DNA of 64,000 nucleotides from Macrostomum hystrix (GCA_950097015.1 CATNEN010000001.1:20832001-20896000); one strand, 5' to 3'. Positions 1 through 64,000 are shown, counted from the first letter of the stretch. A program made the numbers and translations. The notes: generated by a model not told the origin, from the letters alone.

Positions 1-164
1 TCCCGCAGCACACTCCACATCAGGCGGCATTTTGTTCGAATTAAGTCAGTTAGACTAAGAAATTTGCCGGATACGGGCGAAATTAGTGAATTCATCCCAG
101 ATAAGCAAAAAGCGAATTTCAGCTTGAAATATGAAAATCATGTAAAGATTTTAAACAACCGCAG

Positions 165-375
165 GCGACCACTGCGACAACATCGACGACTGTGCCAGCC
201 GGCCCTGCATCAACGGGGGCCGTTGTGTGGATGGCAACAGAACGTGAGTTTGCTTTCGTGTTTATTTGATACTGAGAGCTGATATAACACTTTTTCTATT
301 TATTATCTATTCATTTCCAGTTACACCTGCGACTGCTCAGGCTTGGGATTCAGCGGCTCCAGGTGCGAAATCAAC
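165..375 (+). pseudogene. Truncated EGF exons of a further Crumbs-like paralog (5' part lies upstream of window; 3' part cut off by the duplication breakpoint)
   Basis: Exon 165-243 (cgcag|...|gtgag) reads [27 protein letters not shown], a one-EGF-shorter version of exons 6400-6592 and 42895-43087. The next exon starts at 321 (ttccag|) with [18 protein letters not shown] and breaks at ~375, where the sequence switches to the block duplicated at 21456. Confidence 0.75.
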
Positions 376-1099
376 TCAATCAAATCAACCAGGTGCGAGT
401 AAAATATCCCTCCTTCACTTGCTTATATTTCTCCCTTTGGGGACGTAAATGTAACCATTGAAAAGTCAGTATTCCAGATACTTGATCACTCAATTCACTT
501 CTATTTTATACGTTACACTCCAGCCTATTCGGACAGCTCAATCACAGAGCAAATGCTTTAGTTAGGTGTAAATAAATCTATAATTAAAAAAAAATTCATC
601 TATAAAATACGAGTACTGAAAGTTTCATTGCTCTTCATTTTTGCTGTTGTTTTTTATAGATTAAGGCAATATAGGGAGAATTAGATTTTGAGTAAGGATT
701 TCGAACTCGTCTACTTGAATTATTATACTTGAAATTACCTTCTGCCATTCCAGCCTCATGACTTCGCTTGGAAAATACGGAACTCTTTTGCACTGAGCAT
801 AAATCGATAAAAGTGCATCGCTGCAATCGCCACTGATGAGGTCTACTTGCTTTTCAGTTTGATGGTTGCCTTCGCTTCATTTCCAGTTGGTAACGGTGAG
901 TCAGGGCTGCTGCTGTTGCTGATTGTCTCACCTGGAACTGGCCAATGGCTTCCAACAATGGTTTCAAACAATGGGCCATGTCCACGCAGGACATTGGATC
1001 TAAAGTGACGTTTCACTTTCCCTAAAATTCACATCCTAAAAATAAAATTATATTTGCGGGATGTCTGTGGGCAATAGCAATCATTTGGTGACAGTTGAC

Positions 1100-1300
1100 T
1101 CGAAGCCGGTACATGTGCTCTGACGTTTACATTGTTGGGCAGCTTACACACACTGTACCTTGGGTTTTGACAGCTTACTGGTGCGGGACAAGCCCCGAAG
1201 GCTTCTCCCCGCGGCTGCGCTGTAAAAAATGGGGCCTCACTGAGGAATCGAACTCATGGACCATATTGCTAGAGACGGGCACTGACCCCTTTACTTTCCC
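1100..1300 (-). mobile_element. Degenerate tRNA-derived SINE (family A)
   Basis: Shares blocks such as 'acaagccccgaaggcttctccccgcggctgcgc' and 'ggcctcactgaggaatcgaactc' with the minus-strand copy at 57840-58170; boundaries approximate. Confidence 0.6.
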
Positions 1301-1724
1301 CAAACGTCACAACTACCTACTTAATTTCGCGTTCTCCATGTCTGGAAGTGTTAGGTAAAAAGAAAGTTTAGGTTTGTGAAAGTAGGTGATGACAATATAT
1401 GACAGGTGATAACGATATATGAAAGGTGGTATCATTGTGTGGCAAATGTGTGGACATGCGATTTCTTTCGTAGAAGAAGGTGCATGCGAATGTTTGACAT
1501 GCGATTCAAGTCCACTATCGTTTTACTTCTCGCTTTTTGAGTAGTGTGTAGCGCAACGTTTTTATCGTATGATTCACTCGCGGCACAGCACAATGAAACC
1601 GGCGGCGTCTGTCGAAACTGTCGAAACGGCGGCGTCTGCAGACAAGGCAAAAGCTCCGCGTCACTTGCTACAGCGGCTACTTTGGTAATCGAAGTCTTGT
1701 ATGTTATGTTCACCTGGGAAACAC

Positions 1725-3147
1725 TCCTAACTCCCCATCCTCCTCACTTCGCCATCCTCCTCACTCCCCATCCTCCTCACTCGCCATCCTCCTCACTCCC
1801 CATCCTCCTCACTCCGCATCCTCCTCACTCCCCATCCTCCTCACTCCGCATCCTCCTCACTCCCCATCCTCCTCACGCACTATCCTCCTCACTCGCCATC
1901 CTCCTCACTCCCCATCCTCCTCACTCGCCATCCTCCTCACTCGCCATCCTCCTCACTCCGCATCCTCCTCACTCCCCATCCTCCTCACTCGCCATCCTCC
2001 TCACTCCCCATCCTCCTCACTCCCCATCCTCCTCACTCCCCATCCTCCTCACTCCGCATCCTCCTCACTCCCCATCCTCCTCACGCACTATCCTCCTCAC
2101 TCGCCATCCTCCTCACTCCCCATCCTCCTCACTCCCCATCCTCCTCACTCCCCATCCTCCTCACTCCCCATCCTCCTCACTCCCCATCCTCCTCACTCCC
2201 CATCCTCCTCACTCCCCATCTTCCTCACTCCCCATCCTCCTCACTCGCCATCCTCCTCACTCGCCATCCTCCTCACTCGCCATCCTCCTCATTCGGCATC
2301 CTCCTCACTCCCCATCCTCCTCACTCCCCATCCTCCTCACTCCCCATCCTCCTCACTCCCCATCCTCCTCACTCCCCATCCTCCTCACTCCCCATCTTCC
2401 TCACTCCCCATCCTCCTCACTCCCCATCTTCCTCACTCCCCATCCTCCTCACTCCCCATCTTCCTCACTCCCCATCTTCCTCACTCCCCATCCTCCTCAC
2501 TCCCCATCCTCCTCACTCCCCATCCTCCTCACTCCCCATCCTCCTCACTCCCCATCTTCCTCACTCCCCATCTTCCTCACTCCCCATCCTCCTCACTCCC
2601 CATCTTCCTCACTCCCCATCCTCCTCACTCGCCATCCTCCTCACTCCCCATCCTCCTCACTCGCCATCCTCCTCACTCGCCATCCTCCTCACTCGCCATC
2701 CTCCTCATTCGGCATCCTCCTCACTCCCCATCCTCCTCACTCCCCATCCTCCTCACTCCCCATCCTCCTCACTCCCCATCCTCCTCACTCCCCATCCTCC
2801 TCACTCCCCATCTTCCTCACTCCCCATCCTCCTCACTCCCCATCTTCCTCACTCCCCATCCTCCTCACTCCCCATCTTCCTCACTCCCCATCTTCCTCAC
2901 TCCCCATCCTCCTCACTCCCCATCCTCCTCACTCCCCATCCTCCTCACTCCCCATCCTCCTCACTCCCCATCTTCCTCACTCCCCATCCTCCTCACTCCG
3001 CATCCTCCTCACTCGCCATCCTCCTCACTCCCCATCCTCCTCACTCCCCATCTTCCTCACTCCCCATCCTCCTCACTCGCCATCCTCCTCACTCCCCATC
3101 CTCCTCACTCCCCATCCTCCTCACTCCCCATCCTCCTCACTCTCCTC
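1725..3147. repeat. 16-bp minisatellite (ACTCCCCATCCTCCTC)n
   Basis: Direct tandem repeat; produces the spurious 587-aa ORF with 16-aa periodicity (3 x 16 bp). Confidence 0.97.
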
Positions 3148-3469
3148 ACCAAACTGCCAAACCTCCGCCAAACCGTATCCTAATCGACGTATTTTTCCTT
3201 TCAGTGCCTTCTGCTTGTTTAATTTACCAAATACACTTGTTTTGTACTTGAAAATTTCTTTGGTTTCTATCTATGTTGGCTTAATTTATTTGCATTTTTA
3301 CTTTTAGGAAAAAGAGACTTTTAGAAGAACGAAAATAAATTGTCCAATAACAAGCTGAATTACCAGAAGTTCACATAAGATGCAAAAAAGATTTTGTTCT
3401 AGCCAAAGTTAAGGCAATAAGTTTTAGTACATTGTGTACTGCATTTTAATCGCGACTTTTTCATTTCAG

Positions 3470-3572
3470 CAACACTTCCTCTTCTGCTACTGATAGTAAA
3501 CACTGCTGGTTGCTATGATTTTTCTGAAGGCAAGAGTTCTGCACTGCACTCGCCAGCTCTGAGAGAAATAAG
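3470..3572 (+). other. Probable 5'UTR exon of G1 (paralogous exon 23467-23572 for G3)
   Basis: Flanked by tttcag| and |gtgag and conserved in both duplicates. The next acceptor (ttttcag|) is at 4118, upstream of the signal-peptide ATG. Contains a short uORF, MIFLKARVLHCTRQL*. Confidence 0.5.
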
Positions 3573-3589
3573 GTGAGCTGCAAAACCCA

Positions 3590-3957
3590 ACTCTACCCTG
3601 CTCAATTCACCCTCCTGGCCCTATCCACCTGACTCTTCCCTCCTGACTCTACCCTCCTCACTCTACCCTCCTCACTCTATCCTACTCACTCTACCCTCCT
3701 TACCCTACCCTCCTCACTCTACCCTCCTCACTCTACCCTCCTCACTCTAACCTCCTCACTCTACCCTCCTCACTCTCCCTCCTTACTCTACCCTCCTTAC
3801 TCTACCCTCCTCACTCTCCCCTCCTCACTCTACCCTACTCACTCTACCCTACTCACTCTACCCTCCTCACTCTACCCTCCTCATTCTACCCTCCTCATTC
3901 TACCCTCCTTACTCTACCCTCCTTACCCTACCCTCCTCACTCTACCCTCCTCACTCT
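3590..3957 (+). repeat. 14-bp minisatellite (CTCTACCCTCCTCA)n, C-rich on plus strand
   Basis: Direct tandem repeat; reverse complement of the array at 5085-5755. Confidence 0.95.
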
Positions 3958-4207
3958 TTAGACTTGCAGCTTTTTATCTTGAACTTCATCAGCTATTATT
4001 CGAAGTATTAAATTGCTCTAAAATATATTTTCACTCAATTATTAAGTATATTGCTTTTTAAGGCTTTTAAATTAGCTGTTCGAGAAAATACTAAAATTAA
4101 TCGCCCATGATTTTCAGATTTCCCATCGTCTTTGTACAGGCCGCATTAAAAATCGCTAGTTGCTCAGGCAGGCCAGTTGACAGTTGAGTAGTGGACAGTG
4201 AGACCTC

Positions 4208-7200
4208 ATGGCACAAAATAATTCGTTGTATTTCTGGATTTTATTTTGGCTTTTACTGCCTTTGACCACCGCTGTATCATTATCGACTGAGCAGTCATCA
4301 GGTGAGCTCATTAGGCAGGCTTCTCAAGGCGTTGCCAGTTGTCAAGGGTTTCACTGAGATCGGTGAGCATTTTGCCTGGCCTCTCATTTCAGATGTCGAT
4401 GAAGCTGAAGCCACATTGGCGAGGCTGAGGAGAGCCGCCTGCAGTGCTGGCGACTGCCAGAATGGAGGCTTTTGCTGGCCGGGTCCTGTGACTGCGAGTA
4501 CGCCTCCGTGCGTGTGTCCTGAGCCGTACCTTCCCCCCTACTGTGTTGTAGCAAATTCTAATCCAGTTGACTACTGCGCACCCGGACCAGACAACCCCTG
4601 CAAAAACGGAGCCACCTGCAACCGAATCGCCGTCAGTCCCTTCTACAGCTGCAGCTGCGTTCCCGGATTCACAGGTAAACAATCACTTTATTTAGCAAGA
4701 TAAAATTTCTTACCTACCACGAGGTTAAAAATCTATAAAAATGCAAATTAGTAAAATATGTTCATGCTCTTTTTTCATTTCCTTTCAACACAAACACACG
4801 AGCGCATTCGGCAATATAAAAAGCGAAGATTAGAGAAATTCTCTTGGACAAAGTTCCAATGTTAAGACAATTGTTTCTATCGGTTGCAAGAAGGTCCACT
4901 GAGCTTGCTGATTGTACCTATTTATGTGGAAAAGTGTACCTGAAATGGGAACTCATGAGCGAATGGGAAATACAGAAGAATGAAGCTTGTGTTTTGTTGG
5001 TAAAGTGTCAAGTGAAGAGGATTAGAGTTATGAAGCTTATGCTCAGGACTGTTGGGGTGGAGGCTAGAGTGAGGATAATAAACTGAGCAGGAGAGTAGAG
5101 TGAGGAGAGAAGACTAGGGGTGGACTTAGGAGGGTAGTGTGAACGTACTCAGGAGGTAGAGTGAAGGGATAGAGTAGGGAGGGTAAAGTGAGTAGAATTG
5201 AGTAAGGAGGGTAGAGTGAGGAGGGTAGAGTGAGGAGGGTAGAGTGAGGAGGGTAGAGTGGGGAGGGTAGAGTGAGGAGGGTAGATTGAGGAGGGTAGTG
5301 TGGTGAGGGTAGAGTGGGGAGGGTAGAGTAGAGAGGTAGAGTGAGGAGAGTAGAGTGAAGGAGGGTAGAGTTGGGAGGGTAGAGTGAGGAGGGTAGAGTG
5401 GGGAGGGTAGAGTGAGGAGGGTAGGGTTAGGAGGGTAGAGTGGGGAGGGTAGAGTAGAGAGGGTAGAGTGACGAGGGTAGATTGAGGAGGGTAGAGTGAG
5501 CAGGGTAGAGTGAGGAGGGTAGAGTGAGGAGGGTAGAGTGGGGAGGGCAGAGTGAGGAGGGTAGAGTAGGGAGGGTAGAGTAGAGAGGGTAGAGTGGGGA
5601 GGGTAGAGTGAGGAGGGCAGAATGAGGAGGGTAGAGTGGGGAGGGTAGAGTAGAGAGGGTAGAGTGAGGAGCGTAGAGTGGGGAGGGTAGAGTAGAGAGG
5701 GTATAGTGGGGAGGGTAGAGTGAGGAGGGCAGAATGAGGAGGGTAGAGTGGGATCGAGTGGATTCTCAAGTCAGACGTTTCAAAGCCGATAAGAACAGAA
5801 AATGAGGTCATCTTCTGATGCTTAGAATATTGTTGCTTGACGGCAACTACTGCTCAGGCTCTCGTGTGAACTCAGCATACTCCAGTTTAAGTCAAAACTT
5901 TTACTTGCAGCTCCAGCCGAGCTTCTTTCGCCTAACTAACTGTTACGAAGCTCCAATTTTTAACTATGAAGGTAAAGGATCGCAGAGTTTGACATTTAGC
6001 GAAAAATTCACTCGCAAGTTTTTTGAAAAGCGACCACTTGAAAACAAATGATTTTCGCGAGCCACAGAAATTTTTAGCCAGTACATTCTTTGCTAACACT
6101 GGCAAGCATCAGGTATGTTTCACCACAATGGTTATGAAGCAGATTGTCTTGAGTCATAGAAACCATTATAATTAATTCTCTAGCCCGCGCTCATTTTTGA
6201 AATCTATTAAAGATTTTCACGTGTTGGCCCTGCGTCAGTTTTTTCAAACGGCGGCATTTCGCTCGAATTTCGATTGTGAAGTTGATTGAAGAAGTTGCCG
6301 ATAGCACCAGAATGAGCAAAAATATCTAAAAATGTTTCAGTTAGGCAAAAACGATATTTCAAATTGACGCGAAAATGAAAATCTTTTGAACAACCGCAGG
6401 CTTCAGCTGCGAAATCAACATCGACGACTGCGCCAGCCGGCCCTGCATCAATGGCCAGTGCACAGACCTGGTGAACAGCTACAACTGCAGCTGCTACAGC
6501 GGCTGGGAGGGCTCCAACTGCGGCACCAACCATGACGACTGCTTCGCTGGCGCCTGTCTCAACAGAGGTCGTTGTGTGGACGGCAACAAAACGTGAGTTG
6601 CTTTCGTGTTTATTCTAACCTCAAAGAGCTTGCGCATCTTGCTAGCATTCTGATTTTCAGATACACCTGCGACTGCTCAGGGTTGGGATTTAGCGGCTCC
6701 AGGTGCGAAGTCAACATCGATGACTGCGTAGGCAATCCCTGCATAAATGGTCTGTGCTCAGACGGTGTGAAGGACTACAGCTGCAGCTGCTACACAGGCT
6801 GGGAGGGCTTCAACTGCTCAGTTGACACAAACTACTGCCTGCCAATGCCCTGCCAGAATGGAGGCCTGTGCAGCGATGGCAACTCCACGTGAGTGCAAAA
6901 TGGCATCGCTCGCCAGTCATCTGAGAAAGTATATGCACTCGTATATGGCCTACTCTTCACCAGGCGCATTTGTAAGAAGCTCATTTCACTTTGTATCCAT
7001 ATTGATAAAACATCTTAAAAAATAATGACACAGTTCTTTAATTTTTGCACATTGTTTGTCTCATATTCAGGCTCGCAGTTTGTCCTATGTCTCTTGGTTG
7101 CCTTTGAAATTCTTGCTTTTATTCAATATTCCTTTTGGTCATTATGCCCACTTTCCTGATTACCAATTTGGAGATGTACTGTATTGAATGTACAGAAAGT

Positions 7201-10200
7201 ACAGTTCTGAATGCTTCGCAATCACGTTTTTACAGAACAGTGTAAAAGACGGGCAGCCCTCCTGAGTGGGCACTGCCTGTGTTCTGACTTCTGTCCGGTT
7301 CCTAAAATTTATTCTTTCAAAGCGCCTTTGATACGAAAGTGCCATCTTCAAATTAAACCCAAAAGTCCCAAAAATATCTAAATGCTTTCCTCATATCCGG
7401 GGGGTCAGTGGCAGAGCGGTTAACGCTTTTGCCTCTCGCACCAAGGTCCTGATGCGTACTTACTGGCTTCTTTCTGTCAGCAGTTTCCTGGCATTTTGAA
7501 GTGTCTTCCAAGCTCACAATCGTTATTGGATATTTCCATGGCATTCATTATACAAGCAGCATTCTTGTACTAACAGCGAAAAATCATTGCGCATGTGCTG
7601 CGCAATGAAATCTAGCTAGTGTGGTCTCTAACTGGAGCCGCTCCTCCCCTTCCTGCCTACTGAACGTCTACCCGATCTACGAGCTACTAGCACTTGCGGG
7701 TGTGTTTATACTAATCCTACCCTTCACATGCATGCCGTAGTCTGAACTCAAACTTCTAGCTCACCAAGTGACTTACAAAATATTTCTTCTTGTACGAAAC
7801 ATGTTTCAGTTACAACTGCGACTGCTCGCGCATCGACTTCCAAGGCGTCAACTGCAGCTCCAAGATCGACGACTGTCTTGGTAACAATTGTCAGAACGGA
7901 GGCCGCTGCGTTGACGGTGTCAGACGCTACACCTGCGACTGTACAGACACGGGATTCAAAGGTGCCTTCTGCGAGATCAACACAGACGACTGTGCCAGCC
8001 ATCCCTGCATTAATGGTCTGTGCACGGACCTTGTGAAGGACTACAACTGCAGCTGCTACAGAGGCTGGGAGGGCAAGAACTGCTCAGTTGACACAAACTA
8101 CTGTGTGCCATCGCCCTGTCAGAATGGAGGCCTGTGCAGCAGTGATGGCAACTCCACGTGAGTGTTCAATTCAATATTAATACTAAAAAACATTTATAAT
8201 TAATCACAGGATAATTAGACTTTTATTAGTACATTACTCGTATTTGTACTAATAGTCAGCAACTAACAATCAACCCGTGGTTGATGCTGAATAAAAAATG
8301 GTAAAAAATTATAGGAGTCTCTTGTACGAATTAGTCGAAGCCTCTGAATTTTTTGCTCTCTTGCTAAAAGCTGCTTAATTTAGCACAAAGTAATTTAACA
8401 TAAATCACGTTAGAAAAACTTGAGTACATATATAGCAAAAAAAATTAAACAGCTACACCTGCAGCTGCTATGCGGGGTTCGGCGGCAAGAACTGCAGCGT
8501 CAGGCTGACCGGCTGCGACTCCACGCTGTGTCGGAATGGCGCCACCTGCGAGCCGGTTCTCTTAAGGGAGCTGCCGACACCTGAGCACGGACACCTGTGC
8601 ACCTGCACCGCAGGATGGACGGGCCCTCAGTGCAACCTCACAACCCTGGTCTCATTCAACGGCTCCACCAGCTTCAGCGCCCTGCTCAGCATCGCAGCCT
8701 CGAGCAGCTCGGCTGACTGGACCTTCGAGCTCTCATTCTGGAGCAGTCTCACCCAGTTTGATCTGATTCGGCTGTCCTCAGACTCGGGACTCATCCGAGT
8801 CGGTGCTCACAACTCCAGCCTCGTGCTGCTGCTGCTGAATAGCAGCTCATCGTCTGTGATTGGTCAGACCAAGTGGCCAATCAGTGAAAGTTTGGCTGCT
8901 GCTGATTGGCTCACACTGTCAGTCAGCCTGACCAATGGCAGTGCGACACTGACTCGGACGGGGTCGTCAGGAGTGAGGCAGTCTCTCACACAGCTGGTTG
9001 ACGGACTGTCGCACACATTCAAGCGAGGCTCAGTGTCAGTTCGGGTCGGAGGCGACGCAGCATCGACCAGTGGGGGCTTCCGCGGCTGCGTGCGGGATCT
9101 GCGACTCGCGACTTCCAACTTGACATTCATCGCCATGGAGACCACGGTGGAGTCGAGCAACGCGACCTGGGGAGTGTGCAGTCGATCGGTGCAATGCGGC
9201 AGCCCCTCGCCCTGTGAGCTTACGAGCTCGAGGTGCTTGGATGTGTGGAATGACTTTTTGTGCCAGTGCGCAGCGGACTTTGGTGGCCGTAACTGCTCTG
9301 TGCGGCTTCCGTCGTTCTCATTCGGACTGGGTGGAAACGCGTCCTCAGCGAGCTTCGCGTCAGTGCCCGCCGTCTCAAGCGTGTTCGGCGGCGACTCGTG
9401 GATGATCGAGCTGAGGCTGGTGACTCTGTCTCCGGGAGCGTTTCTGATGCTGCTGGGCGACCCGAGCGACTCGGCGACCACTCCGCGACTGCTCGTCACG
9501 GTGAGTGAGGACTGAACAATGTTTGTGTTTTCTAGCAGATCAGATTTCCGTACAATGCCTCGTTGTCCTTCCTCAGATTGATTCCACTGGATGTCTGTCT
9601 GCCCAGATTCTGCTTAGCGACGGTCTTCTGGTCGCAACGCTGACGTCCTCGGACTCTGTGGCTACTGGGAACTTTGTCTCTGTGAAGATCTACTTGTCTA
9701 TTTCAAATCGCGTGTTGTCGCTGACAGTTGAGTCGGCTGTAAAGTCAGCATCGCTGAGCAGTTTGAGTCCTCTGTCGCAGCCGTCGGGTCAGCTGATCGT
9801 CGGTGGCTTCAACGGAGCACCGTCAGCCAGGTGGGGCAGATCGAAACGATCTGTGTCGGTCCTGCCAGCCAGCGTGGCCTCCGCTCTGCCCGCCGGTACG
9901 ACTGCATTCTTTGGCCTGCTCGCTGCTCTTCGAATAAACGGTGACCAGCCTCTGATTTCGGGTCCCGTATCAGCCAGCTCGCTCAGCAGCCTCACAGGTG
10001 CCATACCTGCCACTTATTCTTCTGGAGTTACCTTAGCAACGCTGGAGAACAATGCTTGCGCTGTTTATGAGCCTTGCAAGAACGGGGCCACCTGCTCAAA
10101 CGTGTTTCTCAACTCGTACTCGTAAGAGTTCTCCGATATTTCATTGAGTGTTTCTGTGATCAAAATGAATGTTCCACAAAGAGCGAATTTCGAATCCAGC

Positions 10201-11240
10201 TGCCAATGCCACCCTGGATATTCCGGAACCAACTGCTCAACGGACTATCCCGACTGCCATGAGAAGCCGTGCGGCAGTGAGGAAGTGTGCTTGGAGAAGA
10301 GCGACCCGGTCAATTACAATATAAAGATTCTGCCACCGCCATTCAATGGAGCTTTCAGCTACGGGTCGGCTGCTGGATTCACCTGTGTAAAATCGTATGG
10401 TAGGACAACAGCAAGCTTTCATTAGTTCTTTGAAATGGCAAAGTATTTGATAACTGGCGACTTTGTGACGGTATCTACAGGTTTTATGAATCAACTCAAG
10501 AAGAAAATGTGCAAATGCAGTCTTTACCTATCCTACTCACGAACTATTGCAGGGTATCGGAACAGCTTCACAGGCTCAGCCTCACAAACTAACAGCTTCA
10601 CCACCTCAGCCGGATTCTATGTGATTCTTGTCGTGGTTTCTGCTGTTCTTTCGGCTGCAATCTCTATCTCAGTTTTTTTTCTTCTAATTAGACATGTAAG
10701 GATCGCTGCTTTCTTTCATGTATTGCTCATTTTGAGTTGATAAAACACAACAAATTCCTTTACAGGGTCACTTGGCAAGAAACCGTTCTGATGATTATAC
10801 CAATCGATCGCTATCAGGACATCAACAACAGGTAACTTGGTGATTTTATTTATCCAGAAATCATTATTCTCTGAAAATGCAATTCTGTTTCAACAAGATT
10901 CTTCGAATCATCTTAGAAGCGGACTGATGGAGGTTCCGATGCAACGGTTGATGCAACTTATACTATTGCTGACCGGAACACTGTGCCTGTAAGTCTGTTT
11001 TCCACACCTGGGGCCCATTGATTTGAGCTGGATTGTTTTTCAAAACCTTTACTCAAATATTTTTCGTCCTACTCAATTATTGCCTAACTCAAACATGCGT
11101 CGAACGTTTTTTAGACAGCCGAAAACAGCTGTTTGACACCCAGCAGTCCGCCGGTTGCCGCAGCTGAACTTGTCGAAGATGTGTACGACACGACAATCGA
11201 CTCAAACTATGCCAACATGGACCAGAAATACAAATGCTAG
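4208..11240 (+). CDS. crb-like: G1: Crumbs-derived type I membrane protein: signal peptide, RLRR site, ~10 EGF, LamG, EGF, LamG (with RSKR), EGF, truncated Crumbs-signature EGF, TM, Tyr-motif tail
   Basis: In-frame exons: 4208-4301, 4393-4674, 6400-6592, 6661-6888, 7810-8157, 8453-9500, 9577-10121, 10200-10399, 10553-10695, 10766-10831, 10917-10988, 11115-11240. Signal peptide MAQNNSLYFWILFWLLLPLTTAVS; Ca-binding EGF consensus (NIDDC..PC.NG); Crumbs-type pre-LamG motif FGGKNCS..LTGC...HG..C.C..GWTG.QC..TT.VSF.G; TM FYVILVVVSAVLSAAISISVFFLLI; tail ends EDVYDTTIDSNYANMDQKYKC*. Tail exons are less certain than ectodomain exons. Confidence 0.85.
5085..5755 (-). repeat. 14-bp minisatellite (GAGGGTAGAGTGAG)n, inverted relative to 3590-3957, in G1 intron
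   Basis: Direct tandem repeat, purine-rich on plus strand. Confidence 0.95.
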
Positions 11241-11654
11241 ACGGTTTGGCGCGACTATTTAATCCTGGTTTGGTGCATAACATCTTGGTTTGTGCCTTCA
11301 TGACATCATGCTGTCGCGGTTTTTAGATTTTTTTATGTGTCTCAGTGTTTTTTGCGCCGTTTCAGTAACAACGTTTTTTGTCATGTTTTATAATTTGTAA
11401 AGAAGAAAAACATATTTCATGTTAAAACAAAAAATCTTAGCGGTTTAAAGTTTTATAACCGTTTTTTAGGAAACGTGATTAAGAGTAATATTTTTATTGT
11501 TCTTTGTGTTAAAAACTAGAACGACGTATTTCAAGAAAAATGTATTTGCTATCTATAAGCTTAAATTTGAGCTTCATTATTGCTCCAAGAAGTAAAAGTA
11601 GTTCAATCCTTTATTCATTTATATTTACTTTTTTAACATGGAATCTGGTTTGAA

Positions 11655-12335
11655 GTCCTCGTGAGTTTGATAGACACTCGTGTGTCTGATGGACCCTTGT
11701 GAGTTTGATGGACACTTTTCTGTTTGATGGAAACTAGTATGTTTAAGGACACTCGTGTGATTGATGGAAACTAGTATGTTTAAGGACACTCGTGTGATTG
11801 ATGGAAACTAGTATGTTTAAGGACACTCGTGTGTTTGATGGACACTAGTATGTTTAAGGACACTCGTGTGTTTGATGGACACTAGTATGCTTAATGGACT
11901 CTCGTGTGCTTGATGGACACTCGTGAGTTTGATGGACACTCGTGTGCTTGATGAACTCTCGTGTGCTTGATGGACACTCGTGAGTTTGATGGACTCTCGT
12001 GTGCTTGATGAACTCTCGTGTGCTTGATGGACACTCGTGTGTTTGATGGACACTCGTGTGTTTGATGGACACTCGTGTGCTTGATGGACTCTCGTGTGCT
12101 TGATGGACACTCGTGTGTTTGATGGACACTCGTGTGCTTGATGGACTCTCGTGTGCTTGATGGACACTCGTGTGTTTGATGGACACTCGTGTGTTTGATG
12201 GACACTCGTGTGTTTGATGGACACTCGTGTGTTTGATGGACACTTGTGTGTTTGGTGGACACTCGTGTGTTTGTTGGACACTCGTGTGCTTGATGGACAC
12301 TCGTGTGCTTGATGGACACTTGTGTGGACTCATGC
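11655..12335. repeat. 19-bp minisatellite (GATGGACACTCGTGTGTTT)n
   Basis: Direct tandem repeat; repetitive ORFs in three minus frames. Confidence 0.95.
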
Positions 12336-14041
12336 CTGTGAGATGGATGCCATGAATTTTACATTGTCAAATTTTAGTTCTTACCAGCGAAGCGCTTTTC
12401 AAACATGTAAATAACTTTGGATCCAATTTCAGCAAGGATTGGAAGCCGAGGGAGATGCCTGCGACTGCCTACTGACAGGACAGCGATAGCAGAATTGTCG
12501 CCGTCATTTGATGCCATCTGCCAAGTGAGTGGCTAACAGGTGAATGAAATGTCACTCTAACAGAAACCTCACTCCATCTGAAGTGTCAATCAATCCTAAA
12601 TATCAGTTTTTAATTGTCACTCTGTTTGAAATATCATTCTATCAGATACTTCGCTCTATTGAATATGCAAATAGAAAATGAAATTCATCATTTTTTCCTT
12701 TAATCCATAGGAAATCCATAGTGTTTCGATTTGCACTTTTTTTACAATCGACATTTATCGTCCATTCTAACACTAAGAATCTGAATTTTCTTTCAGTATA
12801 TAATTTTTCAACAAAGCTGGCATGCATTGTCAAAGAAGTTCACAGTCCACCTGGGTTAGATTGGGTCAATTTATGATTTAGTTGCTATCTCCTGTTCACA
12901 ATGGCCTCGAAACCCCACAGTAAAAGAGGTTGAGAGGTTGGCTGCTGCTGTGTCGCATTCTATTGTTCTATCTTTATATATTTATATTTTCTGTTAAGCC
13001 AGTACCATATTCTGTAGAACTGCAGTATTTTTTCAATGCAGATGCTGAGATCTCCTCTATCTCCATGTGTATGCTGAATTGGCAACTTATCCAGCTTTTG
13101 TCTTACTCGCCACATTAAATTCGCACCGAAATGTCTCTAGGTTGTGTGCTGCTGGCTAGAAAATGGGACAAATTGATTTAGAAATTAAGCTGGAGTATTA
13201 TGTGAGTGCATTGTTATCATGTCTACTTGTAGAATGCATACGTACACTATCAATGGTAATGCTGACCGTGTTAATTGCTTACCTAGGCTTAATTCTAGTA
13301 CATTAAAAGCTCGTAGTTTGCATACATTTTGTGCCCATTGGAAGGTATGTCATAACATCCGTAATTCTATTTATCTGCGCCTTTGTGCGTGTCAGACTCG
13401 GTAGACGACGCCATTGTGGACGACTAGACTCTATTCTTCTATCTCTGTTATCTCGCGGCCCACTAAATGGCAATAGCGAATGCTATTGTACTCAGCCAGC
13501 CAGTGGTTTTTTAAAAGAACTCAGAATTTTACAATCCGAATAGAAATGCAGAGTTTCGCACAGCTTGCTTTTGTCTGTTTTGCAGCGGTCCAATTAAAAC
13601 AGTGCTACATATTTTCTTGTCTCTACGACTTCCTTAATCTTATTTGGCATATTATGTGCAAAATCTCCCCGAAAGACAACAAATACCTTGAGACTCTCAG
13701 AACAAGCTAATAATTAGAAGGGCCAAGCCTTGCAACCTTGACGAAAGCGACTTTATCGGCATCAAAAAACTCATTCGATTAGGTAAGTTGACATTTCTGA
13801 TTACAGACACGGTTATCTACGGTTACAGACATTTTACAGACACAAACAAGTGCCTGTACCTGAGACCGATGATATATTGGAAAAGTGTATATATGTGCAA
13901 TTTTCTGTCACAAATAAAGTGCATCTCAAGCGACCAAGAAATGGGGATTAAACCGGAAACATTAAACGGATTCTAACTAAATTCGAATTCCAATTGACAG
14001 GACTAGAAAGCACGGAGTTGAGAATCGACAACGCTTGAACT

Positions 14042-17000
14042 ATGCGGCCTTGTTACCTGAGGCCTGTGGTGCTACTGCTTGTTCTAACTGCTGCCTACAG
14101 CCTGCTTCCAGTGATCTACGCGGCAGCAGCGAGCCAGGCATTTACAGGTAAAAAGCTGTTTGTGGAGCTTAATGTCAAGCCTTTAAACATGCCGATCAAC
14201 CCCAATCCCTGAAACATCCCAACCCCTATGACATCCCAACCTCTGAGGCATCCCAATACCTGAAACTTCCCAATCGCTGCCTAATCTCTGAAACTTCCCA
14301 ATCCCTGAAACATCCCAATCCCTGAAACTTCCCAATCCCTGAAACTTCCCAATCCCTGAAACTTCCCAATCCCTGAAACTTCCCAATCCCTGAAACTTCC
14401 CAACATCTGAAACTTCCTAATCCCTGAAACTTCCCAATCCCTGAAACATCCCAACCTCTGAAACTTCCTAATCCCTGAAACTTCCCAATCCCTGAAACTT
14501 CCCAATCCCTGAAACTTCCCAATCCCTGAAACATCCCAATCCCTGAAACTTCCCAATCTCTGAAACATCCCAATCCCTGAAATATCCCAATCTCTGAAAC
14601 TTCCCAATCCCTGAAACTTCCCAATCCCTGAAACTTCCCAATCCCTGAAACTTCCCAACCTCTGAAACTTCCCAATCCCTGAAACTTCCCAATCCCTGAA
14701 ACTTCCCAATTCCTGAAACTTCCCAACCTCTGAAACTTCCTAATCCCTGAAACTTCCCAATCCCTGAAACATCCCAACCTCTGAAACTTCCTAATCCCTG
14801 AAACTTCCCAATCCCTGAAACTTCCTAATCCCTGAAACTTCCCAATCCCTGAAACATCCCAACCTCTGAAACTTCCTAATCCCTGAAACTTCCCAATCCC
14901 TGAAACTTCCCGATCGCTGCGCAATCTCTGAAACATCCCAACCTCTTAAACTTCACAATCTCTGAAATATCTCAATTTCTGAAATATCCCAACCACTAAA
15001 ACATGAAAACTTTCCTTAACACCCGAGCCCCTAAAACACACCTATTCATGACACTGTACACTGTACGCTGCAGCTAGACATTACAATCACCATGAAACCT
15101 GAACTCGCAGGCCTCAGTGAGAGTCTGGCTCTGTTATCTCGGCAGCGCAGTGCCCCCTGTGGCTCTTTCGATTGCATGAACGGTGGGATTTGCAACTCCA
15201 GCGCTCCCAGCCCGGTGTGCACCTGCCCCAAGCCGTACACCGGAGACAACTGCAGCGCCGTGCAAAACTACTGCAACAAACTGCAGCCCGAGATGAACAT
15301 CACAGCACTGCCAGTGTGCCTGAATGACGCCAGCTGCACATCGACTGCAACGGACCCATTTTTCTCCTGCAGATGTACTAGTAACTATACGGGTGAGTTC
15401 ACGGCGCTTAATTGTCAAACCCTTGAGCCTTCTCAAAGCCGTCTTACAGAGACCATAAAATGTTGATTCCCAATTTTCCTCTAATATCAGATGCAGAGAA
15501 TGCATCCTACTTGATGGCCCAAGATGATAATCTGTGACAGAAAATGTTGCTCAATACATTGTAGAGATTGACAAAATTAGTGTTGGCTAAACCACTGCTT
15601 GGAAGAATATGTTTAGTTACTTTTAATTAAAGTATTTATTTATTGTTGCAATGCATTTCATTTACTTGTGATACAATTACGAGTGCATATTCGCCAAAAA
15701 ATACTCTTAGTTTTGACATTTTCGTGAAAAATTCTCATGATGAATATTTTTTTAGATCTAAAATAATTTTTTGAATACTGGTACCATCACCTAAATTGCG
15801 TGTGACATGATTTTAGTAATAAAATTCTTTAAAAAAAATCCTATTCAAACCGCACTATGGGGGTGAGTGACATTGCAGGCAATTCGCACTCTACAGGGGG
15901 GTGGGTGGCAGAGATCTAACGCGTTTGCCTCTCGCGCCAAGGTTCCTAGGCTCGATTCGAGGCACATTTATTTTGGAGCGCAGCAGCGGAGAGAAGGCTG
16001 GCGAGCTTGTCGTGCAATTTACGCCCTTGAGGGCCAGCCTCCAAGGCACAGTGCCTGACGATGAGAAAGTCAGGGCAGATGTACACACCTGTGTGAGTGT
16101 GTGCCTGCGTACAGTATCTGTGTGCGTGTGTGCCCATGAGCCAGCGAAATGGGCAGAATTGCCTACTCGCAGGCTGCGCTTCTACTTTCAATAAATAATG
16201 TGCCAGAGTACACACAAATATAAGCTTTTAAATATCATTATTATGCCGCACTATAAAGAAAATGCTGGATATATTTTTTAAAGCCAATAAAATCCCTCCA
16301 TAAATTCCCGAACTAAACTCACCAGGCCCAAGATGTGACACTGTCAACCTGTGCGCCTTCGCAAACCCATGCGTCAACGGGCAGTGCGAGGTCGCTTCCA
16401 CCGGAGCCGAATGCCGCTGCTACTCTGGCTGGGCCGGACCGAAATGTGATGCAGACGTCGATTACTGCTCAACTGGGCCTTGCAAAAATGGCGGAAAGTG
16501 CATCGATGGAAACTCGACGTAGGCTTCATATTTTCTTTTATCGAATTTTAAATCCATGCGAGAAATCTTGAAGATTTAAGATTCGGGTAAAGTTGAGAAC
16601 TCGAGGACATTGCAAGGATGCAGTCTACGTACCTCCGCGTCCACTGATGATTTATTAAATTTGCTCGATGGAGACACCCACAGACAGAACTCAAACTGGT
16701 TACAAAAAGACCTACTCTGAATATTTCATTTTGACTCATATCTCGTGCACCTGTGTCAGATTCAGCTGCAACTGCTCAGCCACGGACTTCTGGGGCACCA
16801 GCTGTACCAACTGGATCAACGACTGTCAGCCAGATCCCTGTACCAATGGCGCCACCTGTATTGACGGATTGAGAAACTTCACCTGCAACTGTCAAGACGG
16901 CTACTCTGGAAGGAACTGCTCTGAGGATTTCCCCGACTGCAGCCCGAACCCTTGCGCCTTCAATGCCACGTGTCTGGAGCGCAGCAAGCGGAGCTGGTAC

Positions 17001-20000
17001 GGCATCAGCTCGCTGCCCGCGCCTTTCAACGGCCAGTTTCGCTACTCCCAGGCTGCTGGCTACGTCTGCGATTTAGGTTATGAGAACGGTGAGACATTTC
17101 TGGCTCCAGGTCGACAGGACGAGGTTTATACTGCTTTTTGAGATTTGCTTCAATTATCACGGTACTGTTTGTGCACTGTCTAACAGTTTGGAGCACTGTC
17201 TAACAGTTTAGAGCACTGTCTAACAGTTTGGAGCACTGTCTAACAGTTTAGAGCACTGTCTAACAGTTTAGAGCACTGTCTAACAGTTTGGAGCACTGTC
17301 TAACAGTTTGGAGCACTGTCTAACAGTTTAGAGCACTGTCTAACAGTTTGGAGCACTGTCTAACAGTTTAGTGCACTGTCTAACAGTTTGGAGCACTGTC
17401 TAACAGTTTGGAGCGCTGTCTAACAGTTTGGAGCACTGTCTAACAGTTTGGAGCACTGTCTAACAGTTTCGTGCACTGTCTAACAAGCTGTGCAGTCTAA
17501 CATGCTGTGCAATGTCTGGCAGGTAAGGATCTTTCTTACTTTCTACAGAGATATAGATCATATTACTATATTACCCAGTATTTAGTATTTTCTTGAGTAC
17601 TGTTTGTCTGTGATTACAAAAATTCCAGAGCTACACCAGAAGCTGCTCATTGGTTTGGCAATTGGCATTCCAGTCGGCATTGTTATTGGTGTCATCTTGG
17701 CCATAGTCGGCTTCGTTGTGTATCTTTATTTGCACAAACAGGTGAGAATCAACCAGAGCTTGTTGTGTTTCTGACAGACAGGTATTAATAAATCAATCAA
17801 TACTCCTTCGCTGTTTCAGGGCAAGCTGTCTCTCGGCTACTTCGGAAATTCCATTCAAAAATACGTCACTGAGGTGAGCCTTCGAGACATTGTAAACCTG
17901 AAGCTTAAATGTCAATATTAATGGACTTGATGAAGCATGCACGTCTAGTCCGAATTGGAAACTTCCAACTGCACTAACAATAAGAATGCATCAACTGTCA
18001 TTATTTCAGACTGCTGAACAGAATGAATATGAGATGCCGATGCGACCTACAGAAGGAAACGACCAGATCTACCTTGATCCAGACAATATGGATGATGGAC
18101 CTGTGAGTTAAAGGTGGCAAAATAAACAGGTGCTTTGCAAACGATTAGATTGCCTGACTTTAGAAATGACAGTAGCAGATTACACAATATAGTGCAGCTA
18201 AATACCATCTTCACATGTTAGACATCCTACTAAAAAACTGATATTTTTATGTTAGACACGATTGTGACCTTCTTGGCTGAATTTTATTTGATGGAATAAT
18301 TGAAGTTGAAACTCTCTGCTAAATGTTGCAGCGGCTGCAGCCAGCAACTGGTGCTGGCCCTTCTAACGCACTGAGCTCAGCGGCTGAGATGTCAGGCGTG
18401 AGAAAGCAAAACGGCGCAGATACGAAGAAGAAAGGTAAGATTGTACTATTCAAGACCAAAAAGGAAGACGATACGGACGGACCGATACAGCTCAAGCCAA
18501 ACTCTAGCCAGGTAATTGAATGCTTTCTGGTACTGTGGGTTTAGGTTTACAGTAGGGGTCAAAGCGATGAGAGTCAAAGGTCTCGAGCTCGATTCCGCGG
18601 CGAGGTCACATTCATTTGGGGCACAGTCACGGAGGGAAGGCCTGAAGGCTTGTCGTACAATTTACACCTGCGAGGGCCAAACACCAAGGCACAGGGAATG
18701 TACACTGTCCGACAGTCAGAACATCGACCAAATGGTGTGCCAGTGCCCTGCTGCAAATGTTGCTTTTATTATTAGGTTTTGTGTTATGAAGTAACAAATA
18801 AATATTCTAATCTCGATAGAAGCACAAGAAGCACAAGCACAACCAGCCTGAGCAGCAGCAGCCGCAGCCAACAATGCCAGGGGAATCGGAATATGCTGCT
18901 GTTTATGAGCAACAAAATACTTCGAAAAAGAACTCAGCCAAACAACAGCAAGATGCCAATGAACGAACAAAGAAGAAATCTAAAAAGGCAGACAAGAGCA
19001 ATCAAGGAAGTTCGCATAATCAGGTCCAACTACCGGCCGCAGCCGTAGGCTCTACTGCCTCGTTGCCTGGAGCCAGTTTCGGCAACAAGTCGCTGACTGA
19101 AGTGCAAAAGCGACTGTCGCAGCCGCCATCAAGACCGATACGATCTACGAACACTGGCAGTAATCTCAACGTGAGTTGATCAGTGATCAGTGATATGTGG
19201 CAACCGTTTGTGTTTGTCAAATCAGAGCTGTTACAAGCATGCAGACAGGGCATGTACAGCTGGCTTTATCGTCCTACATTCTTATAGGGTCATTATCTGC
19301 TAGTGTACAATACGGCTGTACGCCTCTACGGCTCAAATTATTTTGATCTCAGGTTCCCGCAAATTCATTGTGATAGTGAGCTTCCCTTGCGTTCTGTTGC
19401 GTGGCCCTAGCAACCCCCTGTGTTTGAGTTTTTCATCGTGGTGTGTACCCCCGCACCTCCTCTAGGCCAGCCGTGGTGATGGACGGGCCACTGCTTTATA
19501 TTTCACTGCCCTCATTGCGTGTTCAACCCCCACCCATTGTGGCGCTTAAGCCATCTGCCATCTCTATTTTTCTCTACCCTGCTCTTGTGCTGATTGGCTG
19601 AACGGCCTCTATCTGGCCTTAAGCCCTTGACTTTCTACCCCTGCCTGTAATACTATAATGTAATACTATAAATCTAGACCCCCCTGCAAGCCCTCGTTTC
19701 TGCGCGCCCCACACTAAGGCAATTGTTACAAGAAAGGCCGGTTGTGACTCCCTTTTCCTTGCCATCCTACTGCGTGGCTGACGGTCTGTAAAATACTTCG
19801 GTCTACGCTCTCACGAAAGAAACCGTGCTGCACCTTGACAGCGAACGTAAGCTTGTTCTGTCTGATTTGGGGTTGGCTTGACGAGGACGAGGACGCCAAC
19901 TCTGCGTCGTTAGTGATAAGGTAAAAGGCGACCACAGCATCTGGGTCAGTACACGAGCCCGGGTTTACCCAGGATTACCCCGCTCACGACATCATTATAA

Positions 20001-20170
20001 AGTCCCCACAAGATTTGATATATTGATTGCACTAACAGCCTCTGTGCCAGCTCGTATACCGTCTGTGTTCGTAAATTCGTGATAAACTTTTTTCATACTC
20101 CAACTCACAGACCGAGAGCGAAGAGCTGTACGTTGAACCAGACAGCATTCATCTGTCTGATCAGGATATT

Positions 20171-20203
<33 letters not shown>

Positions 20204-21097
20204 GTATGCGATTCCTTCAAGCTTTTTATTTTTGCTCTTACCCTTGCGCAGGAAAATAATCCCGTGCTTGCTAGCTAGAACTTTAGGGCGCAGAATCTCG
20301 ATAGTCAGTAGCTAAACTAGTATTCTAAATTGTTAGAGTTTGGTTAGAATGCTGAATAAATTCCTGACATTTCTGCAGCAGCTGTGTGTCTGCCGTTTCA
20401 GCTGAGTGAGCTGTTCCCCATACGAAGTCGAAAACTCGAAAATTTGAAAATCCTTTTTTTTGGGCCTTTATATATCGATTTTATCTACTAGCAGAGCTAC
20501 CGTGCGGAAAACAAGACAAAATAAGAAACAGACAAGCGGCTGCTAAAATGTACAGAAACTGTTCAGCGTTATGCTGAAACAAACAATTTGGAATACACAT
20601 TGCGACAGACATAAACAACAATGGTCCGAAAAATGGTGTTTAGCGAGGTGTTGGTTCTCCATTTTATATTCTGAGCTCCATGACTGATTCGAGTAAGATC
20701 AGCTGCATCACCTTTGTCAAATGCCAGCCCGAGCCAGAGGCTGTCTACGTTGTGCCCGACAGTGTCCTAAGCCAGCCAATGGAGCTGCTTAATCAAGCGA
20801 ACGGACCACCGCCGAAGTTGCCGAAGCCGAAACCCAGGGGCCAGCAGCAGCAGCAGCCCCCGACTGTGGAACTCAGTAGCCATCCAAACAACAGAGCTAG
20901 TCAGCTGAATATTGTGGTAAGATGCTCAAACAAGACTGTCCAGGTTGTTGCACTCAGTTGCTTACAGCTGATCCGTGCTAAAAAGTTATCCCTGAAACTT
21001 TAACAGCGCCAAGACACGGCAGCAAACAACGGTGAAGCCGGTGGATCAGTGGAAAATGAGTACGATGTGATTGACAATGCTCCGAATTCAGCGAATG

Positions 21098-21135
<38 letters not shown>

Positions 21136-21180
21136 AAGAAGGTGGATTTAAGCCGAGTAGAGACATTTACCAAAATTTAA
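14042..21180 (+). CDS. crb-like: G2: EGF-only Crumbs-derived type I membrane protein (~6 EGF, last one the truncated Crumbs-signature EGF), TM, long Tyr/Pro/polyQ tail ending FTKI
   Basis: In-frame exons: 14042-14147, 15111-15392, 16326-16518, 16760-17088, 17629-17741, 17820-17873, 18010-18102, 18332 (or 18341)-18511, 18820-19170, 20111-20203, 20728-20916, 21007-21180. Signal peptide MRPCYLRPVVLLLVLTAAYSLLPVIYA; signature EGF CLERSKRSWYG..LPAPFNGQFRYSQAAGYVC; TM LLIGLAIGIPVGIVIGVILAIVGFVVYLYL; all tail exons are phase 0. Confidence 0.85.
14198..14995. repeat. 17-bp minisatellite (CCCAATCCCTGAAACTT)n in G2 intron 1
   Basis: Direct tandem repeat. Confidence 0.95.
15896..16200 (+). mobile_element. 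tRNA-derived SINE (family A) in G2 intron
   Basis: Head ggggtgggtggcagaga..ctaacgcgtttgcctctcgcgccaagg..gctcgattc (A/B-box-like); body matches the reverse complement of 57840-58170; ends in aataaataatg. Confidence 0.75.
16590..16690 (-). mobile_element. Possible short 3' relic of an RTE-like LINE in G2 intron
   Basis: Minus-frame peptide ..WTRRYVDCILA.. resembles the C-terminal end of RTE-type ORF2; a short match recognised from memory. Confidence 0.3.
17170..17485. repeat. 20-bp minisatellite (GAGCACTGTCTAACAGTTTR)n in G2 intron
   Basis: Direct tandem repeat with an internal ACTGT..ACAGT palindrome. Confidence 0.95.
18565..18740 (+). mobile_element. Partial SINE (family A) in G2 intron
   Basis: gagctcgattccgcggcgaggtcacattcatttggggcacag...ccaaggcacag matches the family A body. 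Confidence 0.65.
19369..19991. mobile_element. Solo LTR (623 bp) in G2 intron
   Basis: TG...CA termini (tgtgatag...cacgaca) flanked by a perfect 4-bp TSD, TCAT (19365-19368 / 19992-19995). Confidence 0.7.
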
Positions 21181-22139
21181 CCAATTTTCCTGTCAAAGCG
21201 CAGCTATTTGAGTTCTTATTATGAAAAAATTGTTTTTATATGTTACATTTTAACGCGACTATAAAAATCAGTGACGCCATTTTAAGCATAAAAAATTATC
21301 TTTGTTAATTTGGAATAAGAACTCCATACTCGTTCAGCAGGAACTCTGTGATAAAATAAAATGTGATTCCTGTACTCGTCTGTGAAGTAGAGCTACACAC
21401 ATTTCTGCTCAGTATTTTATGCAGTAATTGCAAACCAAAAATTGTTTCTCCGGTTGAGTAAAATATCCCTCCTTCACTTGCTTATATTTCTCCCTTTGGG
21501 GACGTAAATGTAACCATTTATAAGTCAGTATTCCAGATACTTGATCACTCAATTCACTTCTATTTTATACTTTACACTCCAGCCTATTCGGACAGCTCAA
21601 TCACAGGTAACTAAATGCTTTAGTTAGGTGTAAATAAATCTATAATATACCGAAAGCTTCATTGCTCTTCATTTTTGCTGTTGTTTTTTATATATTAAGG
21701 CATTATAGGCTCGTAGTGAGAAATGTTTCTGGCAAAATTATATTTTGAGTAAGGATTTCGAACTCGTCTACTTAAATTATTATACTTGAAATTACCTTCT
21801 GCCATTCCAGCCTCAAGACTTGGAAAATAGGGAACTCTTTTGCACTGAGCAGAAATCGATAAAAGTGCATCGCTGCAGATGAGGTCTACCTGCTGTTCAG
21901 TTTGATGGTTGCCTTCGCTTCATTTCCAGTTGGTAACGGTGAGTCAGGGCTGCTGCTGTTGCTGATTGTCTCACCTGGAACTAGCCAATGGCTTCCAACA
22001 ATGGTTTCAAACAATGGGCCATGCCCTCGGAGGACATTGGATCTAAAGTGACGTTTCACTTTCCCTAAAATTCACATCCGAAAAATAAAATTATATTTGC
22101 GGGATGTCTGTGGGCAATGGCAATCATTTGGTGACAGTT

Positions 22140-22345
22140 GACTCGAAGCCGGTACATGTGCTCTGACGTTTACATTGTTGGCCAGCTTACACACACTAGA
22201 CCTTGGGTTTTGACAGCTTACGGGTGCGGGACAAGGCCCCAAGCCTTCTCTCCGCGGCTGCGCTGTAAAAAATGGGGCCTCACTGAGGAATCAAACTCAT
22301 GGACCTTATTGCTAGAGACGGGCACTGACCCCTTTACTTTCCCCA
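22140..22345 (-). mobile_element. Degenerate SINE (family A), duplicate of 1100-1300
   Basis: Lies within the segmental duplication; same family A blocks. Confidence 0.6.
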
Positions 22346-22767
22346 AAAGTCACAACTACCTACTTAATTTCGCGTTCTCCATGTCTGGAAGTGTTAGGTA
22401 AAAAGAAAGTTTAGGTTTGTGAAAGTAGGTGATGACAATATATGACAGGTGATGCCGATATATGAAAGGTGGTATCATTGTGTGGCAAATGTTTGGACAT
22501 GCGATTTCTTTCGTAGAAGTAGATGCATGCGAATGTTTGACAAGCGATTCAAGTCCACTATCGTTTTACTTCTCGCTTTTTGAGTAGTGTGTAGCGCAAC
22601 CTTTTTATCTTATGATTCATTCGCGGCACAGCACAATGAAACCGGCGGCGTCTGTCGAAACTGTCGAAACGGCAGCGTCTGCAGACAAGGCAAAAGCTCC
22701 GCGTCACTTGCTACAGCGGCTACTTTGGTAATCGAAGGCTTGTATTTTATGATCACATAACAAACAC

Positions 22768-23147
22768 TCCTAACTCCCCATCCTCCTCACTCCCCATCCA
22801 TCTCACTCCCCATCCTCCTCACTCCCCATCCTCCTCACTCCCCATCCTCCTCACTCCCCATCCTCCTCACTCCCCATCCTCCTCACTCCCCATCCTCCTC
22901 ACTCCCCATCCTCCTTACTCCCCATCCATCTCACTCCGCATCCTCCTCACTCGCCATCCTCCTCACTCCCCATCCATCTCACTCCCCATCCTCCTCACTC
23001 CCCATCCTCCTCACTCCCCATCCTCCTCACTCCCCATCCTCCTCACTCCCCATCCTCCTCACTCCCCATCCTCCTCACTCCCCATCCTCCTCACTCCCCA
23101 TCCTCCTCACTCCCCATCCTCCTCACTCCCCATCCTCCTCACTCCCC
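22768..23147. repeat. 16-bp minisatellite (ACTCCCCATCCTCCTC)n, short paralog of 1725-3147
   Basis: Same unit and same flanks. Confidence 0.95.
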
Positions 23148-23589
23148 AAGCATATACGCCAAACCGTATCCTACTCGACGCATTTTTTAGTGCATTCTGC
23201 TTGTTTAATTTACCAAAATACACTTGGTTTCTATCTGAAAGTTTCTCTGTTTTCTATCTACGCTCGTATGTTGGCTTAATTTATTTGAATTTTTACTTTT
23301 AGGAAAAATATACTTTTAGAACAGTGAAAATAAATTGTCCAATCACAAGCTTAATTCCCAGAAGTTCACATAAGATGCAAATATGATTTTGTTCTAGCCA
23401 AAGTTAAGGCAATAGGTTTTAGTACATTGTGTGTGCCGCATTTTAATCGCGTCTTTTTCATTTCAGCAACACTTCCTCTTCTGCTACTGATAGTAAACAC
23501 TGCTGGTTGCTATGATTTTTCTGAAGGCAAGAGTTCTGCACTGCACTCGCCAGCTCTGAGAGAAATTATTAGGTGAGCTGCAAAACCCA

Positions 23590-26500
23590 ACTCTACCCTG
23601 CTCAATTCACCCTCCTGGCCCTATCCCCCTGACTCTTCCCTCCAGACTCTACCCTTCTCACTCTACCCCATTCACTCTCCCCTCCTCACTCTACCCTTCT
23701 CACTCTACCCTCCTCACTCTACCCTCCTCACTCTACCCTACTCACTCTACCCTCCTCACTCTACCCTCCTCACTCTTCCCTCCCCACTCTACCCTCCTCA
23801 CTCTACACTCCTCACTCTTCCCTCCCCACTCTACCCTCCTCACTCTACCCTCCTCACTCTCCCTCCTCACTCTACCCTCCTCATTCTACCCTCCTCACTC
23901 TACCCTCCTCACTCTACCCTCCTCACTCTACCCTCCTCACTCTACCCTCCTCACTCTACCCTCCTCACTCTACCCTCCTCACTCTACCCTCCTCACTCTA
24001 CCCTCCTCACTCTACCCTCCTCACTCTCCCCTCCTTACTCTACCCTCCTCATTCTACCCTCCTCACTCTCCCTCCCCACTCTACCCTCCTCACTCTACCC
24101 TCCTCACTCTACCCTCCTCACTCTACCCTCCTCACTCTCCCTCCTCACTCTACCCTCCTCACTCTACCCTCCTCACTCTACCCTCTTTACTCTTCCCTCC
24201 CCACTCTATCCTCCTCACTCTACCCTCCTCACTCTTCCCTCCCCACTCTACCCTCCTCACTCTACCCTCCTCACTCTCTCCTCCTCACTCTACTCTCCTC
24301 ACTCTACCCTCCTCACTCTCCCCTCCTCACTCTACCCTCCTCACTCTACTCTCCTCACTCTACCCTCCTCACTCTCCCCTCCTCACTCTACCCTCCTCAC
24401 TCTACCCTCCTCATTCTACCCTCCTCACTCTCCCCTCCTTACTCTACCCTCCTCATTCTACCCTCCTCACTCTTTCTACTCACTCTACCCTCCTCACTCT
24501 ACCCTCCTCATTCTACCCTCCTCACTCTCCCTCCTCACTCTACCCTCCTCACTCTACCCTCCTCACTCTACCCTCCTCACTCTCCCCTCCTCACTCTACC
24601 CTCCTCACTCTACCCTCCTCATTCTACCCTCCTCATTCTCCCATCCTTACTCTACCCTCCTCATTCTACCCTCCTCACTCTCCCTCCTCACTCTACCCTC
24701 CTCACTCTCCCTCCTCACTCTACCCTCCTCACTCTTTCTACTCACTCTACCCTCCTCACTCTACCCTCCTCATTCTACCCTCCCCACTCTCCCCTCCTTA
24801 CTCTACCCTCCTCATTCTACCCTCCTCACTCTTTCTACTCACTCTACCCTCCTCACTCTCCCCTCCTCACTCTACCCTACTCACTCTACCCTCCTCATTC
24901 TACCCTCCTCATTCTCCCCTCCTTACTCTACCCTCCTCATTCTACCCTCCTCACTCTTTCTACTCACTCTACCCTCCTCACTCTCCCCTCCTCACTCTAC
25001 CCTCCTCACTCTGCCCTCCTCATTCTACCCTCCTCATTCTCCCCTCCTTACTCTACCCTCCTCATTCTACCCTCCTCACTCTACCCTCCTCACTCTCCCT
25101 CCTCACTCTACCCTCCTCACTCTCCCTCCTCACTCTACCCTCCTCACTCTTTCTACTCACTCTACCCTCCTCACTCTACCCTCCTCATTCTACCCTCCTC
25201 ATTCTACCCTCCCCACTCTCCCCTCCTTACTCTACCCTCCTCATTCTACCCTCCTCATTCTACCCTCCCCACTCTCCCCTCCTTACTCTACCCTCCTCAT
25301 TCTACCCTCCTCACTCTTTCTACTCACTCTACCCTCCTCACTCTACCCTCTTTACTCTTCCCTCCCCACTCTACCCTCCTCACTCTACCCTCCTCACTCT
25401 TCCCTCCCCACTCTACCCTCCTCACTCTACCCTCCTCACTCTCTCCTCCTCACTCTACTCTCCTCACTCTACCCTCCTCACTCTCCCCTCCTCACTCTAC
25501 CCTCCTCACTCTACTCTCCTCACTCTACCCTCCTCACTCTCCCCTCCTCACTCTACCCTCCTCACTCTACCCTCCTCATTCTACCCTCCTCACTCTCCCC
25601 TCCTTACTCTACCCTCCTCATTCTACCCTCCTCACTCTTTCTACTCACTCTACCCTCCTCACTCTACCCTCCTCATTCTACCCTCCTCACTCTCCCTCCT
25701 CACTCTACCCTCCTCACTCTACCCTCCTCACTCTACCCTCCTCACTCTCCCCTCCTCACTCTACCCTCCTCACTCTACCCTCCTCATTCTACCCTCCTCA
25801 TTCTCCCATCCTTACTCTACCCTCCTCATTCTACCCTCCTCACTCTCCCTCCTCACTCTACCCTCCTCACTCTCCCTCCTCACTCTACCCTCCTCACTCT
25901 TTCTACTCACTCTACCCTCCTCACTCTACCCTCCTCATTCTACCCTCCCCACTCTCCCCTCCTTACTCTACCCTCCTCATTCTACCCTCCTCACTCTTTC
26001 TACTCACTCTACCCTCCTCACTCTCCCCTCCTCACTCTACCCTACTCACTCTACCCTCCTCATTCTACCCTCCTCATTCTCCCCTCCTTACTCTACCCTC
26101 CTCATTCTACCCTCCTCACTCTTTCTACTCACTCTACCCTCCTCACTCTCCCCTCCTCACTCTACCCTCCTCACTCTACCCTCCTCATTCTACCCTCCTC
26201 ATTCTCCCCTCCTTACTCTACCCTCCTCATTCTACCCTCCTCACTCTACCCTCCTCACTCTCCCTCCTCACTCTACCCTCCTCATTCTACCCTCCTCACT
26301 CTTTCTACTCACTCTACCCTCCTCACTCTACCCTCCTCATTCTACCCTCCCCACTCTCCCCTCCTTACTCTACCCTCCTCATTCTACCCTCCTCACTCTT
26401 TCTACTCACTCTACCCTCCTCACTCTCCCCTCCTCACTCTACCCTACTCACTCTACCCTCCTCATTCTACCCTCCTCATTCTCCCCTCCTTACTCTACCC

Positions 26501-28927
26501 TCCTCATTCTACCCTCCTCACTCTTTCTACTCACTCTACCCTCCTCACTCTCCCCTCCTCACTCTACCCTCCTCACTCTACCCTCCTCATTCTACCCTCC
26601 TCATTCTCCCCTCCTTACTCTACCCTCCTCATTCTACCCTCCTCACTCTACCCTCCTCACTCTCCCTCCTCACTCTACCCTCCTCACTCTACCCTCCTCA
26701 CTCTACCCTCCTCACTCTCCCCTCCTTACTCTACCCTCCTCATTCTACCCTCCTCACTCTTTCTACTCACTCTACCCTCCTCACTCTACCCTCCTCATTC
26801 TACCCTCCCAACTCTCCCCTCCTTACTCTACCCTCCTCATTCTACCCTCCTCACTCTTTCTACTCACTCTACCCTCCTCACTCTACCCTCCTTACTCTGC
26901 CCTCCTTACTCTACCCTCCTCACTCTACCCTCCCCACTCTACCCTCCTTACTCTACCCTCCTCATTCTACCCTCCTCACTCTTTCTACTGACTCTACCCT
27001 CCTCACTCTACCCTCCTCACTCTACCCTCCTCATTCTACCCTCCTCACTCTACCCTCCTCACTCTACCCTCTTTACTCTTCCCTCCCCACTCTACCCTCC
27101 TCACTCTACCCTCCTCACTCTTCCCTCCCCACTCTACCCTCCTCACTCTACCCTCCTCACTCTCCCCTCCTCACTCTACTCTCCTCACTCTACCCTCCTC
27201 ACTCTCCCCTCCTCACTCTACCCTCCTCACTCTACTCTCCTCACTCTACCCTCCTCACTCTCCCCTCCTCACTCTACCCTCCTCACTCTACCCTCCTCAT
27301 TCTACCCTCCTCACTCTCCCCTCCTTACTCTACCCTCCTCATTCTACCCTCCTCACTCTTTCTACTCACTCTACCCTCCTCACTCTTCCCTCCTCATTCT
27401 ACCCTCCTCACTCTCCCTCCTCACTCTACCCTCCTCACTCTACCCTCATTCTACCCTCCTCACTCTCCCTCCTCACTCTACCCTCCTCACTCTACCCTCC
27501 TCACTCTCCCCTCCTCACTCTACCCTCCTCACTCTACCCTCGTCATTCTACCCTCCTCATTCTCCCCTCCTTACTCTACCCTCCTCATTCTACCATCCTC
27601 ACTCTCCCTCCTCACTCTACCCTCCTCACTCTCCCTCCTCACTCTACCCTCCTCACTCTACCCTCCTCACTCTACCCTCCTCACTCTCCCCTCCTTACTC
27701 TACCCTCCTCATTCTACCCTCCTCACTCTTTCTACTCACTCTACCCTCCTCACTCTACCCTCCTCATTCTACCCTCCTCACTCTTTCTACTCACTCTACC
27801 CTCCTCACTCTACCCTCCTCATTCTACCCTCCCCACTCTCCCCTCCTTACTCTACCCTCCTCATTCTACCCTCCTCACTCTTTCTACTCACTCTACCCTC
27901 CTCACTCTACCCTCCTCACTCTACCCTCCTCACTCTACCCTCCTCACTCTACCCTCCTCACTCTACCCTCCTCACTCTACCCTCCTCACTCTACCCTCCT
28001 CATTCTACCCTCCTCACTCTACCCTCCTCACTCTACCCTCCTCACTCTTCCCTCCCAACTCTACCCTCCTCACTCTACCCTCCTTACTCTGCCCTCCTTA
28101 CTCTACCCTCCTCACTCTACCCTCCCCACTCTACCCTCCTTACTCTACCCTCCTCATTCTACCCTCCTCACTCTTTCTACTGACTCTACCCTCCTCACTC
28201 TACCCTCCTCACTCTACCCTCCTCATTCTACCCTCCTCACTCTACCCTCCTCATTCTACCCTCCTCACTCTTTCTACTCACTCTACCCTCCTCACTCTAC
28301 CCTCCTCATTCTACCCTCCCCACTCTCCCCTCCTTACTCTACCCTCCTCATTCTACCCTCCTCACTCTTTCTACTCACTCTACCCTCCTCACTCTACCCT
28401 CCTCACTCTACCCTCCTCACTCTACCCTCCTCACTCTACCCTCCTCACTCTACCCTCCTCACTCTACCCTCCTCACTCTACCCTCCTCATTCTACCCTCC
28501 TCACTCTACCCTCCTCACTCTACCCTCCTCACTCTTCCCTCCCAACTCTACCCTCCTCACTCTACCCTCCTTACTCTGCCCTCCTTACTCTAGCCTCCTC
28601 ACTCTACCCTCCCCACTCTACCCTCCTTACTCTACCCTCCTCATTCTACCCTCCTCACTCTTTCTACTCACTCTACCCTCCTCACTCTACCCTCCTCACT
28701 CTACCCTCCTCATTCTACCCTCCTCACTCTACCCTCCTCACTCTACCCTCCTCACTCTTCCCTCCCAACTCTACCCTCCTCACTCTACCCTCCTCACTCT
28801 TCCCTCCCAACTCTACCCTCCTGACTCTACCCTCCTTACTCTGCCCTCCTTACTCTACCCTCCTCACTCTACCCTCCCCACTCTACCCTCCTTACTCTAC
28901 CCTCCTCACTCTACTCTCCTCACTCTT
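23590..28927 (+). repeat. Expanded 14-bp minisatellite (CTCTACCCTCCTCA)n, ~5.3 kb, with higher-order repeats
   Basis: Same unit and flanks as 3590-3957; rare variant units recur at ~1.17 kb spacing. Confidence 0.97.
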
Positions 28928-29159
28928 TAAGCTTGCAGTTTTTTATTTTGAACTTCATCAGTCATTTTTCGAAGTATTAAATTGCTCTAAAATATATTTT
29001 TTACTCGATTATTAAGTGTATAGTTTTTCAATGCTTTTAAATTGGCTGTTTGAGAAAATACTAAAATCCAAAAGCCAATGATTTTCAGATTTCCCCTCTT
29101 CTTTGTACAGGTCGCTCAGGCAGGCCAGTTGACAGTTGAGTAGTGGACAGTGAGACCTC

Positions 29160-32100
29160 ATGGCACAAAATATTTCCTTGTATTTCTGGATTTTATTTTG
29201 GCTTTTACTGCCTTTGACCACCGCTGTATCATTATCGACTGAGCAGTCTTCAGGTGAGCTCATTAGGCAGGCTTCTCAAGGCGTTGCCAGTTGTCATGAG
29301 TTTCACTGAGATCGGTGAGCATTTTGCCTGGCCTCTCATTTCAGATGTCGATGAAGCTGAAGCCACATTGGCGAGGCTGAGGAGAGCCGCCTGCAGTGCT
29401 GGCGACTGCCAGAATGGAGGCTTTTGCTGGCCGGGTCCTGTGACTGCGAGTACGCCTCCGTGCGTGTGTCCTGAGACGCACATTCCCCCCTACTGTGTTG
29501 TAGCAAATTCTAATCCAGTTGACTACTGCGCACCCGGACCAGGGCCTCCCTGCAAAAACGGAGCCACCTGCAACCGAATAGCCGTCAGTCCCTTCTACAG
29601 CTGCAGCTGCGTTCCCGGATTCACAGGTAAACAATCACTTTATTTAGCAAGATAAAATTTCTTACCTACCACGAGGTTAAAAATCTATAAAAATGCAAAT
29701 TAGTAAAATATGTTCATGCTCTTTTTTCATTTCCTTTCAACACAAACACACGAGCGCATTCGGCAATATAAAAAGCGAAGATAAGACAAATTCCTTTGGA
29801 CAAAGTTCCAATGTTTCAAGACAATTGTTTCTATCGGTTGCAAGAAGGTCCACTGAGCTTGCTGATTGTACCTATTTATGTGGAAAAGTGTACCTGAAAT
29901 GGGAACTCATGAGCGAATGGGAAATACAGAAGAATGAAGCTTGTGTTTTGTTGGTAAAGTGTCAAGTGAAGAGGGTTAGAGTGATGAAGCTTATGCTCAG
30001 GACTGTTGGGGTGGAGGCTAGAGTGAGGATAATAAACTGAGGAGGAGAGTAGAGTGAGCAGAGAAGAGTAGGGGTGGACTTAGAAGGGTAGTGTGAACGT
30101 ACTCAGGAGGTAGAGTGAAGGGATAGAGTAGGGAAAGTAACGTGAGTAGAAATTAGTAAGGAGGGTAGAGCGAGGTTGGTAGAGTTAGTTGGGTAGAGTG
30201 AGGAGGGTAGAGTGGGGAGGGTGGAGTAAGGAGGGTAGAGTGGGGAGGGTAGAGTGGGGAGGGTGGAGTGAGGAGGGTAGAGTGGGGAGGATAGAGTTAG
30301 TATGGTAGAGTGAGGATGGTAGAGTGGGGGGAGATGAGAGTGGGAAGGGCAGAGTGAGGAGAGTAGAGTGGGGAGGGTGGAGTAGAGAGGGTAGAGTGAT
30401 GAGGGTAGATTGAGGAGGGTAGATTGAGGAGGGTAGAGTGAGGAGGGTAGAGTAGGGAGGGTAGAGTAGAGAGGGTAGAGTGGGGAGGGTAGAGTGAGGA
30501 GGGTAGGGTGAGGAGGGTAGAGTGGGTGGAGATTAGAGTGGGAAGGGCAGAGTGAGGAGAGTAGAGTGGGGATGGTAGAGTAGAGAGGGTAGAGTGACGA
30601 GGGTAGATTGAGGAGGGTAGAGTGAGGAGGGTAGAGTGAGGAGGGTAGAGTAGGGAGGGTAGAGTAGAGAGGGTAGAGTGGGGAGGGTAGAGTGAGGAGG
30701 GCAGAATGAGGAGGGTAGAGTGGGGAGGGTAGAGTAGAGAGGTAGAGTGAGGAGAGTAGAGTGAAGGAGGGTAGAGTTGGGAGGGTAGAGTGAGGAGGGT
30801 AGAGTGGGGGGAGATGAGAGTGGGAAGGGCAGAGTGAGGAGAGTAGAGTGGGGAGGGTAGAGTAGAGAGGGTAGAGTGATGAGGGTAGATTGAGGAGGGT
30901 AGATTGAGGAGGGTAGAGTGAGGAGGGTAGAGTGAGGAGGGTAGAGTGGGAAGGGCAGAGTGAGGAGGGCAGAGTGAGGAGGGTAGAGTAGGGAGGGTAG
31001 AGTAGAGAGGGTAGAGTGGGGAGGGTAGAGTGAGGAGGGCAGAATGAGGAGGGTAGAGTGGGGAGGGTAGAGTAGAGAGGGTATAGTGGGGAGGGTAGAG
31101 TGAGGAGGGCAGAATGAGGAGGGTAGAGTGGGATCGAGTTGAGTCTCAAGTCAGACGTTTTAAAGCCGAGAAGAACAGAAAATGAGGTCATCTTCTGATG
31201 CTTAGAATATTGTTGCTTGACGGCAACTACTGCTCAGTCTCTCGTGTGAACTCAGCATGAACTCCAGTTTAAGTCAAAACTTTTACTTGCAGCTCCAGCC
31301 GAGCTTCTTTCGCCTAACTAACTGTTACGAAGCTCCAATTTTTAACTATGAAGGTAAAGGATCGCAGAGTTTGACATTTAGCGAAAAATTTACTCGTAAG
31401 GTTTTTGAAAAGCGACCAGTTGAAAACAAATGATTTTCGCGAGCCACAGAAATTTTTAGCCAGTACATTCTTTGCTAACACTGGCAAGCATCAGGTATGT
31501 TTCACCACAATGGTTATGAAGCAGATTGTCTTGAGTCATAGAAACCATTCGAAATAATTCTCTAGCCCGCGCTCATTTTTGAAATCTATTAAAGATTTTC
31601 ACGTGTTGGCCCTGCGTCAGTTTTTTTCAAACGGCGGCATTTCGCTCGAATTTTGATTGTGAAGTTGATTGAAGAAATTGCCGATAGCACCAGAATGAGC
31701 AAAAATATCTAAAAATGTTTCAGTTAGGCAAAAACGATATTTCAAATTGACGCGAAAATGAAAATCTTTTGAACAACCGCAGGCTACAACTGCGAAATCA
31801 ACATCGATGACTGCGCCAGCCGGCCCTGCATCAATGGCCAGTGCACAGACGCGGTGAACAGCTACAGCTGCAGCTGCTACAGCGGTTGGGAGGGCTCCAA
31901 CTGCGGCACCAACCATGACGACTGCTTCGCTGGCGCCTGTCTCAACAGAGGTCGTTGTGTGGACGGCAACAAAACGTGAGTTGCTTTCGTGTTTATTCTA
32001 ACCTCAAAGAGCTTGCGCATCTTGCTAGCATTCTGATTTTCAGATACACCTGCGACTGCTCAGGGTTGGGATTTAGCGGCTCCAGGTGCGAAGTCAACAT

Positions 32101-35100
32101 CGATGACTGCGTAGGCAATCCCTGCATAAATGGTCTGTGCTCAGACGGTGTGAAGGACTACAGCTGCAGCTGCTACAGAGGCTGGGAGGGCAAGAACTGC
32201 TCAGCTGACACAAACTACTGCCTGCCGTCGCCCTGCCAGAATGGAGGCTTGTGCAGTGATGGCAACTCCACGTGAGTGCAAAATGGCATCGCCCGCCAGT
32301 CATCTGAGAAAGTATATGCACTCGTATATGGCCTACTCTTCACCAGGCGCATTTGTAAGAAGCTCATTTCACTTTGTATCCATATTGATAAAACATCTTA
32401 AAAACTAATGACACAGTTCTTTCATTTTTGCACATTGTTTGTCTCATATTCTGGCTCGCAGTTAGTCCTATGTCCCTTGGTTGCCTTTGAAAGTCTTGCT
32501 TCTTTACAATATTTAATTTTGGCCATTCTGCCCACTTTCCCAATTACCAACTCCAATCAATCGATTGGGTCACCAGAATTATACGGCTTGATAGCATTGC
32601 CGAGTCGTGATTAAGTCAGCAGACTTATTTCTCTCGAGCTTAGAGAGACTAGCTCTCTTGGTCTCTGGTGCATATTTACTGGCTTCTTTCTGTCAGCAGT
32701 TTCCTGGCATTTTGAAGTGTCTTCCAAGTTCACAATCGTTATTGGATATTTCCATGGCATGCATTATACTAGTAGCGAACAATCATAGCGCATGTGTTGC
32801 GCAATGAAATCCAGCTAGTGTGGTCTTTAACTGGAGCCGCTCCTCCCCTTCCTGCCTACTGAACGTCTACCCGATCTACGAGCTACTAGCACTTGCGGGT
32901 GTGTTTATACTAATCTTACCCTTCACATGCATGCCGCAGTCTGAACTCAAACTTCTAGCTCACCGAGTGACTTACAAAATATTTCTTCTTGTACGAAACA
33001 TGTTTCAGTTACAACTGCGACTGCTCGCGCATCGACTTCAAAGGCGTCAACTGCAGCTCCAAGATTGACGACTGTCCTGGTAACAATTGTCAGAACGGAG
33101 GCCGCTGCGTTGACGGTGACAGAAGCTACACCTGCGACTGTACAGACACGGGATTCAAAGGTTCCTTCTGCGAGATCAACATCGACGACTGTGCCGGCAA
33201 TCCCTGCATTAATGGTCTGTGCACGGACCTTGTGAAGGACTACAGGTGCAGCTGCTACAGAGGCTGGGAGGGCAAGAACTGCTCAGTCGACACAAACTAC
33301 TGTGTGCCGTCGCCCTGTCAGAATGGAGGCCTGTGCAGCGATGGCAACTCCACGTGAGTGACTAGATTTAATATAATTATTCTTCTAATCAAAAATGTAA
33401 TTAATGTTATGTAATGAAAAAATTATGGATAAACTAATCTTAAGACCAAGATGATTAGATTTTTCTTTCTAGGCATATCCTCCTGCAAACTATCTTAAAG
33501 TTTATTTGTAGACGCTACTGTTAGTTGCTTAGCAATTCTAACAGTGTGGCGATGCCGTTTTTCAGTCAGACCCTAACGGACTTGGGTGATCTGTCTTGAC
33601 ATGTCTCCTAGTACTAATGGCCAACAAATAGTGACTGCCGGCAATGAAGAGAGCTAACTGTCTGCAGGTAATGAGTCCATGCTCGTGAGCTGCTCTTCTG
33701 ATCTTGACGAGCCAGATGATCTGTGATGCTCAGTTCACATATTTGGAAGTACATGGCTGCAGTTTGACTCGATCAAACCCCTAGGCTTGCCTTCATAGAA
33801 TCCAGCAGTCGTTCCCAGACACTCATCTGTGCCAATCTGTGTCAGCTTAGTCTTGTTCTTCCTTTATCCATTCTGCTCGGCTCCTACACTTACTCACCGG
33901 AATGGCTTACGATGAAATTTTACGAATTCGTTGACTAGAGCCCTTCACGCTCTTCTAAGTGTAGAAAAAATGTAAATTTATGACATTAAAAATGTTGGCA
34001 TTGCAGGTTCAGCTGCAACTGCTCTCAGATCGATTTTGAAGGCCCCACGTGCAGCTCAAAGATCGATGACTGTATGCCAAGTCTATGTCAGAATGGCGGC
34101 AGGTGCATCGACGGCCTCAGAAACTACTCGTGTGACTGCTCCAGCATCGACTTCTCCGGGCGGAACTGTCAATCCCGAATTGACGACTGCTCGCCCAACC
34201 CGTGCAGAAACGGAGCAGCCTGTGTTGATGAGCTCAGAAACTACACCTGCAGCTGCTATGCTGGCTACTCTGGAAAGAACTGCTCAATTGACACCGTGGA
34301 CTGCAAAAATGACACGTGTGTCAACAATGGCAGCTGTTTGGAGCGTAGCAACCAGGCCCTGTACGGCAACCCCTCACTGCCGCCTCCGTTCAACGGAACC
34401 TTCAGCTACGCACTCGCTGCAGGGTTCCTCTGCGCGTGCTCACAGGGTGAGCAGTTTTGGCTCAGAGAAGCATACCCGTGCCAGTTCTTATTTTTCAACA
34501 TATAGGCGTTTACAGTATTGATCTTCTTGAAAAAACGGTTGTTGACATACTTTTAGAGGAATAGTATATTGCTGAAATTTCCGATTCACCAAATCAGATT
34601 GTTACAGAAAAAAGTGGGTAATATTCGATGAAATTTCTGAACAACTAATCGGATAGTAAAAGTTTAGCTTTTAGCTTCACACTCGGAAATGCTTGAGCAC
34701 TGCTTCTTTACAGGCTGGCGCAGTGAAACCTGCTCTGTGAGAGATCACTGCGTTCCCGGAGCCGAAGACTGCCCGATGCGTCCAGGCGTTCAGTGCGTCA
34801 ACCTCGACCCTTTCGGCTTCGAGTGTGAGTCTGTCTGCACTTTTAATCATACTCTTGTTGAGCTCATAATACAATGTAGCTTCATTTCTTTATCTGTTTC
34901 TTCGTGATAAATTGCTATCTCAACAAGATGATTGTCCATCGTCAAGTTTAAGGGGTTTCAGGGGGTTTTAGCTTAGTGGTTAGAGCGTGGGATTTAAGAA
35001 TTAAACGTCAGGAGTTCGATTCCTGACTCTACTGGACCAATTTGAGTCCCTTGGGAAGTCACTTAACTCTGCGTTGCTTCAGTTCGACGACCCAGCTGTT

Positions 35101-36989
35101 AAATCCAGCAGCGGATGGGGTAATTGAGGATTGGTCTGTCGTCCTCCCAGTCCATGGACTGAACAGCCGTACGCGGTCAATAGCTGCGGCTGTTTTGTCG
35201 GCTACTTATCAGCAATAACCAATTACTATTATTATGATGTGTTTGCCCAAAGCAGTACAAAAGCTCATAAAATGGGTACTAGCTTCAGCTGGTGTTGAAA
35301 TCGTAGTTCTTTTTACGGCTCCACAGTCTACGGACTCAACAGTCTGTACACAGCCTTCGGATGCACAGCACAATAGCTGCGACTGTGCCGCTGGCTGTAC
35401 ATCTGGCCCAATTGGACTAGATTTCATGTCAATGAAATCATGTCATGTCATTAAAATATGTTAAAATATTTGTATAATTATTTAAATATTAAAAATTGAC
35501 CCAATCGGGGCAGGTGTAATCAATATTATTCATTTCTTATAAACCGCACAAAAATTTGTTCTTGCTGAGGTCTGTGAAGCAGCAGATTCGCTCATTCGCC
35601 CATCACGCAGGCCGCACCTCAGCAGCCACTTTTGGCAGCTCCAGCCAATCTTCTCTGACAACAACAAAGCTTAGCATGTCAGCAATGAACCTGAATGAGT
35701 CCCTGACAACCGTCGCTGGCTGGGCTCGCACCCGCCAGTCCAACTGCCAGCTGCTGTCAGTGTCCAGCGGTGACGGGCGTCAGCTGACGGTGGACTGCAG
35801 CTCCAGCCGGCTGCGAGTCTCCTTGGACAACCTGACCATGCTGACCAGTGTGAGCATAGCAACTGGCTTGCCATTCAACTTCAGCGTCGACTGCTCAGTC
35901 GGGACGCTCCTTAATCTCAGAGTATCCTTCGAAGGTGGTGACGTCATCACAGTCTCAAGCGAGTTGCCCGTGACAACTGGCCTGAGGCTGAACTCCGCTG
36001 CCATGGTAACGATTGGTGGTGACAGTTTTAAGGGCTGCCTAAATGACATCCGTTTGAACGGCCGCCTGGCACCGATGGTCAACCGATCGCTTCCAACTGG
36101 AGCTTCGGGATTCAGCTGGTTAAGCACCGATGCCAGTGAAGTCTCACCTGATGCTGCGCCACTGACTAGTTGCTATAGCGACCAGGTGTGCATGACTAAA
36201 GACTCGGCCGGTGTCCCCGTCAGCGTGTGCAAGAACTCCGGCAAGTGCACCGACCTTTGGAACGATTTTCGATGCGACTGCTCAGACGGATTCTCTGGGC
36301 GGCAGTGTTCCGTGTCCGACACAGCCCCTCTGATTGGCGCCATCGTGGGCGGTTTTCTGGGAGCTGTTGTAGTTGCTGTCGGTAAGTTCTGTTCAAATGT
36401 ATTTCGGTGAAATCTGTTATAATGCCTTCAGGGAGCCATTTAAATCAGTGCTTTTTGAGATAATCTCTGGAAATTTAATGTTTAAGATTTGAGATGATGT
36501 GACAAAAGTACATAATTCACTGAAGCTGGGCTTCAGCAGCTTGTTCGACTTTTAATTAAAGATTAAAGTTTAATTAAAGTGTAATTAAAGAATTAGATTA
36601 GAAAGTAGGCACTGAAGGGCGTTGACTGCCGATGTTGAAATGAGCTGGCAGGGGTATACGCGAGCGTTGTTTTAAGGACGTTTTGTTGTGCATTGAACGA
36701 CAAATCTCAGACACAATCGGACACAATATGCATTTATCTTGACTACAACGAACATTAATTTGAAAATTCAGCTGAATTGTCTGTATACTAATTGAGTCTG
36801 TACTCGGAATGTCTTTCTTTCACCCGCGCAGCAATTATTCTGGCGGTGAAGTTCACACCAGCCTGCCAGCCGACTCAGCCATCAGATCCTTACCTGGTCC
36901 CCTCGGAGACGCAGGGCAATCCCAGAGTTCGCGCAGGTCACATTCGATCAAAGTCTGTCACTCCTGTGCCGCAGGACATGTTCTTCTGA
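29160..36989 (+). CDS. crb-like: G3: Crumbs-derived type I membrane protein: signal peptide, RLRR, ~13 EGF incl. Crumbs-signature EGF, single LamG (LamG3-type), EGF, TM, short Crumbs-like tail ending QDMFF
   Basis: In-frame exons: 29160-29253, 29345-29626, 31783-31975, 32044-32271, 33009-33353, 34007-34446, 34714-34824, 35611-36381, 36832-36989. [35 protein letters not shown] is the Crumbs-signature EGF; CVNLDPFGFECRTSAATFG is the pre-LamG3 motif; FKGCLNDIRLNG is the LamG end; TM LIGAIVGGFLGAVVVAVAIILAV; tail KFTPACQPTQPSDPYLVPSETQGNPRVRAGHIRSKSVTPVPQDMFF*. Confidence 0.88.
30040..31135 (-). repeat. 14-bp minisatellite (GAGGGTAGAGTGAG)n, inverted relative to 23590-28927, in G3 intron
   Basis: Direct tandem repeat; paralog of 5085-5755. 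Confidence 0.95.
34960..35200 (+). mobile_element. tRNA-derived CORE-like SINE (family B) in G3 intron
   Basis: A box tagcttagtgg and B box gttcgattcc, followed by ccttgggaagtcacttaac..gcttcagtt..cccagctgt (CORE-domain-like). Confidence 0.7.
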
Positions 36990-37524
36990 CCTTGGCAAAC
37001 TCTGTGTTGTTTCTCCTGGCTACCTGACCTTTTTGTTATTTAACTATTTTATCCCTGCAAACTTTTTAATAAAATCAAACGATGTATTCAGCCTCGATGC
37101 TTTTTCTGATCAGCTACTTAAATAATCTATTTTTGTACCATTGTTGTACTTTTGAAAACGCGATTATAAAACACAGTTTCTTTAGATTTCGTTATAGTTT
37201 TGTAAATAAAATTTTTACTCGGTCCGACGCCAAAATTATCCAATCAATCAAATTTATCGATTTATTTTAAGCGACTTTAATCGACATGTCAAGCGGGAAG
37301 TGTCTAATATTTTCACGGTACCTCATTTGGCTGAGCTAGACCAGGTGGAAGGGTTAGTGAGAGTTGCATACCGAATACTGCTGAGATATTTAGTTGCAAA
37401 CTAGATTTACATGAGTCTCCGACCTCAGCCTTTGCTACTATTCTAATGACAACAGCTCAACTCATGTTTGGCTCGAGATGTCCTACGCCCGTAATTTTAC
37501 CAGCATTCAATTCAAAAAGAGCAA

Positions 37525-37790
37525 CTCTTCACTAATTTACTCCCTCACTCCTCACTCACTCCTCATTCACTCTTCATTCACTCACTACTCATTCACTCCT
37601 CACTCACTCCTCACTCACTCCTCACTAACTTACTCATTCATTCACTCCTCATTCACTCCTCATTCACTCCTCATTCACTCCTCATTCACTCCTCATTCAC
37701 TCCTCATTCACTCCTCATTCACTCAATCATCATTCACTAATCACTAACTCTTCACTCACTCTTCACTCACTCACTCCTCATTCACTCCTC
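37525..37790. repeat. Degenerate 11-bp minisatellite (ACTCCTCATTC)n
   Basis: Direct tandem repeat. Confidence 0.85.
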
Positions 37791-38729
37791 TCTCAAGGAC
37801 TCCAGCCCTCCTTTTGTCCGGTCCTGTCCACGGCCTCGGGTCAATTTGTTCTCGAAGTACGCACTCAATGGTAAATACCCCTAATCCAGCGTGTTGGCTC
37901 CATTGGTGACGCGGTGTCTTGCCATAGTGCCGAATTCTGCGCGGCAGAGCCCCATTCATCAGGGCTGATCCGAAGAGGGAGACCCCGGATCCATATAATC
38001 CTATCGGAAACAAAGACTTTTTTTCAAGTATCGATGCTGTAAGGCTCTCGTAAACTTAATTCACTCAAAGACTAGGGCTAGCGATATATAATCAATCCGT
38101 GGAAGCACTTACCACTTGTCTTCTCCTCAGACACAATTACTCATAATATTCTTAAATCTTCTTCCAAGTCCGTTGGACCGCTCCGAGTCTGAATTTTCAG
38201 CTCGGACTTTAACTCAAGTTAAAGAAAATTTTAGGTAAAAATCTGTTTCGGATCGGGTGTTTACTTCGGACATTCATGTTTGATTTGGTTTTGGAGTGGA
38301 CATTACCTCATTTGGAATTCAAGAAAATACAGCAGTCATGTAATATTCCTAAGCAACATAAAATCCTTTCTAAAAATAGCATTTCAAGTCATTTTGACTC
38401 ATTCCTAAAAATAGATTAACAGTTATATCTTAGACTTCCCTATAGTATTACTTTAAGTAGAACGTTGAACATACTGCAAAATTTTACTACTCTCTAAGCT
38501 CACTCCTGACTAACTCTCTCAATAACCCTCCTCACCCATAGCCCACTGCATTTCACTGATGCTCACGTGGAACATGGCTTACCAAGCCTGCAGCGCTGCT
38601 AATGAACTGCGGGTCACTTTCCCTTGCTTAATTAGACTCAATGAACCACTATAGACGCGTTCCATTGAGTAAGTCTTGCAATATTGCGTCAAGAAGACCC
38701 AAGTGCTGAGAAGACCCGAGATTCGACTC

Positions 38730-40880
38730 CGAGATGCTCCTGAAGTGCCGTCAGTTCGTCTACCTCGGTGGGCTGGTGCCAGACGTGAGCGACGACCTGG
38801 TGAGACTCACTGGCGAGAGTAAGGCAAGTGTCTGCCCCAACAAACAAATCGGAACTCGCGAGTTTCTTGGGACTGGTCAACTTTTTCGGGAGACTGATTC
38901 CCAACTTCGCCAAGAAGACCGCTCCCCTGAATCGGCTGCGCAAATCTAATGTCGATTTCAATTGGACAGAAGAGTGCTCTCTAGCCTTCAGAAATCTTAA
39001 GGCCGAAATCGCCTCCGGCCGAACTCGATGCAGACCCATTCATCCAGAAGATACTCGCCAGAGTACGCAGCGGCAACTGGCAAGGATGCACGCAGGCCGA
39101 GTCAAGTTTCAAAGCGGTCTCCGAAACTCTGACACTGGAAAACGGACTTTTACGAGTATATATGAAGAGAAGGGTCTACATACCACCACGATTGCGCCAC
39201 GCCGCCTTCGACGCGATCCATGATACTCATTCTGGAATCCAGGCCTCCTACAACCTGCTTTCAGATTCTTGTTGGTGGGCTGGAATGCAACACGATGTGT
39301 CACACTTCGTGCAACGGTGTTCGGTATGTAGCCGCCTACGCCCACGCCTCGGCCGCGACAGGGATCGCTTGCCCGCTCCAGATCATCCGTTCCAGCGTGT
39401 TCACATGGATTGGGCTCATGTCAAAGGAACTGGCGACATTCTCATCATCGTAGATGCCTACTCTGGGTGGATAGAAGCGTTTCCCTGCATAAACAGAGTG
39501 GGCAGCACTGTCCAGCGTTGCCTCTCCGCCGTCTTTGCTCGTTTCGGTGTCCCGGAGCTATTTTTGTCAGACAACGCACCCGAATTCGTGGGAGACAGCC
39601 TTAACTCGTGGCTGCGCGCGCATGGAGCGAGGAAGATGGAATCACCACCATACTACCCACAGGCCAACGGTGCCGCAGAGAGAGCCGTGCAAACGATAAA
39701 ATCGGCGTTGCGTGCATGGTCGGAGAAAATCACGCACATGGACTTCCCGTTCTACTTGCAAAAAGTCCTCATGCACCATCGGAATTCCTCAAGAAGTCGC
39801 GGCCGATGCCCCGCTGAGCTAGTCTTAGTAGACGCCTTCGTGTGCCTGTCGTCTCTCAGTTCGAGCAAGGAGATAATGTCGTCTATCAGCCGCACCAGGC
39901 AATACCGGGCAACCAGGTAACTTATCTAATGACTGCCGGACACAAAACGGCATGGATTCTGTACAATGAGGAGCTTAGATTGACAAGCACCAACAAACTG
40001 GCACCAGCAGCATCGCAGCAAGCACCAATAGCGGACGAACAGGGAGCAGCCGACGATCTGCCTCAACATCAGACTCCAATGACAACGGCAGTCGGAGATG
40101 AGCAAGCTCCAACAACCCATGAAGAGGAGGGCCCGGAGCAGCGAAGAACTGACACTCCAGTGCGTCGAAGCCCGCGAATTCGTCACGCCCTCGATCGATT
40201 TGTGCCGTAGTTGAATAGCATGTACCTTAACCTTTTGAACTTCAGTGCAATCCCCAGGTTGTTTGAAACAAACCAACTAAAAGAACTACAACTCATGAAT
40301 TTCGTTTAAACACTTGTTGTCTCTGCTCTCCTTCCCTCGAAGGAGACATGTTGCGATATTAATTATTATTTATCGGTTGTTGTCCTCAATCGTTCACTGC
40401 TGTTTATTAGGATTTTGTCTATGTCCCAAATACTCTTGACGACATTATAAAACCTCGTTCTTAAGCTCTAAGTAACATTAATAAAAAACGCCTACTATGC
40501 TTAACTAGCATCGCTTGATCAACACATGACAATGTGCATCAAGGCCTGGGCCGCCTTTCGATCTGTTCGGACCGTGCTGCTCTCCGAGGCGCTGTCTGAC
40601 AGCGGTGCATTTGACGACCGATTGCCTGTACCAGTGAGCGGCCCTCTGTTCCGCTGAGCCAGCGACGACTGCGGCTGGTCGGGAACCTCATCCATGCCGA
40701 AGCCTACCGTCCAGAGCCGCCTCAGGATGTCCTGCTGTGGACTCTACAGGGACCCGCGCAGGCGTGGACAGAGACGAGCGGCCACACTATACCGGCCCTC
40801 TTTTTGATGATGCAAGCACACAGACAGGCAGCCGGCATGAGACATGAGACATTAGAGACCTCGCCTTGATGCCCCTGGCC
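38730..40880 (+). mobile_element. Degenerate RTE-like LINE 3' fragment split by a Gypsy fragment (pieces ~38730-38800 and ~40530-40880)
   Basis: Left piece LLKCRQFVYLGGLVPDVSDDL (F.YLG motif); right piece CIKAWAAFRSVRTVLLSEALSD...RRLRLVGNLIHAEAYRPEPPQDVLLWTLQGP. These are consecutive motifs of the RTE-type ORF2 C-terminus. Confidence 0.6.
38810..40524 (+). mobile_element. Ty3/Gypsy pol fragment (RT thumb/connection, RNase H deleted, integrase), frameshifted; possible short 3' LTR 40349-40524
   Basis: APTNKSELASFLGLVNFFGRLIPNFA..PL..L......F.WT (RT thumb). Integrase H2C2 (H..H..C..C) and DDE core HMD / SDN / NGAAER lie in ORF 39162-39920. TGTTG...CAACA at 40349-40524 follows a short purine run. 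Confidence 0.88.
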
Positions 40881-41519
40881 AGTTTCTGGTCGGCGTTCTA
40901 AAACAACAATTTTTTGTCTCTATACAATGAAAACTACCCGTTTATCTGTTTGCAACACGGGGTGCTTGCGGCCACCCGATCTTGTTGCTTATTCTGGACA
41001 AGGGTGTGTCATGAGTCATTGCTTTCACAGGCTGTTTCTCAGCTGATGTTTTTTATAACGAGTTGCTATTCCTGGATGCAGCGGTACACTTGTTTCTTTA
41101 GAAAAATACTTTATTTGCAGTGGCTATTAATTTAGCTATTAATAGAAACATAACCTACTTCTTATGGTATTTATAATTCTCACTTCATGTCTGACAGGTC
41201 CGAAAGGCCCTACCTTACCGCAGCTTTAACTTGTTATTTAATAAAGTTTTAGTCGGCACTCACACATCCATATCTCCGCCACTGCTACTGGAGCACCTGC
41301 TGACTCAGAGAAGGAAGACTGTCGTTTACTAGCAAACGTAAATTCCATTTGATTATTTTAAACAGGGGATATTGAATGCTGATCCTGGAGGATTTTATTT
41401 GGAAGACATAGAGCCAACACTAATTGGCACTAATGCCAACATTAGTGCCCTGAAGTTCCAATGCTCTCTGTTCTGTAGTCGCTCGTCTGAAGGCAGCGTA
41501 CAGCTGTTCAGCCCATAGA

Positions 41520-41710
41520 CTGGTAGGACGGAACACCAACCCCCTTAATTACCCAAGCTGATGCTGGTACCCATATAACAGCTGGGTGAACTGAAGCAAT
41601 GTAGACTCATGTGTCTTGCTATAGGACACAAATTGTCCCAATTGACCCAAGAACCAAACCCACCTCCAATTTTCAAGTAGTGAGTCCGACGAGTTTATCT
41701 AAAACTAGAT
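41520..41710 (-). mobile_element. CORE-like SINE (family B)
   Basis: Reverse complement reads gtgtcc..agcaagacac..ttgcttcagttcacccagctgt..atgggtaccagc; similar to 34960-35200 and ~62080-62160. Confidence 0.55.
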
Positions 41711-42181
41711 AACAGATCCCCTCATTATAAAAATTCATGATTATGATTATACAAATAGTCTGATGCGAAACGTTTACCTAGACCTGAGTTCACAATCACA
41801 CGAGACTCTAAGTCTTTTTTAGTCTTTTGAAGGCAGACCTTTCTCTAACGCGAGGAAGAATCCATAAAACTTTGAGCACTTGAAAGACTTAAGGATTTTT
41901 TACCATGGTTTTACGAGGTGCCCTGAAATAAAGCAATTTAACAATGCTGGGGGTTTAAATGCACTGAAAAACTTTTTGAGTGCATCTTCCATATTCGTTT
42001 CTTTTTCTCTGATTGATTGATTGATTTTCTTTCTTGAATTTTTTGAAATATTTGGCAAAACTACGAGTGTTTTCAGTGATTGGTTCATTTTAAGCGTTTA
42101 ATATACTTTATGACTAACTTCCAAACGACCTGCCTCTCTTGGCTTCATCAGGTGCATCTGCGTCCTGGCCACAAGTGCGCA

Positions 42182-45100
42182 ATGCTGCAAAGAACTCTGC
42201 AGGTCTGGCTCATACTGACAATCTCATTGTCATGCACTTCTGCCGTGTCAGTACCGACTGAGCAGTCATCAGGTGAGCTCATTAGGCAGGCTTCTCAAGG
42301 CATTGCCAGTTGTCAAGAGTTTCACTGAGATCGGTGAGCATTTTGCCTGGCCTCTCATTTCAGATGTCGATGAAGCTGAAGCCACATTAGCGAGGCTGAG
42401 GAGAGCCGCCTGCAGTGCTGGCGACTGCCAGAATGGAGGCGTTTGCTGGCCGGGTCCTGTGACTGCGAGTACGCCTCCGTGCCTGTGTCCTCTGGGCTAC
42501 ACTGGCGCCTACTGCACTGTTGTTGATCCTAGTGCAGTGGACTACTGCGCACCCGGACCAGACATGCCCTGCAAAAACGGAGCCACCTGCAACCGAATCG
42601 CCGTCAGTCCCTTCTACAGCTGCAGCTGCGTTCTTGGATTCACAGGTGGCGACTTTGTCATTGTGATTTTCCTAAACTAGTTTAAAAAATTGTTACCATA
42701 ACGGATTGCTTTTATTTTTTTAAACTGAAAGATCCCAAAATGTTCTTTCCCAGTTATTCCATAGCTACGAGTATGAAGCTGAGTTGCGTGAGCCATAGAG
42801 TAGGGTTCATTAGAAAGTCAGCCCGCATATTAACTTGGTGCTAATACGATGCTCGTATCTTAATCAAATTTGTTAAACCGTTAAACAACTGCAGGCGACC
42901 ACTGTGAAATCAACATCGATGACTGCGCCAGCCGGCCCTGCATCAACGGCCAGTGCACAGACCTGGTGAACAGCTACAACTGCAGCTGCTACAGCGGCTG
43001 GGAGGGCTCCAACTGCAGCACCAACCATGACGACTGCTTCGCTGGCGCCTGTGCCAACGAGGGCCGATGTCTGGACGGCAACGGAACGTGAGTGCTGGTA
43101 ATTGTGCGGTTGCCGCAATTATTGTGGTAAATTGCTTCTGCATTCCGTTTCAAATTTCCTCAGACCAAATAAATCACTAGACGTGCGTCGGGGGAACCAC
43201 CAGAAACGGGAAATTAAGAATTAGTTATCACTGAGGCATTGACCTCAATGACACTAAAGCATCGCGGATCGAGGGGTCGAAAGTCAAATTTTGTTTCGAT
43301 CATACTATTAAAAGTGCAGAGGGTTGATCCGAAATCTCTATGTAAATCTAAAATCATTGTATTTTTAGAAAACATGATTAGGTCCTAATTGGCTAGGGAG
43401 ACTAGCCTCACTTATTCGATCACCCGCACTTACGCCGGAGTGTCTTCGTTAAAAGTTGTAAACATTTTTATTTTGTTATTTCGATCAAGGTTCAGCTGTG
43501 ACTGCACAGGCACTGGGTTCTCTGGTAGCAGGTGCGAAGTCAACATCGACGACTGCGCACCGAATCCCTGCAGAAATGGAGCCACCTGTGTTGATGGTCT
43601 CAGAGATTACACATGCGTGTGCCACGATGGCTATACTGGGAAAAACTGTTTGACTGACTTTCTGGACTGCATTCCCCACAAGTGCCTGCATAACGGCATT
43701 TGCTATGAACGCAGCAACCAGGCTCTGTACAAAAGCGCATTGTTGCCAGTCCCATTCAACGGCTCCTTCAGCTACTCGCTGGCAGCTGGCTTCGTGTGCG
43801 CCTGTCCAGCTGGTGAGGGATTTAAAATCAATACATTGTAAACGCTAAGGAGAATCAAAAGAATTTCTTATCGTCAGGGAGTGTACACTCCCTCTGCGTT
43901 GGATGTTGACCCACTTAGGGCTTAAACTGTACTACGAGCCACAAAGCCTTCCACGGCTTGCTGTGGCCTCGCTGTGGAATCGAGGTCAGGGGCCGCTTCG
44001 ATTCAAAACCCGAGTGTTATTCGCTAATGGATAAATTAAGTTCGAATGCAGTAATAAAACAAAATCATCAGGTGCCTACGGGGAAACCTGCTCTGTGAAC
44101 CCGGACGACTGCGTGCTGCCCGGCACCAAACAGAGCGTGTGCGCTCACGCCTCGAGCTGCACGGACGGCCTGGCCTCATTCACCTGCCACTGCCTGCCCG
44201 GATATGAGGGCGCCAACTGCTCGGTGTACATCAACGAGTGCGAGCTGTTCCGTCAGCCGTGTCGCAACGGAGCTGTCTGCAAGGACCTGCTGGCTGACTA
44301 CGCCTGCACCAACTGCCCGTCAGAGTTCGGCGGCAAGAACTGCAGCGTCAGGCTGACCGGCTGCGACTCCGCGCCGTGTCGGAATGGCGCCACCTGCGAG
44401 CCGGTTCTCTTGAGGGAGCTGCCGACACCTGAGCACGGACACCTGTGCACCTGCACCCCAGGATGGACGGGCTCTCAGTGCAACCTCACAACCCTGGTCT
44501 CATTCAACGGCTCCGCCAGCTTCAGCGCCCTGCTCAGCATCGCAGCCTCGAGCAGCTCAGCTGACTGGACCTTCGACCTCTCATTCCGGAGCAGTCTCAC
44601 CCAGTTCGATCTGATTCGGCTGTCCTCAGACTCGGGACTCATCCGAGTCGGTGCTCACAACTCCAGCCTCGTGCTGCTGCTGCTGAATAGCAGCTCATCG
44701 TCTGTGATTGGTCAGACCAAGTGGCCAATCAGTGACAGTCTGGCTGCTGCTGATTGGCTCACACTGTCAGTCAGCCTGACCAATGGCAGTGCGACACTGA
44801 CTCGGACGGGGTCGTCAGGAGTGAGGCAGTCTCTCACACAGCTGGTTGACGGACTGTCGCACACATTCAAGCGAGGCTCAGTTTCAGTTCGGGTCGGAGG
44901 CGACGCAGCATCGGCCAGTGGCGGCTTCCGCGGCTGCGTGCGGGATGTGCGACTCGCGACTTCCAACTTGACATTCGTCGCCATGGAGACCACGGTGGAG
45001 TCGAGCAACGCGACCTGGGGAATGTGCAGTCGATCGGTGCAGTGCGGCAGCCCATGGCCCTGTGAGCTGAGCACGAGCTCGAGGTGCTTGGATGTGTGGA

Positions 45101-46457
45101 ATGACTTTGTGTGCCAGTGCGCAGCGGACTTTGGTGGCCGCAACTGTTCCGTGCGACTTCCATCGTTCTCATTCGGACTGGGTGGCAACGCGTCCTCAGC
45201 GAGCTTCGAGTCAGTGCCCGCCGTCTCAAGCGTGTTCGGCGGCGACTCGTGGACGATCGAGCTGAAGCTGGTGACTCTGTCTCCGGGAGCGTTTCTGATG
45301 CTGCTGGGCGACCCGAGCGACTCGGCGACTACTCCGCGACTGCTCGTCACGGTGAGTAAAGTTTACTCGTAGTCCCGGCGAATTGCTTCAGTAGTGATTT
45401 CATACATATACCATACATACTGCTCACATTTCAGATTAACCCTGCAGGCCTTCTGTTTACCCAACTGCTGCTTAGCAACGGCTCCCTTGTCGCATCGCTA
45501 ACATCCTCAGTCTCTGTGGCTACGGGGAGTTTTGTCTACGTAAGGATCTACTTATCGATCAAGGGACATGATGTTGAGATGTCTTTGTCAGTGGCGTCGT
45601 CAATGAAGACAGCATCACCGAGCTGTGCAGCCGTTCTGCCGCGGCTGTCCATTGAGCTCATCGTCGGTGGCTTCAGCGGAGCCACTGCAGCTTCCGCACT
45701 GAAGATGTCTCTGCCGAGCAGCAGTGGCAGGAGGCTGAGGAGATCTGCTGCCGTCCTGCCGGTGAGCGTTGCATCAGCAGCCGGCAATGTGACGGCATTC
45801 CGCGGCGTCCTGAGCTCCATCAGACTGAACGGTCAAAACACACTGCTTCTGGGATCCGTGGCATCCAGCTTGGTTGAGCGCCTGCCAGGAGCCGTGCTGC
45901 CGAGCTCCTCGGAAGGCGTGGCCATCGGTGCCACCTCGGAGAACTTCTGCGACACTTTCAAGCCATGCAAGAATGGAGCGACCTGCACAAATGTTTTCTA
46001 CTTTTCGTACTCGTAAGTGAGAAGGCTGTTAATGATGGCCTGAAGAACTGGGAATTTTATCGCCTAACACAATTTCAAGCTTTTCTTGAATCTCTCGAAT
46101 CTGCAGCTGCAAGTGCGCCAGCGGGTGGCGAGGTGCCGAATGCACAGACAGGGACTTTGCTCAGCCTAGTGGTCTCTCTACTGCCGTCGTCATCGGCGTT
46201 GTCGTTTCCGTCGTGGCAGTGATTTGCGCAGTGGCAGGTGAGCAGAATAAACAGTTTTATTCACGATTTCAGTCACGATGATGAGTGGCACCACTTTCCA
46301 TTGATCAGGGATTGTGACCCTGAAGATCTTGCGCTCGTCAGCAGGGCAGGAAAAGCCGCCCTCAACAGACATCGACGAGGACGGTCCGACAGGTGTTCGA
46401 ATGGGACACCTGAGACCTGAGGGAACGAAACCGTGCAAACAAGATATGTTTTTCTGA
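42182..46457 (+). CDS. crb-like: G4: Crumbs-derived type I membrane protein: signal peptide, RLRR, ~9 EGF incl. signature EGF, LamG, EGF, LamG (with RRLRR), EGF, TM, short tail ending QDMFF
   Basis: In-frame exons: 42182-42272, 42364-42645, 42895-43087, 43490-43812, 44072-45351, 45435-46012, 46107-46237, 46309-46457. Signal peptide [23 protein letters not shown]; [25 protein letters not shown]; tail [44 protein letters not shown]. Confidence 0.88.
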
Positions 46458-47351
46458 ACAGTGAAGCAATTGAATTCAAGTTTTCTCATTACATTTTGTA
46501 ATCTGAGGTGGAAACAATAATCTTAAACTAAGCAAACCTTTGGCTTCTCGTGTGTCACTTTGTCACGGTAGGGAAATGTTCTAAATGCCGGAAATTTTCC
46601 TGAAGGGTATATTCGTAACTATGCCTGGCCCCTTTTTAACAATTATTGCCTGATATTTAAGAGCGCATAATCAACCTTAAGTTCGTAACCCGCCTACGAA
46701 CGCATCGGGTTGCTGCATGTTTTTTTGGAAATTCTATTAATGGTATGGAACGTTTGTATCACTATTAATGACGAAGTCTTCAGCTATGTGACAAAGCTCC
46801 TAGCGTTTGTTACTATTTTGTATTTTAAATATTTCAGCCCACTTCTATAAGAAAGTTTGTCAAAACAAAAAAATCTAATGAAGCGGTAAAACAGCTGTAG
46901 TTTTTTTATCGAACTGTTCTACTTATATATTTAAATGATTCATCATCTGAATATCTCTTGTCTTGTTAATGGATCAAGTCAAGATTTTTTTTCTTTCTTG
47001 GTTCTCCTTACATTTTTACCTTCCTAAATAAAACTTTTAACCCTCCCCCAAATGGCCAATTAACACGTAGTTAACGCCTTATGACGTTTCCAGTAGCAGA
47101 CAGAAAAAAATGAGTGGACTAGTAGCGGTAGATATAGGCAATAAGTTTATAAGTTGTGTGGGGCTTCTATTTTAAGATGTTCGTAAGAATTCTACGAAAA
47201 TACGAGTAAACTCTAATGAGTTAAGCACAGCAACAATATTTAAAATATGAGCTTCAAAAACTGATGTACTATCGCAACACAGAAGAAAACTAAGAAATTC
47301 GCAGCGCTTAAGCACACGTTAAAAAAACAATTTAAATATAAGGAAAGATAT
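44072..47351 (+). repeat. Duplication shared by G4 and G5 (partner 53984-~57330)
   Basis: Near-identical exons and introns up to the stop codon; downstream flank progressively more diverged but alignable. Confidence 0.9.
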
Positions 47352-48412
47352 TGTGACGATTTTCCCGGCTGCGCCAGATGAATGAAGGCGAAATGACTAA
47401 CTCAAGAATCCTAATTCAGATAATTAAATTTGTCGAGTGGTAGCACTCTGGACTGACGATTGCGATTAAAATGGCGGTGACAATGGCTCTATTTGAAAAC
47501 GCCTCACATGGTAGGGTTGCAGCAGAGATGGGGGCGTGACCAAACAAATGAACAGGCAGTGGCAATGTTAGACGAACAGCTAGTGGCAATGGGTGGCGAG
47601 AACAAGAGCTACGGACGAGAAAGAGCGGCGGGACGAGGCCAAGGAGGAGCGCACTGGGGCGGGAGTGGCGTTAAATAGGCTGGCGCAAAGTTTAACATAA
47701 TTTATGCTACTACGCGGGATTGGCTAGAAAATGAACAGGCAACTGACCTTTGCACATGAGCGTGGATGCGCGCGATTGGCTGGAAAGAAAAGAATGACTA
47801 CAGGCTGCGCAAGGGACGTAATTATAAGAATTCATTTATTCATTTATCCACCCATTCATTTATTCATTTCAGCGCAAACACGGCCCGGCCTAACCTGGCC
47901 TGACACAACCCGACCCGACACGGCCCGACGCGACCCGGCCCGGCCCGGCCTGGCCTGCAAAATCGGAGCCGGCCTGGACCCTATCTGGAGACGAGACCTG
48001 GAGGAGGCCGGGACCGCACAAGAAGATCTGATCGACGAAGGGACGGGGACAATGGACGCTAGGGAAAGGGGACTCCTTAGAAATGGGAACCCTCTGCTAA
48101 CTCAACCAATGCGTTTTTGGGCCTTTGCCCCTCCTTTGCCACTGCCCTCCTTAGGACAGTGGTTGGCGTGCCTGCCAACCAAGTATTCGAATGCTTTGCG
48201 CTGTACTAAACTCGGGGCTGTGACCCCACTCAACTCAAAACCTCTTGCGCGCTGTTGATAAGGCTTTACCACCCCCTCGGAAAGGGGGTATACGGAATAT
48301 ACGGAATTGCATATTATCTGACAGCGTAATTAAGCTCGCTAAAACAGCCTTACTCGGGACCACATTAATTGCAATTTCCATAGCGCATACTGCGGTAAGT
48401 GACAACATCACA
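47352..48412. mobile_element. Solo LTR (1061 bp) downstream of G4
   Basis: TGTGA...TCACA termini; 4-bp TSD ATAT/ATGT; the paralogous empty site is visible at ~57320-57345 (ggacagatatgactgagcgaagt). Confidence 0.8.
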
Positions 48413-49958
48413 ATGTGATTAAGCCAAGTCGCAAAAATATTCAGAACAAAATTTATTTTGTGGTACGCTTGTTTTTTAGCGACAAAAGAAATCTAACCCG
48501 ACAGTGTAGCTAGTAAAAGAGAAAACGCGGAAGAAACAGGTGTTCGGGCAAACGCTGTTTGTCTTTAAATTCGTTCAAATACTTCATTGGAACAGAAATG
48601 ATTATAAACTGATGCCTAAAGTACGCGATATGAGTATTAAAATAAAATCCATGCTATTGGTGATATATTATCTGATATACAATATAACATATAAGATAAT
48701 ATTTCTTTATTTTGCCTTTTCTTTCGCTCGTCTTGCTATAGTTTCTCTTTTTGCGCAAAATCAATTTATTATTTTTGTTTATTGTATTTCAATAACCATT
48801 TTCTGTATTTATTTACGCTTTTGCCAATAATGCTCCATCGTGTCTTGCAATGTTACTTTAATAAATTCGCTTATTATTTTTTTGTCACAGCTCATTTTCT
48901 CTCTTTTGTAAAAATTTGAACGGTCCTGGTTATTTAATATCCAGTTTTATATTAAGCAAATACATATTGCATAATGTTGGCAAAACAGGCTTCTTGCCTT
49001 AGCAAAATCGACTACTGCAACTAGATGGACCTTTTCCATCGTGCGAGCCAAGCATTTACAAAAGAAGCGACCAATTTCAGATGTCTTGTTACGCTCGTAA
49101 ACAGTCGAATTCTACGCTGACAAGCACAAACTCGAGCGCTATTGTATCGACCATGAGAAATAGTTAACCAAAATTTAAACACAATGGCCTGCAGAAGGTG
49201 AGCTTGCTTTCTATGTACTCAAATAGTACGCGTTTTAATATTGCTCGATTAAGGTGAAGGATGCTAAACCGCCTTTAAGTCATGTGCGGGCAAATTTTCG
49301 ACGAACTGTAGGTTTTAACTCAATTACCTTGCGTCTGTATAATTTGTTATCGAAAGTTATGAAACTCGAATGGAAATGCCAGCAAACCCAGCAGGACTGC
49401 TCATCTTTCCTTTTGAAGTTTGTTTTACCTGAGGTAAATAACTGCGTGAACTTTCTTTTGCTACCCTTTATTAATTTAGTTGATCCAGTCTTGTGCTGGC
49501 GGGTGTAGGGTCATTGTTGTGCTGGTGCTGCTATTAGAGACGCACAAGCTTCAACTCGAATGTAGAGAATTTATTCAGCTTTCTAATCAAACGAACATTT
49601 TGAAAGTCTGTTTGCACGACACGGAATTTGTCAGAATTTTTCTCCAAGTAGTGCTTTAGAATTTCCTATCTACTTAGTGTATTTTCGGGACAGCCAGTCA
49701 GGCCAAACTGGTCCGGAAAATGGGGGTTTGGCGGGGAGTTCTCTCCAGTTTCTATTCTCTAGAGCTCTAGTATGGGCCTGACCAACAGATTAAAAAGGAG
49801 AGGGAGTATAAAAGTTTACCAGGAACTATGAATTTCATAGTACAGAAAGCTGTAAAGCGAGTTATCTCACTTAAAGACCCGTGATTATATAAATGAAGTG
49901 AATGAAAATCAATAAACAAAATGACAAAATGACATCTTTTTCCTTCTTTACGAGTCAG

Positions 49959-52900
49959 ATGAGGCTGTGTTGCTCACTTTGGAAATCGCGGCAAATGCTT
50001 TTCTACCTGATATCGCTACTTGCTGCTGTACAAGTATGTACAGTGCTTTCTTGTGGGATTAGCAACAACGCGTGTCAGAACGGAGCAACGTGCAAGAAAT
50101 TAGGTCAAAGCAACCAATGCATCTGCCTTCCTGGATATCAAGGTTAGTTTGTTAACCAAAATATTCACAAATATATATTTCCTGTTAAACAACGTCTCTG
50201 CAATTTCAAATGACCGATCAATTCAAATATGCTTCCTGACTCACAGCTCGAAACCGGGTTTCTCACAAGGACGTCTCCAGTTTCTGGACTGGAAGGCTTT
50301 TTTAGCTATGACGACTTGTGGCCATTTTCCCAGCCAACAGACTTGGAGACAGACAAAATGAAGCACGATTTAAGAATGACTTATTTTACGTTTCATGCAT
50401 CGCACACCGTTTCTTATGTGAGATCTCGTTAAAAAAGCACGAAATATAAGTTACATTTCGTAACTTTCGTAACTTTCGTAAGTTACATATTAAGTTAAGT
50501 TATAAGCTTTTTATGTAATTATAGAAATTTGAGAATGGGTAGCAAAAAGAGATGAAAAAGGTAAGAGAATTAGAGAACAGAAATTCGCAGTTGCATACTA
50601 AGAAACAATACGGCAAACGTTGAAAGCAAAGCTGAATTACAAAAGCTCAGCCTTCTGCAAGACAAACAAAAATGAGCCTGAACTTAAAAAGCGTTTATTA
50701 TTAAGGCATAGCGAGGAATAAATCCACCACCCCAATAAATACCATATAGTCATTGCCATTAAAACTAATATACTATAGAGTATACGCTCGTAGACAGTCA
50801 AAATCGCAGGCAATGCAATACATATTCAACTGCTCAGCTGGCTGCTCCGGAAAGCTTGGCAATTAGCCTCTCTTTTTCTCTTGCACTCCTTGCCTTGGGT
50901 TGACAAGTCAATTTGGCAAGGTTTTTCATCATACAGTTGATAATTGACTTTAAAAATGCATCCTTTAAGTCGTCTCCTCTTGTGCACATCGTTCGGCCCA
51001 TGGAATATTTCACATCTCTATTTCACATAGAGATCACCGTCGATAAGTTAGTTGACCAGCTCGCCGAACAGCATCATTTGGTTGGCAGCACCAAGGAACT
51101 TGCTCCGAACCTCAGCGTTCTGGCGAATTTATTCTAAAATCTGCCAGCAGTGTCTTAGCAACTCAAACGCCACTTCCATCGGCATTGAAAGGCCAACGCA
51201 ATTGATTTCTTCTAGGAAGGCACACGCAGATGACGGAACAGAGGCTTTTAGTTCAACAGGCAGCAAGTTATTGGAGGCGATTAGGAGCTCTCAGCAAGAT
51301 TTGCAATTGTTCTAGCGGATAATTCTTTTGACACCGCTGGACATTGTAAATCGCTGGCATTCTGAGCTTTTGAGGCTGAACGCCCTCAGCCATTTTCCAA
51401 CTGGACCGGATTTCCTAGTGGATAGCTATATGAAGCTGACGGTATTCAGTGTTTCATGATTTGCATATCCACTTTTACGAGTATAACCGTATGCAGAGCA
51501 CTTGTACACCATTTTTTTTATTGAGATAATTAGAATGTCTTAACAGTGTTTTCGATTTTCAGTATTTTAATTAGCAGCACAGCAGTCAAGCGAAAATTCC
51601 GTCCATTTCAGAATATGTAGTCTTAAAACATCCCCTTCTGTTTGACCGATGAACGAGCGTGCAGTTTATTGCTACTCATCGTAGAGCAATTTGAAACTAG
51701 CAACAGTTAGCTGTACACCAATAAATGGTTCTTTTTTGCACATCTCGAAAACTGCGTACTCTCCACTGTGTACCCCTAAGTAATCACTATTCCTATGCCT
51801 GTCACCCTCACCGAGGTTTTTATGTGAGGACATTGTCTTGCTGCACATTTCCTCCTTCTTGAACGAACAAAAGGGCTTCTACCACCCCAATCCCACTAAC
51901 TGTTCCACCATCCCTTTTAGGGCCTCCAGATCCCCATGGCCATAACTTGTAGAAAAAATCGTGAGTTTAAAGCTCTTCTTCCAGTCCAAATGTTAACCGG
52001 AGACGTCATTAGTTTCTCAGAAGATTTGTCTCGGAGTATGGAGTGACAGCAAAGTTTGAAATTCGACAGCATACGAGTTTATGTAACTCGTGATTGGTGG
52101 CAACTATGCATCTTTAGATATTAGGATATACTTTTCTCGAATAAGAAACTGCCCGCATATTAACTTGGTGCTAATACGATGCTCGTATCTTAATCACATT
52201 TGCTAAATATCTCTAAACCGTTAAACAACTGCAGGCGACCACTGTGAAATCAACATCGATGACTGCGCCAGCCGGCCCTGCATCAACGGCCAGTGCACAG
52301 ACCTGGTGAACAGCTACAACTGCAGCTGCTACAGCGGCTGGGAGGGCTCCAACTGCAGCACCAACCATGACGACTGCTTCGCTGGCGCCTGTCTCAACGA
52401 GGGCCTGTGTCTGGACCATAATGGAACGTGAGTTCGCTTCATTATTTGGTAGTGATATAGATATCACTAAAAATCAGCTTTTTCTGAACTAATACTTTAA
52501 GTCAGTTTATCGTCCTGGGTGTAAAAATAAATGTATCAGAGTGATGATTTTCATGTTGTGAATTATTGACACATCGCCCACTATCACCCCATTGAGATTT
52601 AGAGTTGTTTCAGTGTTCGTGACTTTTGCCTCACAATCTCGGGAATGTATTTTCACAACGCGAATCACACAGCTGATTGCCTCAGTTTACAAACTTTTTT
52701 GCTTAAAGATCTGGAAATTTGTTACTATGAAGTGTAATTACTGGTTTCTATCTTCGCATGTATATCTGCTCCTGGGTTTTGATCTGCAAAGGTCTCTTTG
52801 ATTATCAAATGTCAAACGCTTCGCATTGGGAAAGTCAATCAGGCATGGCCACGAAAATACTTTCTACCTTAGTAATTATTAGCAATTAAAAAAGCAAATT

Positions 52901-55900
52901 ATATAGGGGCTGCGAAAAAAATTACTAATTATATAAAAAAATCTATATACACCTGCAAAATTATATTCACAATATCAATCTCAGCTTCAGCTGTGACTGC
53001 ACGGGAACTGGCTACTATGGCAGCAGGTGCCATATCAACATCGACGATTGCTTGGCGAATCCCTGCAAAAACGGAGCCACCTGTTTTGATGGTTTTAAAA
53101 GTTACTCATGCTCCTGTTATGACGGCTATAGTGGAAGAAACTGTTCTGAAGACTTGCTAGACTGTGTTCCTCACAAGTGCAAAAATAATGCTCTTTGCCT
53201 AGAACGCAGCAATCCAGCCCTGTACAACAACCCATTACAATGGTCGGTTCAGCTACTCCTTAGCAGCCGGATTCTTGTGTGTCTGTCCAACAGGTAGCAA
53301 ACGCGTCCTTGTGTTCTATTTTGTTTTTAGGCCAAGTATGAGCGAATACAAATATTTGCAATGCAATTGTTTGCAATTGTTTGTGAATGCAAGGGATTGT
53401 TACTGTTACTTCCATATTGTGTCACACAAATAAGCAGATTTATTTGTCCAAAGATTTAAGTTTTTCAAAGTTCAGGTCCACATCTTAGACTTGCGAAGCT
53501 ATTTCTATACGATTTAATAAATACGAGCTAAGTTTAATGAATTTTGTTTTGTGCTTCTGTTCTGCACTTTAGGCCTATTCCGTTTTCGTTGGACACTTTA
53601 GTCTCACAGCTCTTACCGAATTTATTACAAGCTAGTTTGCACTTTATGAGTCGGAAGGTTTGGAAAGTTTTTACAACTCTGGGTCTGTGATATCAGAAGC
53701 AAACGGAATACTCAAAATAATCAACTTTCATTGACTGTCTTCCTGAGTCTTTCACATTCTATTTCTAGGTCTTCAATAATTTATTCTGGGTTGTATTGAC
53801 TAACTGACTTAACACCACACATACATACAAACAGAATAATATAATTGGCTCGTTAATAGGAATAAATATGCGAGCGCTTCTTCATAGACATACGAGTATA
53901 AAAAAGACATATCTTAATAGACATATCAAACGTTGAAATCGCAAAAAACTTTCTACAAAAAAAAGAAAAAAAACTAACGACAGGTGCTTACGGGGCAACC
54001 TGCTCTGTGAACCCGGACGACTGCGTGCTGCCCGGCACCAAACAGAGCGTGTGCGCTCACGCCTCGAGCTGCACGGACGGCCTGGCCTCATTCACCTGCC
54101 ACTGCCTGCCCGGATATGAGGGCGCCAACTGCTCGGTGGACATCAACGAGTGCGAGCTGTTCCGTCAGCCGTGTCGCAACGGAGCTGTCTGCAAGGACCT
54201 GCTGGCTGACTACGCCTGCACCAACTGCCCGTCAGAGTTCGGCGGCAAGAACTGCAGCGTCAGGCTGACCGGCTGCGACTCCGCGCCGTGTCGGAATGGC
54301 GCCACCTGCGAGCCGGTTCTCTTGAGAGAGTTGCCGACACCTGAGCACGGACACCTGTGCACCTGCGCCGAAGGATGGACGGGCTCTCAGTGCAACCTCA
54401 CAACCCTGGTCTCATTCAACGGCTCCACCAGCTTCAGCGCCCTGCTCAGCATCGCAGCCTCGAGCAGCTCGGCTGACTGGACCTTCGAGCTCTCATTCCG
54501 GAGCAGTCTCACCCAGTTCGATCTTCTTCGGCTGTCCTCAGACTCGGGACTCATCCGAGTCGGTGCTCACAACTCCAGCCTCGTGCTGCTGCTGCTGAAT
54601 AGCAGCTCATCGTCTGTGATTGGTCAGACCAAGTGGCCAATCAGTGAAAGTTTGGCTGCTGCTGATTGGCTCACACTGTCAGTCAGCCTGACCAATGGCA
54701 GTGCGACACTGACTCAGACGGGGTCGTCAGGAGTGAGGCAGTCTCTCACACAGCTGGTTGACGGACTGTCGCACACATTCAAGCGAGGCTCAGTGTCAGT
54801 TCGGGTCGGAGGCGACGCAGCATCGGCCAGTGGCGGCTTCCGCGGCTGCGTGCGGGATGTGCGACTCGCGACTTCCAACTTGACATTCGTCGCCATGGAG
54901 ACCACGGTGGAGTCGAGCAACGCGACCTGGGGAGTGTGCAGTCGATCGGTGCAGTGCGGCAGCCCATGGCCCTGTGAGCTGAGCACGAGCTCGAGGTGCT
55001 TGGATGTGTGGAATGACTTTGTGTGCCAGTGCGCAGCGGACTTTGGTGGCCGCAACTGTTCCGTGCGACTTCCATCGTTCTCATTCGGACTGGGTGGCAA
55101 CGCGTCCTCAGCGAGCTTCGAGTCAGTGCCCGCCGTTTCAAGCGTGTTCGGCGGCGACTCGTGGACGATCGAGCTGAAGCTGGTGACTCTGTCTCCGAGA
55201 GCGTTTCTGATGCTGCTGGGCGACCCGAGCGACTCGGCGACTACTCCGCGACTGCTCGTCACGGTGAGTAAAGTTTACTCGTAGTCCCGGCGAATTGCTT
55301 CAGTAGTGATTTTTATACATATACCATACATACTGCTCACATTTCAGATTAACCCTGCAGGCCTTCTGTTTACCCAACTGCTGCTTAGCAACGGCTCCCT
55401 TGTCGCATCGCTAACATCCTCAGTCTCTGTGGCTACGGGGAGTTTTGTCTACGTAAGGATCTACTTATCGATCAAGGGACATGATGTTGAGATGTCTTTG
55501 TCAGTGGCGTCGTCAATGAAGTCAGCATCACCGAGCTGTGCAGCCGTTCTGCCGCGGCTGTCCAATCAGCTCATCATCGGTGGCTTCAGCGGAGCCACTG
55601 CAGCTTCCACACTGAAGATGTCTCTGCCGAGCAGCAGTGGCAGGAGGCTGAGGAGATCTGCTGCCGTCCTGCCGGTGAGCGTTGCATCAGCAGCCGGCAA
55701 TGTGACGGCATTCCGCGGCGTCCTGAGCTCCATCAGACTGAACGGTCAAAACACACTGCTTCTGGGATCCGTGGCATCCAGCTTGGTTGAGCGCCTGCCA
55801 GGAGCCGTGCTGCCGAGCTCCTCGGAAGGCGTGGCCATCGGTGCCACCCCGGAGAACTTCTGCGACACTTTCAAGCCATGCAAGAATGGAGCGACCTGCA

Positions 55901-56370
55901 CAAATGTTTTCTACTTTTCGTACTCGTAAGTGAGAAGGCTGTTAATGATGGCCTGAAGAACTGGGAATTTTATCGCCTAACACAATTTCAAGCTTTTCTT
56001 GAATCTCTCGAATCTGCAGCTGCAAGTGCGCCAGCGGGTGGCGAGGTGCCGAATGCACAGACAGGGACTTTGCTCAGCCTAGTGGTCTCTCTACTGCCGT
56101 CGTCATCGGCGTTGTCGTTTCCGTCGTGGCAGTGATTTGCGCAGTGGCAGGTGAGCAGAATCAATTGTTTTATTCACGATTTCAGTCACGATGATGAGTG
56201 GCACCACTTTCCATTGATCAGGGATTGTGACCCTGAAGATCTTGCGCTCGTCAGCAGGGCAGGAAAAGCCGCCCTCAACAGACATCGACGAGGACGGTCC
56301 GACATGTGTTCGAATGGGACACCTGAGACCTGAGGGAACGAAACCGTGCAAACAAGAAATGTTTTTCTGA
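49959..56370 (+). pseudogene. crb-like: G5: G4-like Crumbs-derived gene with a different first exon (signal peptide plus one EGF) and a 14-bp frameshifting deletion; tail would end QEMFF
   Basis: Exons: 49959-50142, 52235-52427, 52985-53293, 53984-55263, 55348-55925, 56020-56150, 56222-56370. Exon 52985-53293 is 309 nt versus 323 nt in G4. The frame breaks at ~53235 ([25 protein letters not shown]); all other exons are open. Confidence 0.78.
50830..51420 (-). mobile_element. Possible degenerate DNA-transposase (P-element/THAP9-like) C-terminal relic in G5 intron 1
   Basis: Stop-interrupted minus-strand translation IIR.NNCKSC.ELL...GLSMP...C..FH...SIINCMMKNLAK resembles P-transposase C-termini; judged by eye only. 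Confidence 0.3.
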
Positions 56371-57839
56371 ACAGTGTACAGTGACGCAATGGGATTTGAG
56401 TTTTCTTATGACATTTTTGTATCTGAGGTGCAGACAATATTCTTTAGTTTTCCGTTGCTTTTTTGTCCCATATCAGTAGGGAAATGTTCTAAATGGCTGA
56501 AATTTTCCTGAAGGGTATATTCATGACTATGCCTGGCCCCTTCTCAATGTCATGGTACTGGAGGTTTTGCGCATTCAGTTTTATTTTATTCACGAGTGCC
56601 TAATAGATCCTTCAGTCCGCAACCTGCTATCATTGTATCACCAACGAGGGTATTGTGTCAGTGCAGGTTTTCTGTGGGTTCTACCTAATTTTGTGGAACG
56701 ACGCAATGAGTGCTTGTGACTAAACGCTTTTTTAATGTGTCAGCCGATTTCTAAAGGTAAGTTTGTCAAAGCAAAACTCAAACGAAGCAGTAAGGGTGAT
56801 GGATTTTTCAATCCAACTGTTCTACTTATACATTCTGGAATATAATTAATCGTCATCTAAGCAACCCGCATATGTTTATAGATCATTTCATGTTTACTTT
56901 TAAATTTCTTTTAAGTTTTACGCTCATCAGGTAGCTTAGAGTAATTTTGTCACATTTTAGTTCTCCCTACATTTTACCTTCCTAAATTAAAAATGTAACC
57001 CTCCCCAAAAAAACGAATTAGCACTTGGTTAAAACTTTATGACGTGTCCTGTAGTAAACAGAAAAAGTAGTGCATTTGTATGGCTCGATATTGGCAGTAA
57101 GTTTACAATTTATCGATCGAGTGGTGGCTTCTATTTTAAGACGCGAACGCGTGGAAGAGGTTTCTAAGAATGGCACTAGAATGTATTCAGAGGAGTTAAA
57201 ACAAAGTACAAGCGTTCCCAAGAAAACTTCGAAAACTGTTTTAACGATCGCAATACATAGAGAAAATATGAAAATACGCAGCGCTTATAATGCAGGTAGA
57301 AAGCCAATTTACATGTACGGACAGATATGACTGAGCGAAGTGCAATCGTTCGGCACCACCTCAAAAGCTTTTCTGTACAGAGGCCAAGTAAACTTACTCC
57401 CGACCTTCCATTCGGTCGTTTTTCGCGTCGTGAGTAGACTATCCTAGCAGTATAGCGAGTAAAATAGGAAACACTGAATGAGCTGCATTTGCTGCATTTT
57501 CCAATTCTTCAATGGGATAGAAATTTGCAAATAAAATTTACATTTTAAATGTGATATATGAATCTTCAAAAATTATCCATAAGATTTGATACACTTGTTC
57601 CATCTGTCTATACTCTACAGTACGCGCCAAGCAACTACAAAAAACGCGAGCAATTTCATACGAGCTATTTTTGTTACACAAGTAAACAGATGAATACTTT
57701 GCCGATTGGCACATACAATGTCTGGCAGAAGGAGGGCTAGCTTAATAAGTAGTCTAAAATTGGGCGAGTTTTGACATCGCACGCGTCATGAGCGCGCATT
57801 TTTTTGACGAACTGTAAGTTTTTACTCGATGCACGCCAG

Positions 57840-58170
57840 ACATTAATAATATAACAATAATTGCAGAAGGGTAGCAGGCAATGGCACAATGGTGACACTC
57901 GCTGACTCCTGAGCACACACGCGCACAAATGGTGTGCAAGGCACACACTCACACAGGTGTGTACATCTGCCGTGACTGTCTCATCGTTAGGCAGTGTACA
58001 CTACGCTGTGCCTTGGAGTTTGGCACTCAAGGGCAAAAATTACATGACAAGCCCCCAAGCCTTCTCTCCGTGGCTGCGCCCCAAATGAATATGTGGCCTC
58101 GCCGCGGAATCGAGCTCAGGGACCTTGGTGCGAGAGGCAAACGCGTTAGACCACTCGGCCACTCACCCCC
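57840..58170 (-). mobile_element. tRNA-derived SINE (family A), most intact copy
   Basis: Reverse complement starts gggggtgagTGGCCGAGTGGtctaacgcgtttgcctctcgcaccaaggtccctgaGCTCGATTCCgcgg (A and B boxes); AT-rich tail. Confidence 0.8.
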
Positions 58171-58451
58171 TGACTCGATTACCTTAGTTCTGAATGCACA
58201 AATAATTTCTCTTGCTGATGTCTGTGAAACAGCATACGAACATGAAGTACACGACCCTGACAACCGTCGCTGGCACACGCGACAGTCCAACTGTCAGCGG
58301 CAGTTTTTTCACAGCTACACCCAGTGGAAGGGTTTAATGAGGGTTGGATAGCGAATTCTGCTGTGCTATTTAATTGCAAATTAGACTTACATGTGTCTCC
58401 TGCCTCAGTCTTTGCATTGACAACTATTGGAAAGGCAACAGCTCAACCCCT

Positions 58452-59645
58452 TGTAGTGTCGGCATGTTTATTTTATAATGCGTATATTTCTACCTGAAGT
58501 AACATATTCGCGCACTCAATATTAATGAATTATTATAATGTATGTTATAGGGTTGTTTTTTGTACATGCGCGCCCAGCCAGGCCTACGCACGCGATCGGC
58601 CGGTCACCCTGCTCTACAGCCAAGACATCGGACTAACCCCAGTCTGGTGGGCCCAGCCAATAGGAGGACGGCTGGCCAATTTGATGCGACCCGACTTAAG
58701 CGCGATACCCCGGGCCGGGCCAATCAGCAGCCAGTTCGTTAACCGGCAGGGTCGACCTGGCAGGAGAACAAGCGGCGCGGCCGGCACCCAGGCTTTGATG
58801 AGGGTTGGTGCGGGCGCTTGACTATATAACTGACTATTGCATTGTCATTTTGTTTCCATCGTCGTGTGTCTTTTCGTGTGTATTATCGTGTGTTTTTCGT
58901 CGTTGCAATCGTTGTTACGCATCCTAGTAATAGATACCGGGACAGGTAAACCGGTCCAACTAGCTAGTCGAAGAAGACCCCACACTCAATCCCACGTCAG
59001 TAAGTAGCTTGCGCTGAGCTCGGCACGTCTGGCCAACTGCTGACGGAGTGTTAGATAGGGATTGGCAAGCACGGAAGTACTCTCCATATCGCCGACAATC
59101 ATCGGTGGGACGCCGTCGAATTGACATTAGGTGTGGCAGGATAGAACTATCGTTGTGCCATAGTGCGGAAGTGCTTGCTGGTCGCCTCGGTTTCAGACTA
59201 GGGACTTTGGGTTAGGTTTCGTGTTATTTGTCTTGTTTTGTCATAGGGACTATCTGTTTGTCTAGGAGTTATTTGTGTCAAATATCATGTTATTTTCGTG
59301 AATTCTTGTTGATGTCCAGAGTATTTTCGAGTAGAGTTCGCATGTTCTTGTGTTGAGGCTACCGAGATTTTGTTAGTAATTTACCAGTGCGGGTTGTGAG
59401 TTTAATATTTAACCAAGTACAGTACCTGGCAGGGAACGGAAAGAGCGCTGCCAGGGGAATTAATCATTCATAGCTTTCTCTTGTTAACTAATTAACACTT
59501 AATTATCAGCTGTTTAGCTTGGAATCCCGAATCGTCTTGTCTTCGTTATTTTCGAGTTACGGCAATAGAGTCTCTCGCAAAGAGTAGGGACACCCGACCT
59601 CATTTAGGGATCTCAACGCAGAGAGACCTAAGTCAAAATATCACA
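58452..59645. mobile_element. Solo LTR (1194 bp)
   Basis: TGT...ACA termini; perfect TSD CCCT (58448-58451 / 59646-59649); the joined flanks match the empty homologous site at ~37340-37515. Confidence 0.85.
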
Positions 59646-59768
59646 CCCTGCTTGGCTCGAGATGTCCTAATTTTAACAGCATTAAATTAAGCACTTTAGA
59701 AGTTTAGAAGGTACTGTTCCTACATAAATAGAAATTAGAAACAAAAATAAAAACATAAAGACCTACTC

Positions 59769-60968
59769 CGGCAAACTCCGGCCCGCGGGCCAGATGCGGC
59801 CCTCGAAGCTCCCAAATCCGGCCCGTTGCCCCATCTCATCTCTCCCGTGTCTCATCTCTCCCGTGTCTCATCTCTCCCGTGTCTCATCTCTCCCGTGTCT
59901 CATCTCTCCCGTGTCTCATCTCTCCCGTGTCTCATCTCTCCCATGTCTCATCTCTCCCGTGTCTCATCTCTCCCGTGTCTCATCTCTCCCGTGTCTCATC
60001 TCTCCCGTGTCTCATCTCTCCCGTGTCTCATCTCTCCCGTGTCTCATCTCTCCCGTGTCTCATCTCTCCCGTGTCTCATCTCTCCCGTGTCTCATCTCTC
60101 CCGTGTCTCATCTCTCCCGTGTCTCATCTCTCCCGTGTCTCATCTCTCCCGTGTCTCATCTCTCCCGTGTCTCATCTCTCCCATGTCTCATCTCTCCCGT
60201 GTCTCATCTCTCCCGTGTCTTATCTCTCCCGTGTCCTATCTCTCCTGTGTCTTTTCTCTCATGTGTCTCATCGCTCTCGTGTCTCATCTCTCCAGTGTCT
60301 CATCTCTCCCGTGTCTTATCTCTCCCGTGTCCTATCTCTCCCGTGTCTTATCTCTCCCGTGTCTAATCTCTCCCCATACTGTCTTATCTCTCCCGTGTCT
60401 CATCTCTCCCGTGTCTCATCTCTCATGTGTCTAATCTCTCTCGTGTATCATCTTTCTGTGTCTCATCTCTCCCGTGTATCATCTTTCTGTGTCTCTCGTG
60501 TATCACCTTTCTGTGTCTCATCTCTCCCGTGTCTCATCTCTCCTGTGTCTCATCTCTCTCGTGTATTATCTTTCTGTGTCTCATCTCTCCCGTGTCTAAT
60601 CTCTCTCGTGTATCATCTTTCTGTGTCTCATCTCTCCCGTGTATCATCTTTCTGTGTCTCATCTCTCTCGTGTATCATCTTTCTGTGTCTCATCTCTCCC
60701 GTGTCTTATCTCTCCCGTGTCCTATCTCTCCCGTGTCTTATCTCTCCCGTGTCTAATCTCTCCCCATACTGTCTTATCTCTCCCGTGTCTCATCTCTCCC
60801 GTGTCTAATCTCTCCCGTGTATCATCTTTCTGTGTCTCATCTCTCCCGTGTCTCATCTCTCCCGTGTCTCATCTCTCCCCTATCTCATATTTATGCAGTC
60901 AATGCGGCCCGCTGTCGTCTTTTAGGTTCTCTCTTTGGCCCGCCAGCAAATAAGTTTGTCTACCCCTG
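59769..60968. mobile_element. hAT/Charlie-like MITE carrying an internal minisatellite
   Basis: Left end cggcaaactccggcccgcgggcc (TIR 5'-truncated); right end ggcccgc..aagtttgtctacccctg; multiple GGCCCG subterminal motifs as in MER58-type elements. Confidence 0.65.
59830..60885. repeat. 16-bp minisatellite (TCTCATCTCTCCCGTG)n
   Basis: Direct tandem repeat, homogeneous 5' half and degenerate 3' half. Confidence 0.95.
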
Positions 60969-62485
60969 GTTTAGGTTGTGATTTTTGAGTAGTTGATAGT
61001 TAACACTTCGTTTAACACCGCTGTTTGATTTTCATGCAAAAAATATTTTTTGCAAAAGGGCAAACTTTTTAAAGGGACAGCTAGGATGAAATATTTAATT
61101 GGTACAGCAATGCCGCTGATTTTATCTTGCAGCAGATTAGGGTAAGCTACCGCTTTGTCACCTGGCCCTTGGCTCCCATTAAGTTGAATCGCCAATTGTA
61201 CGAGCGCATTATAATGTATTTTGCGTCATTTTCTAAATTTTTTATATCATTTAGGTTTTTTGTACCCTTGTCTAGTGTTGTTCGTTATTTCGCTATTTTG
61301 TGATTTAAAAAAACTTTTGTATAATGAAAGTGTTAATCCAACATTTTAGTGTGAAGCATGATATTTTCTAAGCTTTCCAGCTTTTTTGAATAGAAACGTC
61401 AGCTTGAATGGTCAGCCGAACCGAATATTCAGTCAATGAATTAATTAAGATTGTTATATTATCTCTTTACGGCGGAAACGATTCAATCTTGAGACCAGCT
61501 GTGTTGTTTTAAAAGTGCAGTAAATTCAAAACATTGCTGCAAAATAGATCTCCTGGAAACACGAAAAGGAAAACACTGCAACGACAAAAATGCGCCAAAT
61601 GCGCTGTTTTTGGAAAGGTGAATTGTTTTTTAGCTACCTTAAGCGCTGTTTACAATTGTGATAACTTTGTGATAATCTATTTAAAGATACAAGCCTGTTG
61701 GCCTAGTGTTAGAGTAAATAGACTGTTTACTCACGTGTTGTGCGGCTAAAATTGTTGTTTCAGCAGGTCGTGTTATCTTTGAATTGCTGTCGTACATGTA
61801 TGGCGCTGATTTATGTTCGCAGTAGATCAGGATGTTTTTTGCGGAAAGTCTATTGTCCTGAATAATTTTCCATGTGCAGCCAAAGCAAATAAACATATTG
61901 AAATATCCTGGCCTTCATATGCCACAAAATTATTTTTTAGATTGTTGTTGACTCATCACAATGTGCTCATTAAAATGCGAAATGAAAGGCATTTTGAGTA
62001 AGTGAAATACGGGCCTCGGCAGCTTCGAACTTACTGCGAAAGAGGTCGGGATTTCTGTTTCAGCCCAACGGAAGCAATTTAATTATGTCATTAAGTAAGG
62101 CGCTTAAAGTTCTGTCAGCCCACCCAGCTGTAAAATGTGTACCGCATCGGGCTGGGGTCAGTCAGATTAATGGACTGGGATATTATCCTCCACCAAACCT
62201 GCTGGAGGGGCACCGCGAACAGCCGCCAATCCGGAGCGGCAGCCCCGATAACTTCTTCCCGGTAGCGAAAAGTCCTTGCAAACCAGACTCAGAAGGATAT
62301 CTCAGCCCTCATCATGACCCTCACAGGCCATGGAGCAAAACGTGCCCGAGAGAACGAGGATGCTCAACACTTTGCTCTTTCTATTGGGATAGGCTCACCC
62401 AACTGGGACCAAATCCACCCATGGATGACGCTTGTAGACTCGAGAACATCCCACGGCTCGTCCGGTTCTTCAGGGCTACCACAGG

Positions 62486-62700
62486 ATGAGAGTGGCAGAA
62501 CGGTCTAACGCGTTTGCCTACACTGCCTATGAGAAATTCGGGGCAGATGTACACACCTGTGTGAGGGTATGCCTGCGTACCGAATATGTGTGCGTTTATG
62601 CTCAGGAGTCAGCGAAGTGGGCAGAATTGCTTCCTCGCTGTCTGCGGGTCCTGTGTCACCAAAGGATGTACAATTGCTTGCAGTCCTCATGCAATAATTG
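62486..62700 (+). mobile_element. Internally deleted SINE (family A)
   Basis: gagtggcagaacggtctaacgcgtttgcct is joined directly to gggcagatgtacacacctgtgtgag...gggcagaattgc. Confidence 0.65.
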
Positions 62701-63414
62701 TAATTCAACTTTTATCGCTCCGCAATACACAGGAAGAGCAGACATCGCACACAACACACCCAAATCACTTTATTGCTTACTAATAGTAGTAAGTTAATAG
62801 CATGAAACGAATCACATGACACACAAAATATTGCTATTATTTATCGTTTCAACAAATTTGCAAAACACAAGTTGTTTTCAGATTAAATTCCGCCATGCTT
62901 TGAAGCAGCGAAGCAATCTGTGATTGGCTACACATCTTCTTACTAAATTGGCATTGTATTTGGAAGGCTGTACAACAGATTTCCTCGGTGGAAGTTCTGC
63001 CTATTGACTACTCACTCGCACAGTTTATTAAAGAACTATTCATGGATACATAAAATGGACGCTCCGCTATTTGCTTGAAACTTTTAGCATCATGGATGAT
63101 GAGTAAGAAGATAGTTGCTTTCATCGCCTGCTGCCTACCACACCTGTCCAGTCTATTGTTGCAGGGCCAGTTGCACGACTCACATTAACACCTGTCAAAA
63201 TGAATCTTTCTTTAAAGACGAAGAGAAGCATGGAGGCAGTTATTGCTGCTCTATTCTCGAGTAAGGTTAGGTGACTGGCAGGCAAAGGAGAGCTGCAACA
63301 AGAAGATGGAATTATTCAAGGTATTTAACACGCGCTACTGTATTTACTATCCGCTGAAAAGTTATAGCTAAATCTCTATAATATGAACAGATAATAGCAG
63401 AACATGATCAAATC

Positions 63415-64000
63415 TATTAAAGAGATTGGGAGGGGAGGTATTAGAAATTGGGAAGGGAGCCATTAGAGATTAGGAGGGGAGCTATTAGAGATTGGGAGGG
63501 GAGCTATTAGAGATTTGGAGGGGAGCTATTAGAGATTGGGAGGGGAGCTATTAGAGATTGGGAGGGGAGCTATTAGAGATTGGGAGGGGAGCTATTAGAG
63601 ATTTGGAGGGGAGCTATTAGAGATTGGGAGGGGAGCTATTAGAGATTAGGAGGGGAGCTATTAGAGATTGGGAGGGGAGCTATTAGAGATTGGGATGGGA
63701 GTTATTAGAGATTAGGAGGGGAGCTATTAGAGATTGGGAGGGGAGTTATTAGAGATTAGGAGGGGAGCTATTAGAGATTGGGAGGGGAGTTATTAGAGAT
63801 TGGGAGGGGAGTTATTAGAGATTGGGAGGGGAGTTATTAGAGATTAGGAGGGGAGTTATTAGAGATTGGGAGGGGAGTTATTAGAGATTGGGAGGGGAGT
63901 TATTAGAGATTGGGAGGGGAGTTATTAGAGATTGGGAGGGGAGTTATTAGAGATTGGGAGGGGAGCTATTAGAGATTGGGAGGGGAGTTATTAGAGATTG
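63415..64000. repeat. 22-23-bp G-rich minisatellite (ATTAGAGATTGGGAGGGGAGYT)n, runs off window
   Basis: Direct tandem repeat. Confidence 0.95.

Follow-up and report, generated by a model that had tools for sequence, protein, structure and literature searches.

A probable tandem array of crumbs paralogues with replaced cytoplasmic tails in Macrostomum hystrix

Do clustered, recombining membrane genes built from Crumbs modules form a recognition system, or an odd branch of a polarity-protein family? We addressed this question by a computational analysis of a 64-kb stretch of Macrostomum hystrix DNA (the window), which a preliminary description had read as five type I membrane genes (G1 to G5) plus a fragment, making up a family co-opted for recognition. 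The results indicate that the window is probably the central portion of a tandem array, specific to its lineage, of crumbs paralogues whose tails were replaced, and that this array is an unusual offshoot of the well-known Crumbs family.

The array and its derivation from crumbs

The array comprises about 14 plus-strand paralogues over approximately 160 kb, with limits at about -75 kb and +87 kb relative to the window, and therefore extends far past it; large satellites and one retroelement remnant lie between its genes. It is closed, 8.4 kb beyond the window end, by a canonical crumbs gene on the opposite (minus) strand. The preliminary description had proposed searching for an ERLI-ending crumbs elsewhere in the genome, and the search returned one gene genome-wide, inside the same array: the sole PEERLI-stop and the sole GTYxP..ERLI-stop match in the 220-Mb genome both correspond to C1:20904383-20904481(-). 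This gene has exons for LamG1, LamG2 and LamG3 and a tail with GTYGPS and ERLI. The array paralogues are derived from this single neighbouring crumbs, of which they are module-deletion variants that have lost one, two or three LamG domains and whose cytoplasmic tails have been replaced. Other animals have one to five dispersed crumbs genes, in contrast to the tandem copies of the M. hystrix array.

The earlier derivation from Crumbs is sustained by the signature EGF, the matches of isolated LamG segments, collinear EGF-LamG matches to crumbs and the presence of the canonical gene in the array. The signature EGF, a long atypical EGF defined by the pattern C.[EQ][RK]S...Y...F.Y..A[AS]G[FY].C, was confined among 155 retrieved proteins to ERLI-tailed Crumbs, the Macrostomum family and four proteins that are probably truncated Crumbs or Crumbs with variant tails; 65 of the 77 blastp matches obtained with it were ERLI-tailed. 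When isolated LamG segments were used, ERLI-tailed proteins accounted for 5/6 matches of LamG1, 1/2 of LamG2 and 11/12 of LamG3. A phmmer search with a 425-aa EGF+LamG exon against 1.84 billion representatives placed M. lignano relatives at the top (54-65% identity), followed by proteins annotated 'protein crumbs-like'; the non-Macrostomum matches spanning query positions 15-365 had this annotation and came from starfish, scallop and tick, while the long proteins P0004 and P0005 ranked above the crumbs-like matches through repeated EGF matches. Pfam Laminin_G_2 matched full-length yet below threshold (15-19.5 bits vs a cut-off of 22.9). The M. lignano relatives bear the UniProt automatic names 'Notch', 'Delta-like' and 'Cubilin', which are misleading since the signature EGF and the LamG segments are almost restricted to Crumbs. 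Eyes shut, Slit and Notch/Delta-type EGF arrays do share generic EGF repeats with the paralogues, but, leaving aside the four probable Crumbs variants, the non-Crumbs matches among the 155 retrieved proteins lack the signature EGF, and the paralogue LamG segments match almost exclusively ERLI-tailed proteins.

Crumbs is a type I protein with a signal peptide, one transmembrane segment (TM) and a cytoplasmic tail that is short, at about 37 aa. With canonical Crumbs (Drosophila Crb, vertebrate CRB1/CRB2) the paralogues share the long signature EGF ahead of the LamG region, the order of EGF and LamG modules, a predicted single TM and an intron within the TM that leads into the tail exon; Crumbs proteins are also their best non-Macrostomum matches, and the crumbs of the array has a 96-98% identical exon in common with them. 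G1-G5 differ from it in that they lack one to three LamG domains and both the GTYxPS FERM and the ERLI PDZ motifs, and in that their tails either end in Q[DE]MFF or contain many Tyr residues, with lengths of up to about 300 aa.

Gene structures and cytoplasmic tails

The coding segments lie where they had been reported, all on the plus strand (Table 1). Gene models were built with GT-AG junctions and no internal stops, splice sites being picked by frame, consensus and homology; the uncertain junctions include 10399/10553 in G1 and tandem acceptors 6 nt apart. Thus modelled, G1 to G4 are intact and the fragment is present, but G5, counted among the five genes in the preliminary description, is frameshifted. 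In the translated models each of G1-G4 has a signal-peptide-like N-terminal exon and one C-terminal hydrophobic segment; a hydropathy scan flagged the N-terminal segment in G2 and G3 only, those of G1 and G4 being read by eye. The signature EGF, said to be carried by all the genes, was found in G1, G2, G3 and G4, whereas in G5 it is disrupted by the frameshift.

Table 1. Coordinates of genes, tail exons, duplications and conversion tracts in the window.
Feature	Position	Strand	Description
Gene remnant	155..399	+	Two partial EGF exons: 155-244, 283-399
Segmental duplication A	397..8164	+	91-93% identical to 21456-33360
G1	4208..11240	+	11 exons, 1092 aa, all junctions GT-AG, no internal stop
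Conversion tract, G1 LamG1-EGF-LamG2 N-half exon	8477..9500	+	96.8% vs G4 44325-45351
G1 tail exons	10917..11240	+	10917-10988, 11115-11240; TYTIAD and VYDTT...YANM (YxN / YxxM)
G2	14042..21180	+	10 exons, 640 aa, GT-AG, no internal stop
G2 cytoplasmic exons	18010..21180	+	18010-18102, 18820-19170, 20111-20203, 20728-20916, 21007-21180
G3	29160..36989	+	9 exons, 873 aa, GT-AG, no internal stop
G3 tail exon	36832..36989	+	..KFTPAC..SDPYLVPSE..RVRAGHIRSKSVTPVPQDMFF; ends QDMFF
G4	42182..46457	+	8 exons, 1008 aa, GT-AG, no internal stop
Segmental duplication C	44069..46634	+	97% identical to 53981-56542, introns included
Conversion tract, G4	44325..45351	+	97.9% vs canonical crumbs; 98.3% vs G5 54237-55263
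G4 tail exon	46309..46457	+	44-aa tail, ends QDMFF
G5	49929..56370	+	First exon unlike G4; later exons 97-99% identical to G4
G5 exon 3 (signature-EGF exon)	52985..53293	+	Lacks 14 nt compared with G4 exon 4

The module sets differ as reported: none of G1-G5 has three LamG domains, G1, G4 and G5 having LamG1 and LamG2, G3 LamG3 only and G2 none. G1 begins with a putative signal peptide, an RLRR site and 12 EGF-pattern repeats, continues with LamG1, EGF, LamG2 and EGF, and closes with the signature EGF adjoining the TM and a Tyr-rich tail. G2 consists of a putative signal peptide, five EGF-pattern repeats plus the signature EGF, the TM (17629-17741) and a tail encoded by five phase-0 exons; every one of its exons is kept in the two upstream copies. 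In G3, 13 EGF-pattern repeats, one of them the signature EGF, are followed by LamG3, EGF, TM and tail, and through duplication A the 5' half of the gene is 91-93% identical to that of G1. In G4 a putative signal peptide and RLRR site are followed by EGFs, the signature EGF, further EGFs, LamG1, EGF, LamG2, EGF, TM and tail.

G5 had been presented as a repeat of G4 with a new first exon. The later exons do match, but the gene is frameshifted and its first exon (49929-50142), which encodes a putative signal peptide and one EGF, has weak similarity to the N-terminal part of M. lignano P0160 (45% over 31 aa, E 3e-5), and this hints at an older type of exon rather than a new one. As assembled, G5 is broken because a 14-nt deletion in its signature-EGF exon shifts the frame; beyond it, 712 codons are open in their own frame, and G5 appears to be a recently broken copy. 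The remnant at 155..399 has no signal peptide, TM or tail; its first exon is of a collapsed exon-3 type and its second of a truncated exon-4 type, and it stops at the boundary of segmental duplication A (position 397).

Distinct classes of non-Crumbs cytoplasmic tail, one ending in Q[DE]M[FY]F and one Tyr-rich, were confirmed, with QDMFF in G3 and G4, QEMFF in G5 and Tyr-rich tails in G1 and G2. None of G1-G5 ends in ERLI (G1 ends in KYKC, G2 in FTKI, G3 and G4 in DMFF and G5 in EMFF), and a regex scan of the tails found the GTYxPS FERM motif in the canonical neighbour only and in no paralogue, G3 retaining a degenerate PYLVPS. The tails of G3 and G4 are of Crumbs-like length (44-46 aa), that of G1 has 68 aa and that of G2 about 300 aa. 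The G3 tail is entered through a phase-1 intron within the TM helix, at the same position as in canonical crumbs and with a near-identical donor, and a Q[DE]M[FY]F-stop tail following G.R.GH[LI]R occurs in G3, G4, G5 and G6 only. The G1 C-terminus reads ...VYDTTIDSNYANMDQKYKC, and the order of its tail motifs is common to M. lignano P0010 (PYTFADY ... VYETS...YDNL). The G2 tail contains four YxxP motifs (YEMP, YLDP, YVEP, YVVP), NEYDVI, PxxP motifs, poly-Q and a single ITIM-like motif, SEYAAV; no counterpart of this tail type was found in M. lignano. The G4 tail matches that of M. lignano P0064 (..NGPTGVRVGHLRPDGMPPCPQEVFF), and both tail types, short and G1-type Tyr, occur in M. lignano models, with 46-61% identity over the tail exons. 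These models come from an RNA-seq-guided annotation (PMC5730564), and the presence of the two tails in them indicates that both are old and conserved.

Duplication, gene conversion and constraint

The claim of a tandem, mosaic and recombining cluster was borne out by segmental duplications, mixed module sets and conversion tracts. Duplication A takes in satellites and promoter-side DNA as well as exons 1-5 of G1 and G3, and duplication C corresponds to the 3' halves of G4 and G5; besides these halves common to G1/G3 and G4/G5, the G1-G2 unit exists in three copies. Identity across the paralogues and canonical crumbs is 96-98% for the 1-kb LamG1 exon, but 40-46% for the adjacent introns and 63-65% for the next exon. 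The G1 tract is 96.4% identical to canonical crumbs and is bordered on either side by introns at 45-46%. A near-identical exon between unalignable introns points to exon-limited gene conversion, and the array appears, judging from these alignments, to evolve by such conversion together with segmental duplication. In a tree of the LamG1 exon, all eight M. hystrix copies split from all eight M. lignano copies with support 95/92, even though the two species have the short and G1-type tails in common. This pattern also speaks for conversion, although the species-wise grouping could reflect partly independent expansions.

Comparison of paralogues gave pairwise dN/dS values of 0.4-0.66 for the LamG1 exon, never above 1, and of 0.14-0.6 between the G1/G2 copies, with 0.14-0.55 for the G1 and G2 ectodomains. 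Sliding windows over the LamG1 core contained 0-5 variable amino-acid columns per 30, with synonymous changes at least as numerous as non-synonymous ones, and all G1 and G2 exons are in frame in 3/3 copies. The values of 0.4-0.66 amount to weak constraint, and relaxed selection could account for part of them.

Recognition, decay or modified Crumbs signaling

The proposal of a diversifying recognition-receptor family found no support. Such an allorecognition or immune-type system would rely on variable ectodomains to tell partners apart and on tails, some activating and some inhibitory, to pass on the outcome. Several features would suit it: mosaic module sets and recent duplications within a tandem cluster, a shared module that bears alternative tails in the manner of paired receptors with conversion-homogenised ectodomains, the ITIM-like SEYAAV and the many Tyr motifs of G2, and homophilic binding, which is reported to be possible for Crumbs ectodomains (PMC3562440). 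However, comparison of the paralogues shows no hypervariable region and few amino-acid changes in the LamG1 core, and the short and G1-type Tyr tails are conserved across two Macrostomum species. In addition, a motif scan found no ITAM in any tail, and the TM segments of the translated models contain no charged residue for adaptor pairing. Diversifying allorecognition is not supported because the LamG1 exon is homogenised, dN/dS stays below 1 and the tails are conserved, and we consider it unlikely. The defining marks of Hydractinia Alr and Botryllus FuHC are extreme allelic polymorphism and hypervariable ectodomains; like them, the array is a cluster of genes for putative type I membrane proteins that duplicate and recombine often, but it differs in its homogenised LamG1 exon, with dN/dS below 1 among paralogues. 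Paired receptors (KIR, LILR, SIRP, PIR) likewise form tandem clusters with conversion-kept ectodomains and tails that differ in signalling output, although theirs are Ig-fold and not EGF/LamG ectodomains, and the array genes lack the TM residue for ITAM-adaptor pairing and have one ITIM-like motif only. From the analogy drawn earlier, the converted, near-identical ectodomain with alternative tails stands, whereas the ITAM and the charged TM residue are missing.

Neutral birth-and-death also seems improbable as an account of the array; most copies would then be functionless or decaying crumbs duplicates from a region that is unstable and rich in satellites, and their odd tails would be junk read-through. 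The frameshift of G5, the two-exon remnant, dN/dS values just moderately below 1 and the satellites and retroelement remnant among the genes are in line with this view; yet in four of the five models a long open frame runs through 8-11 exons joined at canonical splice sites, three copies retain every exon of G1 and G2 intact, and RNA-based models of M. lignano preserve the exons and motifs of the short and G1-type tails. Very improbable, in turn, is a single complex locus whose units are exon cassettes or cistrons, cis- or SL trans-spliced as in protocadherin/Dscam. All units lie on the same strand, Macrostomum has polycistronic precursors resolved through trans-splicing (PMC5730564), and three M. 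lignano models in UniProt (P0001, P0003 and P0029) span neighbouring units. Nevertheless, every unit as modelled possesses a signal-peptide exon, a TM and a stop codon of its own, the M. lignano models P0064, P0157 and P0160 are complete single units, and the fused models restart internally at the RRAAC site, as a read-through prediction would give.

With the array read as modified crumbs paralogues, the coupling of a near-identical shared ectodomain to alternative tails is supported. Crumbs ectodomains are reported to interact homophilically (PMC3562440, PMC13507169), and since the module is homogenised, paralogues carrying it would engage the ectodomain partners of Crumbs, or Crumbs itself, and their different tails would couple the shared ectodomain to differing intracellular machinery. 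The short tail would occupy the Crumbs-tail exon position with GTYxPS gone and with an acidic-hydrophobic-aromatic-F ending (Q[DE]M[FY]F), which might act as an altered class-II-like PDZ ligand, perhaps with a switched MAGUK partner. Candidate phosphotyrosine docking sites for SH2 adaptors are found both in the G1-type tail, with YxN / YxxM, and in that of G2 type, with four YxxP. PDZ and SH2 binding are predicted here from resemblance to short motifs, which also arise by chance.

It is tempting to speculate, although we hold it unlikely, that Crumbs has become in Macrostomum flatworms a true receptor family, with one ectodomain specificity that gene conversion holds identical to that of canonical Crumbs and with interchangeable PDZ-scaffold or phosphotyrosine/SH2 tails. 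If so, Crumbs-Crumbs contacts between cells would set off different signals in different cells, and the logic of paired receptors would have been built on a polarity protein, possibly for tissue, gamete or self/non-self recognition.

Gene models and extent of the array

Translation of the plus strand showed that the EGF and LamG coding runs had been placed correctly in the preliminary description, the stop-to-stop frames matching them exactly. Pfam confirmed the EGF domains in the coding segments of the window, and the Laminin_G_2 matches were full-length but sub-threshold. We picked GT-AG junctions by frame, consensus and homology with Macrostomum lignano proteins; the joined spliced models are script translations only, and database searches were run exon by exon. 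Four models (G1 to G4) are free of internal stops, each with one C-terminal hydrophobic segment. G1, G3 and G4 have a common 5' start, in which a 91-nt intron comes after a short signal-peptide exon; in G2, intron 1 is taken up by a 17-mer satellite, with the signal-peptide exon upstream of it. Introns often fall within EGF repeats, in phase 2, between DGN.T and [YF].C.C. Directly before the first EGF cysteine there is a basic R-x-R-R (furin-like) site, with equivalents in G2 and in canonical crumbs (the three-LamG gene with an ERLI tail). It reads ARLRR followed by AAC in G1, G3 and G4, RERRD in canonical crumbs and RTRR followed by AAC in M. lignano, with the variant SRQRS in G2, and could mark an N-terminal propeptide.

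The fifth gene, G5, had been described as a repeat of G4 with a new first exon. Its 3' half is indeed 97-99% identical to that of G4, introns included, and its first exon is unlike that of G4, but the exon for the long hallmark EGF of Crumbs (signature EGF) is 14 nt shorter than in G4, which shifts the frame, so that G5 is broken as assembled, with the 712 codons downstream of the frameshift still open.

Features of the Crumbs-derived array and associated repeats (window-relative positions unless stated otherwise)
Feature	Position	Strand	Description
G1		+	11 exons, 1092 aa
G2		+	10 exons, 640 aa
G3		+	9 exons, 873 aa
G4		+	8 exons, 1008 aa
Gene fragment	155-244, 283-399		Two partial exons ending at a duplication boundary
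Nine further paralogues	-75116 to +69420	+	Outside the window: A-D, two extra G1-G2 pairs, G6
Canonical crumbs	72386-86860 (CATNEN010000001.1:20904383-20918900)	-	EGFs, signature EGF, LamG1, LamG2, LamG3, TM
R-x-R-R sites	4429-4443, 29381-29395, 42400-42414		Furin-like
C/T-rich satellites	1724-3142, 3590-3957, 5151-5750, 22767-23148, 23590-28926, 30155-31130		Strand-asymmetric
Other tandem arrays	11658-12326, 14201-15004, 17173-17485, 59834-60888, 63421-64000		16-22-nt units
Dispersed repeat	15897-16147, 57899-58170 (inverted), 18516-18794; flank L001 1826-2149		About 250-300 nt
Integrase remnant	39162-39920 (also 38828-40210)		Ty3/gypsy-type, between G3 and G4; Pfam rve 3e-15, Integrase_H2C2 1e-13

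When the 220-Mb, 42-contig assembly was searched with the 425-aa EGF+LamG exon, at least eight full-length copies were located on the contig of the window, between 20.757 and 20.915 Mb, a range that includes the window and extends past both its ends. Mapping of 120 kb of the flanks brought the plus-strand array units to 14, among them three tandem copies of the G1-G2 pair. A separate ERLI-ending crumbs, which the preliminary description had suggested looking for, turned out to lie close by: back-translated patterns for PEERLI-stop and GTYxP(15-25 aa)ERLI-stop each gave a single genome-wide match, in both cases at the same minus-strand gene, so the canonical crumbs sought is the last member of the window's own array. 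Lying 8.4 kb past the end of the window, the canonical gene runs convergently to the plus-strand genes; its tail (...NRRKETGTYGPS...PPPEERLI-stop) contains GTYGPS. An assembly artefact was rejected: the copies differ in architecture and by many substitutions, and the same family exists in M. lignano, where single contigs hold several of its members. A literature search found no description of a Macrostomum or flatworm Crumbs expansion.

Origin and homogenisation of the ectodomain

The closest database relatives of the window proteins are all from M. lignano (54-71% identity). When the 425-aa EGF+LamG exon was searched with phmmer against 1.84 billion representatives, Macrostomum proteins ranked first, followed, for matches across query residues 15-365, by annotated crumbs from starfish, scallop, tick and others; two long proteins ranked between both groups through repeated EGF matches. 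A PDB sequence search with the same exon retrieved EGF modules alone (Notch, Delta and factor X), the LamG part being unmatched. Membership of a generic Notch/fibropellin EGF family was rejected in view of the adjoining canonical gene and of the signature EGF, found among 155 retrieved proteins only in the Macrostomum family, in Crumbs with an ERLI tail and in four proteins that are probably truncated or variant-tailed Crumbs. In a mixed Crumbs/Notch/fibropellin set, nearly all matches of the isolated LamG1, LamG2 and LamG3 segments were to ERLI-tailed proteins. An AlphaFold2 model of the G3 LamG3 exon, from a three-row alignment, was unusable (pLDDT 41).

Self-comparison of the window revealed large mosaic duplications: the first ~7.7 kb of G1 and G3 are 91-93% identical, and the last 2.5 kb of G4 and G5 97%. 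Most exons of the G1-G2 unit copies are 95-100% identical; in the oldest G1 copy, exons 1 to 4 show 82-95%. The ~1-kb exon encoding LamG1, an EGF and the N-terminal part of LamG2 shows 96.4-97.9% identity among G1, G4 and canonical crumbs, next to introns on both sides that are unalignable (40-46%) and a following exon with only 63-65%. In a maximum likelihood tree of this exon, all eight M. hystrix copies separate from all eight M. lignano copies (support 95/92), with very short branches within species. Despite this grouping by species, tail types and some architectures are common to both; a FastTree phylogeny of the C-terminal half of LamG2 left cross-species orthologues unresolved. The simplest explanation for the homogenised exon is exon-limited gene conversion involving canonical crumbs, beside which a partly independent expansion in the two species has to be considered. 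With about 97% exon identity next to unalignable introns, the locus offers a clean example of exon-limited gene conversion.

The same exon gave pairwise dN/dS values of 0.40-0.66 (dS 0.025-0.18), its LamG1 core having very few amino-acid differences and at least as many synonymous as non-synonymous changes; the G1/G2 unit copies gave 0.14-0.6, with all exons in frame. Nothing in these exon and unit comparisons among paralogues shows diversifying selection. The "diversifying recognition system" of the preliminary description is thus not borne out by the ectodomain module tested, which, as judged from sequence, is homogenised with canonical crumbs and under weak purifying selection.

Several repeats accompany the genes. 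The C/T-rich satellites have a 16-mer (CTCCTCACTCCCCATC) and a 14-mer (ACTCTACCCTCCTC) unit, GC skew down to -1.0 and one array of 5.3 kb. The 14-mer occurs upstream of G1 and G3 and, as its reverse complement, in their intron 2, so that in both genes the exons for the signal peptide and the first EGF are enclosed by inverted arrays, which may be recombination substrates. A 20-mer array occupies the G2 intron preceding the TM exon, and the dispersed repeat (two copies 79.6% identical) is found in array introns and intergenic DNA.

Alternative intracellular tails

Short tails of 44-46 aa, G.R.GH[LI]R...P..Q[DE]M[FY]F-stop, are carried by G3, G4, G5 and G6, the last just outside the window and ending in QDMYF. 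Four M. lignano proteins (P0064, P0157, P0158 and P0160) end in ...GPTGVRVGHLR...P.PQEVFF, and three sub-types look paired across species: G3/P0157 (KFT...PVPQ), G4/P0064 and G6/P0160. The short-tail exon is entered through a phase-1 intron within the TM helix; canonical crumbs has its tail intron at this very position, with an almost identical donor, which identifies the short tail as a diverged Crumbs tail exon. It lacks GTYxPS, although G3 retains PYLVPS, and ERLI is replaced by an acidic-hydrophobic-aromatic-F end. PDZ domains of the p55/CASK group of MAGUKs bind class-II ends such as EYFI, EYYV and EFYA, which makes a switch of PDZ partner plausible. In a genome-wide pattern search, the short tail with its upstream G.R.GH[LI]R motif was confined to the array; Q[DE]M[FY]F-stop alone had seven matches outside it, and the six of these ending in a stop codon were translated and attributed to chance, none having G.R.GH[LI]R upstream.

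The G1-type tail (68 aa) is joined after the TM segment via a phase-0 intron and is hence built from different exons. Its motifs, TYTIAD and VYDTT....YANM, have counterparts in M. lignano P0010 (PYTFADY, VYETS.....YDNL) and in upstream gene B (VYEMT...YANV), which ends in ...VYEMTMDQQYANV...FQLA. The PxxP tail of gene A resembles that of M. lignano P0029. The ~300-aa G2 tail, conserved in all three copies, contains four YxxP motifs, an ITIM-like SEYAAV, NEYDVI and PxxP, and a search for an M. lignano counterpart found none. Judging from short motifs only, the G1 and G2 tails would resemble SH2-docking sites of the YxN Grb2 type and the YxxP Crk/Nck type. A motif scan found no ITAM in the tails, and no TM segment has a charged residue.

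Expression of relatives and significance of the array

The M. lignano GenBank models with short and G1-type tails derive from a transcriptome annotation guided by RNA-seq (PMC5730564), so transcription and splicing hold for these relatives. M. lignano has SL trans-splicing and polycistronic precursors (PMC5730564), which may explain three UniProt models (P0001, P0003 and P0029) that are read-through fusions of two or three adjoining array genes. These models restart internally at ...RRAACSEGDC and bear misleading automatic names (Delta-like, Cubilin, Notch).

Altogether, the best-supported reading is that of a crumbs array specific to this lineage, whose members couple a common ectodomain module to alternative intracellular tails, and the core of the earlier proposal, a polarity gene multiplied and re-tailed, was right. 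Crumbs is the textbook low-copy apical-polarity determinant, and the function of its ectodomain is still poorly understood. The array (~14 paralogues) constitutes a natural domain-swap series, with an ectodomain exon near-identical to the canonical one and the tail swapped. It suggests a binding function of the Crumbs ectodomain that is worth keeping regardless of the FERM/PDZ tail, and it supplies defined constructs for testing this function. As M. lignano has transcribed homologues with short and G1-type tails and transgenesis exists in this species (PMC5730564), the idea is testable.
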